A DNA stretch of 64,000 nt from an uncultured Candidatus Binatia bacterium. Its GTDB lineage: Bacteria > Desulfobacterota > Binatia > Bin18. Shown in pieces: positions 1 to 64,000 of the stretch. The notes beneath the pieces were generated by a model that saw nothing but the letters and a program-made list of their open reading frames with translations, was not told the DNA's origin and made no database searches. How positions within the stretch are numbered: the stretch's first letter is position 1; every line of letters starts with the position of its first letter. The position numbers were made by a program, and so were the translations under genes. Location: NCBI GenBank assembly GCA_965200965.1, contig OZ241744.1:2912001-2976000 (forward strand). Reading direction: 5' to 3'.

Positions 1-1
1 G

Positions 2-976
2 GTCGCTGACCTTGTTGCGGGTGACCTCGGCCGGGTCAAGCAGCCGGCAGTTGGCCGGGTAGAGTCCGGCCTGGCTGAGCGCCTGCACCGCGGCCACGCC
101 GGACTCGAACTGCTCAAAATGCACGCCGGCAGAGGCGCGGTAGACGGGCCGGTCCTGAAGACGCATCCACGCCTCGGTGATAATGCCCAGAATCCCTTCT
201 GAGCCGATAAACATACGGTCCGGGCTTGGGCCGGCCCCGGAGCCAGGCAGCCGCCGCGATTCGAGCGTGCCGCGCGGCGTCACCACCCGCAGGGATTCGA
301 CAAAGTCGTCAATATGGGTGTACAGGGTGGCAAAGTGGCCGCCTGAGCGGGTCGCGATCCAGCCGCCGAGGCTGGAAAACTCGAACGACTGCGGATAGTG
401 GCGCAGGGTATAGCCGTGCGGCCGCAGCTGGTTCTCGAGCGCCGGTCCATAGACACCAGCCTGGATGCGGGCGGCCCGGGAACTGGTGTCGATGTCCAGC
501 ACCCTGTTGAGGTGCCGCAGGTCTATCGAGACGCTGGCCGGGCAGGTATCGCTGGGCGGCGGCTCAACCCCACCGGCGACGCTTGACCCTCCGCCGAATG
601 GAATCGCGGCCGCTCCGACCTGATAACACCAGTCAAGGACCGCAACAAGGTCGCGCTCAGTTGTGGGGAAGGCGACAACATCGGGCGGGTTGGGAAACTC
701 GGCGCGGACGGCCCGCAACAGATCTGGGCAGGCTTTTCCGTAGGAGTGGGCCGCCCGGTCGTAGGGTGTGGCGGAACATATGGCCTGCAAAGAAGCCGGC
801 GGTGTGATGCGCGGCCGGCGGAGTTCCAGGTCTTCGACCCTGGGCAGGGGACGCAGATCGATATCTGTTTTGCCCAGACTGGTGGCCAGGGCCTTGGCAA
901 TGGCGTGCTGCTGGTCCGGCGTTGGCTGCTCATCCTCATAGCCCCAGCCCCAAATTGCTGTACGACGGTGTGACAT
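2..976 (-). CDS. FAD-binding oxidoreductase, alkylglycerone-phosphate synthase-like (3' end runs off the window)
   Basis: Manual translation (absent from the ORF track because there is no stop): MSHRRTAIWGWGYEDEQ...PDVVAFP...IPFGGGSSVAGGVEP...LRHYPQSFEFSSLGGWIATRSGGHFAT...GPSPDRMFIGSEGILGIITEA. Confidence 0.85.
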   Translation of the reverse strand, partial: MSHRRTAIWGWGYEDEQPTPDQQHAIAKALATSLGKTDIDLRPLPRVEDLELRRPRITPPASLQAICSATPYDRAAHSYGKACPDLLRAVRAEFPNPPDVVAFPTTERDLVAVLDWCYQVGAAAIPFGGGSSVAGGVEPPPSDTCPASVSIDLRHLNRVLDIDTSSRAARIQAGVYGPALENQLRPHGYTLRHYPQSFEFSSLGGWIATRSGGHFATLYTHIDDFVESLRVVTPRGTLESRRLPGSGAGPSPDRMFIGSEGILGIITEAWMRLQDRPVYRASAGVHFEQFESGVAAVQALSQAGLYPANCRLLDPAEVTRNKVSD

Positions 977-2618
977 AGCTGGATTCCTCTTGTTCGGCCT
1001 GGTAGCGCCCAAACGGCGGGGTATCAATGGTTGTTTGCATCTCGATCAGGTGCATGTCGCCATGACGGAGCGCTTGTTCCAGGGCCTCGGCCAGACCCTC
1101 GGGCGAGGTGACTCGGCTGGCGGCTACGCCAAAGGCCCTGGCAAAGGCCAGAAAATCCGGGTTGGTCAAGCGGGCCTGGTACTCCTCTCGATAGGCCACT
1201 CGTTGCAAATAGCCGATCACTCCATAGGCGTTGTCATTGACCACAATCAGCGGAAAGCCGATCTGATGCTGCACACAGGTGGCGAGCTCCTGGGCGGTGT
1301 ATAACAAGCCACCGTCACCAATGATGGCGACGACCGGTTTGTCGGGACAGGCGAGCTTGACGCCGACTGCGGCTGGAAAGCTGAAGCCTAAGAGTCCCGA
1401 GCCCTTGGCTCCGACCAGGCCGTTTGGTCGATAGGAGGGGTAAAAATACTCGGCCCAGTAGGCGAGCTGCGTGTTGTCAATAACCAGCGCGCTGTCCCGA
1501 ACCAGGCCCTGGCGGATCGTTTTGAGATAGCGCACGGCGGGCAGATCGCTTTCGAGTCGGGCTTGGGCCTCATCCGCCTGTTGCCGCCAGGCTTTGACCC
1601 GTTCCTGGCGGGGACCGGTGTATGGCTCGCCTTCCAATTGGCCGCTGAGCGCACGCGCAATTGCCGGCACATCGCCAATCAGCGGAAGCGGAGTCGGGTA
1701 ATTTCTGCCGATCCAGCGTTCGTCCCAGTCCACATGAATGAGTTGCTCGGGCAGCGTCAGCCCGCGACGCTTGGCATCGACCTCCCGCAGCCGGGTTCCA
1801 ATCGCCAGGGCCACATCGCAGTGCGGTATTACCTCGTGGACGGCCAGTCGGCGGGCGGCGTTGCCCAGAGACAGGGGGTGATCTTCGGCAATCACCCCTT
1901 TGCCCGGGGTGCTGGTCAGCACCGGGGCGCACAAGGCTTGCGCGAGCGCGGTCACCTCGGCCGCCAGCCCGGCGCGGACCGCGTCGGTGCCGGCCAGCAG
2001 GACCGGCTGTCTGGCCCGGCGCAGGAGGGCAACGGCTTCGTCAAGCTGGCATGGCAGTGGCGGGGGCGTTGGGGGGTCGGGAGCGGCTGGCGACACGGCC
2101 GCGTGGGTCGCTTCGCCGGCCAGGATATCGGTCGGGATTTCTACACATACCGGGCCGGGCCGGCCGCTGGTGGCGAGTTGAATCGCCTGTGTCGTGAGCG
2201 CCCGTAGATCATCCCCGACGCGGGGCGTAAAGGTCGCTTTGGTGATGGTGCGGAACAGCGCGGTTTGTTCCTCGAGTTCGTGCAGGCTGCCCAAACCCTG
2301 GCCGATCTTGGCGGCGTCGATATTTGTCGTCAGCATCAGGACCGGCGAACAACTGCCCCAGGCTTCCTGTAGTGCCGAAATGGTAAAACCGGCCCCCGGC
2401 CCGGTGGATGAAATAAGAACGCCAAGACCCTTGAGTCGCGCATAGCCGTCGGCCATATGGGTCGCCCCGGCCTCGTGCCGGCAGACGATATGCCGGATGG
2501 ACGGCTGGCGACGCAGGGCGTCATAGAGCGCGATATTGTGAATGCTGGGGATGCCGAAGATGGTATCGACCCCGGCGTCTTTCAGCGCCCCGACAACCCC
2601 GTCTGCTCCGCGTGGCAC
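936..2618 (-). CDS. Thiamine pyrophosphate-binding protein (acetolactate synthase-like)
   Basis: FGIPSIHN, RHEAGATHMADGYAR, TGPG and GDGG-x24-NDN TPP motif; GTG start at 2618 after a GGAG-rich RBS. Confidence 0.9.
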   Translation of the reverse strand: MPRGADGVVGALKDAGVDTIFGIPSIHNIALYDALRRQPSIRHIVCRHEAGATHMADGYARLKGLGVLISSTGPGAGFTISALQEAWGSCSPVLMLTTNIDAAKIGQGLGSLHELEEQTALFRTITKATFTPRVGDDLRALTTQAIQLATSGRPGPVCVEIPTDILAGEATHAAVSPAAPDPPTPPPLPCQLDEAVALLRRARQPVLLAGTDAVRAGLAAEVTALAQALCAPVLTSTPGKGVIAEDHPLSLGNAARRLAVHEVIPHCDVALAIGTRLREVDAKRRGLTLPEQLIHVDWDERWIGRNYPTPLPLIGDVPAIARALSGQLEGEPYTGPRQERVKAWRQQADEAQARLESDLPAVRYLKTIRQGLVRDSALVIDNTQLAYWAEYFYPSYRPNGLVGAKGSGLLGFSFPAAVGVKLACPDKPVVAIIGDGGLLYTAQELATCVQHQIGFPLIVVNDNAYGVIGYLQRVAYREEYQARLTNPDFLAFARAFGVAASRVTSPEGLAEALEQALRHGDMHLIEMQTTIDTPPFGRYQAEQEESSYVTPSYSNLGLGL

Positions 2619-2727
2619 ATCCGCTCCCTTCTCCTTGCCCGCCAGACCATAGCACACCGACCCGGCCCGGCAAAGCCGGCCGCTTGATCTTGACAGAAAG
2701 CACACCTGCGGAGCATATTGACCCGCG

Positions 2728-2946
2728 GTGAGCGATTGTGACTGGGACGAGGAGAAGAATGCGTTTCTCAAGAGTGTCCGAGGGGTCGGCTTTGAAGATG
2801 TCATCTTTCATATTCAGAACGGGGCAGCCGCTTTTGCTCTGCTTCGTTCTTGCTCCGTTCACTCCTGGATTGAGCCTGCTCGGTTTCTTCTTTGTGGATG
2901 TTATCTACTATCCCCACCACCATCGTGGGCCCGGAACGATGTCTGA
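2728..2946 (+). pseudogene. BrnT-like toxin N-terminal remnant
   Basis: First 32 codons (DWDEEKNAFLKSVRGVGFEDVIFHIQNG) resemble the BrnT start; similarity is lost after about 2823 and no antitoxin follows. Confidence 0.6.
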
Positions 2947-3192
2947 TATGCCATTGCACCCAGCTACGAAAACCGGAGAAAAGATCAAACTGAATACGCC
3001 TCATGTCACCTTCCTTACCAAGTCCTTGCTGGTCGCATCCCGGCCAGTATTGCGCTCACTCCCTGGTCTGGCGGTCCCACCGTCTCCAATGTCTTGAACG
3101 AAGTCGCCGGCTTGCCCTTTGCCCCGTGCCGCTCTATGGTAGGCCGCAGCTGGGGGAGAGCGAGCCGAAGACCACACACAGGAGGAAATCGT

Positions 3193-3480
3193 ATGCCGCT
3201 GTATCTCGATGAAATCTACTGGAATCCAGATCGCACCAACGAGGTGAAGGCGATGTTCAAGGGCGTACTCGACGGGACAACGGGGTTTCCCGAAGGGGTC
3301 AGCCTCAAAGCCGGTCCGTGGGCTTCCAACGAAGAGCCGAAAATGGTTCTCGTCCTTGACATCAAGGACCACGCCAAGACCTTTGAGACCTTTCAGGGAC
3401 TTGTAGCCAAGGGCGTGATTGCCAAGCGCCGGCTGACCCCGATTGTTGAATGGGCGTCAATGGATGGGGTGTCGGGCTGA
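3193..3480 (+). CDS. Small hypothetical protein (DUF3303-like)
   Basis: 95 aa ORF with strong AGGAGG RBS; FPEGV..GPW...LTPIV pattern. Confidence 0.6.
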   Translation: MPLYLDEIYWNPDRTNEVKAMFKGVLDGTTGFPEGVSLKAGPWASNEEPKMVLVLDIKDHAKTFETFQGLVAKGVIAKRRLTPIVEWASMDGVSG

Positions 3481-3507
3481 CCCGTTTGTCTTTGCTTATC
3501 TGATGCC

Positions 3508-4062
3508 ATGCCGCTCTCTCCCAGCCCGCTTGCCGTGACCGTGTACTGCTCCTCAAGTCGGCAGCTGTCCGCGGTGTACACCGCCCAAGCCGACGTATTG
3601 GGGCGGCTGATCGCCCGGCGTGGTTACACCCTGGTGTACGGCGGCGGCAATATCGGCCTGATGGGCGCGTTGTCCAGCGCTGCGCTGGCCGAGGGCGGTC
3701 GGGTCAAGGGGGTGATTCTCAAAGACTTCCTTGACCGGGGTTACGCCCAGGGCGGCCACGAGATGCGCGTTGTCACCGACATGCGCGCCCGCAAACAGGG
3801 CCTGGAAGAGTTGGGCGATGCTTATATTGTTCTGCCCGGAGGCTTCGGTACGGTTGAAGAAGTCTCCGAGATCATGGCCTTAAAGCAGTTGGGCTTTCAT
3901 GCCAAGCCGGTCGTTTTTGTGAACATCAATCACTTCTTCACCCCGCTGCTGACCTTCTTTGACCGGGCTTTTGCAGAGGCGTTCATCCACGAACGGTTCC
4001 GCGGGGTGTACGGCGTGGTGGATACCCCCCAGGCCGCTCTCGAGCTGATCGAAACAGCCTGA
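3508..4062 (+). CDS. LOG family Rossmann-fold nucleotide phosphoribohydrolase
   Basis: VYCSSS, LVYGGGNIGLMG, RK, PGGFGTVEE motifs. Confidence 0.9.
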   Translation: MPLSPSPLAVTVYCSSSRQLSAVYTAQADVLGRLIARRGYTLVYGGGNIGLMGALSSAALAEGGRVKGVILKDFLDRGYAQGGHEMRVVTDMRARKQGLEELGDAYIVLPGGFGTVEEVSEIMALKQLGFHAKPVVFVNINHFFTPLLTFFDRAFAEAFIHERFRGVYGVVDTPQAALELIETA

Positions 4063-4159
4063 GCAGGTGGCTTGTCACCACCGGGTCAGGAGGAGAGGAC
4101 GCACTGCTCCGGCATGAAGATGAATCGTCGGTGTCGGGGTTTTGCAATCAGAGGTTTTT

Positions 4160-5131
4160 ATGCCAATCCCTGCTTTTGCCTCACGCGCGTGCCACACGGC
4201 TGGCCGGCTCCGCCGGGTGCGCATTGAGCGCGTGCAGATCAACCTGGGCAAACGCTGTAACCAGGCGTGCCGGCACTGTCACGTTGACGCCGGTCCCAAG
4301 CGGACCGAGATCATGGACCGCTCAATGATCGACCTGGCGCTTGACCTGGTTCGCGCGGCCGGTGCCCACACGGTCGATATGACGGGCGGCGCACCAGAAC
4401 TCAACCCGTCTTTTCGGTATGCCGTGAAAACCCTGCGTAGCGCCGGCCGTCAGGTCATTGACCGCTGTAATCTCACCGTCCTGTTCGAGCCTGGGCAAGA
4501 AGACCTGGCCGAGTTTCTCGCCCTGATGGGGGTAGAGATCATCGCCAGCCTGCCGTGTTACTCTGAGGAGAACGTCACTAGGCAGCGCGGTCAGGGGGTG
4601 TACGACAAGTCAATGCAAGCCCTGCGGACCCTCAACGCCCTGGGCTACGGTCAAGACGGCTCGGGGCTGACCCTGAATCTTGTCTACAACCCGGTCGGGC
4701 CTCAGCTGCCCCCCTCGCAACAGCAGTTGGAAGCAGACTACAAGCGTGAGCTGGGGGCGCGCTTCGGTCTGGTGTTCAACCATCTGTACACCCTCACGAA
4801 TATGCCGATTGCCCGCTTTGCCCACAGCCTGGAGCGTGAGGGTCAGTTCGACGCCTATATGCAGCTGCTGGCCGATGCCTTCAACCCGGCCACGCTGGAG
4901 GGCCTGATGTGTCGCTCTCAGGTGAGTGTGTCCTGGGACGGCTTTGTGTACGACTGCGACTTCAACCAGATGCTGAACCTCACCCTTGGCCACACTGTGC
5001 CTCTGCGCTTGGGAGATCAGCCGACCGACAGACTCGTCCGGGCGCTGGAACAGCGCGCCATTGCAGTCGGCTCGCACTGTTACGGCTGTACGGCAGGCGC
5101 GGGGAGTTCGTGCGGTGGTGCTCTGTCCTAG
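4160..5131 (+). CDS. Radical SAM / Cys-rich protein, ArsS-like
   Basis: CNQACRHC, DMTGGAPE, ASLPCY, YDCDFNQML, C-terminal HCYGCTAGAGSSCGG. Confidence 0.85.
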   Translation: MPIPAFASRACHTAGRLRRVRIERVQINLGKRCNQACRHCHVDAGPKRTEIMDRSMIDLALDLVRAAGAHTVDMTGGAPELNPSFRYAVKTLRSAGRQVIDRCNLTVLFEPGQEDLAEFLALMGVEIIASLPCYSEENVTRQRGQGVYDKSMQALRTLNALGYGQDGSGLTLNLVYNPVGPQLPPSQQQLEADYKRELGARFGLVFNHLYTLTNMPIARFAHSLEREGQFDAYMQLLADAFNPATLEGLMCRSQVSVSWDGFVYDCDFNQMLNLTLGHTVPLRLGDQPTDRLVRALEQRAIAVGSHCYGCTAGAGSSCGGALS

Positions 5132-5155
5132 GGCTTTGAGACAAAGGAGACGACG

Positions 5156-6217
5156 ATGGATTTCGGGGTGATCTTTCTCTCCCACGTTGACAGCTACAAG
5201 GACGTGGCGCTGGCCGAACGCCAGGGCTTCAGCCACGCCTGGTTTGGCGACTCGCAGATGGTGTGGGCCGATGTCTACCAGTGCATGGCCCTGTGTGCGG
5301 CCAACACAACGACGATCAAACTGGGCACCAACGTCACCAATCCCAGCTCGCGCATTGCTCCGGTCACGGCCGGGAGTTTTGCCACCCTCAACGCACTTGC
5401 CCCGGGCCGGGTCATTCTGGGCATCGGCACCGGCAACACCTCGAGGCGGACACTCGGAATGCCGGCGGCCAGGCGTGCCGAGCTACGCAGCCATATTGAG
5501 GTGTGCCGCGGCCTGCTGAGTGGAGCGACCGTCCCCTATCAGGAGGGCGAGCGGCGGCGTATGATCCGCTTCCTCAATCCCGACGACGGGTTCATCAACC
5601 TGAGCGATCCCATCCCGGTCTATGTGGCCGGCAGTGGACCCAAGACGCTGGAGTTGGCCGGAGAAATCGGCGATGGGGTGATCCTGTTTGGGACGGTTGG
5701 CGACAGTCTGCTCAAATACACCCTGAGCCATGTCCGGCGCGGAGCCGAACGGGCCGGCAAGCGGCTGGAGGACTTGTACATCCTGGTCCTCACCGCCCTG
5801 CACTTTACCACACCCGGAGAGAGCCTCGCCGACCTCCAGCGGGCGGTAGGGCCGCTCGTCGTCTCAGAGTGCAACATCTTTGCCCTGTCGGTGAGCGATC
5901 CCTATCAACTGCCGGGTGACATTCGTGACGAGTTGATGGGCTTTCGAGACGCCTACCGCACGCCGACCGCTCCAATCGAGACCCGCCACCTCGAGCTGTA
6001 CACCGGCTATTGTGCCGAGTTCAAACCCGAGCACACGCCGCTGGTGACAGAGCGGATGATCAAGGAGACCACCCTGACCGGGACACCCGAGGAGATTCGG
6101 GAGCGCATCCGCACCATGCAAGCGTTGGGCGTGAAGCAGGTAGCGGTGGCGGCCCAAGTCCCCGAGATGACTGCCTTTGCCACCCACGTCATGCACTATT
6201 CCGCCTGGCCCGGCTGA
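5156..6217 (+). CDS. LLM class flavin-dependent oxidoreductase
   Basis: GFSHAWFGDS, LGTNVTNP, GRVILGIGTG, YVAGSGPKTLELAGEIGDG. Confidence 0.9.
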   Translation: MDFGVIFLSHVDSYKDVALAERQGFSHAWFGDSQMVWADVYQCMALCAANTTTIKLGTNVTNPSSRIAPVTAGSFATLNALAPGRVILGIGTGNTSRRTLGMPAARRAELRSHIEVCRGLLSGATVPYQEGERRRMIRFLNPDDGFINLSDPIPVYVAGSGPKTLELAGEIGDGVILFGTVGDSLLKYTLSHVRRGAERAGKRLEDLYILVLTALHFTTPGESLADLQRAVGPLVVSECNIFALSVSDPYQLPGDIRDELMGFRDAYRTPTAPIETRHLELYTGYCAEFKPEHTPLVTERMIKETTLTGTPEEIRERIRTMQALGVKQVAVAAQVPEMTAFATHVMHYSAWPG

Positions 6218-6243
6218 GGCAAGGCGGATTATGTGTCCGGCCT

Positions 6244-6743
6244 TCACCTGACCCCATCAATAACGAAGTTCTGTGAACTTTCCTGCCAGCGGATAGAGGT
6301 TTCTCGGCCAACCCGGGGGAAGTCCGGCAACGTATAGGAACCTTGGAGGCCACGGACAAACTCCCCAAGCCCAAGCGTAGATACCGTAAACCGTGAAGAC
6401 CTGGTGAGGACCCCGTCTACATATAAGCGGATGGTATGCCCGCCGGTCCCAAACAGGTTCCAGTTGATGAGCAGTCCAAAGCCGTTGTTTGTATCTCCAC
6501 ACACCGCCCGGGTATCACCCCGAGGCGTTCCATACGCCATCCGCATCCTTGGATGAGTATCGACTTGCACCTCTACCGTCCTGGCAGAACAGACCCAGCC
6601 TGAGATGACCCCTATCCCGCTCTTGTCGGATTCCAGTAAACTGGCCGTCCATTATCGGTTCTCGAGCGTACAAACGCCGCACTGACCCCGACCGTTGCAA
6701 TCAGGATGCACCCGACTCCCGCCATCAGGAGGCACCTAGTCAT
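6244..6743 (-). pseudogene. Secreted protein gene broken by an out-of-frame internal deletion
   Basis: ATG at 6743 overlaps the upstream stop and gives signal peptide MTRCLLMAGVGCILIATVGVSAAFVRSRTDNGRPVYWNPTRAG* (stop 6612). A C-terminal domain DKSGIGVISGWVCSA...GDTNNGFGLLINWNL...WQESSQNFVI continues in another frame. Confidence 0.6.
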
Positions 6744-7329
6744 GGGCCGCCTCCTGTTCAACGGCTGCCGCAAAGTCGTCCAGGGTCATGGGCGATGCGG
6801 CCGCTTGGCGCAATGCCTGAACCGACGGGCCGGCGTGCAGGAACTCGCCCTCACTGCCGGGCAGGCTGGTCAGGGGCTGCATGTCGTGCGTGTACACGGT
6901 TTCCGTGTCACTGGCCGGGTCCGGGACAACCCGGAACACGCCCTGCCACAGGCCCACGAAGGGAATGGCATAGTGGTGGTTGCCAGTAACAAACAGGATC
7001 GACCGCTCGCCGAGGGAAAAGGCGGGGACCCCGGCTATCTGGAGTGAGGTTCCGTCCGGTGCTGGGCCGCCCAACAAGCGGATGGTCAGGGTGGGGTGGC
7101 TGTGGCTTCCTTTGAGCACGTCCAGGTCCGTGAAGGTCACCAGGGTATACGGGGTTTCTGTGGCCTCGTTCCACGCCGCTTCAATAGCCTGCGCCGTGCC
7201 CACGACTACCAGGGCGGCCTCGTGGACCAGGGCGGGAAATGCGGTCGACAACACCGTCGTTGCGTGAGCACTTGTGGCGAATGGGGAAAGCAGGGCCCAT
7301 GCTCCTATGCAGATTCTCAGCAGTTTCAT
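6736..7329 (-). CDS. Secreted hypothetical protein
   Basis: Signal peptide MKLLRICIGAWALLSPFATSAHA; VVVGT..TFTDLDVLKG..LLGG..GVPAFSLGE..G.WQG.F pattern; GGAGAGGAAGG RBS. Confidence 0.7.
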   Translation of the reverse strand: MKLLRICIGAWALLSPFATSAHATTVLSTAFPALVHEAALVVVGTAQAIEAAWNEATETPYTLVTFTDLDVLKGSHSHPTLTIRLLGGPAPDGTSLQIAGVPAFSLGERSILFVTGNHHYAIPFVGLWQGVFRVVPDPASDTETVYTHDMQPLTSLPGSEGEFLHAGPSVQALRQAAASPMTLDDFAAAVEQEAAHD

Positions 7330-7703
7330 CCCGTCACACCTTCCTCTCCTGAGACAGTGCCGGTGTTCTCCGGCACCGGGAAATCCGGAATCTTCCCTGT
7401 CATGGCGTACCGCTCCATTCCCAGCCTCATCATTGTAGGGTGCAATCACACGCTTGCACGCACGGCGACCGACACGGCGGTGTGCCGGGCCATTGCAAAC
7501 ATCTCTTTTGGGAAAGGGATAGTCCCCGCCTGTTCACCCAGGCTCAGGGAGCTACCCTTCGCCGGGCTCTGAGGCTGTTCTATTCAGCGGGTAGCCCGAC
7601 GTGAGTCGGGATTCCCAAAAGAATGTTTGCGGGTGGGATAATACGACGGAGGAAGGGGGGTGAGTCAAGTTTTGGGACGGAACGGCTCTGGAGGCGGACG
7701 AAA

Positions 7704-9563
7704 TCACAATTTCGACTCCCGCCCTCCCCGATAGAAGAACACCAGGGTACACACCACCGCCCCCAGGGTCAGCAGGGTCAGCAGCCCATCGGGCAGCCCG
7801 AGCGACAGCCGGGCAACCCCGATACTCGCCAGCAGGGCCAGCCCAACCCCCATCAGGGCCTCACCGGCAATAGCCCCGGAAGCCAGGAGCACGCCGGGCT
7901 GGACTTGAGGTGACTGCCCGGCGGTCCTGCTGCTGAGCAAGAAGGCCACAATCCCGCCGAGCAGGATCGGGACCGACAGGCCGAACGGCAGATACATGCC
8001 GACAGCGATGGGCATCAGGTGGGCACGAAACGGTGTGCCCCGCAACAACCGGTCTATGAGCAGAATACAGACGCCGAGGCCCGCGCCGAGGCCGACCAGC
8101 GACCACGGCAGCTGGCCGTTGCCAAAAAAGCCACGGACCAGGCTGGCAAACAGTTGCGCTTGCGGAGCGGCCAGCTCTTTGCCGCCAATGCCGCCCGGGG
8201 TGTGGTCGTGCAGGAGTTGTAACACCGGGACCATGACCAGCGCGGCAACCGCCACCCCGGCAATCTGCATGACTTGCTGACGCCACGGTGTCGCCCCCAC
8301 CAGTTGACCCGTCTTCAGGTCATTACACACGTCACCGGCCGTACACGCCGTGCAACACACAATCGCCGCTACGCCCAGGGTGGCCACCATGCCGGTCGGG
8401 CCGCTGAAGCCAAACAGCAACAGCAGCCCGCCGGTACACAGCACCGCGGTAATCGTCATGCCCGAAACCGGGCTGTTCGAGTTGCCGACCAGCCCCACAA
8501 TATAGCTCGCCACCGCGGTGAAGAAGAAGGCCATGACCAGCATAATCAGCGTGGTCAGCAGGCTGACGCCGGGCCGCTGGGTCAGGACGGCGTACAGCCC
8601 GCCGATGAGTGCGACACACCCGAGGCTGAGGGTGATGATCGTGCCAAAGGAAAGGTCGCGGGCTGTCGCCGCAGGGGCCGCGTCCGTCCGAGCGGTCTGT
8701 CCGTCGGTCCCGAACAGCACATGCACGGCCTGGACAAGCCCGTGTCGAACCTGGACGATGGCCGCCAGGCCACCGACCACCATCGCTCCCACACCGATAT
8801 AGCGGACCTGACTTGACCAGATCGCATACGCGCCCTCAAGCGGATTGTTGAGCAGCGGTGGCGACGCGCCCAGCAGCGGCAGGATCACCAGCCAGCCGAG
8901 GGCACCGCCCAGGAAGATGAGCAGGGCGATATTGAGTTGGACAATCATTCCAACGCCCAGCAGGGCGACCGAAATATCCCCCCCCAGATAGAAAATCCGG
9001 TGTCCCAGCACGACCGCCCCTTCCAGACTGCCTTTGAGCAGTCCGACAAAGCCGATCAGCAGTTTGCACCCAAAGCCGAACACCGCCCCGTGCAGGACCG
9101 CCCGGGCGTCGGCCGCGCCGGCGTGGGTCTGCTGCCCGGCTCGCAGGACGGCCGCACAGGCCACGCCTTCGGGAAACGTCAGGGTCGGGTTGGGGGGCAC
9201 GACAAAGACGCGCCGGAGCGGAATCATCAGCAGCACGCCCAACAGTCCGCCGCTCAAGGCGATCAGCGTCGTGAGGACAAGGTCAAAGCGCTGCCACACC
9301 CCGATAAGGACCAGGGCGGGTATGGTAAAGATAATACCGGCGGCCAGCGACTCACCGGCTGAGGCGGCCGTTTGGGCTTGGTTGGCTTCGAGAATCGTCC
9401 CGCCGCGCATCACGATCCGCAGGAGCAGCATGGCCAAGACCGCAGCCGGAATGGAAGCTGAGACGGTCATGCCGACTTTCAGCCCCAGGTACACATTGGC
9501 CGCGCCCATGACGCCCGATAAGACCAGGCCGAGGAGGACGGTCCGGGGGGTCAGTTCAGACAT
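7704..9563 (-). CDS. Oligopeptide transporter, OPT family
   Basis: ELTPR..N.YLGLKVGMTVSASIPAAV, QTAASAGES, FPEGVACA, NSPVSGMTI, DLKTG, APQA. Confidence 0.92.
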   Translation of the reverse strand: MSELTPRTVLLGLVLSGVMGAANVYLGLKVGMTVSASIPAAVLAMLLLRIVMRGGTILEANQAQTAASAGESLAAGIIFTIPALVLIGVWQRFDLVLTTLIALSGGLLGVLLMIPLRRVFVVPPNPTLTFPEGVACAAVLRAGQQTHAGAADARAVLHGAVFGFGCKLLIGFVGLLKGSLEGAVVLGHRIFYLGGDISVALLGVGMIVQLNIALLIFLGGALGWLVILPLLGASPPLLNNPLEGAYAIWSSQVRYIGVGAMVVGGLAAIVQVRHGLVQAVHVLFGTDGQTARTDAAPAATARDLSFGTIITLSLGCVALIGGLYAVLTQRPGVSLLTTLIMLVMAFFFTAVASYIVGLVGNSNSPVSGMTITAVLCTGGLLLLFGFSGPTGMVATLGVAAIVCCTACTAGDVCNDLKTGQLVGATPWRQQVMQIAGVAVAALVMVPVLQLLHDHTPGGIGGKELAAPQAQLFASLVRGFFGNGQLPWSLVGLGAGLGVCILLIDRLLRGTPFRAHLMPIAVGMYLPFGLSVPILLGGIVAFLLSSRTAGQSPQVQPGVLLASGAIAGEALMGVGLALLASIGVARLSLGLPDGLLTLLTLGAVVCTLVFFYRGGRESKL

Positions 9564-9892
9564 GGCGGGTGCTTGCATACGCGCTCCGACGCTCTCCGAA
9601 TCATGGGCCCGCGGCCCGTTTTTGCAGGACAAAGCGAATCGTTTGAATGCTCACCTCGGCCCGGGCGGTCCGAAATTACGACCGCGCACCGGGACGGCGA
9701 CAAGCCGGCCGGAAAATCCGACGACATGGACGCAAAATCGAGAAAAAAGCTGAGCGGCAGGCGAGCGGTGTCGGTCTGGGTGTGAACCAGTTCCAGGCCG
9801 GCCAGCCGGCCAAAGATCGGCCAGCGTTCGGTGAGCCGCTGGTAAGCGCGGACGCGCTCCTGCCAGGAGTCGATAATCTGTTGCTCTTCCAT
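9551..9892 (-). CDS. Hypothetical protein
   Basis: ATG coupled to the upstream stop (TGATG at 9890-9894); no recognised motif. Confidence 0.4.
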   Translation of the reverse strand: MEEQQIIDSWQERVRAYQRLTERWPIFGRLAGLELVHTQTDTARLPLSFFLDFASMSSDFPAGLSPSRCAVVISDRPGRGEHSNDSLCPAKTGRGPMIRRASERVCKHPPCLN

Positions 9893-10206
9893 CACGGTAT
9901 GAAGACACAATCTATGCCGTCCAGGAGCATATGGATCAAGAGACCAAGGCCGGCGATCCGCGTGGCCGGGATGAGCGTCAGGAGGCAGTAGGCGACAATC
10001 GCCGGGCCCGAGTGCAGCGGATGAAAGCCAATCCCGCAGCGGTCCGGGTCGTAGACCGGCGTGGCCAGGAGATGGTCAAGGTCAACGGCCATAGTCAGCA
10101 GCATGATCAGCCAGGCCCTCTGCCAGCGGGAGGGAAACACCAGACGGGCGACCAGCCCGGGTACCAGCAGGTGGAGGATGAGGTGAAAGACCGGGCGAGT
10201 CATCAT
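9892..10206 (-). CDS. DUF6122-like membrane protein
   Basis: H..LH.LVP, TMAVDLDHLLATPVYDPDRCGIGFHPLHS, HMLLDGIDC. Confidence 0.8.
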   Translation of the reverse strand: MMTRPVFHLILHLLVPGLVARLVFPSRWQRAWLIMLLTMAVDLDHLLATPVYDPDRCGIGFHPLHSGPAIVAYCLLTLIPATRIAGLGLLIHMLLDGIDCVFIP

Positions 10207-10268
10207 TATGGGTGGTATCAGAGCCCGCGCCCCCGGCCAAGCGCGGCGGCGTGTGATATGCTCGTCCT

Positions 10269-12059
10269 ATGCCGCGGCTCCGCTCTCCATTTGCCGACCC
10301 CAAGCGCTGGCTGGGCTTTGTCATGTCCTGGACGCTGAGCTGTGCCCTGCTGCTCGCCCTGCCCTCTCCCGGCCCGCACGCTGTCGGCCAGTGGTATTCG
10401 GTCCTGCCGCCCGTGCTGGCCATTCTGCTGGCGATGTTTTTCCAACACCTGTTTGTCTCGCTTGGCGCAGCCGTCCTGTTGGGGGCTTTTCTGGCCTATG
10501 GCCCGCTGCCCTGGGTTGCCCTGCCCCGGGGCTTTGACACGTTTATCTGGGCCAACCTGAGCAGCGGGTTTCATCTTTCCATCCTGGCTTTTACCCTGAC
10601 CCTGGTCGGCATGGTGCAGGTCATGAGCCGCAGCGGGGCAGCTCATGCCCTGGTCGGCGCGCTCTTTGGGGCGGCCAAGAGCGGTCGGACGACCCGGCTC
10701 GGCATTGCCCTGGCGGGAGTCTTCTTTTTCTTTGACGACTATGCCAACTCGATGGTGCTCGGAACAACCCTGCGGCCGGTTGCCGACCGCTGGCGGATCT
10801 CCCGTGAGAAGCTGGCCTATCTGGTTGATTCGACCAGTGCGCCGGTGGCCGGGCTGGCGTTGATCTCGACCTGGATTGCCTACGAGGTCGGGCTGCTTGG
10901 CGAGATCGCCGCCGACCTGAAGCTGGGCCTGGACGGCTATGCGTTTTTCCTGCTGGCGCTGCCGCTGCGTTTCTACTGTCTGACAACCCTGCTGTTTGTG
11001 GTGTGCAACGCGGTCTTGGGCCGCGACTTTGGCGCAATGTATCGGGCCGAGGCGCGGGCTGTTCGGGACGGCACAGTGCTGCGCGACGGTGCCCGACTGC
11101 TCACGAGCCGGGCGCTTGAGGATGTCCGCCCGCCCGCGGACAGGCTGCCACCGTGGTCCCACGCGGTGTTGCCCGTGGTCGCCCTGATTGTGACCGCGGT
11201 GGGCGGGATGCTGTGGTCTGGAGCAGGGGCGATTCGGGCGGCCGGGGTCTCGTTTTCGGTCTTTGAGCCCGCGGTGTGGCGGCTCGCCTTTGGGGCGGTC
11301 GGCGGCTCGGCCGTGGGCTCAGGCCAAGTCCTTTTCCTGGCCAGCCTGGTCGGAACGAGCCTGGCCCTCGCCCTTGCCGTGTCGCAGCGTTTCCTGAGCC
11401 TGTCCGAGGGGATTGCGGCCTGGACACGCGGCATCGCGCTGGTCTGGCCGGCGGTGGTTATCCTTGTCCTGGCCTGGGCAATGAAAACCGTCTGCGCCGA
11501 CGTGCTGCACACCGACCTGTTTCTGGCGTCCACGCTGAGCGGGCACATCTCGCCGCTGGCCGTGCCGCTGGCCACCTTTGGCTTGGCCGCGGGCATTGCC
11601 TTTGCCACCGGCACAAGCTGGGGGACGATGGGGATTGTCCTGCCGCTGGCCGTGCCGCTGGCCCACAGCCTGGCCGATGGGCAGGCCGCAATGGTGTGGC
11701 TGACCGCTGCGGCGGTGCTTGACGGGGCGATCTTTGGCGATCATTGCTCGCCAATCAGCGATACCACGATTTTGTCAGCAACGGCGTCAAGCTGCGATCC
11801 GCTGGACCATGTCTGGACCCAGATTCCGTACGCGCTGAACTGCGCCCTGCTGGCCGGCCTGGCCGGCTATTGTGGAGTGGCCTGGGGCCTGCCGGTCTGG
11901 GCGGCCTATGTCCTGCTGCTGATCGGCACCCTGGCCGTCCTGCTCGGGCTCGGCCGGCCCTCGCCCGAGCCGCCGACCGTCTCAGTCGTCGCTCAGGGCC
12001 ATGAAGAGCCGCAGGATGTACCAGAACAACAACGCCACCCCGGCAAACAGAGCCAGTGA
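10269..12059 (+). CDS. Na+/H+ antiporter NhaC family protein
   Basis: FFDDYAN, SREKLAYLVDSTSAP, FATGTSWGTMGI, GAIFGDHCSPISDTTILS. Confidence 0.92.
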   Translation: MPRLRSPFADPKRWLGFVMSWTLSCALLLALPSPGPHAVGQWYSVLPPVLAILLAMFFQHLFVSLGAAVLLGAFLAYGPLPWVALPRGFDTFIWANLSSGFHLSILAFTLTLVGMVQVMSRSGAAHALVGALFGAAKSGRTTRLGIALAGVFFFFDDYANSMVLGTTLRPVADRWRISREKLAYLVDSTSAPVAGLALISTWIAYEVGLLGEIAADLKLGLDGYAFFLLALPLRFYCLTTLLFVVCNAVLGRDFGAMYRAEARAVRDGTVLRDGARLLTSRALEDVRPPADRLPPWSHAVLPVVALIVTAVGGMLWSGAGAIRAAGVSFSVFEPAVWRLAFGAVGGSAVGSGQVLFLASLVGTSLALALAVSQRFLSLSEGIAAWTRGIALVWPAVVILVLAWAMKTVCADVLHTDLFLASTLSGHISPLAVPLATFGLAAGIAFATGTSWGTMGIVLPLAVPLAHSLADGQAAMVWLTAAAVLDGAIFGDHCSPISDTTILSATASSCDPLDHVWTQIPYALNCALLAGLAGYCGVAWGLPVWAAYVLLLIGTLAVLLGLGRPSPEPPTVSVVAQGHEEPQDVPEQQRHPGKQSQ

Positions 12060-12686
12060 GGCGGCCACATGTTGATCCGGTCGGTAGTGGTGGATGATGT
12101 TCGAGGTGGTGTACAGAATTGAGCCGGCGGCGTAGGCAACCATGATGGTCGAGAACAACAGGCCGAGGCTGAAGCCGAACAGGAGGCTGACCACAATGAC
12201 GCCCAGGGCAAGAAACCCCCCGATGGCTAAAATCCCCCGCAGGAAGGAAAAATCCTTGCGGGTGGTAAAGGCGATACAGGTCAGCCCGCCAAACAGCACG
12301 AGCGTCATCAGGCCGGCCTTGGACAGCACATCGGGCGAGCTGAAATGAACCGCCATATACAGCATGGGCAGAAAGATCACCGCTTCGGCAACCACAAACA
12401 GCCCCAGGCCGACATATTGCAGCCGCGGCGAGGTGTCCGACCGGGCCCAACTGTCGGCCAGCCATGACACGCCCATAAAAGCCGCCAGAACGACCAACCA
12501 GCCATAGCCGCCGACCATCATGCTCACCAGGGCCGGCGTTCCAGACCACGACAACAGGATGTTCTCAACAGCCAGAAAGCCCAGAATGGCAAACGCCAAG
12601 TGGGTGTAGGTGCGGCGAATGAATGCCGAGCGGACCGTGTCCGCGGCGTAGGCCGCGGGGCGGGAGTATGCGTGTACAGTGCTCAT
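11982..12686 (-). CDS. Bax inhibitor-1/YccA family membrane protein
   Basis: FIRRTYTHL, TRKDFSFL, ILYTTSNII, ASLALF..V.LLFWYILR; about 7 TM segments. Confidence 0.9.
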   Translation of the reverse strand: MSTVHAYSRPAAYAADTVRSAFIRRTYTHLAFAILGFLAVENILLSWSGTPALVSMMVGGYGWLVVLAAFMGVSWLADSWARSDTSPRLQYVGLGLFVVAEAVIFLPMLYMAVHFSSPDVLSKAGLMTLVLFGGLTCIAFTTRKDFSFLRGILAIGGFLALGVIVVSLLFGFSLGLLFSTIMVAYAAGSILYTTSNIIHHYRPDQHVAASLALFAGVALLFWYILRLFMALSDD

Positions 12687-12690
12687 TGGC

Positions 12691-13629
12691 CTAGACCTCC
12701 TGTTTCTGTGCAAACGCTGCCTTGAGTGCGCTGCCGGCCTCGTCAATCGCTTTGCGGCAGGCGTCAAAGGCAAAGAAACTGAAAAAGCCGTGGATCATGC
12801 CGTCATACCGGGAGGTAGTGACCTGGCAGCCGGCCTGCCTCAGCTTGTCGGCATAGGCCTCACCCTCGTCCCGCAGCGGATCAAACTCGGCCGTAATCAC
12901 CAGTGCGGGCGGCGGGCTGTTGACGTATTTGGCCTGGAGCGGAGACGCATACGGGTTCTTGCCGTCGGCTTCGCTGGCCAGATAATGGCCCCAGAACCAC
13001 TGCATGGCATCGACCGTCAGCAGATAATCCTTGGCGTTCTGCTTGCACGATTCGGTATCAAACGCGTGGTTGGTCACCGGGTAGATCAGGAGTTGGAAGG
13101 CCAGAGACGGTGCTCCGCGGTCGCCGGCCATGAGCGCCACGGCCGCGGCCAGATTCCCCCCGGCGCTATCCCCCCCAACGGCCACCCGGATGGGATCGCC
13201 CTGGTAGGTGGCGATATTGAGCATCGTCCACTTGGTGGCCTCATAGCAGTCGTCCGCGGCCGCGGGAAATTTATGTTCCGGGGCGAGGCGGTAGTCAACC
13301 GACACGGTGACGCAGTTGGCTGCGTTACTCAGCGCGCGGCAGGTCGGATCGTGCGTCTCCAGGTCGCCGATGACCCAGCCGCCGCCGTGAAAGAACACCA
13401 GGACCGGGAAGGGGCCGCGTCCCTCGGGTACATAGATCCGAATTGGCACGGGTCCGTTGACGGTGGGGATGGTCCGGTCTTCAACCCTGGAGACCGATTC
13501 GGGATGTTCCGCCGCAAACAGACCTTTGATGGCCTGCCGCGCTTCGGCAACCGGCAGTTCGTTCAGGCCCGGGGCACCCGCGGCTGCTAATTGATCGAGC
13601 AATGCTTTGGCTTGTGGGTCTAAGGGCAT
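12691..13629 (-). CDS. Alpha/beta hydrolase (HSL-family esterase)
   Basis: HGGGW, YRLAPEHKFP, GDSAGG, DPLRDEG, HGF. Confidence 0.93.
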   Translation of the reverse strand: MPLDPQAKALLDQLAAAGAPGLNELPVAEARQAIKGLFAAEHPESVSRVEDRTIPTVNGPVPIRIYVPEGRGPFPVLVFFHGGGWVIGDLETHDPTCRALSNAANCVTVSVDYRLAPEHKFPAAADDCYEATKWTMLNIATYQGDPIRVAVGGDSAGGNLAAAVALMAGDRGAPSLAFQLLIYPVTNHAFDTESCKQNAKDYLLTVDAMQWFWGHYLASEADGKNPYASPLQAKYVNSPPPALVITAEFDPLRDEGEAYADKLRQAGCQVTTSRYDGMIHGFFSFFAFDACRKAIDEAGSALKAAFAQKQEV

Positions 13630-13768
13630 GCTGTTCCTCCTTGTGCAAGCTTGTGCAAGATACCTCACCATTTTCTAGCCTGCCCATGCCCCCGGAGGCA
13701 AGTAGGGGCCAGGCAGTCGGTTGTGCACAGCCTTGCCCAAGCCGGGCTGAGGACATACAACAGACCGC

Positions 13769-15466
13769 ATGGAAGCCCTTGACCCCATCGCTTTGGAGAT
13801 TGTGTGGAACCGCCTGATCTCGATTGTCAACGAACAGGCGACAGCCCTCCAGAACGCCTCGTTTACTACCGTGGTCCGCGAGGCCGGCGACCTGTCGGCC
13901 GGGGTGTTTGACATCCAGGGCAATATGATCGCCCAGGCCGTCACCGGCACGCCGGGCCATATCAACACGATGGCGCTGGCCGTGCGCCACTTTTTGGCCG
14001 CCTACCCGTGGCCGCAGCTCGAAGACGGCGACAGCCTGATCAGCAACGATCCATGGCTGACCTCCGGCCACCTCAACGACTTTACGGTTGTCACCCCGAT
14101 CTTTCGCGCCGGCCAGCCGGTCGGCCTGTTTGCCAACACCTGTCACGCGGTTGATGTGGGCGGGCGGATGCTGGGCGCAGACGCCCGTCAGGTGTTTGAA
14201 GAGGGCATCTATGTCCCGATCATGAAGCTCTTCCGCGCCGGCCGGCCCAACGACGATCTGTTCCGGCTGGTCAAACAGAATGTCCGTGCGCCCGAGCTGG
14301 TTGAGGGCGACCTGATGGCCCAGGTCGGCAGCAACGAGGTGGGCGGGGCCAAACTGCTGGAGTTCATGGACGAGGCAGACCTGCCCGGGCTCGATCAGCT
14401 CTCGGACGCCATCCTGAGGACCTCGGAAAAGGCGATGCGGGAGGCGATTGCCGAGCTGCCGCGGGGGACATACCAGCACGAAATCCGGATGGACGGCTTT
14501 GACGAGCCGATCGTGGTCAACATTGCGGTGCGGGTCGAAGGCTCGGACCTGTATGTCGATTTTACCGGCACCTCGGCCCAGTGTGAGCGGGGGATCAATG
14601 TCCCGTTTGCCTATTGTGTGGCCTATACGACCTATCCCCTCACCTGCGCTGTCTCGCCCGGTGTGCCCAATAATGCGGGCAGCTTTCGACCGATTCATAT
14701 CAGCGCCCCGCGGGGCTGCATCCTGAACTGCGCGTTTCCGGCACCGGTTGGCGGGCGGCACATTATCGGCCACTTTCTGTCTACCGCGGTGTTTGGCGCG
14801 CTGTCACAGGCGGTGCCCGATCGCGTTCTGGCCGACGGCGCGGCCAATATCTGGATCACCCAGTTTACCGGCACGGGCGCGGACGGCGAAAACTTTACCT
14901 CTGTCTTCTTCTCTTCAGGTGGAATGGGCGCGCGGCCAGACAAGGACGGCATCTCGGCCACGGCCTTTCCCAGCGGCATCCAGGGCGTGCCGGCCGAGAT
15001 CATTGAAAATGTCTCGCCGCTGCTCATGGAGCAACGCGCCCTTATTCCCGACTCCGGCGGACCGGGCAGATATCGGGGGGGATTGGGCCAGGAGATGGTC
15101 TTATCGGTCAGAACGTCCGAGCCGGTCATCCACTCGGCCATGTATGACCGGACCAAATTTCCGGCGCTGGGCTATCAGGGCGGGAAGAACGGCGGGCTGG
15201 GCGATTTTCTCTTATCGGACGGCAGTCGCCCCCACCCCAAGGCCCAGTACCGATTGCGGCCCGACCAGAAAGTCATCTTGCGGCTGCCGGGCGGGGGTGG
15301 CTTTTACTCGCCTCTCGAACGCGCGCCCGAATTGGTCCGGCAAGACGTGGTGGACGGCTATGTATCCGTTGCCGCGGCCCGGGCCGAGTACGGCCTTGTT
15401 TTGGACGCCGAGGGCGAGATCGACTGGCCACAAACCCGAGGCTTGCGGACGGAGATGAACGCTTAG
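13769..15466 (+). CDS. Hydantoinase B / 5-oxoprolinase family protein
   Basis: LDPIALEIVWNRL, NDPWLTSGHLND, H..DVGG, EEG, DSGGPGRYRGG, PGGGG. Confidence 0.92.
   Translation: MEALDPIALEIVWNRLISIVNEQATALQNASFTTVVREAGDLSAGVFDIQGNMIAQAVTGTPGHINTMALAVRHFLAAYPWPQLEDGDSLISNDPWLTSGHLNDFTVVTPIFRAGQPVGLFANTCHAVDVGGRMLGADARQVFEEGIYVPIMKLFRAGRPNDDLFRLVKQNVRAPELVEGDLMAQVGSNEVGGAKLLEFMDEADLPGLDQLSDAILRTSEKAMREAIAELPRGTYQHEIRMDGFDEPIVVNIAVRVEGSDLYVDFTGTSAQCERGINVPFAYCVAYTTYPLTCAVSPGVPNNAGSFRPIHISAPRGCILNCAFPAPVGGRHIIGHFLSTAVFGALSQAVPDRVLADGAANIWITQFTGTGADGENFTSVFFSSGGMGARPDKDGISATAFPSGIQGVPAEIIENVSPLLMEQRALIPDSGGPGRYRGGLGQEMVLSVRTSEPVIHSAMYDRTKFPALGYQGGKNGGLGDFLLSDGSRPHPKAQYRLRPDQKVILRLPGGGGFYSPLERAPELVRQDVVDGYVSVAAARAEYGLVLDAEGEIDWPQTRGLRTEMNA
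15356..15396 (+). repeat. Direct repeat, copy 1 (3' part of hydantoinase B gene)
   Basis: 34/41 identical to 19881-19921 by manual alignment. Confidence 0.7.
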
Positions 15467-15567
15467 CTGGGAGAGCGTTCGCGGACTTGCCCGCACTATC
15501 GTTTCGCTGTTCTGCGTGCTAGTGTTGAGTGTGGTTCCCGAAACGCGAACACCGAGAATTGGCTGAC

Positions 15568-16653
15568 ATGATGCAGGCACAACGGTCCGGCAAAGACAGG
15601 ACACGACAGAGCCAGTACTGGATGCGCGCCATCTCGTTTGCTGGACTCCATCGTATCGTGAAAGCCGTTGCTGCCTTTCCGAACGGCCTGAGGGCCGCTG
15701 AAATGAACCAGTTGGTGCAAGAGAATAAGCTCGTGCTTACCCGGCGTCGTTCTGCCCCGGCCCCGACGACCCTGTACCACTATCGACGTACTTTGCTTTG
15801 CCTGCGTGCACTCACACGAGATGGGCGGAGGCTGCGTATCAATGCAGCTGACCCTGATGTTCGCAAGTTGCTCTGTCACCCAGTCCCGGCTAGCGGAGAT
15901 CGCACGCTCACTGATTCCGCAAAAGACCATTTCGCCGCGTTGGTCTTAAAGAATGCACCATGCAGGACACTGTTTTTTGATCTGTTCATGCCCGTGGGTG
16001 TCACCGCAGATTCCGTTGTGCGTTTTCGTCACAACGGTTGTCCTGTCACATGGACCCGCCATACCTCCTGTCGTGCCAGGGAGGTGGTTTTTCACAATGA
16101 CACAACAGGCCGTACAGCACGGTGTACTTCACCCGTAAGCGTAGCTGCTCTCCTCTACGGGGTGCGCTACTGGGCGCGTGATGAGTTGGGACTCATAGAC
16201 GAATATTGTCCAAAGGGCGGTGATGGCGTGGTCATGTTTCCTATATTACGCCCCCGATCTTACGCTACGCGAAACGGCCGCTCTGTCCCGCAAATTGCGT
16301 ACCGCCTCCTCTCGATGCGGAACTCAGAGGAATGGACGGTCTTCTCCATTCTTGATCTCATTACTCGGTGCTGCGAAGCGCACCGGCAACCGATCAGCGC
16401 GCTTTTTGACGCGATCGATTGGCTGCTTCGAGAATGGCCGCATCACGTCGTCCTGATCCCGACCTCTCGTGCTCTTGCAACGCTCACGGCGACCTCTGCG
16501 CAAAGGGAGACGCTGGAGTTGCGACAGTACTACCAAGTCTCAAACGGCCCTTACATCTCCCACTTCCGCATACACAAAGACATCGTGTTGAAAACCACGG
16601 AGTTCACAGACCATCATGTCCAACATCCTTCAAAAATTCAGGCTGCATTCTAA
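15568..16653 (+). CDS. Hypothetical protein, first gene of accessory operon
   Basis: Long ORF, lower GC, overlaps the ATPase start; no family recognised. Confidence 0.7.
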   Translation: MMQAQRSGKDRTRQSQYWMRAISFAGLHRIVKAVAAFPNGLRAAEMNQLVQENKLVLTRRRSAPAPTTLYHYRRTLLCLRALTRDGRRLRINAADPDVRKLLCHPVPASGDRTLTDSAKDHFAALVLKNAPCRTLFFDLFMPVGVTADSVVRFRHNGCPVTWTRHTSCRAREVVFHNDTTGRTARCTSPVSVAALLYGVRYWARDELGLIDEYCPKGGDGVVMFPILRPRSYATRNGRSVPQIAYRLLSMRNSEEWTVFSILDLITRCCEAHRQPISALFDAIDWLLREWPHHVVLIPTSRALATLTATSAQRETLELRQYYQVSNGPYISHFRIHKDIVLKTTEFTDHHVQHPSKIQAAF

Positions 16654-17803
16654 TCCTTTCGAGCCTGCCGCGACGGGTATGCCTCTTTCGGGGGCTCTAC
16701 CTCCGCCGGAGACATGGAAGACGGATGTGCAACATCTCCTTGATATTCATCAGACTGGAGAGGGGGTGAAGGCCATTGTCATTAATGGCGCCTATGGGAG
16801 TGGAAAGACTTGCCTGCTGCAATGGCTCCATAGGGACATCCTGCCAAAACGTCAGATCAGGTCGTTCTACTTCGACAATCCAGGGGTACAATTCTATGAC
16901 CTCGCTAACATGTTATTACGCACTATTGGGCGAAAAGATTTTGCTAAATTTATTTGGGAGTTGGCAGGCTCGTATGTGACTGTCCCATATCCGAGGTCTC
17001 TTTTCCAAGAGGGTTTCGAGGAGTATTTGTCCGACGCGTTTCGTCCACATCGGACTCAACCGGACATGACAAAGCCCCTCCAGGATGCTATCCTGAATGC
17101 GCAAGTCACGACCGACGAAGAGATCGCACACTGTCTCGCTCGGATCGTCACCGAGACTATAAAGCAACCGTATTTTGAATACCGGGACTTCGTCCCTCGC
17201 TCAAGAGGCAGTGTGGTCCCTGAAGGAGAGGAAGCCCCCTACTTTGGAGCGATATTGAAAACAATTTTACAAGGGACAAGTGCCAAGGCCATTGCGTTTC
17301 TGATAGACGAATTCGAGGAAATAGGCCTGCAGAAACGGCTCAGCAAGCGAGCGGCGCACGGTTACTTGGCCACGCTGAAACGTCTTATCAACCTTGCTGA
17401 AAACGCGCCGTTCAACTTCTGGATTGTGCTCTCAATGACACCCGATGCTTACCAGACTACCGAAAACCTTGAACCCTCTCTTGTGGCGCGTATTGCGGAC
17501 CGTAAATTCGATCTCAAACCCCTGACGCCCAAGGATGCGCTCGCTCTGATGAAATCCCGGATAGACGCTACTCGCTCAGGAGAGACAGATGAGTCAATGG
17601 GTGCCCTTTTCCCGTTTCCTGACAATATCCTCTTTCATCCCAGCACCTACTCGAATCCCAGGCGGCTTATAAAAGTGTGTTTCCGGGCGCTTGGGCAGGC
17701 AGACGCTGAGGTGCAACTCCCATTTACGGAGGACTATCTTCACGCAATCGAAAAAGAGCTTTATCCCAGCTTGGCTCCAACAGAAACGCAAAACCATGAA
17801 TGA
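16616..17803 (+). CDS. P-loop ATPase (DUF2791/BREX-ATPase-like or STAND-like)
   Basis: NPF start motif, Walker A GAYGSGKT, Walker B AFLIDEFEE, R in SLVARI, FPF and SNPRR C-terminal motifs. Confidence 0.8.
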   Translation: MSNILQKFRLHSNPFEPAATGMPLSGALPPPETWKTDVQHLLDIHQTGEGVKAIVINGAYGSGKTCLLQWLHRDILPKRQIRSFYFDNPGVQFYDLANMLLRTIGRKDFAKFIWELAGSYVTVPYPRSLFQEGFEEYLSDAFRPHRTQPDMTKPLQDAILNAQVTTDEEIAHCLARIVTETIKQPYFEYRDFVPRSRGSVVPEGEEAPYFGAILKTILQGTSAKAIAFLIDEFEEIGLQKRLSKRAAHGYLATLKRLINLAENAPFNFWIVLSMTPDAYQTTENLEPSLVARIADRKFDLKPLTPKDALALMKSRIDATRSGETDESMGALFPFPDNILFHPSTYSNPRRLIKVCFRALGQADAEVQLPFTEDYLHAIEKELYPSLAPTETQNHE

Positions 17804-18578
17804 TCGACAGGATTTTTGGAAGGTCGTATTCCTGGACACAAATACCCTCCATTACATCGGAATCTACCTGGAATATGCGCAGGAGAAATCCCTATATCCT
17901 TATTCTCAGGACATCAAAGAGAAGGCGATAGCGAACATCAACGAACAAGCGAAAGCCGATGTCAAGCCAAGCCTTAAGCGGGGGCTGGAAACTGTCGACT
18001 ATTTCCGTTCGTCTGGTGTACAGGTCCAATACTCGCCCATCTCTGAGCTTGAGTTACTCACAGGGAAAGCGAGAGGAAGAGCCCTCTTGAGGGCAGCAAG
18101 AGAAGGGGTGCCGGACCGGATGTACTCGCGCTTTCTTGAAAAAGAAATCAGCGCCCGAGTGGGCGTCGACGACTTGAAGGAGGTCAAGGAGAAGGTGGAC
18201 GGGTTAACTTCACTGCTGGAAAAATTGGATGTTGTTGTCAAGATGAGCCGCGGTGACGAAACGCGCGATGTGCTGGAGTTGGCAAAGGGTATCAATGGGC
18301 TGATTTATATGCAAGCTATGGACAGTATTATTTATGCGAGTACGCTCGTTGCCAAAGCGGATTACCTGTTTACCAGTGATAAATATCTCAGAAATACTAT
18401 AAACAGAATACAGGGTCTACGCAGTTCGGGTGACACTACCCGCGATCGGGAAATCAGAAGACAATTACGCCAACTCGTCAGCAACATCATACCTGGACCT
18501 GGAACTGCCGATAAAGTGGAATTGCCAAGTGCCCATACGATTACAGCTGGCGGTACAGCTAAACCGGAGATACCGTAA
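17796..18578 (+). CDS. PIN-domain protein (putative RNase)
   Basis: VVFLDTNTL, SELEL, MDSIIYAS, LFTSD acidic tetrad; 8-bp overlap with the ATPase. Confidence 0.75.
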   Translation: MNDRQDFWKVVFLDTNTLHYIGIYLEYAQEKSLYPYSQDIKEKAIANINEQAKADVKPSLKRGLETVDYFRSSGVQVQYSPISELELLTGKARGRALLRAAREGVPDRMYSRFLEKEISARVGVDDLKEVKEKVDGLTSLLEKLDVVVKMSRGDETRDVLELAKGINGLIYMQAMDSIIYASTLVAKADYLFTSDKYLRNTINRIQGLRSSGDTTRDREIRRQLRQLVSNIIPGPGTADKVELPSAHTITAGGTAKPEIP

Positions 18579-18591
18579 ACCGGAGATACCG
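18560..18591 (+). repeat. 16-bp tandem duplication TAAACCGGAGATACCG x2
   Basis: Perfect adjacent copies at 18560-18575 and 18576-18591. Confidence 0.9.
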
Positions 18592-18615
18592 GGTTCACGA
18601 ACATGATCGCACGTC

Positions 18616-19830
18616 ATGAAGTGGCACGTTACCGAACGGGCTGAGTGGAAACATTGGATGACACCAAGAGCCGCGAGGGAGAAGGCGGTCCACCGCTGGT
18701 ATCTTTTTCCTCACAGCTTTACGGGCGAACTCGTCTACTCTTTAGTTGATGAATGGAGATTGACCGAACACGATACGATCCTTGACCCCTTTACGGGCGC
18801 GGGGACCACACTCTTGGCCGCGAAGGAAAAGAGCCTTTCGGGGACAGGTTACGATCTTTCCCCCCTCGCCGTTCTTGCCTCGAACACCAAGACAGCTACT
18901 TTTGTACCGGAGAACTTGGAGAAGCTAGGGCAGACGCTCCAACACGCCTCACAGTCGAGAAGCGCGTTGCCTATGAAGCGAACCTACCCAGAACTGGTAC
19001 GAAAAGCGCTGCCTGAGGGACGGCTTGAAGCGTTCGATACGATTGCTACGCGTATAGACACCCTTGACGGTTCTTCGTCGGAGCGAGACTTCTTTCGGCT
19101 GGCGTTGATTTCCATCATCCCGCATTTCAGTCATGCGGTTGCAAACGGGGGCTGGTTGAGGTGGTTGCGCCAGGGCGCTGGCACCGAAAACGTGTGGAAC
19201 TCTTTCAAGGATCGAGTCGAGATGATGTTATCGGACGTTCGTGACTCGGAACCCCAAGGCGCTGGCAATTGGGAGGCCCGGGTCGCGGATGCCCGCACCA
19301 TCCCAGCGCCCGACGCATCGTATTCAGCCGTGATTACTTCGCCGCCATACCCGAATCGTCACGACTATACGCGAATCTTCGGTATAGAATTGATGTTTGC
19401 GTTTCATGGCTGGGAGGCAAATCGAGCCCTGAGATACCAGAGTTTCCATTCCCATCCAGAAGCTCGCCCGAAACGACCTCCGGCGAAAGGGTACGAAGCA
19501 CCGAAATCGCTGGAAAGAAATATTTGCCATGTGAGAGACCAGCGTATGCAACAGATGCTACGGGGGTACTTTTTTGATATGTATCTCTGTCTGTGTGAAG
19601 TTGAACGTGTGTGTCGTGCAGGCGGAAAGGCTGCGTTCGTGGTTGGAAACGCCCGCTACGATGGCAGCGTCATTCCTGTTGACGAGTACAGCGCGGAAAT
19701 CGGCGAGCGGGCAGGGCTCATATGCAAGGAAATACGAGTGGTACGTTGGCGCGGAAACAGTGCCCAGCAGATGGGGAAATACGGGCGCGTGGCATCCCGA
19801 GAGAGCGTTGTGCTCTTTGAGAAACGATGA
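18616..19830 (+). CDS. DNA amino-methyltransferase (probably N4-cytosine, alpha motif order)
   Basis: HRWY.FPHSF, ILDPFTGAGTT (motif I) before VITSPPYPNRHDY (motif IV), VVGN, RESV. Confidence 0.88.
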   Translation: MKWHVTERAEWKHWMTPRAAREKAVHRWYLFPHSFTGELVYSLVDEWRLTEHDTILDPFTGAGTTLLAAKEKSLSGTGYDLSPLAVLASNTKTATFVPENLEKLGQTLQHASQSRSALPMKRTYPELVRKALPEGRLEAFDTIATRIDTLDGSSSERDFFRLALISIIPHFSHAVANGGWLRWLRQGAGTENVWNSFKDRVEMMLSDVRDSEPQGAGNWEARVADARTIPAPDASYSAVITSPPYPNRHDYTRIFGIELMFAFHGWEANRALRYQSFHSHPEARPKRPPAKGYEAPKSLERNICHVRDQRMQQMLRGYFFDMYLCLCEVERVCRAGGKAAFVVGNARYDGSVIPVDEYSAEIGERAGLICKEIRVVRWRGNSAQQMGKYGRVASRESVVLFEKR

Positions 19831-19880
19831 CAATCAAGTTATGGTTGGAACGGTAGATTAGTCTGTCTCTGAGAAATGCA

Positions 19881-19921
19881 GGCTATCTGTCCGCTGCCGC
19901 AGCTTGGCCCGAGTACGGCCT
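19881..19921 (+). repeat. Direct repeat, copy 2: degenerate hydantoinase B 3' fragment
   Basis: Encodes GYLSAAAAWPEYGL versus GYVSVAAARAEYGL in the intact gene. Confidence 0.7.
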
Positions 19922-20286
19922 CGTGCGGATGCCTGGAATGAGAGAGAAAAAGAAGGCTGGGGGGCCACAAGAGAACCCGGCCTGGAGAACCTACTGGAAA
20001 CAGGGAGCCATGCGCCTAGTCACCTGCCTTAAGCACCCTGGTAAGACAAACGAATAAGGTGGGCGAAATATCGGGAATCAGTTCTGACCCAACTTGGGCT
20101 ACACCGGCTGAGGCAAACAGGCAGACTCCAAGCACGACAAGGCTGGTGCAACACGGCATAAGCGCTATTCTCTCTCCGATGTCCCGACGGGTCAATCTCG
20201 TTTTTGATGCGCCAGGGGCTGGGCCGGACACGCGTCCTTGACCTTCTTCCCCCACCAGGCTACGCCAGAGGAAGAGGGGGGAGGGG

Positions 20287-21432
20287 GTGCAGGATATCCA
20301 GGACCTTGACCTGCTCATGCTGAGCATGGGGGAGAAATTCCGGGCGGAGATTGTCCAGCCGATCGGACCACGCCCAACACGCCTGCCGGTTAAGCAGTCC
20401 TTTTCGCTGGCCGTGACGCACGCCTTTTTGGGCTTTCCCCAGCTCATGCGCAGGCGCACGCCCAGCCCCGAGCGTGTCGCTCGGCGGGGCAGGCGGCTGG
20501 GGGATACGGTTTCGCCCCTGTCGATCTGGATGCTGGGGTACTTCTTTCTGGTCGGACGGGAGGTTGTGCTCGATTTGGCACCCGAAACAGCCGACGCCCT
20601 CCAGGACAATGTTGCTGAGGTCCTGGAGTTCTGGCAGTGCCTGAGTGCGGCGCATCGGGGCGATGGGCATCTCGACAATAGCGACGCCGGCCTGACCAAC
20701 CGTTTTTTGCCAAAGGCGCTCGTTGAGCAGTTGTATCAGGGTTTGGTCCCGGCGGATGGGGAAATGCGCCGGCTGGTGGCGCGGTGTGCGGCGACGCTGG
20801 AAGCCTATCTGTTCGACCTGAACGCCGAGGCGCATGTGGGCCTTGCCGATTCCGGCCCCTACCCGCTGAGTACCGACCGGGTGCTGATTGTGCGGGACTT
20901 TTTCGATCTCAAAGGCCGCTTCTATCCCTGGCGAGAGACCGTGGCCGCGCTGCCGTATGCCAGTTGTTCCCTGGCCTTTACCCTGGACCCAGCCGATTTT
21001 CAGCGCATTGCTGTGCGTGACCGGGCGGCTCTGCTGACCTCTCCCCCGGATTATACCCGGCGGCTGCGTGAGATCGCCTTTGTGACGCATGACAGCGGTC
21101 GGCCGCGCCTGCTGCCTTTTACCGAAATGGATCGGCTCGTCCGTGCCGTCAAAAAGCTCCAGCCGCGTCTGGCCGCCTGGTTTGCCCGTCTGTCGCCCTA
21201 CGGCACTATTATCCACGGGGCTATGCCCTGGGTCCTGCGGCCCCTCTCGGTGATTGGCACGGCCGAAGACTGCTTTGACTGGCAGCCCGACCCCGAAGCG
21301 CTGCGTTTGCTCTCCTTGTACGCCGACGACGAGGCGCGGGCGGTGCGCTGGGCCAGCCACCGCTGCCTGGCCCCGGGCCGCCCGGCGTTTGTGTCAATCG
21401 GCGCGCGTTCGGCCGCGGGCAGGCGCGGGTAA
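20287..21432 (+). CDS. Hypothetical protein
   Basis: 381 aa ORF, host-like GC, purine-rich RBS; no family recognised. Confidence 0.65.
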   Translation: MQDIQDLDLLMLSMGEKFRAEIVQPIGPRPTRLPVKQSFSLAVTHAFLGFPQLMRRRTPSPERVARRGRRLGDTVSPLSIWMLGYFFLVGREVVLDLAPETADALQDNVAEVLEFWQCLSAAHRGDGHLDNSDAGLTNRFLPKALVEQLYQGLVPADGEMRRLVARCAATLEAYLFDLNAEAHVGLADSGPYPLSTDRVLIVRDFFDLKGRFYPWRETVAALPYASCSLAFTLDPADFQRIAVRDRAALLTSPPDYTRRLREIAFVTHDSGRPRLLPFTEMDRLVRAVKKLQPRLAAWFARLSPYGTIIHGAMPWVLRPLSVIGTAEDCFDWQPDPEALRLLSLYADDEARAVRWASHRCLAPGRPAFVSIGARSAAGRRG

Positions 21433-22343
21433 AAGTACAGCCGGGCCGGTACGCTGTCCCGCTCCTCGCTGACCGTATAATAGCCCGTCCCGTCGGCCTT
21501 CCAGCCCAGCGCTTCGCCCTGGGGCTCGGGCAGATAGGGCAGGGTGACAGGCCGGGCGGTGAGGGCTTGGTGGATGGTCTGACCGGGGCTCCGCGTCCAG
21601 TAGTACACCGCGCGGTAACTCTTGAGCAGAATCTCTGCGCCCGATGGGGAAATATCCCCGCCAACCAGCCAGGCGTCCTGAGCGGCGTGCTCATTCAGGG
21701 CCAAAGTGGCGACCCGCTCAAGCGTGATGGGAGCGGTGGTCAATTGGGGGGAGGCGGCGCGGTAGACACGCACCTGAGGCTCGCGTTTGGAGATGACGTA
21801 CAGGTCTTTTGTAATCGGATCGACCAGCAAGGTTTCTGCGTCGCGTTTGCCGTCCGGGTAGCGAAAGGAAATTGTCTCAATGTTGGACAGGGTTTGGCCA
21901 GCGGCCTGCCCAGCCCTGACCCGTGGTTCTGGCACACGGTGGATATATTTCAGATCACGTCGCGCCCGGTTATCGCCAATATCGCCGATATACAGGTAGG
22001 ACCGGCCGGCCTCGGGGCCTGGTCCGAGCGCAATATCTTCCCAGTCGTGGTTCTTGACACCGTTCAGCACATAGGTGCCGAGATGGACGCCCCGGGAGTT
22101 GAGCGCAAACACCCGGTTTGGCTGTCCAGAGTCATTATGGACCCAGAGCACCCCCGGATTTTTTTGACTGGCGACAATGCCCGAGGCTTCGCTGATGGGC
22201 GCGTGTTCAACCAGCCCCCTATCCACCCGCTCCCCGAAGCGAGGCGTGCCGCCGGCCGCCTGAGCAGCCCAGCCGGCCAGGACCAGACACGCCACACCGA
22301 CCAACAGCGGTGATGACCGCGCTCTCTGCCAGCAAGCTCGCAT
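21198..22343 (-). CDS. Secreted beta-propeller-like protein
   Basis: Signal peptide; EASGI, WVHNDSG, DWEDIALGPG, GDIGDN, DAETL, QGEAL repeats. Confidence 0.75.
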   Translation of the reverse strand: MRACWQRARSSPLLVGVACLVLAGWAAQAAGGTPRFGERVDRGLVEHAPISEASGIVASQKNPGVLWVHNDSGQPNRVFALNSRGVHLGTYVLNGVKNHDWEDIALGPGPEAGRSYLYIGDIGDNRARRDLKYIHRVPEPRVRAGQAAGQTLSNIETISFRYPDGKRDAETLLVDPITKDLYVISKREPQVRVYRAASPQLTTAPITLERVATLALNEHAAQDAWLVGGDISPSGAEILLKSYRAVYYWTRSPGQTIHQALTARPVTLPYLPEPQGEALGWKADGTGYYTVSEERDSVPARLYFYPRLPAAERAPIDTNAGRPGARQRWLAQRTARASSSAYKESKRSASGSGCQSKQSSAVPITERGRRTQGIAPWIIVP

Positions 22344-22466
22344 CCTTGTCTTTATACCGCCGGGAGCGAAACACGGCTATGATGCACGGCCTTAGCCCCG
22401 AATGCCGTGTCTGATAGGATGACGCTATGCCCGGCTCGGAGTGCTGTAGCGTGAATGCGAGAGGCC

Positions 22467-23372
22467 ATGCTGCCCGCAGTCTTTACCCCCCAATTTCTGG
22501 CTCGCCTGGAAACCCTCCGGCTTCGGTCGCGGCGACAATTTGTCGGCAGTCGCCCGGGCCGACATATTTCGCCCCGCCGTGGGGCCGGGCTTGAGTTTGC
22601 CGACTATCGCCCCTACACCCCGGGCGATGATCTGCGCGCCATTGACTGGAAACTGTACTGCCGCACCGACCGTCATTACATCAAGCTCTTTCAGGCAGAA
22701 GAAGACCTGTACACCTCTCTGTTCCTCGACCTGAGCGCCTCAATGGCGTATCCGGTCGGCGATGAGAAGTATGCTGCGGCCCGCAACCTGACACTGGCCC
22801 TAGCCTATATCGTGCTGGCCGGGGATGATGCGGTCAAACTGCACGCCTTGACCAGCGATGAGACCGAGCCGGCCACGCCGTTTCTTCGCGGGCGGCGACG
22901 TTTTGTCCAACTGCACGATTTTTGTACCAGGCTCCAGCCCCGGGGCCAGCCGCATCCTCCGACCGCCCTGGCCGGCCACCTGCACGCCCTGCACCGTCCG
23001 GGGAAAGCGATCTGGGTGTCGGATTTCCTCTTTTCCATCGAGATGTTCCAGGCTTCGCTCAAGCTGCTGCGGGCGGCCAACTTTGACCTGTCGGTCATCC
23101 AGGTGTTGGGCAGGACCGAGACCGACCCGCCGCTCGTGCCGGCCGGGGCCCGCTTTGTGGACAGCGAGAGCGGTGGCTCGGCCCTGATCCGCTTTGACGC
23201 CCGGGCCAAAAAAGCCTATGTTGAGCGCCTGGAGCGTCACAGCCGAGCGTTGCGCAGTGCGTGTCATCAGGCCGGGGTGCGGTATGCGCAATTGGTGACT
23301 GGCGCGCAGGCACTTGGTGATGTTCACGATTTTGTCCTGCGCGAATTGCCGGCTCTGGGCGTGCTGCGCTAA
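22467..23372 (+). CDS. DUF58 domain protein
   Basis: G.EFADYRPYTPGDDLRAIDW, LDLSASM, VSDF. Confidence 0.92.
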   Translation: MLPAVFTPQFLARLETLRLRSRRQFVGSRPGRHISPRRGAGLEFADYRPYTPGDDLRAIDWKLYCRTDRHYIKLFQAEEDLYTSLFLDLSASMAYPVGDEKYAAARNLTLALAYIVLAGDDAVKLHALTSDETEPATPFLRGRRRFVQLHDFCTRLQPRGQPHPPTALAGHLHALHRPGKAIWVSDFLFSIEMFQASLKLLRAANFDLSVIQVLGRTETDPPLVPAGARFVDSESGGSALIRFDARAKKAYVERLERHSRALRSACHQAGVRYAQLVTGAQALGDVHDFVLRELPALGVLR

Positions 23373-23392
23373 GGGGTCGCTGGGTCAAACCT

Positions 23393-25288
23393 ATGGACTT
23401 CTCATTGCTGTCGGTGTCGTCCGCGGCCCCCCTGTTGCTGGCGCTGCCGGCCTTGCTCCTGCCCTATCTCTTCCGTCGGCGGGCCAGGCGGGTCGTTGTC
23501 CCCGGCCTGTTTCTGTACGAAGGTCTGGCCGCCGCGGCCACACAAGGGCTGTGGGGCCGCTTACAGCTCGCGCCCCTGTTCCTCCTCCAACTGCTGATTC
23601 TCTTGCTGTTGATTCTGAGCGCAGCCCGTCCGGTCGTCCACAGCCGCGGCGGCTCGGTCGCCCTGGTTCTTGATACCTCTGCCAGTATGCAGGCGCGTGG
23701 GCCTGACGGAACCACGCGCGTGTTTGAGCTGGCCAAGCAAGAGCTGTGGTCCAGCGTGCAGACGACCCCCGATGGAGAACGTATCGGGCTGTTTACCTCT
23801 GCTCCCTCGCCAAAAAAGATCGCGGAGAGCATCTCGGGCCGCGGCTGGTCATCGGCACTCTTTTCCCCAGGTGGTCCACCGTTTGAATCGGAGTCTTCTC
23901 TGCGCCGGTTGCTCGAACGTATTGAGGCAAGCGATACCCCCGACCCGAGCGACGAGGTCTTGTCCGTGTTTTTTACCCAGCTCTTCGCCGAGGAGGGCTT
24001 TCGGCACCTGGTGTTCTTTACCGATAGACCCCTGGCCTTGTCAGCCCAGGCGCACATCTCGGTGGTGCAGCTTGGCGAACCCGGCCCGAACCTCGGCATC
24101 ACCGGCTTTCGCCTGTACCGCAGCCCCTTTTTTCCCGACACGGTTGAGGCCACGTTGCGGGTCGAGGGCGTCGCCCCCACGCAGGGCTGGCGGGTCGGCA
24201 TTGAAGATGCTGAGACCGGTCAGCAACTCCGGTCGCTGGCGGCGAGCGCCGACCAAGAGACCTTTTCTTTTACCGACTTGCCCGTGGCGCGCAGCTACCG
24301 GGCGCGGCTGTTGATCGAAGACGATCTTGGCCTCGATAATGAGGCCTATGCTGTCCTGCCCCCACCGAGGGCGGTATCGGGGCTGCTGGTCACGCCGTTG
24401 CCCGCCCGCGCTTCTGGTCTGTCCCAGATTCCTTCTCTCAGGCTTGAGCAGCTCAGCCCCCACGACTATCGCCCGGAGATGGCCGCCCGTTTTCCGTTTG
24501 TGCTTTTTCACCTGACCGCGCCGGCGAGTCTGCCGTCGAGCAATGCCGCTTTTGTATTGCCGCCCGAGGGCAATGCCGTCTTCCCCTTAGGCCGGTCGGC
24601 CACCGAACCTGACATGACCCGCTGGACGGTCGGCCACCCGCTGGTGAGCTATGTGCATATTCCGCTCTTGAAGCCCGCCTTTGGCCAGGCCCTCTCGCCG
24701 CCGGCCTGGAGCAAAACGGTCGTTCACGCCACACCCGGACCACTGATCCTGGCCGGCGAACGACGCGGCTATCGCTACGCCGCGGTCGGGTTTGACCTGT
24801 TGCCCTACCTTGGCCGGCAGAATTTGCCGGTCTCAATTCTGACCCTGAATCTGCTGAGTTGGCTGGTCGGTCAGGCCGGCCTGCCGCCCAGCCTGAAAAC
24901 CGGAACCAGCCTGACCCTGGGTGGACCCTCCCCCCAGGTCTCCGGGCCAGCCAGCCAGCCCCTGCCCGTTGCCGGCCACAGTCTGCGCCTGCTCAAGCAG
25001 GGGGTATATCGCGTCACCGAGTATGGACAGCCGCGCCGCCTGGCCGTCAATCTCAGCAGTGCCGAGGAATCCCGCCTCGGACGGCCCTTGCGGCTGGCCG
25101 TGCCCGCGCCGCTCAGGTCGGAGCAAACGGCCCAGCGTCCGGTCTGGCCGTGGCTTATCGTTGCCGTGGTGCTGCTCGTCTGCCTCGAACGCTGGCTTGG
25201 CACAAAGAAGAATCGTCTTTCCCGGTCAAGAGGCAGACACGCCGCTTCCTCTGTGCCGGAAGAAGCCAGCAGCGCAGCCTGGGAATGA
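23393..25288 (+). CDS. BatA N-terminal + VWA domain membrane protein
   Basis: LLLPYLFRRR..VVPGLFL, LQLL..SAARP, LVLDTSASM MIDAS, DN.AY, EES..WPWL..LERW. Confidence 0.85.
   Translation: MDFSLLSVSSAAPLLLALPALLLPYLFRRRARRVVVPGLFLYEGLAAAATQGLWGRLQLAPLFLLQLLILLLLILSAARPVVHSRGGSVALVLDTSASMQARGPDGTTRVFELAKQELWSSVQTTPDGERIGLFTSAPSPKKIAESISGRGWSSALFSPGGPPFESESSLRRLLERIEASDTPDPSDEVLSVFFTQLFAEEGFRHLVFFTDRPLALSAQAHISVVQLGEPGPNLGITGFRLYRSPFFPDTVEATLRVEGVAPTQGWRVGIEDAETGQQLRSLAASADQETFSFTDLPVARSYRARLLIEDDLGLDNEAYAVLPPPRAVSGLLVTPLPARASGLSQIPSLRLEQLSPHDYRPEMAARFPFVLFHLTAPASLPSSNAAFVLPPEGNAVFPLGRSATEPDMTRWTVGHPLVSYVHIPLLKPAFGQALSPPAWSKTVVHATPGPLILAGERRGYRYAAVGFDLLPYLGRQNLPVSILTLNLLSWLVGQAGLPPSLKTGTSLTLGGPSPQVSGPASQPLPVAGHSLRLLKQGVYRVTEYGQPRRLAVNLSSAEESRLGRPLRLAVPAPLRSEQTAQRPVWPWLIVAVVLLVCLERWLGTKKNRLSRSRGRHAASSVPEEASSAAWE
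25232..25255 (+). repeat. 24-bp dispersed repeat GGCAGACACGCCGCTTCCTCTGTG
   Basis: 23/24 identical to 25826-25849. Confidence 0.75.
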
Positions 25289-25291
25289 GGG

Positions 25292-28018
25292 ATGGATACC
25301 GCTTCTCCACCTCTCTCCTGGTTGCTGTTTTGGCTGCCGTCCTGGCCGCCGTCGTTTGCCTTTGAGCGGCCTGAGTTTTTGTGGCTGTTTGCCGGACTGC
25401 CCCTGCTGTGGCTGGTGCAGTGGTCTCGGGCCGGGTTTATCAGCCTGGTGCTGCACTCTGTGCTGGTGGGGGTGTTGATTCTGTGTGCGGCCGGCTGGTC
25501 TGGCCTGCGGCCAGCAGCAGCCGGCGCGCGGCTGCTGCTGGCCTTTGACGTGTCACACAGCCTGACGCCCGACCAACGCCGCTGGATGCGGGAGACCGCG
25601 GTCCGGCAGTTCGCGCCAACACCCGACACGCCGACCCTGCTGTTCGCCGGCCGCGGCCAGTGGCTACCGTGGAGCCAAGCCGAGCCCTTGCTGCTCGCCC
25701 CGCCCCCACGCTTACAGCTTGAAGAGACGAACCTGGCCGGCGCGCTGACCAGCCTTTTAGGCGAGAGTCCGGAGCAAGTGAACGGGTCATCAGATCGAGA
25801 GGAAGGCGACACGTTCACTCCTCGCGGCAGACACACCGCTTCCTCTGTGACGATCTACCTGCTGAGCGACGGCTGGGAGACAGTCGGCTCGGCCGCCCCG
25901 CTCCTGCCCCTCCTGGCCGAACGGCGACACCGCCTCTATCCGTTTGCTCCGCCGGGTGCCGAATCAGCTCCGAATATCGCTATCCAGCGTATCGGTGCCC
26001 CGCGCATAGCGCAAAAGGGAGACACCGTAGCCCTGAGCCTGGTCCTCGACAACAGCAACCCCCGCCCGGTGCGGGGAGAACTGGCGTTGCGACACCACGG
26101 CCGGCCGGTGTGGCAGGGGCAGGTCAGCCTGTCCCCTGGTGTTTCCCTGTTGACCCGCCGGGTCAGCCTGTCCGAAGACGGTCTGGTTCCACTCCAGGCG
26201 ACTTTCACCCCAGCGGCCGGCGTACCGGACGCCCACCCGGATGATAACCGGGCGGTGGCCTGGGTTCAGGTCGGCACAGCCGATACGGTCTTATTGCTCA
26301 GCGCCCGGGAGCGCGACAACCGCTATCTGCGCCAGGTGCTGGGCACGCGCGGCTTTACGGTTGAGGCCGTGGATGTCTCTGCTCCTTCAACAGTGGCACC
26401 GGCCCCAGAGTCGTTCGGCGCGGTCGTCCTGAATAATGTGGACAAGAACAGCCTGCCGTCGGCCCTGCTGACCCGTCTGCCGACCTATGTGCATAACGGT
26501 GGGGGTCTCATCATGGTCGGCGGCGAAGCGAGCCTGGGGCTGGGCGGCTACACCGGCACGCCGGTTGAGCACGCCCTGCCGGTGTCTCTGACGCCGCCCC
26601 AAAAAGAACAAAAGCGGACGGCCCTGATGCTGGTGATTGATACATCGGGCAGTATGCGCCGTGAACAGCGGCTGCTGTTCGCCAAAGCCGGCGTGCGTGG
26701 CGTGGCCCGCAACCTGAAGGAGAGCGACCTGTTGGGCGTCATTGGCTTTGATACCGAGCCGTTTGCCGTCATTCCGCTGAACGAGTTGGGCCAGATTCAC
26801 CCCGACCTGGAGTCGCGGATCGACAGGCTCACCGCGGCCGGCGGGACCTCCCTCTTGCCCGCTCTCGAAGAGGCCAAACGCCACCTGGAGCGTCAAGACG
26901 CCACCCGCAAGCATATCGTTATCCTCACCGACGGCGAAACCGGCGGCAGTGGCAGCGATTATCTCGACCTCGTCGCGGTCATGCGCCAGGAACTCAACAT
27001 GACCATCTCGACCATTGCGGTTGGACGCCGGCCTAATCTGCGCCTGCTGTCGCGTCTAGCCGCTTACGGGGGTGGGGCTTTCCACCATACCACCGACCCG
27101 GCGAGCCTGCCCGAGTTGTTTATCGGTGAGCTGGAGGAAAAAGCCGAAGAAAAGACCATGATCGAGGCAGACCTCACCCCCGTCCCCAACCCGCGCTCGC
27201 CCCTCCTCACCGACTCGGCCAAGCGTCGGCTGCCGCAGGTCAAGGGCTATGTTGAGGCGCGGCTCAAGCCCGGTGCCCGCGGCGATGTGTTGCTACGGGT
27301 GAACGGTACATCACCGCCCTTGCTCGCCTCGTGGTCATACGGGCAGGGCCGAGCCGTGGCCTTTACCTCCGACGCCAACGGCCGATGGTCGGCACCGTGG
27401 ATCGGTTGGGACGGTTTCGGTGCCTTTTGGGAACAGGTCGTCCGCTGGAGCCTCCACAGCACGGACAGCGGGGCAAAGAAGACCGATTTTACGGTCGAAC
27501 TCGGCCACACCGACCAGGGGCTGGTCATTGATCTCTTCTCGCACGCCGACCAGGAACGTGGCCGAGCGGCTTTTGCCGAACTCTGGCTGCCGAGCGGTAC
27601 GACCCGCGGGCTGTCTTTGGAGCGGCTGGCACCGGGTCACTACCAGGGGGTATATCCCGACCCCCAGCCGGGCGACTACCGGATCGAAGTGCGCCTGCCG
27701 TCGGGCGAAACGCTGGGCCCGTTGGGCTATACCGTGCCAGCCCTGGGCCGGGGAGAAGTCCCCCGGCCCCAACCGAACCTGGTCCTGCTGGAAACCCTCG
27801 CCCAGGCCACCGGCGGGAGTCTCAATCCAGATCCCAGCGATGTTGTTCACCGAGGCCGGAACATGTCATCAGATCGAACGGAAGGCGACACCTTCCGGCC
27901 TTCGGTCAGTCCGCTCCGGCCCCAGCCCTTTTTGCCGTATCTGATACCGCTGGCCATCGGGCTGTATGTGCTGGAGTTGCTGGCCCGGCGCATGGCCGAG
28001 GAGCCGTCCGGGCGCTAG
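25292..28018 (+). CDS. VWA + glutamine amidotransferase-like domain membrane protein
   Basis: DVSHS, LLSDG, GGGLIMVGG..GLGGY, VIDTSGSM, ILTDG, W.YGQGRAVAFTSD. Confidence 0.85.
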   Translation: MDTASPPLSWLLFWLPSWPPSFAFERPEFLWLFAGLPLLWLVQWSRAGFISLVLHSVLVGVLILCAAGWSGLRPAAAGARLLLAFDVSHSLTPDQRRWMRETAVRQFAPTPDTPTLLFAGRGQWLPWSQAEPLLLAPPPRLQLEETNLAGALTSLLGESPEQVNGSSDREEGDTFTPRGRHTASSVTIYLLSDGWETVGSAAPLLPLLAERRHRLYPFAPPGAESAPNIAIQRIGAPRIAQKGDTVALSLVLDNSNPRPVRGELALRHHGRPVWQGQVSLSPGVSLLTRRVSLSEDGLVPLQATFTPAAGVPDAHPDDNRAVAWVQVGTADTVLLLSARERDNRYLRQVLGTRGFTVEAVDVSAPSTVAPAPESFGAVVLNNVDKNSLPSALLTRLPTYVHNGGGLIMVGGEASLGLGGYTGTPVEHALPVSLTPPQKEQKRTALMLVIDTSGSMRREQRLLFAKAGVRGVARNLKESDLLGVIGFDTEPFAVIPLNELGQIHPDLESRIDRLTAAGGTSLLPALEEAKRHLERQDATRKHIVILTDGETGGSGSDYLDLVAVMRQELNMTISTIAVGRRPNLRLLSRLAAYGGGAFHHTTDPASLPELFIGELEEKAEEKTMIEADLTPVPNPRSPLLTDSAKRRLPQVKGYVEARLKPGARGDVLLRVNGTSPPLLASWSYGQGRAVAFTSDANGRWSAPWIGWDGFGAFWEQVVRWSLHSTDSGAKKTDFTVELGHTDQGLVIDLFSHADQERGRAAFAELWLPSGTTRGLSLERLAPGHYQGVYPDPQPGDYRIEVRLPSGETLGPLGYTVPALGRGEVPRPQPNLVLLETLAQATGGSLNPDPSDVVHRGRNMSSDRTEGDTFRPSVSPLRPQPFLPYLIPLAIGLYVLELLARRMAEEPSGR
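25778..25818 (+). repeat. 41-bp palindromic element, copy 1 (in frame in VWA gene)
   Basis: GTGAACGGGTC-ATCAGATCGAGAGGAAGGC-GACACGTTCAC. Confidence 0.85.
27857..27897 (+). repeat. 41-bp palindromic element, copy 2 (in frame in VWA gene)
   Basis: CGGAACATGTC-ATCAGATCGAACGGAAGGC-GACACCTTCCG. Confidence 0.8.
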
Positions 28019-28032
28019 GCGTGCCGCCGGCC

Positions 28033-29691
<1,659 letters not shown>

Positions 29692-29710
29692 GTTGTGTGT
29701 TCAGAAAGGA

Positions 29711-29751
29711 GCGAACGTGTCATCAGCCCGAGAGGAAGGCGACACGTTCAC
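29711..29751 (+). repeat. 41-bp palindromic element, copy 3 (intergenic, left edge of R-M island)
   Basis: GCGAACGTGTC-ATCAGCCCGAGAGGAAGGC-GACACGTTCAC; stem extends to 29706-29756. Confidence 0.85.
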
Positions 29752-29779
29752 TCCTTGGGCGCGTGGAGTCAGAAAAGGG

Positions 29780-30214
29780 TCACAGCAGCTCAATCTTTTG
29801 AACGCTGCAGATGTGACCGAAATCCCTGAGATTGAATGTCAGCATTGCGTCTATGCGGACATTTGTATCCGCAAGGATTGCACACAGTACTGAATCCACA
29901 AGGCTCATGGGCTTGCGTTGTGTTCTCGCTCGTGTAAGCGCGTCCTCATAGGCTTCAAGTCGATACGGGCAATCATTGAGAAACTCTGTCCCGGGCGCAC
30001 GCATGAGGCTTTCAAACCGGGCAATCGTCTCTGGTCGTCCAGTGAATCGCGTGTTGATGGTCTCGTACAGAATTGGCCACGGCATGATAACAGCAAGCTT
30101 TTCCAGCCATTCCTGTTTTTCACACGCGGCGGCGTGATGCTGATCTCTCTCGTTAAAGAGGGCAAAAAAGAAACCGGAGTCAACCAGAAGCGTGTTATTG
30201 GAAGTCCTGCTCAT
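29780..30214 (-). CDS. PIN domain protein (VapC-like)
   Basis: LLVDSGFFFAL...DQHH, ILYET, SLVDS, LTFNLRDF. Confidence 0.85.
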   Translation of the reverse strand: MSRTSNNTLLVDSGFFFALFNERDQHHAAACEKQEWLEKLAVIMPWPILYETINTRFTGRPETIARFESLMRAPGTEFLNDCPYRLEAYEDALTRARTQRKPMSLVDSVLCAILADTNVRIDAMLTFNLRDFGHICSVQKIELL

Positions 30215-30518
30215 CGTCGTGCTCCTCGCCGGTTCCATATCCGTCCCAGGGGGCGCTTTTACGCCTTCCGATGATGTAGCGACCTTTGAGTCTGTTTTTA
30301 TCCCGGTACACCAGATAGACCCGCGAGCGTTTGTTCAGCGAGACCGCCTCTGCTATCTCGGTCTTGAGAGCTTCGGCTATGTCTCCGTCACAGGAAAACT
30401 GGAAACACGCGACGCTGCTCCCGCACTCTTTTGCCCGGTGGTCGTCAAGCCAGGCGTACATGCCTTCGTAATCGCCTGACACGCCCAGATCGAAAGATAG
30501 CCAGATTAACCTTTCCAC
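30195..30518 (-). CDS. Small protein with Cas2/VapD-like N-terminus
   Basis: LIWLSFDL-x4-DYEGMYAWL (strand ending in Asp, then helix); overlaps the PIN start; fold is inferred. Confidence 0.6.
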   Translation of the reverse strand: MERLIWLSFDLGVSGDYEGMYAWLDDHRAKECGSSVACFQFSCDGDIAEALKTEIAEAVSLNKRSRVYLVYRDKNRLKGRYIIGRRKSAPWDGYGTGEEHDDEQDFQ

Positions 30519-30553
30519 AGGCTTCTCCTTTTAGCGCTTTCGTCATCGCCGAC

Positions 30554-30859
30554 TCAATTCTTTCTTATGGCATAGCTCTTCCAGTTGGGCACATGCGCCG
30601 TCAGCAGGGCCTTGAAGAGCCGACCGTGGTTGGGAACACGCAGGTGCAGCAGCTCATGGGCAATGACGAAATCCTGGAATCCCGTTTCCTGAGCGGCCAA
30701 GTCGGCGGCGAAGGTGACAATTCCCGAGCGTGAGCAAGACCCCCATTTCCGCCTCATGGGCTGAACCCGCACCTGCCGCGGCCGGACGCGCAAGCGCCAC
30801 GCCCAGCATGCAGCGCGGGCGCGGAGGCTCTGGCCCCGGTCTGTGTCAGGTGCCGGCAT
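30554..30859 (-). CDS. M48/YgjP-like zinc metallopeptidase (short form)
   Basis: [25 protein letters not shown]; overlaps the hsdR stop. Confidence 0.85.
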
Positions 30860-33797
30860 TGTCGCCTGGGCCCAGAAGAATAGTGAGCATACGCCCGACA
30901 ATGTGGCTCCGGCGGTCCCCGCTCAATCCCAGAAGCGGGCGATACAGAGCCGCCCGCAGCCGCCGCTCCTCCTCTGCGCTGTCGGCTGCGTTGGGGAAGC
31001 GGCTGCGCAAGGCTTCCACTTCCCGCGCCATGTTTATTGTCGATATGTCGGCGGCCTTCAGGGCGGGGTCATCCTTGAGTGCCCAGTGAATGCCGAAGGC
31101 GCGGGGCGACAGCCCGCTGTTCTTCAGGGCCGTGAGCGCCGCTTCTTTCTCCTCGGCCAGGCTGGCCAGCAGTTCCAGTGCCGCCAGCCCGGTCGTTTTG
31201 CGGTCTTCCAGGTCCTTCACGATGCGTTCGGCGCGCTCCTTCAGGGACAGCAGCACGGACTGCATATCCGGCGTGTTCTCGACTTCCTGTCGCAGGCCGC
31301 GCACGAGGTTGAATACCTTGGCCTCGGCTGTCCCTCGCTCGCCACGAAGCGCTGTGAGGGTGCTCACGTCAAACATGACTGTCTTTGTCGGCTGGCCAAG
31401 CCCTTGCTGGGCCGCGCTCTCCTGCACCATGAAGCGTGTCTTGTTGGCCAGATCAACGGCATAGTTGACGCGGCTGGCGTAGGCGTTCCGCACGGCAGTG
31501 TACAGATGGGCGAGCCGCCTGTAGGTCGTGATGTGGTCGCGCAGGGCCGGCGAGGGTGACAGAATCTCCCACAGCGCCTCAATCTCTTTGTAGGCTTCAC
31601 AGAACGCCTGGCGCGGCTCCGGGTCAATGAAGCGCCCATAGACGATTCTTTCGAGACCTTCGTCCGCGCTGCCACCCCCTGCGTCGGCGAGGGAGTCTGT
31701 CCTGGCCTTTTCAATCTTGTTCAGAAAATCCTGTCGCAACAGGTCGAGGTCTTCAATCACATTGCCAACATCGGACGAGTCAAACTGGAGGGCCTTTTTC
31801 AGTTCGCGCAGCACACCCACAAAGTCAACGACGAGGCCGATGGGTTTGCGGACGCCGTCCGCGTCTACATGGGGGCGGTTGACGCGGGCGATTGCCTGCA
31901 AAAGAACATGATCGCGCATTGGCTTGTCGAGGTACAGGCAGTACAGGAGCGGGGCGTCGTAGCCCGTCAGCAGCTTATCCGTCACAATGAGTATCCTGGG
32001 GTTCTCGCCCGCCTTCTTGAACAGCAGGCGTACATCGGCCTCGCGTTCTGGAGAGAGCTGGAGGTCGGCGACGAGCGGCCGGTCAACAATATCGGCGGCG
32101 TTGCGGGTATAGACCGGCGCGGTCCAGGCGGGCGGCAGGAGTGCGTCGAGGGCGCGCTTGTACTTGGCACAGGCTTCGCGGTTCACGCCGACCAGGAACG
32201 CCTTGTAGCCGAGTGGCGCGACATTCTCCCTGAAGTGCCTGGCGACAAAGGCAGCGACCTTGTCTATGCGGTCATCCGCGGTCAGGAAGGTCCGCAGGCC
32301 AACCGCCCGGTCAAGGACGGTGTTGAGTTCGTCAATGTCGCTCACGCCCTCAGTCTCGGCCAGGGCAAAGAACTCGCGATCGAGCCGCTCGGCCGGCATG
32401 GTCATGGTGCTCGGGGCCAGGGTGTGGCGGAGCGGCAGGGTTGTTTCGTCTCTGATGGACTCAGCGATGGGGTACTTGTCGAGATATTTCTGGTCGTCGT
32501 CCGCACCGAATATCTTGAAGGTGCTCTCGCCCTGCGTGGTCCGGTCAATCGGCGTGCCGGTGAATCCGATGATCGTGGCCTTGGGCACAGCCGCCATCAG
32601 GTAGGTGCCCAGCTCTTTGGCGACCGAGCGGTGCGCCTCGTCAATGAACACATAGACGTTGTCGCGGGTGGTGGCGTCTTTCTCCAGACCCTCAAACTTG
32701 TGGATCATGGACAGGATCAGGCCACGCTTGTCGGTGCTGAACAGCTCCCGCAGTTCGGCTCTGGAGTTTGCGTGCCACACCGCGATGTCCTGCCGCTGCA
32801 TCTCGCCGAGCAGCTTTTCGACCCAGCCCGCGAGCTGGCCTTCGAGTTCCCTGCGGTCCACCACGACCACCACGGTCGGCGTGCGGAACCGGTGGCGGTC
32901 TTCCAGGATCAGCCGCGCCGCGGTGAGCAGGGTAAAGGTCTTGCCCGACCCCTGGGTGTGCCAGATCAGCCCGCGCCGCTTTGTCGGGTCGGCGCAGCGT
33001 TCAACGATGCGGTCCACCGCGACGCGCTGGTGCTGGCGCAGCACCGACTTCCGCGTCTCGCCGTCTTCGACGTAGAAGAGAATCCAGTCGCGCAGGGTGC
33101 GCAGGAAAGCGGCCGGCTCGAAGAACGACTGAACGGCAAAGCGGTAGCTCTCCTGCGGCCGTTCCTTCCAACGCGCCATGAAGCGGCGCGAGGCGTTCCA
33201 GGTCACGCCGTACCAGTAGTCAAGGAGATGGGTGACGTTGAAAAGCTGGGCCGCGGCCAGCAGCTCGGGCGTCTCTTTTTCATAGCGCTGCAACTGGGTG
33301 ATACCCCGTTTAATGGCGTCGGCGTCTGTCGGGTTCTTGTGCTCAACAATGGCGGCCGGTACGCCGTTGACAACGAACATCAGGTCTGCACGGTTGCCCT
33401 TGCGGGCCGGGGGCTTGAGCCTCCACTCCCAGCTCACATGCAAGGCATTGGCGGCCGGCGTCTCAAAATCAACGAGCCGGACGGGCCGCTGACGCCGCTC
33501 GGCCTCGTCGTAGCACTGCCGCTCGCCACGCAGCCAGGCGAGCATCTCACGGTTGCCATCTATCGTTGGTGGCAGCGCTTCGAGCTTCTCGATCACGGCG
33601 CGGATAGCGTCCGCGGGCAGCCACGGGTTGAAGCGCCCAAGGGCGGCCTCGACCTCATCGCGCACCAGTGTCCCGGCCTCGCCCCCGCGCTTGCGCAGCG
33701 CGGCATGGGGCGCAAGCGGCGTCCAGCCGACCGCCGCGACGTGGCGGATCATCGGAAACTGGACGCTGGTTGCCTCGGTGATACTGAGGTCGGTCAC
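30846..33797 (-). CDS. hsdR: Type I restriction endonuclease subunit R
   Basis: ADL..VNGVP..IVEHK nuclease motif, [38 protein letters not shown]. Confidence 0.95.
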
Positions 33798-33800
33798 GAC
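33568..33800 (-). repeat. 233-bp direct repeat, copy in intact hsdR 5' end
   Basis: 8 mismatches versus 35659-35891 by manual alignment. Confidence 0.92.
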
Positions 33801-35485
33801 GAAACTTCCCTGTCGGCCTTCAGCAGGGCGTGAACAAGGTCGGCCCGGCGGAAGGTTGCCGACAGGCGTTGCAGCGTCCGCTCTCTGTCGCTGAACAGCG
33901 GGGCAAGCGCCTCTCCAATCTGTTGCTCGGCCCGCGACACATAGCTGTTCGCCTCGTGTTCGATCAGGTCCCGCGCCTGCCCGAAGTTCCGGTGGTCAAG
34001 CTGCTGGAGCTTAACCTCCATATCTTTCAGGAGATAGCGACCCATGAGCATGGCGATGAAACGCGAACCATAGGCGAGAAAGTCAGGCGCGTCTTGGGGC
34101 GGCCTCTTGCGGCGGTTTTCCGCGTGTCTGAGCAACAGGGCGGCGCTGATCGCTTGTGCTCCGTTCAGGTTTTTCTCAAAGATCGTATCGTACAACGCGC
34201 CGAAACGTTCCCGGCCCCTGAACCTGGCCTGATGCGGACGGTTACGCCAGACCGCCAGGACCGCTTCGGCAATGACTGCACTCGTAAACTCATCAGCCGT
34301 CACCGTCCGGTCCTCACGTTTGGCGCGGTACTTGTAGCCCAAACCGGCAATCGCCTCGGCGAGGTTTTTTTGATGTGGATCGTTGGCTTTCAAATCTCGC
34401 AGATCGACCGGATTCTGGCTGTTGGTGGCGAAGGTAATGGCCTCAACAAGTTCGCTGTCGTCCGGCGGAAGCTCGTATATGCGGACAAGCACTTCCGCCG
34501 CTCCGATTTCTGGTCCGATTTCCGCGTATACCCGCTGAACGGTGCGGGCGGTCTGTACGCCGTTCACGATTTGCAGGTCGTTCACCTGCACGGGCCAATT
34601 GACCCGTTGCAGCGCGTTGTGGCGAAACTGGGAGCAGGTGAGGGTGAGGCCATTGTTATAGAAATAGAAGTTGGCCCGCTGGTCCGGGTCGCGCAACGTG
34701 TCCGCCACCGCTTCGTTCACGCGGTTGCCGGCAAGGCCCAGATAGTGGCGGATATTCCTTTCAAATAATTTATTGTCGTAGGTCGTGGTCAGATGGACGA
34801 GTTCGGCGACGGACATGCGCCCGATCAAGACCCGCCGAAAGTCAAAGGTTTCGACGGTCGCTTGCCCGCTGAGCTTCAACTCGGCGCTGATCGGCTGTCT
34901 GGCCTTCAAGAGTGCGAGGATATCTTCGGGGCCAATATAGCGCCATTCGACCTGCCTGCTGAACTCCTTTTCGGCGTTGTTGATACGTTGCTGCGCTTCC
35001 CCTGTCCACCGCTTCCCATTGTTTGCCGCAACCGCGGTCACGCGCGGAATTGCGCCCCCTTTGACAAACGACCGGATTTCTTCGACCCGCTGCTCGAGTC
35101 GTTGATTCAAACTGACGGTGGTTGTCGGGTCAAAGAGTGTGCCGATTGCGTCAATCATCCTGGCGATTGCGTTTTCGGGGAAGGCTGAGTCTCCGCTGAG
35201 GTCTGTTTTGTATTTTCCCTGGATCAGGATGATGGGGATCTCACCGTTATCGGGCGGATAAAAGTACAGCGCGTCAACCCCGAAATCGTTGCCGCCATCG
35301 ACAATGCCGTCAAACGCCTCCTCGTCGGTCAGGTCGAATGCCGTTTTGGCGACAAGGAACAGGAAGGCTGCGGTGCGTTTCTTGTGCTCGTCGCTTCCTA
35401 GCCGCAGTTCAGCGGCAAAAGTATCGGTGTGTTTCTCGATGATGCCGGAGACCTGCTGGTCAACGATCTGCGTCGCTAGAGACAT
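33794..35485 (-). CDS. AIPR family (abortive infection phage resistance) protein
   Basis: [10 protein letters not shown]...IQGK N-terminal nuclease-like motif; [38 protein letters not shown]. Confidence 0.9.
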
Positions 35486-35658
35486 GGCCCTCCTCCATTA
35501 TCTACTGTTGGTCATATAGCTCCTGCTTCGGCTACTGACGTGCTGGCACGAGACCTTTTGCTTGAAATGTAGTTGCGCATGGCCTTGCCCTCAAGAACTT
35601 GCTGGTAAGTTGAAGATATCGCGCTTCAGTTGTTCGTACACGGGCATTCCTGGTTTTC

Positions 35659-35891
35659 GGTGGCAGCGCTTCGATTTTTTCAATCACGGCGCAGATAGCG
35701 TCCGCGGGCAGCCACGGGTTGAAGCGCCCAAGGGCAGCCTCGACCTCATCGCGCACCAGTGTCCCGGCCTCACCCCCGCGCTTGCGCAGCGCGGCATGGG
35801 GCGCAAGCGGCGTCCAGCCGACCGCCGCGACGTGGCGGATCATCGGAAACTGGACGCTGGTTGCCTCGGTGATGCTGAGGTCGGTCACGAC
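35659..35891 (-). pseudogene. hsdR: Truncated duplicate of hsdR 5' end (about 77 codons)
   Basis: [16 protein letters not shown]...KIEALPP then unrelated sequence. Confidence 0.9.
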
Positions 35892-35909
35892 AATTCCTAT
35901 CAAGTCCAA

Positions 35910-36512
35910 CTATGAGTTGGCCCGTCTCATTGGTCGGCTCAAGTCGTACTGGCAGCGGCTGCGATCCTCAAAGGCTGCATCAACCAGGGACTTGAGTCTC
36001 CTCACGTTGAGTCTCTTCCAGGGTATGACCGAAATTTTAGCCTCCGGCTTCAGGAAATTGTCGATAAGCCGGTCAGGCATGTAGGGATATCTGCGCTCAT
36101 ACTCCGCCCTGGTGTTGAGCGATGTCCACGAGAAGTCTGGATAGATCTCCTTTTCTGCTTCTCCGTGAGATATCCGAATTTCTTCGTCACCGCTGTATGG
36201 GGTAGGCAGTGTGATAACTAAGATTCCCGACTTCTTATTGACCCGACCATCGTACATGCTTGAATAGATTTCCCAATCAACATGCTTCCTCCGCTTCGTC
36301 TGGGTTCCAACCAAGACAATCGTCACCGTGGAGTCTCTGAGATAATCGTCCCTGATTTTCTCCCGGATGCTCTCATCACTGAGGCTGTCCGAAATGTCGC
36401 CTGTATCGACCGACTGATCGATGAATATGGAGTGTTGCTCCCCCCAATTAACCAGGCTCTCTTTGTACCGCTGATCGTTCTCGTGGTGATAGCTGATGAA
36501 TACCTTATGCAC
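35910..36512 (-). CDS. TIR domain protein (ThsB/DUF1863-like)
   Basis: HKVFISYHH..D, IRDDYLRDSTVTIVLVG..T..RKHVDWEI with catalytic-type Glu; GGAGG RBS before GTG. Confidence 0.88.
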   Translation of the reverse strand: MHKVFISYHHENDQRYKESLVNWGEQHSIFIDQSVDTGDISDSLSDESIREKIRDDYLRDSTVTIVLVGTQTKRRKHVDWEIYSSMYDGRVNKKSGILVITLPTPYSGDEEIRISHGEAEKEIYPDFSWTSLNTRAEYERRYPYMPDRLIDNFLKPEAKISVIPWKRLNVRRLKSLVDAAFEDRSRCQYDLSRPMRRANS

Positions 36513-37353
36513 TGGGGCCTCCTTTGGATTTGATATCAGTCGGATCACGGAGTATCTGCTTCAGACCCCGCGATACGAGCGTGACCGCCTGGTCGATATG
36601 CGGCGTCCGAGCGAGAAGGGCGTTCTCTTCGTCAGATAGTCCGTTGTGCAGATCGTTCGGCGAGTAGTGCGCAAAGCCCGGGCGACCGTCCCAGGTGCCT
36701 CGAGACCCGGCCCAGGAATCTACAAGCCCGAGCGTTTCCGCGATATCACGAGCACAGCCACCGAAGCCGCCAATCAGGAAGAGCGACTGGCCAGTCTCAA
36801 GCGACAGCAGGGCTTCTTCGGCGATGCCTGGCATCCGTCCTTTGTAGCCCTCTACCCGCCCGCCGAGCACGATACGCGCGTGGGTCTCATCCCGCATAAC
36901 AACCCGCATCGTTGTCAGACCTTCGGCCCACTCATTGGCGTCAGGCTCATGTGTCGGGAGTTTCAGGCGTTGCTCCGGCTCCAGGCGAGCGCCGTCCTGT
37001 GCAAGAAAGATGAGCGCCGCTGAGCTTTCATGGCCAGCCGAAAAGTCAGTAAGGGCGGCCGCCGTCATCCGGATGTGAACGGGCCAAGCCAGGTAGTCGG
37101 TCACGGCAATCTGTCCACCGTGATCGGGGTGGCCCCGATAGCGCGCAAGCAGTTCAAACAACAGTTCAGTAAAGCCATGAGTGCGCAGGTCGCCACCGTA
37201 TGCCAGACATGTTCCTGAAGAGAGCACCTGCAACGCAATCTTGGCCATCGCATATTGCAGGTGCTCGTTGCTCAGTCCGAACACCGCCATATCAGGACTT
37301 TCCGATATCGAAATTGCGACCGTAGGCAGTACCTTGGCGTCTTGAAGTATCAT
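36505..37353 (-). CDS. Stand-alone SLOG domain protein (TIR-associated type)
   Basis: VAISISES, LAYGGDLR..GFT, LTTMR, ARIVLGG...YKGRMPGIAEE, LFLIGGFGG. Confidence 0.8.
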   Translation of the reverse strand: MILQDAKVLPTVAISISESPDMAVFGLSNEHLQYAMAKIALQVLSSGTCLAYGGDLRTHGFTELLFELLARYRGHPDHGGQIAVTDYLAWPVHIRMTAAALTDFSAGHESSAALIFLAQDGARLEPEQRLKLPTHEPDANEWAEGLTTMRVVMRDETHARIVLGGRVEGYKGRMPGIAEEALLSLETGQSLFLIGGFGGCARDIAETLGLVDSWAGSRGTWDGRPGFAHYSPNDLHNGLSDEENALLARTPHIDQAVTLVSRGLKQILRDPTDIKSKGGPSA

Positions 37354-38546
37354 TGGATTTCCTCCAGCCATTTCTTCAGTGTCCGCAGGCGCACATTCGG
37401 TGCAATCTCCTGGAACAAGCGAGCCTCATCAGTGCCTAGGAGCGGTTCAGGATAGACAATTGTCGAATCTCTTCCACCCTGAAGCTCTTGCAACGCAGCT
37501 AACAAGATCAGTTCCGGCGGTCGAGCCGTGAACAGCACCTGAGGGTAGGCGTCTTTGAATCGCTCGACACGGCAGCGCCATAGGTAGGTTCGGAAAACTT
37601 CGGCAAGCAAGCATTCGATGACCGCATCAATCCGGCCCTGCCGATCCTGCTGATCTGGGTTCATCCGAACGATCGGAACATTCCCCATGTACGGGATACC
37701 GCGCTGGTCGGTGTCGCGCAGGCAATCAACGACAATCATCGGTACATGGCGGCGCTTGGCCTCAATGACCTCTCGCCGGCACCACTCGCGGCACGAATAG
37801 GAGTCCGTGTGCAACGCCATGACGATGCTGGTTTCGATCTCATGTAACAGAACCTTTTGGAAGGGCGAGCCAGCCGGGATGTCAAGGACATCGAAAAAAC
37901 TCGCCAAAGCACTGTGCTTATGGAGCCAATTCCGAATCCTCCGCGCAACAGGTTCACCGTCGTTGTCGTGCTTCGAGTGGCTGATGAATACCTGAATTTT
38001 CTCCAGGTAACTTGCAAGCGGTGCCTCTGCTGTTTCAGGTCGGCGGAGCAGGCTGAGGCGATGCCTGAGCATTCGACTGAACTCATAGGTCAGACTGCTG
38101 ACGAGGCGTTGCTCCCGTTCCGGGTGTGATCCTTTCCAACGGTCCCAACGCAATGCCTGCTCCTCAAGGCGAAGATCAAGGCCCTTGGGCTCCATCACAA
38201 CAGGGATGAGCCGAGTGGTGAGATCTCTCGTCTGGGTGTTCTGTGCCAGTTCACGAACATAGTCTGTCCATGCCCGATCGTCGACAAGCGCTGCGTCTAG
38301 CAGAACAACAGCGGTGGTCGTTTCTGCCTCGTCCCACTCGATCGGCAATGGCGCAAGCGCGCCGGCTGGCGCTTGGTTACGGTAGAGAACGCTCAACCCG
38401 GAGTCTCCGGCAACGTTTCGATGGCAGTCTCGCCCGAAACGCCTGCGAAGCAGGTCCGCCACTTGGCCGCCGTTTGCATTTGAGGGGTGCCAGACGACAT
38501 AGAGAGCGAAAAGTGGCCGGGTTGTTGTTTCCATGTCGTCGTTCAT
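37350..38546 (-). CDS. TIR domain protein with extra N-terminal domain
   Basis: IQVFISHSKHD, FFDVLDIPAG..F, TDSYSCREWCRREVIEAK; C-terminal RPPE, YPEPLLG. Confidence 0.85.
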   Translation of the reverse strand: MNDDMETTTRPLFALYVVWHPSNANGGQVADLLRRRFGRDCHRNVAGDSGLSVLYRNQAPAGALAPLPIEWDEAETTTAVVLLDAALVDDRAWTDYVRELAQNTQTRDLTTRLIPVVMEPKGLDLRLEEQALRWDRWKGSHPEREQRLVSSLTYEFSRMLRHRLSLLRRPETAEAPLASYLEKIQVFISHSKHDNDGEPVARRIRNWLHKHSALASFFDVLDIPAGSPFQKVLLHEIETSIVMALHTDSYSCREWCRREVIEAKRRHVPMIVVDCLRDTDQRGIPYMGNVPIVRMNPDQQDRQGRIDAVIECLLAEVFRTYLWRCRVERFKDAYPQVLFTARPPELILLAALQELQGGRDSTIVYPEPLLGTDEARLFQEIAPNVRLRTLKKWLEEIQ

Positions 38547-39817
38547 GCCTGAAGAGCCGGCGTTACCCCTGACAAATCAAGCTCACCCACTCGAATCTCG
38601 CCCGTCATCAGCTTGTGCAGCAACGCCTTGAACAGGTCGTCCAGCGCCGCCCGTTTCCTGCGGTGCAGGTCAATTTTGCGGTCTATGGCGTCAAGGATGA
38701 TGACGATTTCACGTTGCTCGTCAAGATTGGGAGCAGGCATCAAGAGCTCGCCGAGCCGTGCATGTGAAAGGTTCGGAATCGTCGTGCGGTTGCCGGCACC
38801 TTCATAAATGCCTCGATGAAGAAAGCCTTCCTCAAGCCAGAACATTGCAAATTTTGGGACGATCCGCCCAGGGGCCAGGGGACGCAAGCGGTGTAGGTGG
38901 TTCTGAAATGTGGTGTTTGTGCCCTTAGCCTCATCCTCCCAAACGGCGGCCCGTCCAATTTCTCCTCCCTCGCATACTAATAAGTCTCCTTTCTTCAGGT
39001 CACGGTCTCCAATCGACGCCGGGTCAATGCGCATGTGACTCACCGTGCTTAACTCTATACGTCCCCAATAGACATTGGATGTGCGAAGGAAGGGAACGCC
39101 CTGTCCATTTTCCGACAAATTCCTTTTCAGAGAAAATCCTTGTACAATATCAAAAAGCGTACCGAACGGTGTCGGCTGCCAACTCTCCGGTATTAGGCCG
39201 ATCTCGGTTTCCTTCTGGGCTTCGCCCCGCAGGCCGCGTGTGAACAGCGTGTGCATTGCGGAGCGTTTGAGGTCATGGGCCGCAGCTAATGCGTTGTCCT
39301 GGTTCGCTATTGAACGCCTGACGAAATCGAGCGTACTGGCTATTGAAGACTGCTCCTCGAAAGACGGAACAAAAATATCTATCCGGTTGATCTTTTCACG
39401 GTTCAAGGTATTTCCCTTGATTTGTCGGTCTTGTAGAGCCGTGTAGTCAACCTGTGAGAGAAAATAGCCGAGGTATCTCTGATTGATTCCGCTCTTTGGG
39501 ATAATTGAGATTATCGCTTCGTTGTGACAAGCGTTGATTCCGAGTGTTGCAATGCGTCCTATAGTCAATTTGAAACTCATCAGAAGAGTTCCGGCGGGAA
39601 CGATCTGTCCACGGAACACATTCTCCATTGCTTCGGAGGTAACTGTTTCTTTCGTTTTGGTAATCAGACCGAAGTCATTCATGTCTGATATCGTGACCCA
39701 TGGGACATTTGCATTGCTTCCTTGCCAATAAGCAGAGTTATCCCGAGCTGGAGTACGACCAGCTTTGTAGGTTGCTATGTCTTCAAAACGACATACTGTC
39801 CAGGAATCAGGAATCAT
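38543..39817 (-). CDS. hsdS: Type I restriction specificity subunit
   Basis: IPDSW/IPESW repeats, two TRDs, P..EEQ..I conserved helices, KLMTGEIRV. Confidence 0.93.
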   Translation of the reverse strand: MIPDSWTVCRFEDIATYKAGRTPARDNSAYWQGSNANVPWVTISDMNDFGLITKTKETVTSEAMENVFRGQIVPAGTLLMSFKLTIGRIATLGINACHNEAIISIIPKSGINQRYLGYFLSQVDYTALQDRQIKGNTLNREKINRIDIFVPSFEEQSSIASTLDFVRRSIANQDNALAAAHDLKRSAMHTLFTRGLRGEAQKETEIGLIPESWQPTPFGTLFDIVQGFSLKRNLSENGQGVPFLRTSNVYWGRIELSTVSHMRIDPASIGDRDLKKGDLLVCEGGEIGRAAVWEDEAKGTNTTFQNHLHRLRPLAPGRIVPKFAMFWLEEGFLHRGIYEGAGNRTTIPNLSHARLGELLMPAPNLDEQREIVIILDAIDRKIDLHRRKRAALDDLFKALLHKLMTGEIRVGELDLSGVTPALQA

Positions 39818-41069
39818 TGTCAGGGGCCCTTTTAGGAATGTTGAACGCCTGGACAGCCAGATAGATATCCCTGCCAGGATCGTTTTTTTGCCGAAATGAG
39901 TATCGGGTATGCGTATCGTTGACTTTGCGCAGTTTGCGCTTGAAATTTGGATGCTGGGGAATAGTTTTCTCTATGCGGTTGAGGACATTAGTGAAATCAG
40001 CATTCTTGCTGAATATCACCAGCGCTGCTTTTGTATCTCTCCATGTAAGATATCCAAGAATCTGCTCTATGGCAGCGTGCATCGCCTTTGGTCCAGACCA
40101 GAACTTGCATTCGGCTATGAACACGTTCCGACCATCTGCACGGATCAGAATGTCTGTCTTGCCCTGTGCGTTGAATGTCTCACCAGTCGCTCCGCCCTCG
40201 TAGAGACCATTTAGGCTCACCAAGATAAGATCTCGTATCTGTTGTTCCTCCAGATGCACAAAGGTACTCGGGTTTCGCTCAATTGATATGGAGAGATTAT
40301 CAATGACCTCTAAAATATCGTTGTATTGAGCATCAGAAAGCTCTGGCTCCGGCTTGAATGTTTCTTTGGGCGATGATGGTACGTCAATTTTGCGTTTCTT
40401 TCGGACTATTGGGATAGCGGCAGTAGCCGCGGTGTTCTCACGTCTCTTGAGCGGTAAACCAATGGCCTTCACCATATCGGCTTGTTCGAGAATCCGCTGC
40501 TTGCGATCTCGTACACACTGCTCGGCTAAAGATTGAACACGCCCATTCCAGCCATTGCAGTCGTTTTTCACATAGTTCAAATTATGTTCAATACGATCTA
40601 TTTCGTTCAGAATTGCTTGACGAGTTTGATGAGCGTCAAGCCTAACATCTTGAAACGAGATTAGAATCTCAGATTCCGATATGCGTCCACGCGGCGGATT
40701 GGATGCAAAGGTTGATGCTTGGAATCTGAAGAAATCTCCGTCTCCCTCAAAGGGAATAGAGATGGTTACATATGACCCGGAAACGTAATGCGGATGGCTT
40801 CGATCAAATATCCCATATTCAAAACGGCCGCTTACGTCAATGCGCGTTTCGCCCTCGCTTTCGATATACCTTTGGTCGGGGAGCAAGCGGGGTGGATCAA
40901 GCGTGAATTTTTCGACAAGGTAGGCAACCAGATCGGATTCACTCGTCGCTAGAATCTTGTTTCGCTCCCAACCCTCCACCTCCTTGATAATCTCAGTCTC
41001 ATAGGCGTCTATCAATGCGCGAAGATCCTTTTCGCGGAAGAGAAGATAGTGTTCTGAACGTGACATCAT
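39807..41069 (-). CDS. Hypothetical protein with C-terminal PD-(D/E)XK-like nuclease domain
   Basis: EQQIRD..GETFNAQGKTDILI...FIAECKFW..Q..GYLTWRD; low GC; overlaps the hsdS start. Confidence 0.7.
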   Translation of the reverse strand: MMSRSEHYLLFREKDLRALIDAYETEIIKEVEGWERNKILATSESDLVAYLVEKFTLDPPRLLPDQRYIESEGETRIDVSGRFEYGIFDRSHPHYVSGSYVTISIPFEGDGDFFRFQASTFASNPPRGRISESEILISFQDVRLDAHQTRQAILNEIDRIEHNLNYVKNDCNGWNGRVQSLAEQCVRDRKQRILEQADMVKAIGLPLKRRENTAATAAIPIVRKKRKIDVPSSPKETFKPEPELSDAQYNDILEVIDNLSISIERNPSTFVHLEEQQIRDLILVSLNGLYEGGATGETFNAQGKTDILIRADGRNVFIAECKFWSGPKAMHAAIEQILGYLTWRDTKAALVIFSKNADFTNVLNRIEKTIPQHPNFKRKLRKVNDTHTRYSFRQKNDPGRDIYLAVQAFNIPKRAPDNDS

Positions 41070-41138
41070 TTTTACTCCATGCCCAGCGTATTGACTATAC
41101 AAGATCGCAGTCCACAAATGAACATTCTTCCGATCTCG

Positions 41139-43016
41139 TCAATTGTTCGGCAGTTCTTGAACAGAAAATTCATCAGACTCAGGCAAATGCAAGAGAGATT
41201 CCATCAGCGTCGCTAGGGAGGCGTTAATTTGGTGCGCTTCCTCATCAAGACGCTGCATTTCGGCCAGGATATCCCTGATTGGGCGCTGGGTTGTGGCGTC
41301 TGTCTGCCCCACCCACCGGCTCGGGCTCAGGTTGTAGTCGGCTGCCGCTGCCTGCTCTCGGGTGATGACGGCAAGCTCGCCGTCAACCGGCTCGCCCTTC
41401 AGGAAGGCCGCGGCCAAGGGCCGAATGTCCTCCTCGGGGATGAAGTTCTTGGGCCGGCCTTTGCGGACGTGGCGGCTGGCGTTCAGCAGCACGATGGTGT
41501 CCTGGCGGGCCGGCGGCTTGCGCTTGGACAGGACCACGATCACGCCGGCGGCACTGGTGTTGTAGAACAGGTTGTCGGGCAGCAGGATCACGCCGTCAAT
41601 CAGGTCACGGTCCACAAACCACTTGCGGATGTTGCGCTCCCGGTCCTCATGCCTGCTGCCCGACCCGCGTGTCACCGCGCCGGTGTCAAGCACAACCGCG
41701 GCCCGCCCACGCTCGTTCAGGCAGGCTAGGCTGTGCTGAAGCCAGGCCCAGTCTCCCTTGCCGCTGGTCACGCCGCCCCGCAGGCGAAAACGGTCAAACG
41801 GGTCGTTGGCGAAGACCTCCGAACCGAAGGGCTGGTTCCACATCGGATTGGCAATCACAATGTCGTGGCTGGCGAGCTGGCCGGAGGCGGTCTTGAACCT
41901 GGGGTTGAGCATGGTGTCGCCGCGGTCGATTGCAACCGTCATGTCGTGGATGATGGCGTTCATGTGGGCCACGGCGTAGCTCTCGGGCTGAAGCTCCTGG
42001 CCGGAGAGCTTGAGCGGCACCCGGCTGATGGGGTCAAGCGCACGCGCCACAAGTTGCAGCTTGACCAGCAGCCCAGCTGAGCCGCAGGCGTAGTCATGAC
42101 AGTCCTCGCCGGGTTTGGGGCGCATCAGGTGGGCCATCAGAAAGCCGACCTCGGTCGGGGTGAAGAACTCGCCGGCACTCTGGCCCGAGCCCTCGGCAAA
42201 CTTGCGCAGCAGGTATTCATACGCCCGCCCCAGAAAATCGGGCTGCACATCGGCCAGGCCGAGCCGGTAGCGCGGATCGGAAAAGGTCTCAACCACCGCG
42301 GTGAGCTTGGCCGGGTTGATCTCACGCTCGCCATTGCGCTCGGCGGCAAAATCAACCAGGTCAATCACGCCCGAAAGCGAAGGATTGTGGCGGACGACCG
42401 CCCGCACCGCCTTGGTCAGATGCTCCCCAATGTCCCTGGGCCGGGTGCTCTGGCCCTGCTCGTCAGCCGGCCACTCATAGCCTTCACGGCCGCTGATCAC
42501 GCCCCAACGCGCTTCCGGCGGCAGGTAGAAGCGCAGCAATTCGTGGTCGCGCTCGGCAATCTCCCTGGCAAGCTCGCGGTCCGCGTACTCCTCGGCCAGC
42601 CGCTCAAGCTCGTCGTCAAAAACGTCCGACAGACGTTTGAGGAAGAGCAGCGGCAGCAGGTAGTCCTTGAACTTGGCGGCGTCTTTCTCCCCCCGGATGG
42701 AGCAGGCCGCGTCCCATAACATCTGCTCCATCGTCTTTGTTGACGCAACCGCAGAACGGCTGTCTTTGCGTCGCCTCCGGCGTGTCACCCGCGCCGCGGC
42801 TTCGGGAGGGGCCGATTCCATTGGGTTGATGCCGGCCTCCGCGGCCAGGGTGGCGATAGCCTCCTGGGCAGCCTTCTGCGGCTTGGTCACGCCGCCCTCC
42901 CAGCGGTTGATGCTGGCGAAAGAGACACCGAGCCGGTCGGCAAGCTGTTCCTGGCTGAGATCAAGGCTGGCGCGCAGGGCGCGCAGGGTAGCCGGTATGG
43001 CGCGTGAATCTGTCAT
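41139..43016 (-). CDS. hsdM: Type I R-M methyltransferase subunit with N-terminal XRE HTH
   Basis: [26 protein letters not shown]; [45 protein letters not shown]. Confidence 0.93.
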
Positions 43017-43035
43017 GTTTTCCTCTATGAGAGAG

Positions 43036-43064
43036 CAGATATGACAGATATCGCAGAAAGTCAA
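43036..43064 (-). promoter_or_regulatory. Putative hsdM promoter with overlapping GATAT-N5-ATATC operator
   Basis: TTGACT at 43064-43059 on the minus strand, weak -10, inverted repeat at 43038-43052. Confidence 0.4.
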
Positions 43065-43219
43065 GCGGGTCAGGACTCAGACTAAGGCAGCATCGAACCG
43101 TCCAGTTTTTCATACAGGAGAGCCTTACCGTGGGCTGGAAGAGGCGGATCGCCGCATGGGGCGGATTCGTGCGTGTCGTCCCTGCCCCAACTTCGGACGG
43201 CGCATAGACGGGACGGCGG

Positions 43220-43696
43220 CTAGTCGGCCAGGCGGCGGTATTTGCCTTTGTAGAACAGCAGGGGCTCGGCATCGGCGGTGGCTATGGTCTGGACCTCGCC
43301 GGTGTAGATGGTGTGGTCGCCGCCCGTGTAGCCGGCGGCGACCCTGCATTCGATATGGGCGATAGCTCCGTCAAGCAGCGGCACGCCAAGTGCGCCAAGG
43401 CTGTAGGGGACGCCTTCAAACTTCTCAATGCCCTTGGTGGCAAAGCGGGTGGACAGGGCTTCCTGCTCCAGCGACAGCACATTGACCGCAAAGACCCCGG
43501 AGTCTTCAAAGCAGGCGTAGCAGTCAACGGTTTTATCAACGCAGACCAGCAGCAGGGGGGGGTCAAGCGACAGCGAGCTGAACGCATTGGCGGTCAGGCC
43601 AAACGGCTTGTCGCTGCTGTCCTTGGTGGTAATGACGGTCACGCCGGTGGCAAAATGCCCCATGACGTTGCGGAGCTCGCGCGAATCAATAGCCAT
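43220..43696 (-). CDS. Flavin reductase family protein
   Basis: MGHFATGVTVIT, TANAFSSLSLDPPL, GGDHTI, PLLFYKG. Confidence 0.93.
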   Translation of the reverse strand: MAIDSRELRNVMGHFATGVTVITTKDSSDKPFGLTANAFSSLSLDPPLLLVCVDKTVDCYACFEDSGVFAVNVLSLEQEALSTRFATKGIEKFEGVPYSLGALGVPLLDGAIAHIECRVAAGYTGGDHTIYTGEVQTIATADAEPLLFYKGKYRRLAD

Positions 43697-43726
43697 GCCG
43701 CCCTCCTTGGTTGTGCTGTATGACTG

Positions 43727-44851
43727 CTACCAGAGGCGGCCAGGGGCGTCAATTGCGGGGGCGGACGGTGAGAGGAGCGCACGGGCCACATCCCTGTCAC
43801 AGCCCGGTGCCCGCCCAAACACCTTCTCCCACACCGGCGCGGTTTCCATGCACATGTACACGGGTACGCTGGGTGCGGCGTGTCTGAGCCAGCGGCTGAG
43901 GGTCCGGTACATGGTGACCCGCAGGGGTTGAAAGGTGCGCCATTTTCCGTCGGCGCAGCGCACCTGCTCGCCCGACAGCAGACGGGTCTGGGGGAAGCGG
44001 CGGCGCATGGTGGCCCGCAGGGCCGGGGTGAGACGCAGGCTGCCGAGACTGAGCCAGGCGACGCCCTGAGGGTCAATGGCGGAAAACAGGCGGTCAATGG
44101 TCTGGCGATAGCCGGCCTGCCAGTCGGGGTACTCAATCAGCGGATCAAAATGAAAGCCGAGCCGATAGCCGGCCCGCTGGGCCCGGCGGCCCGCTTCGAG
44201 GCGGTCGGCAAACGACGCTGTGCCGTGTTCTTCGGCCTCGGCGATCTCTGGCGGGGTGATCGTCCACGACACCACCGTGCGCCCGTTGTGGTCCAGCCCG
44301 AGCAGCCCCTCAACGCAGTCGGTCTTGGTTTTGAGTTCGAGCACGACGTTTTTGCGCTGGGCAAAAAACGGCACCAGGTCTGCCGAAAAGCCGAGCAGTG
44401 GATCAAGGGCCAGGCTGTCGGATAATTCTCCGGTCCCGATGCGGAATTGCTTCCACGGCTGGCGGTCAACCGCAGCCGCCACCTCGTCAAGCATGTCGTT
44501 CACATTGGTGTACACGGTCAAGAGCGGGTTGTTGGCCAGATAGTCCTGGAGAAAGCAGTAGCTACAGTCCATCGGGCAGTTTGAGATCAGGCTGACCACC
44601 AGGTAGTTACAGCACACCAGACCGGGCGTTCCGGCCGGGCAGTGTTCGAGAAAGCGGGCGCGGTTGCGGGTGAACACGAGGCTTTTTTTGCCGGCTGCAA
44701 ACGGGTCCGGCGGCCCGTCGGCGGCGGTCCGGGGGGGCGTGTCCACGCTGCGGACCGGCACATGGGGCAGGCCTTGCAGGGTGCGCCGGACAACGGGCGC
44801 GTGTTCTTCGCCCCGTTCAATCAGAATTTCGTGCGGCTGATAGTGGTGCAT
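43727..44851 (-). CDS. Spore photoproduct lyase-like radical SAM protein
   Basis: NCPMDCSYCFLQ, RIGTGELSDSL, LELKTK, GFHFDP, YMCME. Confidence 0.85.
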   Translation of the reverse strand: MHHYQPHEILIERGEEHAPVVRRTLQGLPHVPVRSVDTPPRTAADGPPDPFAAGKKSLVFTRNRARFLEHCPAGTPGLVCCNYLVVSLISNCPMDCSYCFLQDYLANNPLLTVYTNVNDMLDEVAAAVDRQPWKQFRIGTGELSDSLALDPLLGFSADLVPFFAQRKNVVLELKTKTDCVEGLLGLDHNGRTVVSWTITPPEIAEAEEHGTASFADRLEAGRRAQRAGYRLGFHFDPLIEYPDWQAGYRQTIDRLFSAIDPQGVAWLSLGSLRLTPALRATMRRRFPQTRLLSGEQVRCADGKWRTFQPLRVTMYRTLSRWLRHAAPSVPVYMCMETAPVWEKVFGRAPGCDRDVARALLSPSAPAIDAPGRLW

Positions 44852-44908
44852 GGCGGAGGACGGAGCATAAAACGTCGCCCCTGAAACGTCAAACCTGAAT
44901 CCCGATCC

Positions 44909-45442
44909 TCAGGCTTCGTCAAGCAGCTTGAAGAGGCGTTGGAATGAGCCGTCTGTGAGGCGTTGCCGGAGGCGGGACAGGACAGCCTCAAGCTCTTCTG
45001 CGCTCTTGACCCTGACTTCGAGCGTGACCTCATCGCCCTCAAAGGCGGGCGGAAAGGCAAGACGGACCTGGCGGCCGAGGGCGAGGGCTGTGACGCCGGA
45101 GTGCAACTCGCGCTCTAAGCGGGCGAGACGTGGGTAGCGCAGGGTGCGCAGCGCCGCCTTGACCGCTTTGAGCTTGTCGTTGCGGGATTGCCGCTGTTGC
45201 AGGGGCCGCCGTATCTCTGGCCGCTGCAACAGCGCCGCAATACTGCCCCCGTCCCGCAGCACAATCTCCTCCAGCCAGTCCAGAAAGTCGCGGACTTGAT
45301 TCTCGCCCAGTTGGAGGGCGTGGGCCAGACCGAGCAGCGCGCGCTGGTCGGACTCAGCCCAGGCCAGCCAACGGGCGAGCGTTGGCTGGCTCACCCGTTT
45401 TTGCTCGGCATAGCTCTCAAGAGACGGCAGCGCGGTCGCCAT
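44909..45442 (-). CDS. Hypothetical helical protein (resembles ParB-like C-terminal region)
   Basis: LGENQ..FLDWLEEI..RD, LRYPRL, PPAFEG; in operon. Confidence 0.6.
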   Translation of the reverse strand: MATALPSLESYAEQKRVSQPTLARWLAWAESDQRALLGLAHALQLGENQVRDFLDWLEEIVLRDGGSIAALLQRPEIRRPLQQRQSRNDKLKAVKAALRTLRYPRLARLERELHSGVTALALGRQVRLAFPPAFEGDEVTLEVRVKSAEELEAVLSRLRQRLTDGSFQRLFKLLDEA

Positions 45443-46286
45443 AGCCCTCTCGGCGTCTTTCCCCCCCATAGGCTGCCGCCAGCCGCTCATAGGCCCGACC
45501 GCTCTTGCCCCGTTTCCTCGCGCCTCGGGCCAGGACGGCGCATTTTTTCTGCAAGACCCAGACAGTCAGGCGTCGTTGCCCGGCGGACAAGATGCCGGAC
45601 TCGAGCAACTTGTGGAGTGCCCTGACCCGAAACCGATCCATGCCCCAGAACCGTTGCGAGAGCTGATCCGGGTGGCCGCCGCGCCTGATGACCAGGGGCG
45701 CGTCAAGCAGGTGGATGGGCTGGGTCGCCCCAATCCGCAGCCACAAGTCGTAGTCTTCGCAGGCCGGCAGGCGCGGATCAAAGCCGCCGACCCGGTCAAA
45801 GACGGCGCGGCGGAGCATCACGGCCGAGGGACTGACCAGACACCGCTCCAGGCTGCGGGCAAAAATGTCTCCGCCCGTCTTGCGGTGCTTGGTGTGCGGA
45901 TTGACCCGCACGCCGCGGCGGAGCCAGATTTCCCCGGTTTGACAGATGGACGCCTGGGGATGCGCACCAAAGAAGGCCAGTTGGCGCTCCAGCTTGGCCG
46001 GTTGCCACACATCGTCTGAGTCGAGGAAGGCCAGGTAGCGTCCGCGGCTGAGGGCGACGCCGGTGTTGCGCGCGACCGAAACGCCCCGGTTGGCCTGACG
46101 GACATAGCGCATGCCCGGACAGACCGACGAGAAGTCAGCGGCCACAGTCCCGGTATCATCGTCCGAGCCGTCATCAACCACAATCAACTCAAAGTCCTGA
46201 CAGGTCTGGGCCACAACCGAGGCGATCGCGTCCCGAACATACTCGCGGCGGTTATGGGTGGGGATGATGACAGACACGGTGGGCAT
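45417..46286 (-). CDS. Glycosyltransferase family 2
   Basis: VSVIIPTHNR, VVDDGSDD, N.GVSVARN, AFLDSDD, CEDYDLWLR. Confidence 0.93.
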   Translation of the reverse strand: MPTVSVIIPTHNRREYVRDAIASVVAQTCQDFELIVVDDGSDDDTGTVAADFSSVCPGMRYVRQANRGVSVARNTGVALSRGRYLAFLDSDDVWQPAKLERQLAFFGAHPQASICQTGEIWLRRGVRVNPHTKHRKTGGDIFARSLERCLVSPSAVMLRRAVFDRVGGFDPRLPACEDYDLWLRIGATQPIHLLDAPLVIRRGGHPDQLSQRFWGMDRFRVRALHKLLESGILSAGQRRLTVWVLQKKCAVLARGARKRGKSGRAYERLAAAYGGERRREGYGDRAAVS

Positions 46287-46297
46287 GACACGGCCTC

Positions 46298-46912
46298 TCA
46301 GCGGGACGACGATCTCTTCCTGAGGTCATCATCGTCCACCGTGCCGGCAAGGGCCTCCAGGGCGGTCCACAACTCGTCTTTGCCGGTGCCGTCCTGGGCA
46401 GAAAACAGCAGGGGCGGATAGCCGCCGAGGCGTTTTCCCAGAGCCTGACGCTGGCGCTCACGTTGGGCGCGTTTCAGTGTGTCGCACTTGGTCGCCACCA
46501 CCACAAAGGGCCGCCGGTGATGGGCCAGGAACTCGCACAGGGCGTACTCTTCGTCTTCCGGCCCGCGGCGCAGATCGACAAGAATGACTACGCCGCACAG
46601 CTTGGCAGCGTGGATCACATAGTGTTCAACCAGGCGTTGCCACGCCCGGCGGTCCTGCTTTGAGACCTTGGCATAGCCGTAGCCAGGCAGATCAACAAAG
46701 GTCAGGGCGCTGTTGACAACAAAGAAGTTGAGCTGCCGGGTGCGGCCCGGGGTGCTGCCGGTGCGGGCAATTTTGCGATTGAGCAGGCGGTTGATCAGCG
46801 AGGACTTGCCGACATTCGAGCGACCGGCAAACGCAATCTCGGGGTAGGGCAGGGCCGGGGTCCGGTCCGGTGTTGCCACCGCCCCGGCAAATTCAACGCC
46901 TGAGACCTTCAT
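46298..46912 (-). CDS. engB: Ribosome biogenesis GTPase YihA/YsxC
   Basis: GRSNVGKSSLIN, PGRTR, DLPGYGYAKVS, TKCD. Confidence 0.95.
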   Translation of the reverse strand: MKVSGVEFAGAVATPDRTPALPYPEIAFAGRSNVGKSSLINRLLNRKIARTGSTPGRTRQLNFFVVNSALTFVDLPGYGYAKVSKQDRRAWQRLVEHYVIHAAKLCGVVILVDLRRGPEDEEYALCEFLAHHRRPFVVVATKCDTLKRAQRERQRQALGKRLGGYPPLLFSAQDGTGKDELWTALEALAGTVDDDDLRKRSSSR

Positions 46913-47050
46913 GTGGGCTTGGGCTTAGCCGGCTTTGCCGGCTGGCGCAAGGGCCGCCCGGTCTCAACACAAGGTGCTCGGAGCCTGCTCTTTCTTCTGT
47001 GCGCCTTTTGCGCTAGTGAGGAGCCCAACGCCACCACGCGAGTGTCTGCC

Positions 47051-47443
47051 ATGAATCAATTCTCCGGGTTGCTGATTACCGCCCTGTCTGTCCTGGCCGC
47101 CGCGATTGTTTCGGGCCTGCGTCTGAAACCGTATATCGACGCCGGGGCGGCGCGTACGCCGGCCTCATTCATGCTGTATCCGGTCCTCGTCACCCTGGCC
47201 ATCACCGTGCCGGTGGTCTTCCTGCTGCGCAAAATCCAGGGCAAGAAAGATATTGACATCGGTCCGGTCCGGTTCAACGACCGGATGTCATTTATTGCCC
47301 TCGGCTGTATCGTCTATGCGCTTATCTCGCTGACCTTCTTCTACGACCGGGCCCCGGTTGTCAGGCCCGCTCCTCAGCGCTTCCAGCCGGCCGAGCCGCG
47401 GCCGGCTGAGCCGCTGAACATTGTCTTCCCGGCAGCCCGGTGA
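47051..47443 (+). CDS. Hypothetical membrane protein
   Basis: Three hydrophobic segments; heads a co-oriented operon. Confidence 0.6.
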   Translation: MNQFSGLLITALSVLAAAIVSGLRLKPYIDAGAARTPASFMLYPVLVTLAITVPVVFLLRKIQGKKDIDIGPVRFNDRMSFIALGCIVYALISLTFFYDRAPVVRPAPQRFQPAEPRPAEPLNIVFPAAR

Positions 47444-47455
47444 CGGAGCGCAGCA

Positions 47456-47842
47456 ATGGAGACGTGGCAACCCGACCAGTTTGCCCTGGTGCTTGGCGTA
47501 CAACTCCAGGAGCTGGGTCCCGACCGGTGTCGGATGCGCCTGCCGTTTCAGCCGGGGATCCGCACCGGCGGCGAGGTGGTCCACGGTGGTGCGATTGCCA
47601 GCCTGATTGACAGTGCCGGGGTCGCCGCCGCCTGGTCAAACGTCACCACCTCGCCGAGCCGGGGGGCGACGGCAGCTATGACCGTCAGCTTTCTGTCGCC
47701 GGCCGCGGCCACCGACCTGTTTGCCGAGGCACGGGTCATCCGCCGGGGCCACCGCCTGGTTTTTGTGGAGATTGACGTGACCGGCGCGGCTGGCCAGCCG
47801 GTCGCCAAAGGGCTGCTGACCTATAAGCTGAGCTATGGCTAG
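47456..47842 (+). CDS. PaaI family thioesterase
   Basis: VHGGAIASLIDS, V.FL.P, RRG. Confidence 0.9.
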   Translation: METWQPDQFALVLGVQLQELGPDRCRMRLPFQPGIRTGGEVVHGGAIASLIDSAGVAAAWSNVTTSPSRGATAAMTVSFLSPAAATDLFAEARVIRRGHRLVFVEIDVTGAAGQPVAKGLLTYKLSYG

Positions 47843-47894
47843 AACGGCCGGCCCGCCCCTTTCCAAGCCTGGGGCTTTGGGTTAGATAGACGCC

Positions 47895-48929
47895 ATGGCA
47901 TTACCGCTTCCGGGCAACTGGCGTCGTCAGCCGCCCCTCGCGTGGTCTCCTCCGCTTCCGCCCCAGACCCCCCAGCGACGGCTGCCGCTGCTGCCCGTCA
48001 TGCTCTTTGTGACAACCCTGGCCACCACCACCCTTGCCGGGGCTTTTCAGCGTGGCATAGACCCGCTCGTTGACCCCGGAGCGATTGTGCTGGGGCTGCC
48101 TTTTGCCCTCACCCTGATGGCCATCCTGCTGTCGCATGAAATGGGCCATTACTGCTTGGCGCGTGTCCACGGCGTGCTGGCGAGTCTGCCGTATTTTTTG
48201 CCGGCACCCCCGTACCTCTTTCCGATCGGGACCTTTGGCGCTTTTATTCGGATGCAATCCCCCCCGCATGATCGACGGGCGCTGTTTGATGTGGGGGCGG
48301 CTGGGCCGTGGGCCGGCGTGTGCGTGGCGATCCCGGCGGTCATGGTCGGCCTGTCTCTGTCCGAGGTGCGCCCCCTGTCTCGCTTTGAGGGCGGCCTGAT
48401 TCTGGGCGACTCGCTGCTGTTCTCGGCCCTCACCTCCCTCGTCCTCGGCGTGGATGCCGATCAGGTGAGCGTGATTCTGCATCCGGTTGCGCTGGCCGGC
48501 TGGTTTGGCCTGTTTGTCACCTGTCTCAACCTGCTGCCGGTCGGGCAGTTGGACGGCGGCCATGTGGTGTACTCCCTGTTTGGCCCTGGTCATCGTTGGA
48601 TTGCGCGGGCGTTCCTGGCCGTCATTTTTGTGCTGGGCTATCAGTACTGGTTGGGCTGGTATGTGTGGCTGGTGTTGCTGGTGGTCCTGGGCATCAACCA
48701 TCCACCGGTCCGCGACCTGTCGTCACCGCTTGACCCGCGCCGAAAAATCTACGCCTGGTGTACGGTCGGGCTGTTTGGGCTGACCTTTATGCCGATGCCG
48801 CTGAGTCTTGCCGAACCGCACCCGTTTCCCAGCGCGGAGGCGACGCCGGTCGCCTACCGGCCCGCCGCGGCCCGACCCGACCCGTTCCGTCACGCGCCGT
48901 CCGGCGTGGTGGTGGTCTATCGGCCATGA
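47895..48929 (+). CDS. Site-2 protease (M50) family protein
   Basis: [27 protein letters not shown]. Confidence 0.93.
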
Positions 48930-48939
48930 GGGCGCGGCG

Positions 48940-49443
48940 ATGAGGGCACGGCTGTCGTGGGATCACTACTTTCTCAATATCACCCGTCAGGTGGCGGAAC
49001 GTTCGACCTGCCCCCGGGCACAGGTCGGGGCGGTGATTGTACGCGACCGGAGTCTGCTGGCGTCCGGCTATAACGGCGCACCCTCGGGTCTGCCCCACTG
49101 TAGCGAGGTCGGCTGTCTGGTCTATGAGTCGCGCAACCCGGATGGACAGATCGAGGAGAACTGTTACCGGACGATTCATGCCGAGATCAATGCGATTGCA
49201 CAGGCCGCCAAGCATGGGGTGAGTATTCGGGACGCGGACATCTATGTCACCCATACCCCGTGCGTCCACTGCCTCAAAGTCTTGGTCAACACGGGCATCA
49301 CACGCGTCTTCTACGACCGGGTCTACAAGCTGGAGACGGTCCGCCACCTGCTTGAGGCCGCGGATGTCCGGCTCATCAAGATCGGGGCGGCACCCGCCGA
49401 GCAGGCCGCGGCCCGGCCCGAGCGCGCCACCTGGCCCGGCTAG
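48940..49443 (+). CDS. dCMP deaminase family protein
   Basis: RSTC..VGA, GYNG, HAEINA, PCVHC. Confidence 0.92.
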
Positions 49444-49646
49444 GGTTCGGCTGTGACCTGGTTGGTGGCCTGCTCGGCTGAGACCGGGGCTGGCACCTGT
49501 TCATAGCGGCCGAACTGCTGGGCCGCGGCCAAGAGCACGACGGTCAGCACCAGAACGGCAAGCAGGAGGTCCAGGATACTGATCCCCCGGACCTCTGCGC
49601 CGAGCGACGCAAGACGGCGAAAAAACGAGTGACGGAGTACGGGCAT
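49440..49646 (-). CDS. Small single-TM protein
   Basis: 68 aa, one hydrophobic helix, TAAGGA RBS. Confidence 0.55.
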
Positions 49647-49691
49647 GACGAATCCTTACAGGGCGCATCTTGGGCGGCTTGGCTTGGTCGG

Positions 49692-50660
49692 TCAAGAGTA
49701 GAGCGGCGTTTCACCCGGCCGGCGGCGCTTCCAGCGTTTATGAATCCACAGCCAGTGGTCCGGGTATTGCTCAACGATATGTTGAAACACCGCGGTAAAC
49801 TTTGCCGTGGTCGCCACGAGGTCGGCCGCCTGATTGCCGGTGCGAATGGGCGCAATCGGCGGTAGAATGACAATCCGATGCTGCCAGGAACCCCGCTCCC
49901 GGATCAGAAAGGCCGGGATGACCGGAACCTGGGTGGCCAGGGCCAGGCCGGCCAAGCCGGTTGAGGTCGAAGCCGCGTGTCCGAAAAAGGGCACAAAGAC
50001 GCCCATCCGGCCCGAGGCGTTCTGATCGATCGCGGCCACCACCACGCCGTTGTTGCGAATGGCGCGAAAGACATCCAGGCCCGCGGTGGTTTTGCGGATG
50101 ACGCGGTTGCCGCTGTGGCGACGCTGGGTGACGATAAACTCGTCCACAAACGGATTGCGCAGCCGTCGATGAATGATATGCACCGGGACGCCGTAACAGG
50201 CGTGGGCGTGGGCCAGGAGTTCCCAGTTGCCGAAATGTCCGGTGAGGACGAGCACGCCGGTGTGCTGGTATTGTTTGACCAGGCTGGACCACTGGGCCCT
50301 GTCGGCAAACCGGACCCGCTCGGCGATATTGTCCGGGGTCAGGCTGTGGAGGTGGCAGAATTCGGCGATCAGACGCCCGAGGTTCAGCCAGCTCTCGCGC
50401 AGAATCCTGGCCCGCTCGGCCGGCTTCTTGTCGGGAAACGCCAGCGAGAGGTTGGTCAGCCCGACCCGGCGGTGGGGCCGGTCCAGCCAGTACAGCAGCC
50501 GCCCGATGCCCTCGCCGAGGCGAAAGGCGAGGGGAAACGGCAGCTTTTGAAAAAAGAAGAAGACGCCCCGCAGCAGGATGTGCTCGCAGCGCGCCAGCAG
50601 CCAGCGCTTTTGACGGGCGGGGCGAATCCTCTTTTTTTTGCGTTCAGGGGCCGGGGGCAT
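49692..50660 (-). CDS. Lipid A late acyltransferase (LpxL/HtrB family)
   Basis: NL.LAFP, HFGNWE, DQ, FVPFFG, PDHWLWIHKRWK. Confidence 0.9.
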   Translation of the reverse strand: MPPAPERKKKRIRPARQKRWLLARCEHILLRGVFFFFQKLPFPLAFRLGEGIGRLLYWLDRPHRRVGLTNLSLAFPDKKPAERARILRESWLNLGRLIAEFCHLHSLTPDNIAERVRFADRAQWSSLVKQYQHTGVLVLTGHFGNWELLAHAHACYGVPVHIIHRRLRNPFVDEFIVTQRRHSGNRVIRKTTAGLDVFRAIRNNGVVVAAIDQNASGRMGVFVPFFGHAASTSTGLAGLALATQVPVIPAFLIRERGSWQHRIVILPPIAPIRTGNQAADLVATTAKFTAVFQHIVEQYPDHWLWIHKRWKRRRPGETPLYS

Positions 50661-51240
50661 CGGAGAAGGAAAAGCCGAAGGCTTCGCGCTCTTTGGCCTC
50701 GAGGTCGGCAAATACCGCCCGGTCAATCGCCCGGTAGCGCTCAAGGCTGGCCAGTGCCTTGTCCGGCCCGCCGCCCGCCGCGGCCAACTCAGCGAGCTTG
50801 CCCGTGATCCAGCCGATATGCCACTTCTCGTCCTTGGTCACTTCGTGCAGGATGCGCAAGGTCTGCCGATCGACATCCGGACGCTGGGCGTGTTTGAGAT
50901 AGCGCTCTTGGGCGCGCTCTTCAACAACCACCGTGAGGGCGAACAGGTCAAGCAGGGTCTTGGGAATACGGATCGACTTGCCGATCCGCGTCTGATAGCC
51001 GTCGTCTATTGGTACCGGAGCACAACCAAGGTCGGCGATATGCTTGGTCCACAGCCACGCATGGCGCGTTTCGTCGGCCAGGTGGCGGGACAGTTTGGTC
51101 TGGGTTTCGGGATCATCAACGCGCCTGATGAGCTTGAGCAGCAGGCTTGCCCCGCGCAACTCGGCGTCACGGTAGTAGCTGAACAGATGAATCATCCGTT
51201 GATCCACTGGCGTCACTCTTGTATCCTCCACTCCGTACAC
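50644..51240 (-). CDS. Ferritin-like domain protein
   Basis: YRDAE, DETRH, VVEE, DEKWH di-iron motifs. Confidence 0.85.
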   Translation of the reverse strand: MYGVEDTRVTPVDQRMIHLFSYYRDAELRGASLLLKLIRRVDDPETQTKLSRHLADETRHAWLWTKHIADLGCAPVPIDDGYQTRIGKSIRIPKTLLDLFALTVVVEERAQERYLKHAQRPDVDRQTLRILHEVTKDEKWHIGWITGKLAELAAAGGGPDKALASLERYRAIDRAVFADLEAKEREAFGFSFSDAPGP

Positions 51241-51428
51241 CCTTTCGTCCCATCAAAGCCTGCTCCTGGATGTAAAGCAAGCGTCAGACAAAAGCAATAA
51301 CCCCGGTTCCCGAGCCATGTGTCTGAACATTGACAAATACTGATGTTTTTGTCTTTTCATAACCTGTTGTACGCTACCAGACTTGAGCGTGGGCTGGCAA
51401 GGTGAGCCGACACATGGACAATTGGGCC

Positions 51429-52442
51429 ATGCACGACAGGATTCCAGTGCGTACAGGCGGCGGCTGGCGGCTGCTCATCGGCTTGGTGGTCGGCCTGCTC
51501 GGCTGTGAGCGGCAGACCGCCGAGGTCCTGATTGGTCAACCCGCCCGCCCCTACCATATGGAGTTGAGACTTGAGCCGGCCGTGCCGCGCGCCGGACACG
51601 AAACGCAGCTGCGCTTTCGCCTGTTGGACACGGCCGGCGGGCAGGCGCTCGGCCCGCTCCAAATCCTGCACGAGCGGGCGCTGCATACGTTTATCGTCAG
51701 CCGTGATCTGCGCGTTTTTGCCCATACCCATCATGAAGACTTTTTCCCCCTGACCGCTCAAGACCTGGACGCGGCCAGCTTTCGTTTTCCGCATGTGTTT
51801 CCCTGGGCCGGGGAGTATATGATCGTGAGCGAGTTTACCTACAAGGACCGGAGTTGGGTGAAGCAGTTTCGGGTCCGGGTGGATGGAGCGCAGGCCGCTG
51901 AAGGGGAGGCGGCCGCCGAGCCGGAACTCAGTCGGGACAAAGCCTTCGGCCCATATCGGGTCAGCCTGCGGACCTCGCCCGACCCGCCGCTTGCCGGCCA
52001 CGAGGTTGAACTGGTGTGTGTCTTCAGCCGGGGCGGGACGCCGGTGAGCGATATGGGGCTGTATCTGGGGACCGAGGTGCATATGGCCAGTTGGCGGCTG
52101 GACGGCGAGCATTTTGGCCACCAGCATACCTATACGCCACAGATGGCGGCCCTGATGAACCGGATGAGAACGATGGCGGACGGCTCGGGCCGGGCCGGGG
52201 AGACGGCCGCCCGGATGAACCGGATGATGGTCGAGCTGATGAGCGGGCCGGCCACACAGGCATACTCGGGGCCCGAACTGCCGGTCCGCCATGTCTTTCC
52301 GACCGCGGGTTTGTACAAGCTCTTTTTTGAAACCGCTCCGGGCGGTGAACGCCTGGTGGCGGATTTCACCGTCCGGGTGGTGGACTACGAGGAGGGGCGC
52401 GATACCCGCATTGAGTCCATTGTGGCCGGAGCCGATTTGTGA
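51429..52442 (+). CDS. Lipoprotein with His/Met-rich putative metal-binding repeats
   Basis: Lipobox LLGC; HERALH..F.H.H, YLG...H...H.H; Met-rich insert. Confidence 0.65.
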   Translation: MHDRIPVRTGGGWRLLIGLVVGLLGCERQTAEVLIGQPARPYHMELRLEPAVPRAGHETQLRFRLLDTAGGQALGPLQILHERALHTFIVSRDLRVFAHTHHEDFFPLTAQDLDAASFRFPHVFPWAGEYMIVSEFTYKDRSWVKQFRVRVDGAQAAEGEAAAEPELSRDKAFGPYRVSLRTSPDPPLAGHEVELVCVFSRGGTPVSDMGLYLGTEVHMASWRLDGEHFGHQHTYTPQMAALMNRMRTMADGSGRAGETAARMNRMMVELMSGPATQAYSGPELPVRHVFPTAGLYKLFFETAPGGERLVADFTVRVVDYEEGRDTRIESIVAGADL

Positions 52443-52463
52443 CGCGCGGCTTGGCTGAAGGTA

Positions 52464-52504
52464 GTGAACGTGTCGCCTTCCTCCCGAGCTGATGACACGT
52501 TCAC
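52464..52504 (-). repeat. 41-bp palindromic element, copy 4 (reverse orientation)
   Basis: GTGAACGTGTC-GCCTTCCTCCCGAGCTGAT-GACACGTTCAC, perfect 11-bp arms. Confidence 0.85.
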
Positions 52505-53168
52505 TCCTCCCCGACGGGCGAGACCGTGCCTGTGGTCGGGGCTGGCCGGCGGTGCGGCGGCGGCGTGTCTGATGGTGGCCGGGGCCTGGGCCGGCCACGG
52601 CTTTATGAGCAGCTTTGGCACTATCGAATGGCTGCCCGAGCCGGGCCGGACCCCCGACAGTGCGTGGTATGCCTTGGATAGCTGGGAAGAGGAGGGCCGC
52701 TTGTGGCGCGCCCAGGATGCCGCCCGGCAGACTCCGCTCTACCTGAGCTTTGCCCGGGAAAAGCTGGCCGAGCTTGAGGCCATGATCAAGGCCGAAAATG
52801 CGGCCGCGGCACACATAGCGGCCGACCGCTACCGGGACTATATGGCCCGCGCCGGGCGGCTGATTACTGCGCTTGACCCCGCTGCCTCAGACAAGGAAGA
52901 GTTGGCCGAGGCCGCGGCGACCGCTCTGCTGGAACACCAGTATATCCTGGCCTTTGTCTATGAAGAGCTGCCGGTCGGCTCTCGGGGCATTGTTCCGGTG
53001 CTGCTCAGAGCGGCGCAAAATTACTATGGAGACATCAGCCCACTGTTGTCGCCCAAGAAAAAAGGCGCGTTGTTCTTCAAGGAGGAAGAGGTCCGCTGGA
53101 ATGTCCAAATGGTACTCCGGGCGGACGAAGAGGCATCACCAGGCGCGCCTGGTGGGGCTGGGCGGTGA
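52464..53168 (+). CDS. DUF5667-like protein (start uncertain)
   Basis: LPEPG.TPDS.WY.LD.W.E, A.EKLAEL. Confidence 0.65.
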   Translation: MNVSPSSRADDTFTPPRRARPCLWSGLAGGAAAACLMVAGAWAGHGFMSSFGTIEWLPEPGRTPDSAWYALDSWEEEGRLWRAQDAARQTPLYLSFAREKLAELEAMIKAENAAAAHIAADRYRDYMARAGRLITALDPAASDKEELAEAAATALLEHQYILAFVYEELPVGSRGIVPVLLRAAQNYYGDISPLLSPKKKGALFFKEEEVRWNVQMVLRADEEASPGAPGGAGR

Positions 53169-53210
53169 TCGGCAGAATCATAATGCAACAGCGAAGAAGG
53201 AGGGAAGGCT

Positions 53211-53951
53211 ATGGAGACACGCGAATTTGTCAACACTCTCCGCTCGTATATTCAACACCAGGACCGGCAGCCGCTGCTGGGGCCCGGTTTTTACCAGGGG
53301 GTGATTGACGGGCAGTTGTCCCGCGAGCAGCTCAAGCGCTGGGCCTTGAATCTGTTCTATGTCACCGGTCAGCACATCCGGGCCTTTGGTGGTATTTTCA
53401 TGAATACCGGACTCGGGCCGATGGACCAGCGTATCCGGCGGCATATCGTCGAGAACCTGATCGACGAAGAGACGATCATGGGCCGTGGCGACGACGCCCA
53501 CTGGATGCTGTCCATGCGGCTGGCCAGAGCCTTGGGTGCCGGCGACGAAGAGCTTATGCGTCCGACCGTGGCCAAAGAAGCGGTTGAGTATGTGGACTGG
53601 GTGATTGAACTGGGCCGCCGCGAGTACGGCTTAGTGACCCTGGCCGCGATGTCGATCGGCGGAGAGACCCGCAGCGACAGCGCAATGAAGGGGCTGCTCA
53701 CGGCGCTGCGCGACAAGTACGGCCTGAGCAAACACGAGTTGGGGTTTTTCTACGCCCATGTCGGTGAGGCCGAAGCCCACGGCGAGCCGGTCTTTGAGAT
53801 GGTCGGCGAGTATGCCGACAGTGCCCAGAAGCAGCGCAAGATTCGGGACAGCGTGCAGACCTGGTGCGAGAAGTTCAGCGCCGCCCAAGAGGGGGGCTAC
53901 CGGGTTGCGATGGGGCTGGACTCGGGTATACAAGTTGATCTGCGCCACTGA
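53211..53951 (+). CDS. Heme-oxygenase-like iron-containing redox enzyme (TenA/PqqC/CADD)
   Basis: G.LSREQL..W, ENLIDEE..H, FFYAH..EAH. Confidence 0.85.
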   Translation: METREFVNTLRSYIQHQDRQPLLGPGFYQGVIDGQLSREQLKRWALNLFYVTGQHIRAFGGIFMNTGLGPMDQRIRRHIVENLIDEETIMGRGDDAHWMLSMRLARALGAGDEELMRPTVAKEAVEYVDWVIELGRREYGLVTLAAMSIGGETRSDSAMKGLLTALRDKYGLSKHELGFFYAHVGEAEAHGEPVFEMVGEYADSAQKQRKIRDSVQTWCEKFSAAQEGGYRVAMGLDSGIQVDLRH

Positions 53952-53989
53952 TGGTCACAGGCGCAGCCCACGAACACACAGGAGGTCAT

Positions 53990-55681
53990 ATGTACGATCT
54001 GATTATTGACAACGCCCGGATCGTTGACGGGACGGGCAAGCCGGGTTTCCACGGCAGCGTGGCGGTCAAAGACGGCCTGATCGCCGCGGTCGGCAAGAGC
54101 GCGGGTGAGGCCGCCGACAGGAAAATCAACGCCGACGGCCTCGTGCTCTCGCCCGGTTTTATTGACCCCCATACCCACTACGATGCCCAGGTCGCCTGGG
54201 ACCCGCTGCTGACCTGCACATCCTGGCACGGCATTACCAGCGTGGTGATGGGCAACTGCGGGGTGGGCGTGGCCCCGGTCCGGCCCAGGTCGCGCGATAT
54301 CGTCATGTGGGACCTGGTCAATGTCGAGGCCATCCCCTATGAGGTCATGGAAAAAGGCATTGACTGGCAGTGGGAATCCCACGCCGAGTACCTGGACGCG
54401 CTCCAGCAACGCGGCCTGGGCATCAACATTGCCTCGCTGGCGGCCCTGACCCCGATCCGGCACTACGCGATTGGCGAAGCGTCGTTTGAGCGGGCTGCCA
54501 CCGCCGACGAAATCGCCGCTATGCAGCGCTTGTTCCGGGACGCCATGAAGGCCGGTGCGTTCGGTCTGACGACCACGATTCTGAACAACCACATCGGTTT
54601 TGAGGGCCGGCCGCTGGCCTGCCGGAACGCCAGCCGGGACGAGTTGAGCGCGCTGTGTCAGGTGATGAAGGAAGCGGGCCGGGGCACAATTGAAATTGCC
54701 CTGACCGGGACCAATGTCGGCCAGGTGTCCGACGACGAGTATGAGTTGCTGAAGTTCCTGGTTGATGAGAGCCAACGGCCGGTAACCTTCCTGGCCCTGT
54801 TCAACAAGCCGGGCAAGCCCGAGTCCTACCTGAACGCGGTGGACAAGGTCAAACCCATCCTGGCCTGGGACAAGGCCGTACCGCAGGTGACCTGCCGTCC
54901 GCTGCGGGTCCAGTTCAACATGAAGAACCCCTTTCTGTTCGCCATCTTCTCGTCCTGGCACCAGGTGTTCAACAAGAGCGTAGACGAGCAGATGAAGCTC
55001 TACGCCGACCCCGGCTTCCGCAACGCCTTCCGGGATGAAATGAATCGCCGGCGCATTTTTGCCGGACAGTGGGGCCGGATGACGGTCATTGACGCCAAGA
55101 GCGAGGCCGTGCAGGCCCACGTCGCCAGCAAAAAAACCGTGGCCCAGATCGCCCGCGACCAGGGTAAAGACCCGGTTGATGCCTTCCTCGACATGGCGGT
55201 TGCCGACGAACTCGAACTCCTGTTTGACCTCCAGGCCTTCAATTTTGAGCCAGAGGGGGTCAAGAACCTGGTCAGTGACGACCGGTTCATGATCGGCCTG
55301 TCCGACGGCGGGGCGCACGTTGATATGCTGTGCGACGCCGGCTATGCGACCTACCTGCTCGGCACCTGGGTGCGTGAGCATCAGGTGTTGAGCCTCGAAG
55401 AGGGGGTGCGCAAGCTGACCTCAGTCCCGGCCGACCTGTTCGGCATCCCCAAACGGGGCCGGATCGCCCCGGGTATGGCGGCCGACCTGACCATCTTTGA
55501 TCTGGAGACGGTAGACGCCGTTGATCCCGAGTATGTGTGGGACCTGCCGGGTGGCGGCAAACGTTTTGTCGCCAGGTCCAAAGGCATCAGGAACACCATT
55601 GTCGGCGGCCACATTCTGTACCAGGACAACGAGTACCAGGGCGGAATGCCGGGCCGGGTGCTGCGCAGCTACGAGCGCTGA
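53990..55681 (+). CDS. Amidohydrolase (N-acyl-D-amino acid deacylase family)
   Basis: PGFIDPHTHYD, MGNCG, SDGGAH, G.AADL.IFD. Confidence 0.92.
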   Translation: MYDLIIDNARIVDGTGKPGFHGSVAVKDGLIAAVGKSAGEAADRKINADGLVLSPGFIDPHTHYDAQVAWDPLLTCTSWHGITSVVMGNCGVGVAPVRPRSRDIVMWDLVNVEAIPYEVMEKGIDWQWESHAEYLDALQQRGLGINIASLAALTPIRHYAIGEASFERAATADEIAAMQRLFRDAMKAGAFGLTTTILNNHIGFEGRPLACRNASRDELSALCQVMKEAGRGTIEIALTGTNVGQVSDDEYELLKFLVDESQRPVTFLALFNKPGKPESYLNAVDKVKPILAWDKAVPQVTCRPLRVQFNMKNPFLFAIFSSWHQVFNKSVDEQMKLYADPGFRNAFRDEMNRRRIFAGQWGRMTVIDAKSEAVQAHVASKKTVAQIARDQGKDPVDAFLDMAVADELELLFDLQAFNFEPEGVKNLVSDDRFMIGLSDGGAHVDMLCDAGYATYLLGTWVREHQVLSLEEGVRKLTSVPADLFGIPKRGRIAPGMAADLTIFDLETVDAVDPEYVWDLPGGGKRFVARSKGIRNTIVGGHILYQDNEYQGGMPGRVLRSYER

Positions 55682-55718
55682 TCGTCCGGCCAAGCCGCAC
55701 TAGCAAAGGAGAACACCA

Positions 55719-56492
55719 ATGGCTCTCCGTCTGCGCCAAGTCTGCCTGGTGGCCCAAAAGCTGGCCCCGGTCGTTGATGACCTGAAGACCATCTTTGGTC
55801 TTGAAGTGTGTTTTGTCGATCCGGCCGTCAAGGGCTTTGGCCTGGAAAACTCACTGTTTCCGGTTGGCAACAACTTCCTGGAGGTCGTCGCCCCGATTCA
55901 GGACGATACCGCGGCCGGCCGCTATCTCAACCGCCGCAAGGGCGACGGCGGCTATATGGTCATCTGCCAGTGCGACCGCCATGAGACGCAGCTGGCCCGC
56001 AAAGCCCGTGCCGCCGAGCTTGGCGTCCGCATCGCCTTTGAACACGAGGAGCAGGGCTTCCACGTCATGCAGCTCCACCCGGCCGACACCGGCGGAGCGT
56101 TTTTTGAAATTGACTGGGACGCCAAGATGGAGCCCGAGGGCCACTGGGTACCGGCCGGTGGCGACGGCTGGCCGGCCCAGCGGCGGACCGGGATCATCAG
56201 CGGCTATGCCGCGGTCGAACTCCAGTCGCCCGACCCCCGGTCTCTGGCCGAACGCTGGAGCAGTATCGCCGAGATTCCCCTGCGCCAGGACGCCGAGGGC
56301 CGGACCGAGATGCCGCTCAACAATGTTGGCGTCCGCTTTGTTGAGCTGGGCGATGACCGGGGCGAGGGTCTGGCCGGGCTTGACATCACCGTCGCCGACC
56401 GTGACCGGCTGCTGCGCAGCGCCGAGCAGCGCGGCTGCCGGGTGTCCGATAATCAGGTCGTGGTGTGCGGGCTGCGTTTCACCCTGCTCTAG
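55719..56492 (+). CDS. VOC/glyoxalase-like protein
   Basis: RLRQVCLVA, FLEVVAP, GDGGYMVI, QLHPAD.GG.F.EID. Confidence 0.8.
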   Translation: MALRLRQVCLVAQKLAPVVDDLKTIFGLEVCFVDPAVKGFGLENSLFPVGNNFLEVVAPIQDDTAAGRYLNRRKGDGGYMVICQCDRHETQLARKARAAELGVRIAFEHEEQGFHVMQLHPADTGGAFFEIDWDAKMEPEGHWVPAGGDGWPAQRRTGIISGYAAVELQSPDPRSLAERWSSIAEIPLRQDAEGRTEMPLNNVGVRFVELGDDRGEGLAGLDITVADRDRLLRSAEQRGCRVSDNQVVVCGLRFTLL

Positions 56493-56918
56493 CCGGCCGC
56501 CACCAGTGAGGAGGGGCTTGGCGCGTGGCTGACGGCCACGGCGCTCGGCGCTTCGTGTACCTTCGGCAGCCTGCAACCCCAAGACGCCCGCTATCGGGTT
56601 GCGCTGATTGACGAGTTCCATACCGGCGATGGGGCCTTTGCCAGCGCCCGGGAGAGAAAGACCGCCGGCCGTCTGTCCCGCCGTCCGGTGACTGCCTGTA
56701 GTCAAAAAACACGGCAATTAATTTTTCGCGTTTGCATAAGATGAGCGGATTCAATAAAAACAGGCATTACAGCGCAAATTTGGTCAGAAAACTTGGAAAT
56801 TTTATTCCCCATCCCCAGCCGCCGCGAGCGTACCGAACAGTCATACGCCTGTTTGAAAAAGAGCCAACCTAAAACCGAAAAGACGCCAAGCTCCTGCTAC
56901 GCCGAGCAGACGCCATTC

Positions 56919-58073
56919 TTAGCTTGAAAGAAATCTCCAGTCAGACGGGAAATCACGGCTTCGGGCAATGGAGAGTAGCGGCCCAATTGCCCCTGACAAC
57001 GCTTCGCGCAAGGCCGCCTTGTCTGGAACCCGGTCAATCACATCCAGATTCAATTCCGTGGAGTACGAGTCGAACAGGTCTTCCCATTTCTTCCTGTCGG
57101 GAAAAGTGTGGAACGAGGTAATGGCCAGGAATTGCAAGTCGGTGAATGCGTCGAAATAGGCCGCATTGTCAGGCAGCTTGTCGGACTTTTCGGCGTTGCC
57201 GAATACGCTGACCGGGGCCAGATTCCACAGGTTGTCATGGACGACAAAGGACCACGGCACATAATGGTCAAGGGCGAAGTTGTCCGGGGCAACGCTCTGC
57301 CGCGTATACATGCAGGGGAATTGTACTCCCCGCGCCTCTATCACCCGCCGCCAGAAATTGCGCTGGCGTCTGGTGTTGGGCTTGGCGTTCTCATCGAGTT
57401 TGGTGACAACCGCCGGGGTCACGGGATTCATCCTCTGCATGTAACGCGCCCAATGCCACAAGGTCCATGATTTGAGAATGTGTTCGTTGCGGACGATGTA
57501 TTCCACCCATTTCGGATGAACGATGACATCGCCGGTAGGCGAAAAACGATAGGGCGGCGGTGCGCTCTGCTCGAAGCCCGCTTGTGCCAGATCACGGATG
57601 CGCTGAAACTTCGGCGGTCCGGTCATGCCGCGAGTTTCGGCCTCAAAGAACGGGCTGAGGAAGAGAGAAGGCACATACTTTGTCAGCCCCTCAACGATAG
57701 TGCCGGGAATATCTTGAGGCCGGGCGGCAAATACCTTCCCGCGTAGACGGGTGAGAAGTTTACGCCCCCATTGGGGCGAATCTTCCAGTTGCCGGAACCA
57801 CAGCCCTGTCTGGTCATCCTTGCCGGAACGGAGGCGAAAGACGCATATCGGCCTGCGCGCCGCGTCCAGCATTCCAGCCGCTAAACGCCGCAGGGAGATT
57901 TTCGCAGAACGCACTCCCTCTTCCGCCAGGATGGAAAACAGAGCCGATGCCCAGAGAAACTTATAGGAGGTATTGGTGGACCGGAACGCCGTTGCGAACT
58001 TGGCGATATCCAATCCATCACAGGGAGGCGGGACAGTCCGGCTTCCGCCACGGGGATCAATGTCGCTGGGCAT
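56919..58073 (-). CDS. HNH endonuclease domain protein (restriction-like)
   Basis: N-terminal SYKFLW; C.YT...LDHYVPWS...DNLWNL......N..KSD. Confidence 0.85.
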   Translation of the reverse strand: MPSDIDPRGGSRTVPPPCDGLDIAKFATAFRSTNTSYKFLWASALFSILAEEGVRSAKISLRRLAAGMLDAARRPICVFRLRSGKDDQTGLWFRQLEDSPQWGRKLLTRLRGKVFAARPQDIPGTIVEGLTKYVPSLFLSPFFEAETRGMTGPPKFQRIRDLAQAGFEQSAPPPYRFSPTGDVIVHPKWVEYIVRNEHILKSWTLWHWARYMQRMNPVTPAVVTKLDENAKPNTRRQRNFWRRVIEARGVQFPCMYTRQSVAPDNFALDHYVPWSFVVHDNLWNLAPVSVFGNAEKSDKLPDNAAYFDAFTDLQFLAITSFHTFPDRKKWEDLFDSYSTELNLDVIDRVPDKAALREALSGAIGPLLSIARSRDFPSDWRFLSS

Positions 58074-58279
58074 GGGAAACCGGACATGAATGCGGGGCGG
58101 ACGCGCGTCCGCCCCGCCGGTGACAGATGGTGTCAGGCCCGGGCCAGGGGGCCGCGCAGGAGTTGGCCGGGCAACGCCCCGGTGTGTTCGTTGTTGGGCA
58201 GTACGACTTGGCCGCTAACCACGGTGGCAGGAAACCGGCCGCTTTCTGCTTGAGCCGGCGGGCACCGGCCGGCAGGTCG
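58061..58279 (-). repeat. 219-bp direct repeat: orphan amidohydrolase 3' end + palindrome + HNH start
   Basis: 3 substitutions and one 1-bp deletion versus 59535-59754. Confidence 0.93.
58092..58117. other. Perfect 26-bp GC palindrome (hairpin; second copy at 59566-59591)
   Basis: GCGGGGCGGACGC-GCGTCCGCCCCGC just downstream of the amidohydrolase stop; no clear U-tract. Confidence 0.7.
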
Positions 58280-58540
58280 CGCGTCTTCCGCAGTTTCGGG
58301 ACCGCCCTGATCCCTCTCTCTCAGGTCCGTTACCTCCCCCACTACGAGTCCTCCCGGTCCTCAATAGCCCAGAGTTCTCACGGAGGCAAGAGATCAGGCC
58401 AAAAGAGGGGAGAGGAAAAAGGGCGGGGGGCGGACGCTCCCGCTCCGCCGGGGACACGCAAAATGCAGAACGTCTCAGAAATCCAGCGGATTTCGGTCAA
58501 ATTGACAATGGCGAGCGAAGGGCGTTGATTTTTCTTCTCT

Positions 58541-58606
58541 CTAAGGATTTACTTTTCTCTAAGAAGGGTGTTACTAAGGATTTACTTTTCTCTAAGAAGG
58601 GTGTTA
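58541..58606 (+). repeat. 33-bp perfect tandem duplication in putative promoter
   Basis: CTAAGGATTTACTTTTCTCTAAGAAGGGTGTTA x2. Confidence 0.92.
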
Positions 58607-58651
58607 CTCTCGCAGCGTACTACCAATCAAGGTAGGAAGGAGGAGGGACCA

Positions 58652-58864
58652 ATGGCTCACCGCAAAATCGCTGCACACAAGAGTCCAGAACGCCCCGAGT
58701 TGCAGAGGCTCCTGGACAAAGCGAAGGAGTCGGAGATAACTGAGGAACAGCTACAGCAGCAGCGTATCAGTTTCATCTATGGCAATGCGCCAGAGGGATC
58801 AGGAATCACCAAAGAGATTGCTGAGCGCGCAGCTTCTCGGATACGAGTTACTGACGAGTCGTAA
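58652..58864 (+). CDS. Small protein upstream of Fic, putative antitoxin
   Basis: 70 aa, strong AGGAGGAGG RBS, QQRISFIYGN..IT motif; role inferred from position. Confidence 0.7.
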   Translation: MAHRKIAAHKSPERPELQRLLDKAKESEITEEQLQQQRISFIYGNAPEGSGITKEIAERAASRIRVTDES

Positions 58865-58897
58865 GGGCGGCATCAACCTTTCCTCACTTGGGAAACT

Positions 58898-59470
58898 GTG
58901 CTTATTCTTGAGAAGGACGACCCAGCCCTGTTTCGTCGAGTCCAGGCGCAAAACCTGAATCGACAATATGGGCTTCTTATGAACTGCATCGAAGTTGGTA
59001 TTGAGAAAGGACCAGTTTCCTTTGATAAATATCTGCTTTGGGCGCTCAATCATGTGGCAGTAGCAAATCTCTGTCAATTGGGTGGCCGATTTCGTAAGGA
59101 GCCCGTTTCTATCGGCAATCACCAGCCTCCCCATTTCTTGGAGGTTGATGATTTGATGGACCGCTTCATTACTACTGTCCAGGAAAACTGGTTTGATCTA
59201 ACTCCAACAGCACTTGCCGCTTATGGCCTTTGGCGGTTGAATTGGATACACCCATTTGTGGATGGTAACGGAAGAACAGCCCGTGCAGCCTGCTATTTTC
59301 TAGTATGCGTCCGTGCCAAGTCGTTTTTACCAGGAACAAAAATCCTTCCCGATCGAATACGAGAGTCCAGGGAAAATTACATAGCTGCACTAAGGGCAGC
59401 TGATGAAGCCTGGGAGAGAGAGGAGTCTTGGACTTTTCCCAAATGGAAGAGTACATTGCTCAATTGCTAG
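58898..59470 (+). CDS. Fic family protein, probable C-terminal frameshift
   Basis: HPFVDGNGRTAR canonical motif; GA tract at 59414-59421. Confidence 0.88.
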   Translation: MLILEKDDPALFRRVQAQNLNRQYGLLMNCIEVGIEKGPVSFDKYLLWALNHVAVANLCQLGGRFRKEPVSIGNHQPPHFLEVDDLMDRFITTVQENWFDLTPTALAAYGLWRLNWIHPFVDGNGRTARAACYFLVCVRAKSFLPGTKILPDRIRESRENYIAALRAADEAWEREESWTFPKWKSTLLNC

Positions 59471-59534
59471 GTGAACAATTATCACACCCCTGAAACAGGA
59501 AAAGCGATAGAGCAGCAAACCGTTCTCTGGGCAG

Positions 59535-59754
59535 TGTCGCTGGGCATGGGAAACCGGACATGAATGCGGGGCGGACGCGCGTCCGCCCCGCCGGTGACAG
59601 ATGGTGTCAGGCCCGGGCCAGGGGGCCGCGCAGGAGTTGGCCGGGCAACGCCCCGGTGTGTTCGTTGTTGCGCAGTACGACTTGGCCGTTGACCACGGTG
59701 GCCAGGAAACCGGCCGCTTTCTGCTTGAGCCGGCGGGCACCGGCCGGCAGGTCG
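59535..59754 (-). repeat. 220-bp direct repeat (copy overlapping the intact amidohydrolase 3' end)
   Basis: Matches 58061-58279; ends 13 nt into an HNH start (ATGCCCAGCGACA). Confidence 0.93.
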
Positions 59755-61322
59755 TAGGTCAGCTCGGGCATGAGCGGGGCTACGGTGTCGGGGTTGAAGA
59801 CCACCACATCCGCGGTCATTCCCTCACGCAGCAGGCCGCGGCTGCTCAGACCCCACTGCGAAGCCGGCACAAAGCTCAGCATCCGCACCGCCTCTTCAAG
59901 CGTCACCTGCTGTTTCTCGCGCACCCAATAGCTGAGCAGGTGGGTTTGCAGCGAGGAGTCCATGATCTGGGACACATGCGCCCCGGAGTCCGAGAAGGTC
60001 ACGACCGAACGCGGGTGCTTAATCATCTGGAGGGCGTGGTCTTGGTCCTCGTTGGCCAGGGGTTGCAGGTAGAACTGCTTGAGGCCCTTGTCAAGGGCCA
60101 GGTCAATGAACACCTCGGCCGGGTCCTTGCCCTGTTCCGCGGCGACCTCGGCCACCGAGCGGTGGGGTGGGGTGGGCCGGTCCATGACGAACAGCCAGTC
60201 ATAATCCGCGGCCCGGGCTTCGGGACCGGTTCCCCGGCCGCCATCCGGCTCCTGGGCGCGGGCCTCTTCAAGGAGGTGGCGGCGGAAGTCGGGATCGCGC
60301 AGGGCGGCTTCTTTTTCCTGGAGCGAGCCCATCTTTTTCAGTCGCCGCCAACTTGGCAGACGGTCAAACGGGGTGTTGGTTTCAAATGACAGCACGGCGT
60401 TCAGCGAGCGGCTGTGGACCTGGAGGAACATCCGGCCGCCGGCCGCCGCGGTCTCATCGGCCAAGTCATAATAGGACTGCCAACAGTCCGGGGCCCGCCG
60501 CATGGTGAACATGCCGTAGGTCACGGGCACGCCGGTATCGACTGCCAGGGCCTTGAGGCGGTCCTGATAATCCCGGATGCGATCGGGGTCGCGCCCGGTG
60601 TCTTCGCCGGCGATCTCAAAAATGCCGGCCCCCAACTCGCCCATCACCCCGACCAGTTGGCGGACTTCCTCCCAGTTGGCCAGGCGGCTGGCCACCGGCT
60701 GGCGCTGTGGCGTCTGGTGGTTGCGCGTCCGTGAGGTAGTAAAACCCATTGCGCCGGCCTGAATGGCCCCGCGCACCTGCCGCTTCATGCGATCCAGGTC
60801 ATCCTCGGTCGCCTCGTCGCTGAACGCCCGCTCGCCCATGACATAAGTCCGCAGCGCCGAGTGGCCCATGTAGGCCCCGTAGTTGATGCCCTTGGGCAGA
60901 CGCTCCACGCTGTCGAGATACTCGGGAAAGGTCTCCCAGGTCCAGTTGATGCCGGCGTTCATGGCCTCGGGCGCAATGTCTTCGGCCCGCTCCAGGTTGC
61001 GCATCACCATGTCTTTTTCGCTCTCCTTGCACGGGGCGAGCGAAAAGCCGCAGTTGCCCATAATCACGCTGGTAATGCCGTGCCAGCATGAACACGTCCC
61101 CAGCGGGTCCCAGGATACCTGGGCGTCCATGTGGGTGTGGCCGTCGATAAAACCGGGGGCGACAACGTGGCCCTCGGCGTCAATCGCCTGTGTGGCGCGT
61201 GCTCCCCGAATGCGGCCAATTGAGGCGATTTTGCCGTCAATGATGCCGACATCGGCCCGAAAGCGGGGCAGGCCCGAGCCGTCCACCACCGTTCCATTGT
61301 GAATAATCAGATCGTACTGCAT
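59607..61322 (-). CDS. Amidohydrolase (N-acyl-D-amino acid deacylase family), second paralogue
   Basis: PGFIDGHTHMD, MGNCG, SDSGAH, G.TADVVVF. Confidence 0.92.
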   Translation of the reverse strand: MQYDLIIHNGTVVDGSGLPRFRADVGIIDGKIASIGRIRGARATQAIDAEGHVVAPGFIDGHTHMDAQVSWDPLGTCSCWHGITSVIMGNCGFSLAPCKESEKDMVMRNLERAEDIAPEAMNAGINWTWETFPEYLDSVERLPKGINYGAYMGHSALRTYVMGERAFSDEATEDDLDRMKRQVRGAIQAGAMGFTTSRTRNHQTPQRQPVASRLANWEEVRQLVGVMGELGAGIFEIAGEDTGRDPDRIRDYQDRLKALAVDTGVPVTYGMFTMRRAPDCWQSYYDLADETAAAGGRMFLQVHSRSLNAVLSFETNTPFDRLPSWRRLKKMGSLQEKEAALRDPDFRRHLLEEARAQEPDGGRGTGPEARAADYDWLFVMDRPTPPHRSVAEVAAEQGKDPAEVFIDLALDKGLKQFYLQPLANEDQDHALQMIKHPRSVVTFSDSGAHVSQIMDSSLQTHLLSYWVREKQQVTLEEAVRMLSFVPASQWGLSSRGLLREGMTADVVVFNPDTVAPLMPELTYDLPAGARRLKQKAAGFLATVVNGQVVLRNNEHTGALPGQLLRGPLARA

Positions 61323-61340
61323 GGGACCTCCTTGTGTGTC

Positions 61341-61763
61341 CTAGGGGTCAATCCGGGCCGAGGCGTAGCCGCTGATCACTTCGGCCCCGTCCTGATTCAC
61401 GGTCGAGACATCGAGTTCGACAATCGGCTGCTCTCCCTCCATCCGAATCTCTTTGACAGTTGCCCTGGCGGTCAGGCTGTCGCCCGGCCAGACCTGGCGG
61501 GTAAACCGCACCCCGTACCTGGTCAGACGCCCGTCGCCAACATAGTTGGTCAGCATTTTGCCGGTCATGCCCATGCTGAGCATTCCGTGGGCGAACACCG
61601 ACGGATAGCCGGCAACCTTGGTAGTAAAAACCTCATCGGTGTGGACCGGGTTGTAGTCCCCGGAGGCACCGGCGTACTGCACCAACTGGGTTCGGGTCAG
61701 GTTCTCGACAATGTGCTCTTCGTGGCGATCGCCGACTTTGAGTTGCCGTGCTGATAAGGCCAT
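61341..61763 (-). CDS. MaoC family dehydratase
   Basis: YAGASGDYNPVH.D, AHGM, VRF..VWPGD. Confidence 0.92.
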   Translation of the reverse strand: MALSARQLKVGDRHEEHIVENLTRTQLVQYAGASGDYNPVHTDEVFTTKVAGYPSVFAHGMLSMGMTGKMLTNYVGDGRLTRYGVRFTRQVWPGDSLTARATVKEIRMEGEQPIVELDVSTVNQDGAEVISGYASARIDP

Positions 61764-61774
61764 GCTTCTCCTCC

Positions 61775-62266
61775 CTATTGGTCAACCGGGCGCTCGGTCT
61801 GCACCCCAACACCGCGGGCGGTAATCACCAGCTCACCGTTCTGATCCCGATACTCGGTAATGGTCTCTGAAAAAATCAGCTTGCCCGAGCGCTTGCCCTG
61901 CTTCTCCCACATCTTGCCCGGCTTCTCGGTGGCGGTCAGCACATCGCCCGGCCTGAGGTGGCGGTGATACTCAAAGTGCTGCTCGGCGTGCAGCCCGCCG
62001 CCTCCTCCACCGCCGCCGCCTTCCTTTTTCTGGACGCCGGTCGCTTCCTTGCCCGAACCGAACCACGGCTTGCCGACCTTGGGCCGCAGGAAATAGTCCG
62101 GGTCAAACTGGGCGCTGGCCTGGGCAAAGGTCGGCGGGGCGATGATCGTCCCCGGCTCGGTGCCCCGGGCGTAGTCTTCGTCAGAATAGATGCGGTTCTC
62201 GTCGCCAACCGAACGGGCAAACATGAGGATATGGCTCGCCTCAACCGGGAATTTGTCTACTGCCAT
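61775..62266 (-). CDS. MaoC-like N-terminal (FAS1-type) dehydratase partner
   Basis: FAR.VGD.N, APPTF, LHAEQHFEYHR.LRPGD, DQNGELV. Confidence 0.88.
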   Translation of the reverse strand: MAVDKFPVEASHILMFARSVGDENRIYSDEDYARGTEPGTIIAPPTFAQASAQFDPDYFLRPKVGKPWFGSGKEATGVQKKEGGGGGGGGGLHAEQHFEYHRHLRPGDVLTATEKPGKMWEKQGKRSGKLIFSETITEYRDQNGELVITARGVGVQTERPVDQ

Positions 62267-62304
62267 GATACGCTCTCCCTTCTCCTCGTGGGCCACAGGC
62301 TGCG

Positions 62305-63066
62305 CTAGGCGCTGAGGTGTTTGTCGTAAAACGTCAGGACCCGATGCCACATGTCCTGGGCGGCAACCGGCCGGTAGCTGTCCCGGTAGTCGGCAAAAAA
62401 GGCGTGGCCGGCCTTGGGATACATCCGCATTTCATAGGGCTTGCCGTGCCTGTCAAGCTCGGCCTTGAGCCGCTCGGCGTGCTCGGGCGAGGGGTTGGGG
62501 TCTTCTTCGCCAAACAGCCCCAGCAGTGGACAGTTCAGGTCCTTCACCAGGTCAATCGGCGCGACCGGACGGGTGTCCGCATGATCGTTGGGTCCGTCCT
62601 GGGTGATGAAACCGCCGGCCGAGTCCACCGCGGCATCCAGGTTTTTGCTGGTGCAGCCAAACATCAGGGTATAGCGTCCGCCCGAACAGAAGCCGATCGC
62701 GCCCACCTTGCCGTTGGAGTCGGCCTGGCTCTTGATGTATTGGGCACCGGCGTCGAGGTCGCCCATCGCTTGCGCGTCAGGAACCGAGAACATGACCTTC
62801 ATCACGTTCTGGAGCATGGTGGCCGGGTTGCTCAGGTCGGGGGTGCCTTCACGCGTGTACATATCCGGGGCCAGGGCAATACAGCCTTCTCTGGCAAAGC
62901 GGTCGGCCACATCCTTGATATGATCGTTCAAACCAAAGGCTTCCATAATCACAATCACGCCGGGGTGCGGGCCAGGCGTGGTTGGCCGGCTCAGGTAGGC
63001 GCTGACGGGAGTGCCGCCATGACCGGGATAGTGCATCATTTCAGACTGGACCTCGGGTGGTCTCAT
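62305..63066 (-). CDS. Dienelactone hydrolase family protein
   Basis: EAFGLN.HI, APD, GFCSGG, HAF, A.DMW. Confidence 0.92.
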   Translation of the reverse strand: MRPPEVQSEMMHYPGHGGTPVSAYLSRPTTPGPHPGVIVIMEAFGLNDHIKDVADRFAREGCIALAPDMYTREGTPDLSNPATMLQNVMKVMFSVPDAQAMGDLDAGAQYIKSQADSNGKVGAIGFCSGGRYTLMFGCTSKNLDAAVDSAGGFITQDGPNDHADTRPVAPIDLVKDLNCPLLGLFGEEDPNPSPEHAERLKAELDRHGKPYEMRMYPKAGHAFFADYRDSYRPVAAQDMWHRVLTFYDKHLSA

Positions 63067-63338
63067 ACGCTTCACCTCCTGGAGAGAATTGTGTGATACC
63101 GGGAGCATACGTCCGCCGCCCTTTTCTTGCAAGCCTCGGCGGCACTGGCGACAGGACGCGCCTGGCCTCGCTGGTAGCCATGACAGCGGGACTCGGGGCC
63201 TCCCTCCCCCTTCTTCGTGTGGCTTGTGCCTCTGTATGGCGCGGAGGGGGCAGCGTGGGCCAGAACAACATACACCTGGGTTCTTGCCCTGGTTTTCATC
63301 CCGTTTAGTATAGCGATACTCCGACAGAGCTACCGGAT

Positions 63339-64000
63339 ATGAAAATGGCTGGCACACCTGCGGCAGAGACGCTTCATATCGGGATCGTGCTCCCGAGCCT
63401 GAAAGGGGGCGGAGCAGAGCGGATTATGCTCACCTTGGCAAAGTCGCTCATTGAGCGCGGCCACCGAATAGACCTGGTACTGGAGCGGTGCGCGGGGGAT
63501 TATCTGGCCGACCTGCCCAAGGATATGGGGCTGTACTATACGAGGACGCGGCTGTGGAAGGCTGACCCGGAGTTGCTCCGTCACTGCCGTGAACGTGGTA
63601 TCACGGCGCAGGCGCTACCCATCAACCCGCTCGGCGTGGCCCGGGCCTGGCTTGCTCTCAGGCGGAAGCGTCTGGGCGTACCCGTCAAGCGCAGATATGC
63701 CCTCTATGCCTATGGAATTGCGCGTTACATTCGTGCGGCGCAGCCCCAGTTGCTGCTGTCGGCACTGGTGCCGGCAAATGCCCCCGCCCTCTATGCAACA
63801 GAGTTGATGGGTCACTCCCTTCCGGCGGTTGTCTCGGTCCACAATAATGCCGGTTTGAGCTACACTGAAAATCAGCTGGCCACGGCAAGAGTGCTGTACC
63901 CCAGAGCGGATGCCGTGGTTGCGGTCTCCAAGGGTGCAGGCAGCGAGGTCAGTGGGCTGTTGGGAGTGCCAGCCGCCCGTGTTCATACCGTCTACAATCC
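63339..64000 (+). CDS. Glycosyltransferase family 4 (3' end runs off the window)
   Basis: Manual translation: HIGIVLPSLKGGGAERIMLTLAKSLIERGHRIDLV...YPRADAVVAVSKG...HTVYN. Confidence 0.88.
   Translation, partial: MKMAGTPAAETLHIGIVLPSLKGGGAERIMLTLAKSLIERGHRIDLVLERCAGDYLADLPKDMGLYYTRTRLWKADPELLRHCRERGITAQALPINPLGVARAWLALRRKRLGVPVKRRYALYAYGIARYIRAAQPQLLLSALVPANAPALYATELMGHSLPAVVSVHNNAGLSYTENQLATARVLYPRADAVVAVSKGAGSEVSGLLGVPAARVHTVYN

Follow-up and report, generated by a model that had tools for sequence, protein, structure and literature searches.

Direct repeats of host gene ends around defence cassettes in a Binatia genome from sponge samples: possible scars of additive allele exchange

Accessory gene cassettes in the genome of an uncultured Candidatus Binatia bacterium, found in sponge samples, are recurrently bracketed by direct repeats of host gene ends, and these repeats are probably scars of additive allele exchange, with homology on one side and a microhomology join inside a shared host gene on the other. 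The incoming DNA would bear another version of the same chromosomal spot, would recombine homologously on one side only and would be joined on the other where a short microhomology falls within the host gene common to both versions; one copy would complete the host gene, the other would be left as a decaying stub, and old and new cargo would be retained in tandem. Two known sub-routes would give the same product, i.e. homology-facilitated illegitimate recombination (HFIR) of a linear fragment, or trimming, circularization and a single crossover. Three such cassettes (c1, c2 and c3) lie in the 64-kb window, the whole stretch of DNA analysed here; direct support comes from c3 and from loci outside the window, and c1 and c2 are an extension of the reading.

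The three bracketing repeats described in an earlier sequence-only reading are real: their coordinates were recomputed, and they are supported by contigs of public runs or related genomes, our measure of junction support, with uncovered stretches of run X5 and the small-share runs X7–X10 left out of the evidence. The c1 pair (15356–15396/19881–19921) is identical at 34 of 41 positions, extended by BLAST to 15399/19924 (36/44), the c2 pair (33568–33800/35659–35891) at 225 of 233, and the c3 pair (58058–58279/59532–59754) is 97.8% identical over 223 columns with one gap. The repeats thus span 44, 233 and 223 bp around inserts of 4481, 1858 and 1252 bp, respectively, and comparison bore out that they are mutually unrelated in sequence. 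The absence of a local integrase, transposase or tRNA likewise held, as a tRNA/tmRNA search of the 64-kb window found none, integrase and transposase families were not found among the cassette cargo (all inserts being <20 kb), and the only recombinases found in the genome were XerC/XerD. The empty-site alleles that the earlier reading had proposed to seek in relatives were obtained for c1 (G003 and G004) and c3 (X13), and none was found for c2 among four runs and five genomes. The three window repeats are not mis-assembly: the c2 stub junction is spanned by contigs in 4/4 runs from four studies, and that of c1 is identical in genome G007. The concern, raised in the same reading, persists in part at c3, which is occupied in X11 and X1 and whose Fic gene abuts the right repeat in X5; a contig crosses its left junction in X11 alone (the possible source sample), by 30 letters, one below the tool's standard.

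In c1, all features are on the plus strand. The intact hydantoinase B/oxoprolinase gene (PF02538; 13769..15466) holds one repeat copy within its 3' end (15356..15399, by pairwise alignment) and is followed by an orphan ORF of 316–374 aa depending on start choice and without a family (15529..16653), a P-loop ATPase (AAA_22/NACHT-like, with a Sll1717-like match below cut-off; 16616..17803), a 260-aa protein (17796..18578), a type II DNA methyltransferase (PADLOC MTase_II, E 3e-57; 18616..19830) and the stub, a decayed hydantoinase 3' end (19881..19924; 88 bp at 93% in G007, with the same junction). The cargo had been read as an ATPase-PIN-MTase operon, of which the ATPase and the methylase are supported by family; the 260-aa protein is PIN-like as a lead only, given an Atlas score of 0.92 to clusters with PF01850 in 58–84% of members and a Pfam search without a match. 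No restriction enzyme was recognized beside the methylase by family and PADLOC searches. G005 carries c1 without the stub, compatible with a donor state or with loss of the stub, and neither c1 nor c2 yielded a donor version.

Cassette c2 sits on the minus strand inside a type I RM operon. The intact hsdR (30846..33797; family and PADLOC) carries a repeat copy at its 5' end (33568..33800), followed by the AIPR cargo gene (AbiU-like; PF10592, PADLOC AbiU; 33794..35485), a spacer (35486..35658) that has indels in three other runs and no match in the genome or in relatives' loci, and the stub, an hsdR 5' end (35659..35891); both copies were placed by pairwise alignment. Seven of the eight differences between the copies are derived on the stub. 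Upstream of the stub, the same operon continues with a TIR - SLOG - ThsB-TIR cluster (35910..38546) and hsdM with an N-terminal HTH, PDC-S54 and hsdS (38543..43064). The AIPR differs by 2–4% from those of X1, X13 and X5. Neither restriction nor modification genes were found as cargo of c2 or c3.

The c3 slot has as its resident occupant an intact HNH gene (PF13395; 56919..58073, minus strand), also present in the empty allele of X13. The left repeat (58058..58279, minus) consists of an amidohydrolase 3' stub (147 bp, with a 1-bp deletion), a terminator hairpin and the HNH start; the right repeat (59532..59754, minus) comprises the intact amidohydrolase 3' end, the terminator and the first 13 bp of the HNH start, and belongs to the intact host amidohydrolase (PF07969; 59607..61322, minus). 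Between them lie, on the plus strand, a 70-aa ORF (candidate antitoxin; 58652..58864), for which a family search gave no significant match, and a Fic/Doc protein (PF02661; 58898..59470). This layout had been described as copies of the amidohydrolase 3' end and HNH start around a Fic pair; the repeats and Fic stand, and a piece from another allele had been missed. Joined to the stub is a remnant (58280..58314, minus; reads GIRAVPKLRKT) of the start of what we term gene Z, which comes next after the amidohydrolase in both G004 and G007. When the inner c3 end was compared with 1.5 Mb of relatives' loci, its top two distinct matches were the gene Z starts of G004 (E 7e-5) and G007 (E 0.01), and gene Z is absent elsewhere in the genome. 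Past the junction, gene Z of G007, i.e. a relative's allele, resembles the amidohydrolase over 16/20 columns. A 31-bp stretch of the HNH leader is common to both c3 copies, so that an earlier event in the donor must be supposed. The divergence of X13 is about 0.4%; the copy in its empty allele is of the intact type, as expected of an ancestral site or of a loss, and excision would be compatible with this allele.

Across the genome, low-copy repeat pairs are overwhelmingly direct (53 vs 3 inverted), and 54 with c3, which the low-copy filter had removed because its terminator hairpin self-matches and which was added by hand; a shifted-window control, with half the windows run, gave one pair. Approximately 27 accessory loci are bracketed, curated by eye from 43 (the 16 dropped were paralog, intragenic, glycan or unannotated, and 10 of them were never scanned), and 18 encode predicted defence or toxin-antitoxin domains, i.e. 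18/27 curated and 18/43 uncurated, vs 1–2 of 11 control stretches. The repeats range continuously from 37 to 406 bp, and the cargo includes Fic, AIPR, DarT/macro, AAA_21 ATPases, antitoxins and TIR proteins, as well as a PvuII-type cassette at genome 2718779 with restriction and modification genes together inside the bracket. Overlap with gene ends exceeded that of a fair control (25/33 vs 13.2 curated; 30/54 vs 20.7 uncurated), which replaced a first test with an unfair control (28/33 vs 9). The suggestion of a recurrent, host-gene-sparing route without a local integrase is therefore borne out by these loci, and the same route was also found in G007 (1.2 of 3.6 Mb scanned) and G004; in G020, from outside the genus, there were no bracketing pairs in 160 kb, a stretch too small to interpret. 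Of the proposed enrichment, the accessory part survived, with 43/416 foreign-looking genes bracketed vs 20/2199 host-like genes. The defence-specific part was not supported by the reverse count: 5/43 full-length methylase-like genes are bracketed, all five being search seeds, and a methylase gene is no likelier to be bracketed than any other foreign gene.

The arrangement of overlapping pairs bears most directly on mechanism. Thirteen comparisons in eight clusters were interleaved and two were nested, both in one cluster; this argues against independent target duplications, which would be expected to give nested or side-by-side pairs. Tandem paralogs also yield interleaved pairs, likely in 2/8 clusters, and one further cluster can be read as a single repeat split by insertion. 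The interleaved loci outside the window are known from the assembly. At genome 2250k, one version is present in G007 and the other in G005 and G003, with neither in G006, and this is the one locus at which both versions are present in relatives; at 451k and 2879k, G007 holds one version, the 2879k site being empty in G004. The converse was also found, an interleaved pair of 330 bp and 211 bp in G007 corresponding to a single copy in our genome. At c3 and at four loci outside the window, the added DNA is homologous to the host at one end and joined non-homologously at the other, and the exact overlap at the four junctions for which both parental sequences were available was 10, 0, 2 and 3 bp; 3–10 bp of microhomology is usual for HFIR (PMC3240628). 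Taken together, interleaving, single versions in relatives, gene Z at c3 and microhomology indicate that the "duplication" at several loci likely represents two alleles with one homologous and one illegitimate junction, and an origin of both repeat copies from the recipient's target is disfavoured at c3, 451k, 2250k and 2879k. One-sided homology in Escherichia coli similarly left the homologous segment partly duplicated in 56/60 clones, by 109–950 bp in the 14 sequenced (PMC3240628).

Divergence between the copies appears mostly to reflect stub decay, with little sign of two functional alleles. Polarized differences comprised 34 substitutions derived on stubs vs 8 on intact copies, and stubs carry deletions and a stop codon. 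A tally of differences in five bins, made to see whether they cluster at the truncated end, gave 46, 29, 26, 24 and 38, without a clear pattern. Synonymous changes were in excess (17/34 vs a fraction of 0.34 expected, p 0.036; pooled pN/pS 0.38 over 25 pairs), and hsdR had 6/8 synonymous, but polarizing 10 pairs showed mostly stub decay, and the excess was rejected as main evidence that both alleles had been functional. Part of the cargo has changed place among unrelated genes: the DarT/macro block lies after pyrF in G007 and after an Iso_dh gene here, so that a fully non-homologous step was needed at one point or another. The TIR cluster is bracketed in G004 by a 301-bp repeat, together with relaxase and coupling-protein remnants, and mobile-element DNA has thus been captured too.

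We infer that the donor was conspecific or closely related, that the process depends on RecA and that selection retained only gene-sparing outcomes; the route of entry is likewise inferred. recA is present, itself flanked by such a stub, and ComEC, DprA, RecA and PF00437 ATPases are encoded by open frames. However, comEA, open in 6/7 congeners, here has a replaced 5' part and an in-frame stop before the DNA-binding domain, which makes present-day transformation doubtful. More speculatively, and with rather less than even confidence, we suggest that in a lineage apparently without integrases and IS elements defence loci could grow by allele stacking anywhere on the chromosome, with housekeeping recombination setting a further version of a variable slot next to the existing one, and that the long target duplications known since 2000 could generally be the shared flanks of two alleles rather than copies arising at insertion.

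It is unlikely, on the present evidence, that the pattern stems instead from true long target duplication, the reading that the name of the class suggests. Neither end of the wholly foreign DNA would then need homology; the ends would be joined to staggered positions on a single chromosome, or on two sister chromosomes, where a break or fork occurs, and both copies would be the recipient's. Several pairs are indeed 99–100% identical (111/111, 47/47, 279/280), and the predominance of stub decay, the relocated cargo, the conjugation-gene remnants in the G004 bracket and exact empty sites in G007 for 2033k, 2222k and 2242k all agree with such an origin, and many simple cassettes, c1 and c2 among them, may have arisen in this way. 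However, it cannot yield interleaved pairs or the gene Z remnant, the genome has no Ku match, and high identity is equally expected from conspecific donors, considering the small divergence of X13. Interleaved layouts and the same junctions would also arise if a sister-chromosome tandem duplication with a microhomology junction came first and two-sided homologous recombination or deletion then altered the cargo of one copy. Allele exchange does occur at these loci, as seen from the AIPR differences, and two-sided recombination at flanking core genes has been proposed for hotspots without mobile elements (PMC5635113). We nevertheless find this order of events improbable, since it demands two rare steps per lineage at many loci, and inspection by eye of the listed pairs revealed no low-copy tandem duplication of identical cargo.

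Placement in trans of non-autonomous islands that bring a substitute gene end, as some prophages do, whether the enzyme was an integrase since lost, an integron integrase or XerC/D, would explain why the repeats resemble the attL/attR of elements known to enter protein genes, and a tmRNA adjoins the 451k cluster; tyrosine-recombinase matches number 15 in G004 and 4 in G005. We regard it as very improbable, as G007 has 2 such matches and the genome itself encodes XerD and XerC-like enzymes only, with no match to PF00239, PF07508, PF00665, PF01609 or Ku profiles, no integron integrase above cut-off and, by eye, no dispersed multi-copy element of IS size among repeats of at least 500 bp. An all-against-all comparison of the ends of 33 pairs revealed a shared core only where neighbours overlap and in one small family that reaches three loci, dif-like cores (using the core motif as generally given) lie near 2 of these 33 vs 2.9 expected, and the repeat lengths are continuous. 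A recurring "leader" near DarT was rejected as a shared motif, being by eye an hsdS start. That strain variants were joined in tandem during metagenome assembly is scarcely credible: the genome is listed with 5.74% contamination, and neither the left junction of c3 nor the interleaving elsewhere in the genome has independent read support, but the c2 and c1 junctions recur as described above, the c3 repeat contig in X11 has a depth of 60 vs 33–42 for cargo and flanks, and the stubs, with their deletions and stop codon, are unlike living alleles. Additive allele exchange is therefore the reading we prefer. Since one genome offers dozens of cases and has close relatives for comparison, the reading makes predictions that can be tested, namely that a second host flank lies hidden at the far end of the cassette, that repeat pairs interleave and that the population contains donor alleles. 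If general, it would mean that hosts accumulate rather than swap defence genes using housekeeping enzymes alone, and it would explain gene stubs otherwise taken for decayed prophage ends or assembly errors.

Prophages and islands are known to insert into the 3' ends of protein-coding genes and to supply a replacement end, as e14 does at icd. The loci described here similarly show one intact gene and one displaced stub; e14-type islands, however, have an integrase and a fixed site, neither of which was found. The class of insertion with long target duplication reportedly originates with Nobusato 2000, and ever since, the way in which restriction or defence genes enter without an integrase and leave long duplicates of gene ends has called for an explanation. 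In RM systems, the class was characterized by Furuta, Abe and Kobayashi 2010 (PMC2853133): unique direct repeats of 24–423 bp at 86–100% identity (Table 3a) often span a start or stop codon, so that the target gene stays intact, mobile-element genes are absent and relatives have empty sites, mostly in naturally competent species; the mechanism was left open, with double-strand breakage suggested. The class and its gene-sparing ends are thus already known, and the new part is mechanistic. Our loci share the low-copy direct repeats of >30 bp, the inserts of <20 kb and, for c1 and c3, the empty site. They differ in that c1–c3 lack a restriction and modification gene pair, making them class-like rather than RM members, in the broader cargo listed above, in the approximately 27 loci in one genome, and in that several loci probably represent two alleles rather than one duplicated target. 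As in HFIR and the trimmed-circle route, which duplicated 109–950 bp, there is one homologous and one microhomology or blunt junction (PMC3240628); laboratory HFIR, on the other hand, usually deletes about 1 kb of resident DNA by the anchor, whereas in our loci the shared gene itself contains the break and the resident cargo survives. For Vibrio type VI secretion effector-immunity arrays, which are additive, an HFIR-like mechanism has been proposed (PMC5361080); there too a module is added at a variable slot, part of the old one is kept and no integrase is involved, but those arrays are confined to three effector loci with orphan immunity genes, in contrast to housekeeping gene ends genome-wide. 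Finally, in hotspots without mobile elements, housekeeping recombination and donor DNA with host flanks likewise suffice (PMC5635113), yet the hotspot route replaces cargo and leaves no repeat, whereas the route described here adds cargo and leaves a stub.

Self-comparison of the window placed the three direct repeats where the sequence-only reading had described them, in hydantoinase around cassette c1 (15356-15399 and 19881-19924, 36/44 identical), in hsdR around c2 (33568-33800 and 35659-35891, 225/233 identical) and in amidohydrolase around c3 (58058-58279 and 59532-59754, 97.8% identity, one gap). The G+C content of the cassette interiors was 53.2%, 57.4% and 50.4%, respectively, compared to 61.5% for the genome. 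Cassette c1 encodes four proteins: an orphan, an ATPase and a type II methylase, the last two as first read, and a protein of 260 aa for which the PIN label is an Atlas lead only. This four-gene block (15529-19830; orphan, ATPase, PIN-like, methylase) is retained in two congeners, G007 and G005, has a PADLOC match for the methylase only, and is a candidate for a defence system not yet described. The cargo of c2 is AIPR, and the type I RM operon around it further encodes PDC-S54 and a TIR-SLOG-TIR cluster; c3 carries a 70-aa ORF and Fic, the former preceded by a 33-bp tandem duplication (58541-58608) that is single copy in sequencing run X1. A window-wide search found no tRNA or tmRNA, in agreement with the sequence-only reading, which had recognised no tRNA. 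Elsewhere in the window, an 807-bp stretch (6620-7426) has a second copy at G000:C1:2365520 (96%), and its ORF has no Pfam match.

The source genome (G000) is a single contig of 3.62 Mb, and its sequence is present in runs recorded as sponge metagenomes. The junction of the c2 stub, the partial second host-gene copy, was spanned by contigs in all four runs (four studies) and the c1 junction recurs in G007, which speaks against the mis-assembly that had been named as a possible refutation; the feature is genuine and belongs to a known class. Empty-site alleles had been proposed as a further check and were found for c1 and c3, but not for c2, where none of the four runs held an empty joint. Among five congeners searched for c1, G007 carries it with the G000 junction and a stub of 88 bp; in G005 the cassette is present but the stub is missing, the site is empty in G003 and G004, and G006 holds different DNA. 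As G007 (about 92% identical to G000) shares both cassette and junction, c1 predates the split from it. At c3, run X13 carries an empty allele, with a 10.5-kb contig linking 58060 to 59535 through one repeat copy. In X1 the cargo is present as far as the right repeat, and in X5 Fic adjoins the right repeat, with 44 differences. X11, perhaps the source sample of G000, shows no differences from it at c3; there the repeat forms a separate contig with a depth of 60, against 33–42 for cargo and flanks, and only in this run is the left junction spanned, by 30 letters. The AIPR allele (33794-35485) of G000 is 2–4% apart from those of X1, X13 and X5, whereas X13 differs by ~0.4% near c3, a contrast suggestive of recent exchange of alleles. 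The nearby ThsB-like TIR gene (35910-36548) is variable, with 35916-36384 missing in X13 and X5 and different DNA across 35998-36252 in X1.

Local self-alignment of G000 (low-copy pairs of 35–600 bp, ≥80% identity, 0.4–10 kb apart) yielded 53 direct and 3 inverted pairs, compared to one pair in a shifted control covering half of the windows. With c3 added by hand, this gave 54 pairs in 43 loci. Visual curation then took out 21 pairs (16 whole loci) that were judged to be paralogs, repeats within a gene, or glycan or unannotated loci. The remaining 33 pairs in 27 loci bear out the claim of a recurrent route. In 25/33 pairs, one or other copy is no more than 60 bp from the end of a host gene, compared to 13.2 for random pairs (30/54 vs 20.7 in the uncurated set); among these hosts are recA, pncB, nudC, tldD and an Iso_dh gene. 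RM, toxin-antitoxin or abortive-infection-type domains were found in 18 of the 27 loci (four AAA_21 ATPases, DarT with a macro protein, a PvuII-type system, other methylases, GmrSD, MqsA, HicB, Phd, Panacea, CAP12-TIR, AIPR and Fic), while 11 control stretches (46 proteins) held a methylase in one and HNH in one. The proposed defence enrichment is tempered by the reverse count: 43/416 foreign-looking genes are bracketed against 20/2199 host-like genes, and 5/43 full-length methylase-like genes, all five of them search seeds. The route is thus accessory-specific, any preference for defence genes being at most putative, and accounts for about one tenth of accessory genes. When 1.2 Mb of G007 was scanned by tiles in this way, 15 direct and 4 inverted pairs emerged, compared to 17 direct and 1 inverted in a comparable G000 stretch, paralogs included in both. 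Five G000 cassettes have a single-copy site in G007 (16 pairs examined), one with a different left flank. DarT (L060:3842-4478) is divided between two ORFs in G000 but intact in G007, and a tmRNA (L054:1311-1663) lies directly upstream of nudC, with kilobases of other DNA intervening in several relatives. Two large arrays of ~2.4-kb repeats with 90–93% identity (G000:C1:271755-305588 and 1131704-1165221) are probably giant repeat-protein genes.

Overlapping pairs were interleaved in 13 comparisons (8 clusters) and nested in 2; two of the 8 clusters probably represent tandem paralogs, and a third could also be a single split repeat. At the 2250-kb locus, G000 has flank A, cargo 1 and flank B followed by flank A, cargo 2 and flank B; the first version alone occurs in G007, the second alone in G005 and G003, and neither in G006. 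At 451 and 2879 kb, G007 holds one version in single copy, and the other was not found in relatives. Conversely, at a site with one copy in G000, G007 has an interleaved pair around a gene of 1540 aa; this gene (L251:6430-11052) has no Pfam match, is flanked on both sides by a 330-bp repeat and is missing in G000. G007 further carries a tandem in the c2 operon, where an hsdS 3' repeat encloses a PIWI gene together with an AIPR fragment. The argonaute-like PIWI gene (682 aa; L033:7756-10526) sits in the type I RM operon between the hsdS 3' repeats. Exact junction overlaps were 10 bp (451 kb), 0 (2879 kb), and 2 and 3 bp (G007).

The 35 bases adjoining the c3 stub read GIRAVPKLRKT, the start of the gene that follows amidohydrolase in G004 (GIRAVPKLRRK) and G007 (GIRAVPPLRRT), a gene with weak PAPS-reductase-like similarity that is absent elsewhere in G000. 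Because this start adjoins the stub, and because past the junction the G007 gene matches amidohydrolase at 16/20 columns, c3 reads as amidohydrolase, Fic pair and the start of that gene, joined to an amidohydrolase 3' end and HNH, that is, as two versions of one slot, of the same kind as the interleaved loci. In G007 and G004 this slot (L036:10246-15623 and L046:3520-8921) holds a cluster running from the weak PAPS-reductase-like gene to DUF6339-like genes.

The explanation we lean towards is additive exchange, in which a second slot version is added beside the first. Donor DNA with an alternative version would recombine homologously on one side and be joined on the other at microhomology within the shared gene; outcomes that disrupt the gene would be purged, so that an intact gene remains beside a stub. 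The stubs then decay: in 10 pairs, 34 substitutions and two deletions were derived on stubs and 8 on intact copies; the synonymous share on stubs (17/34 vs 0.34 expected, p 0.036) is no more than a weak sign of two alleles. The same product arises from a linear event of homology-facilitated illegitimate recombination (HFIR) or from a trimmed circle that undergoes a single crossover. The repeats of c1 and c2 may alternatively be true target duplications, since a donor version was found for neither. Fully non-homologous capture also occurs in the genus, as shown by relocated cargo and conjugation-gene remnants within a 301-bp bracket in G004; this stretch (L043:3715-9557) holds, between the repeats, a TIR-SLOG-TIR cluster as well as remnants of relaxase and coupling-protein genes, and its site is empty in G000.

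As to enzymes, no recombinase or transposase had been recognised in the sequence-only reading. Genome-wide, G000 has two tyrosine recombinases, XerD and a XerC-like protein adjoining hslV; of the other families searched, resolvase, large serine recombinase, rve, DDE_Tnp_1 and Ku had no match, and the cassette ends have neither a common core nor a dif-like site. Searches with phmmer in 3.6 Mb matched 45 methylase-like and 9 HsdS-like proteins, while integrase was not found. ComEC, DprA and two PF00437 ATPases are open frames in G000; comEA, open in 6/7 congeners, is broken (L223:1131-1700; G000:C1:2590313-2590780): its 5' part has been replaced, and a stop codon lies in frame ahead of the helix-hairpin-helix domain.

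The known class is insertion with long target duplication, defined for RM systems in PMC2853133, which lists repeats of 24–423 bp, gene-sparing ends and an association with natural competence, and leaves the mechanism open. Besides reviewing HFIR, PMC3240628 reports that 56/60 E. coli clones duplicated part of the homologous segment, over 109–950 bp in the 14 sequenced clones. Two further papers propose HFIR-like addition for Vibrio immunity arrays (PMC5361080) and, for hotspots that lack mobile elements, recombination on both sides (PMC5635113). Searches of an open-access collection of incomplete coverage showed no report of genome-wide interleaved cases. Cassettes c1–c3 differ from insertion with long target duplication only in its criterion of RM cargo; new here are the genome-wide count and the evidence of two stacked alleles behind several 'duplications', and the mechanism is testable.
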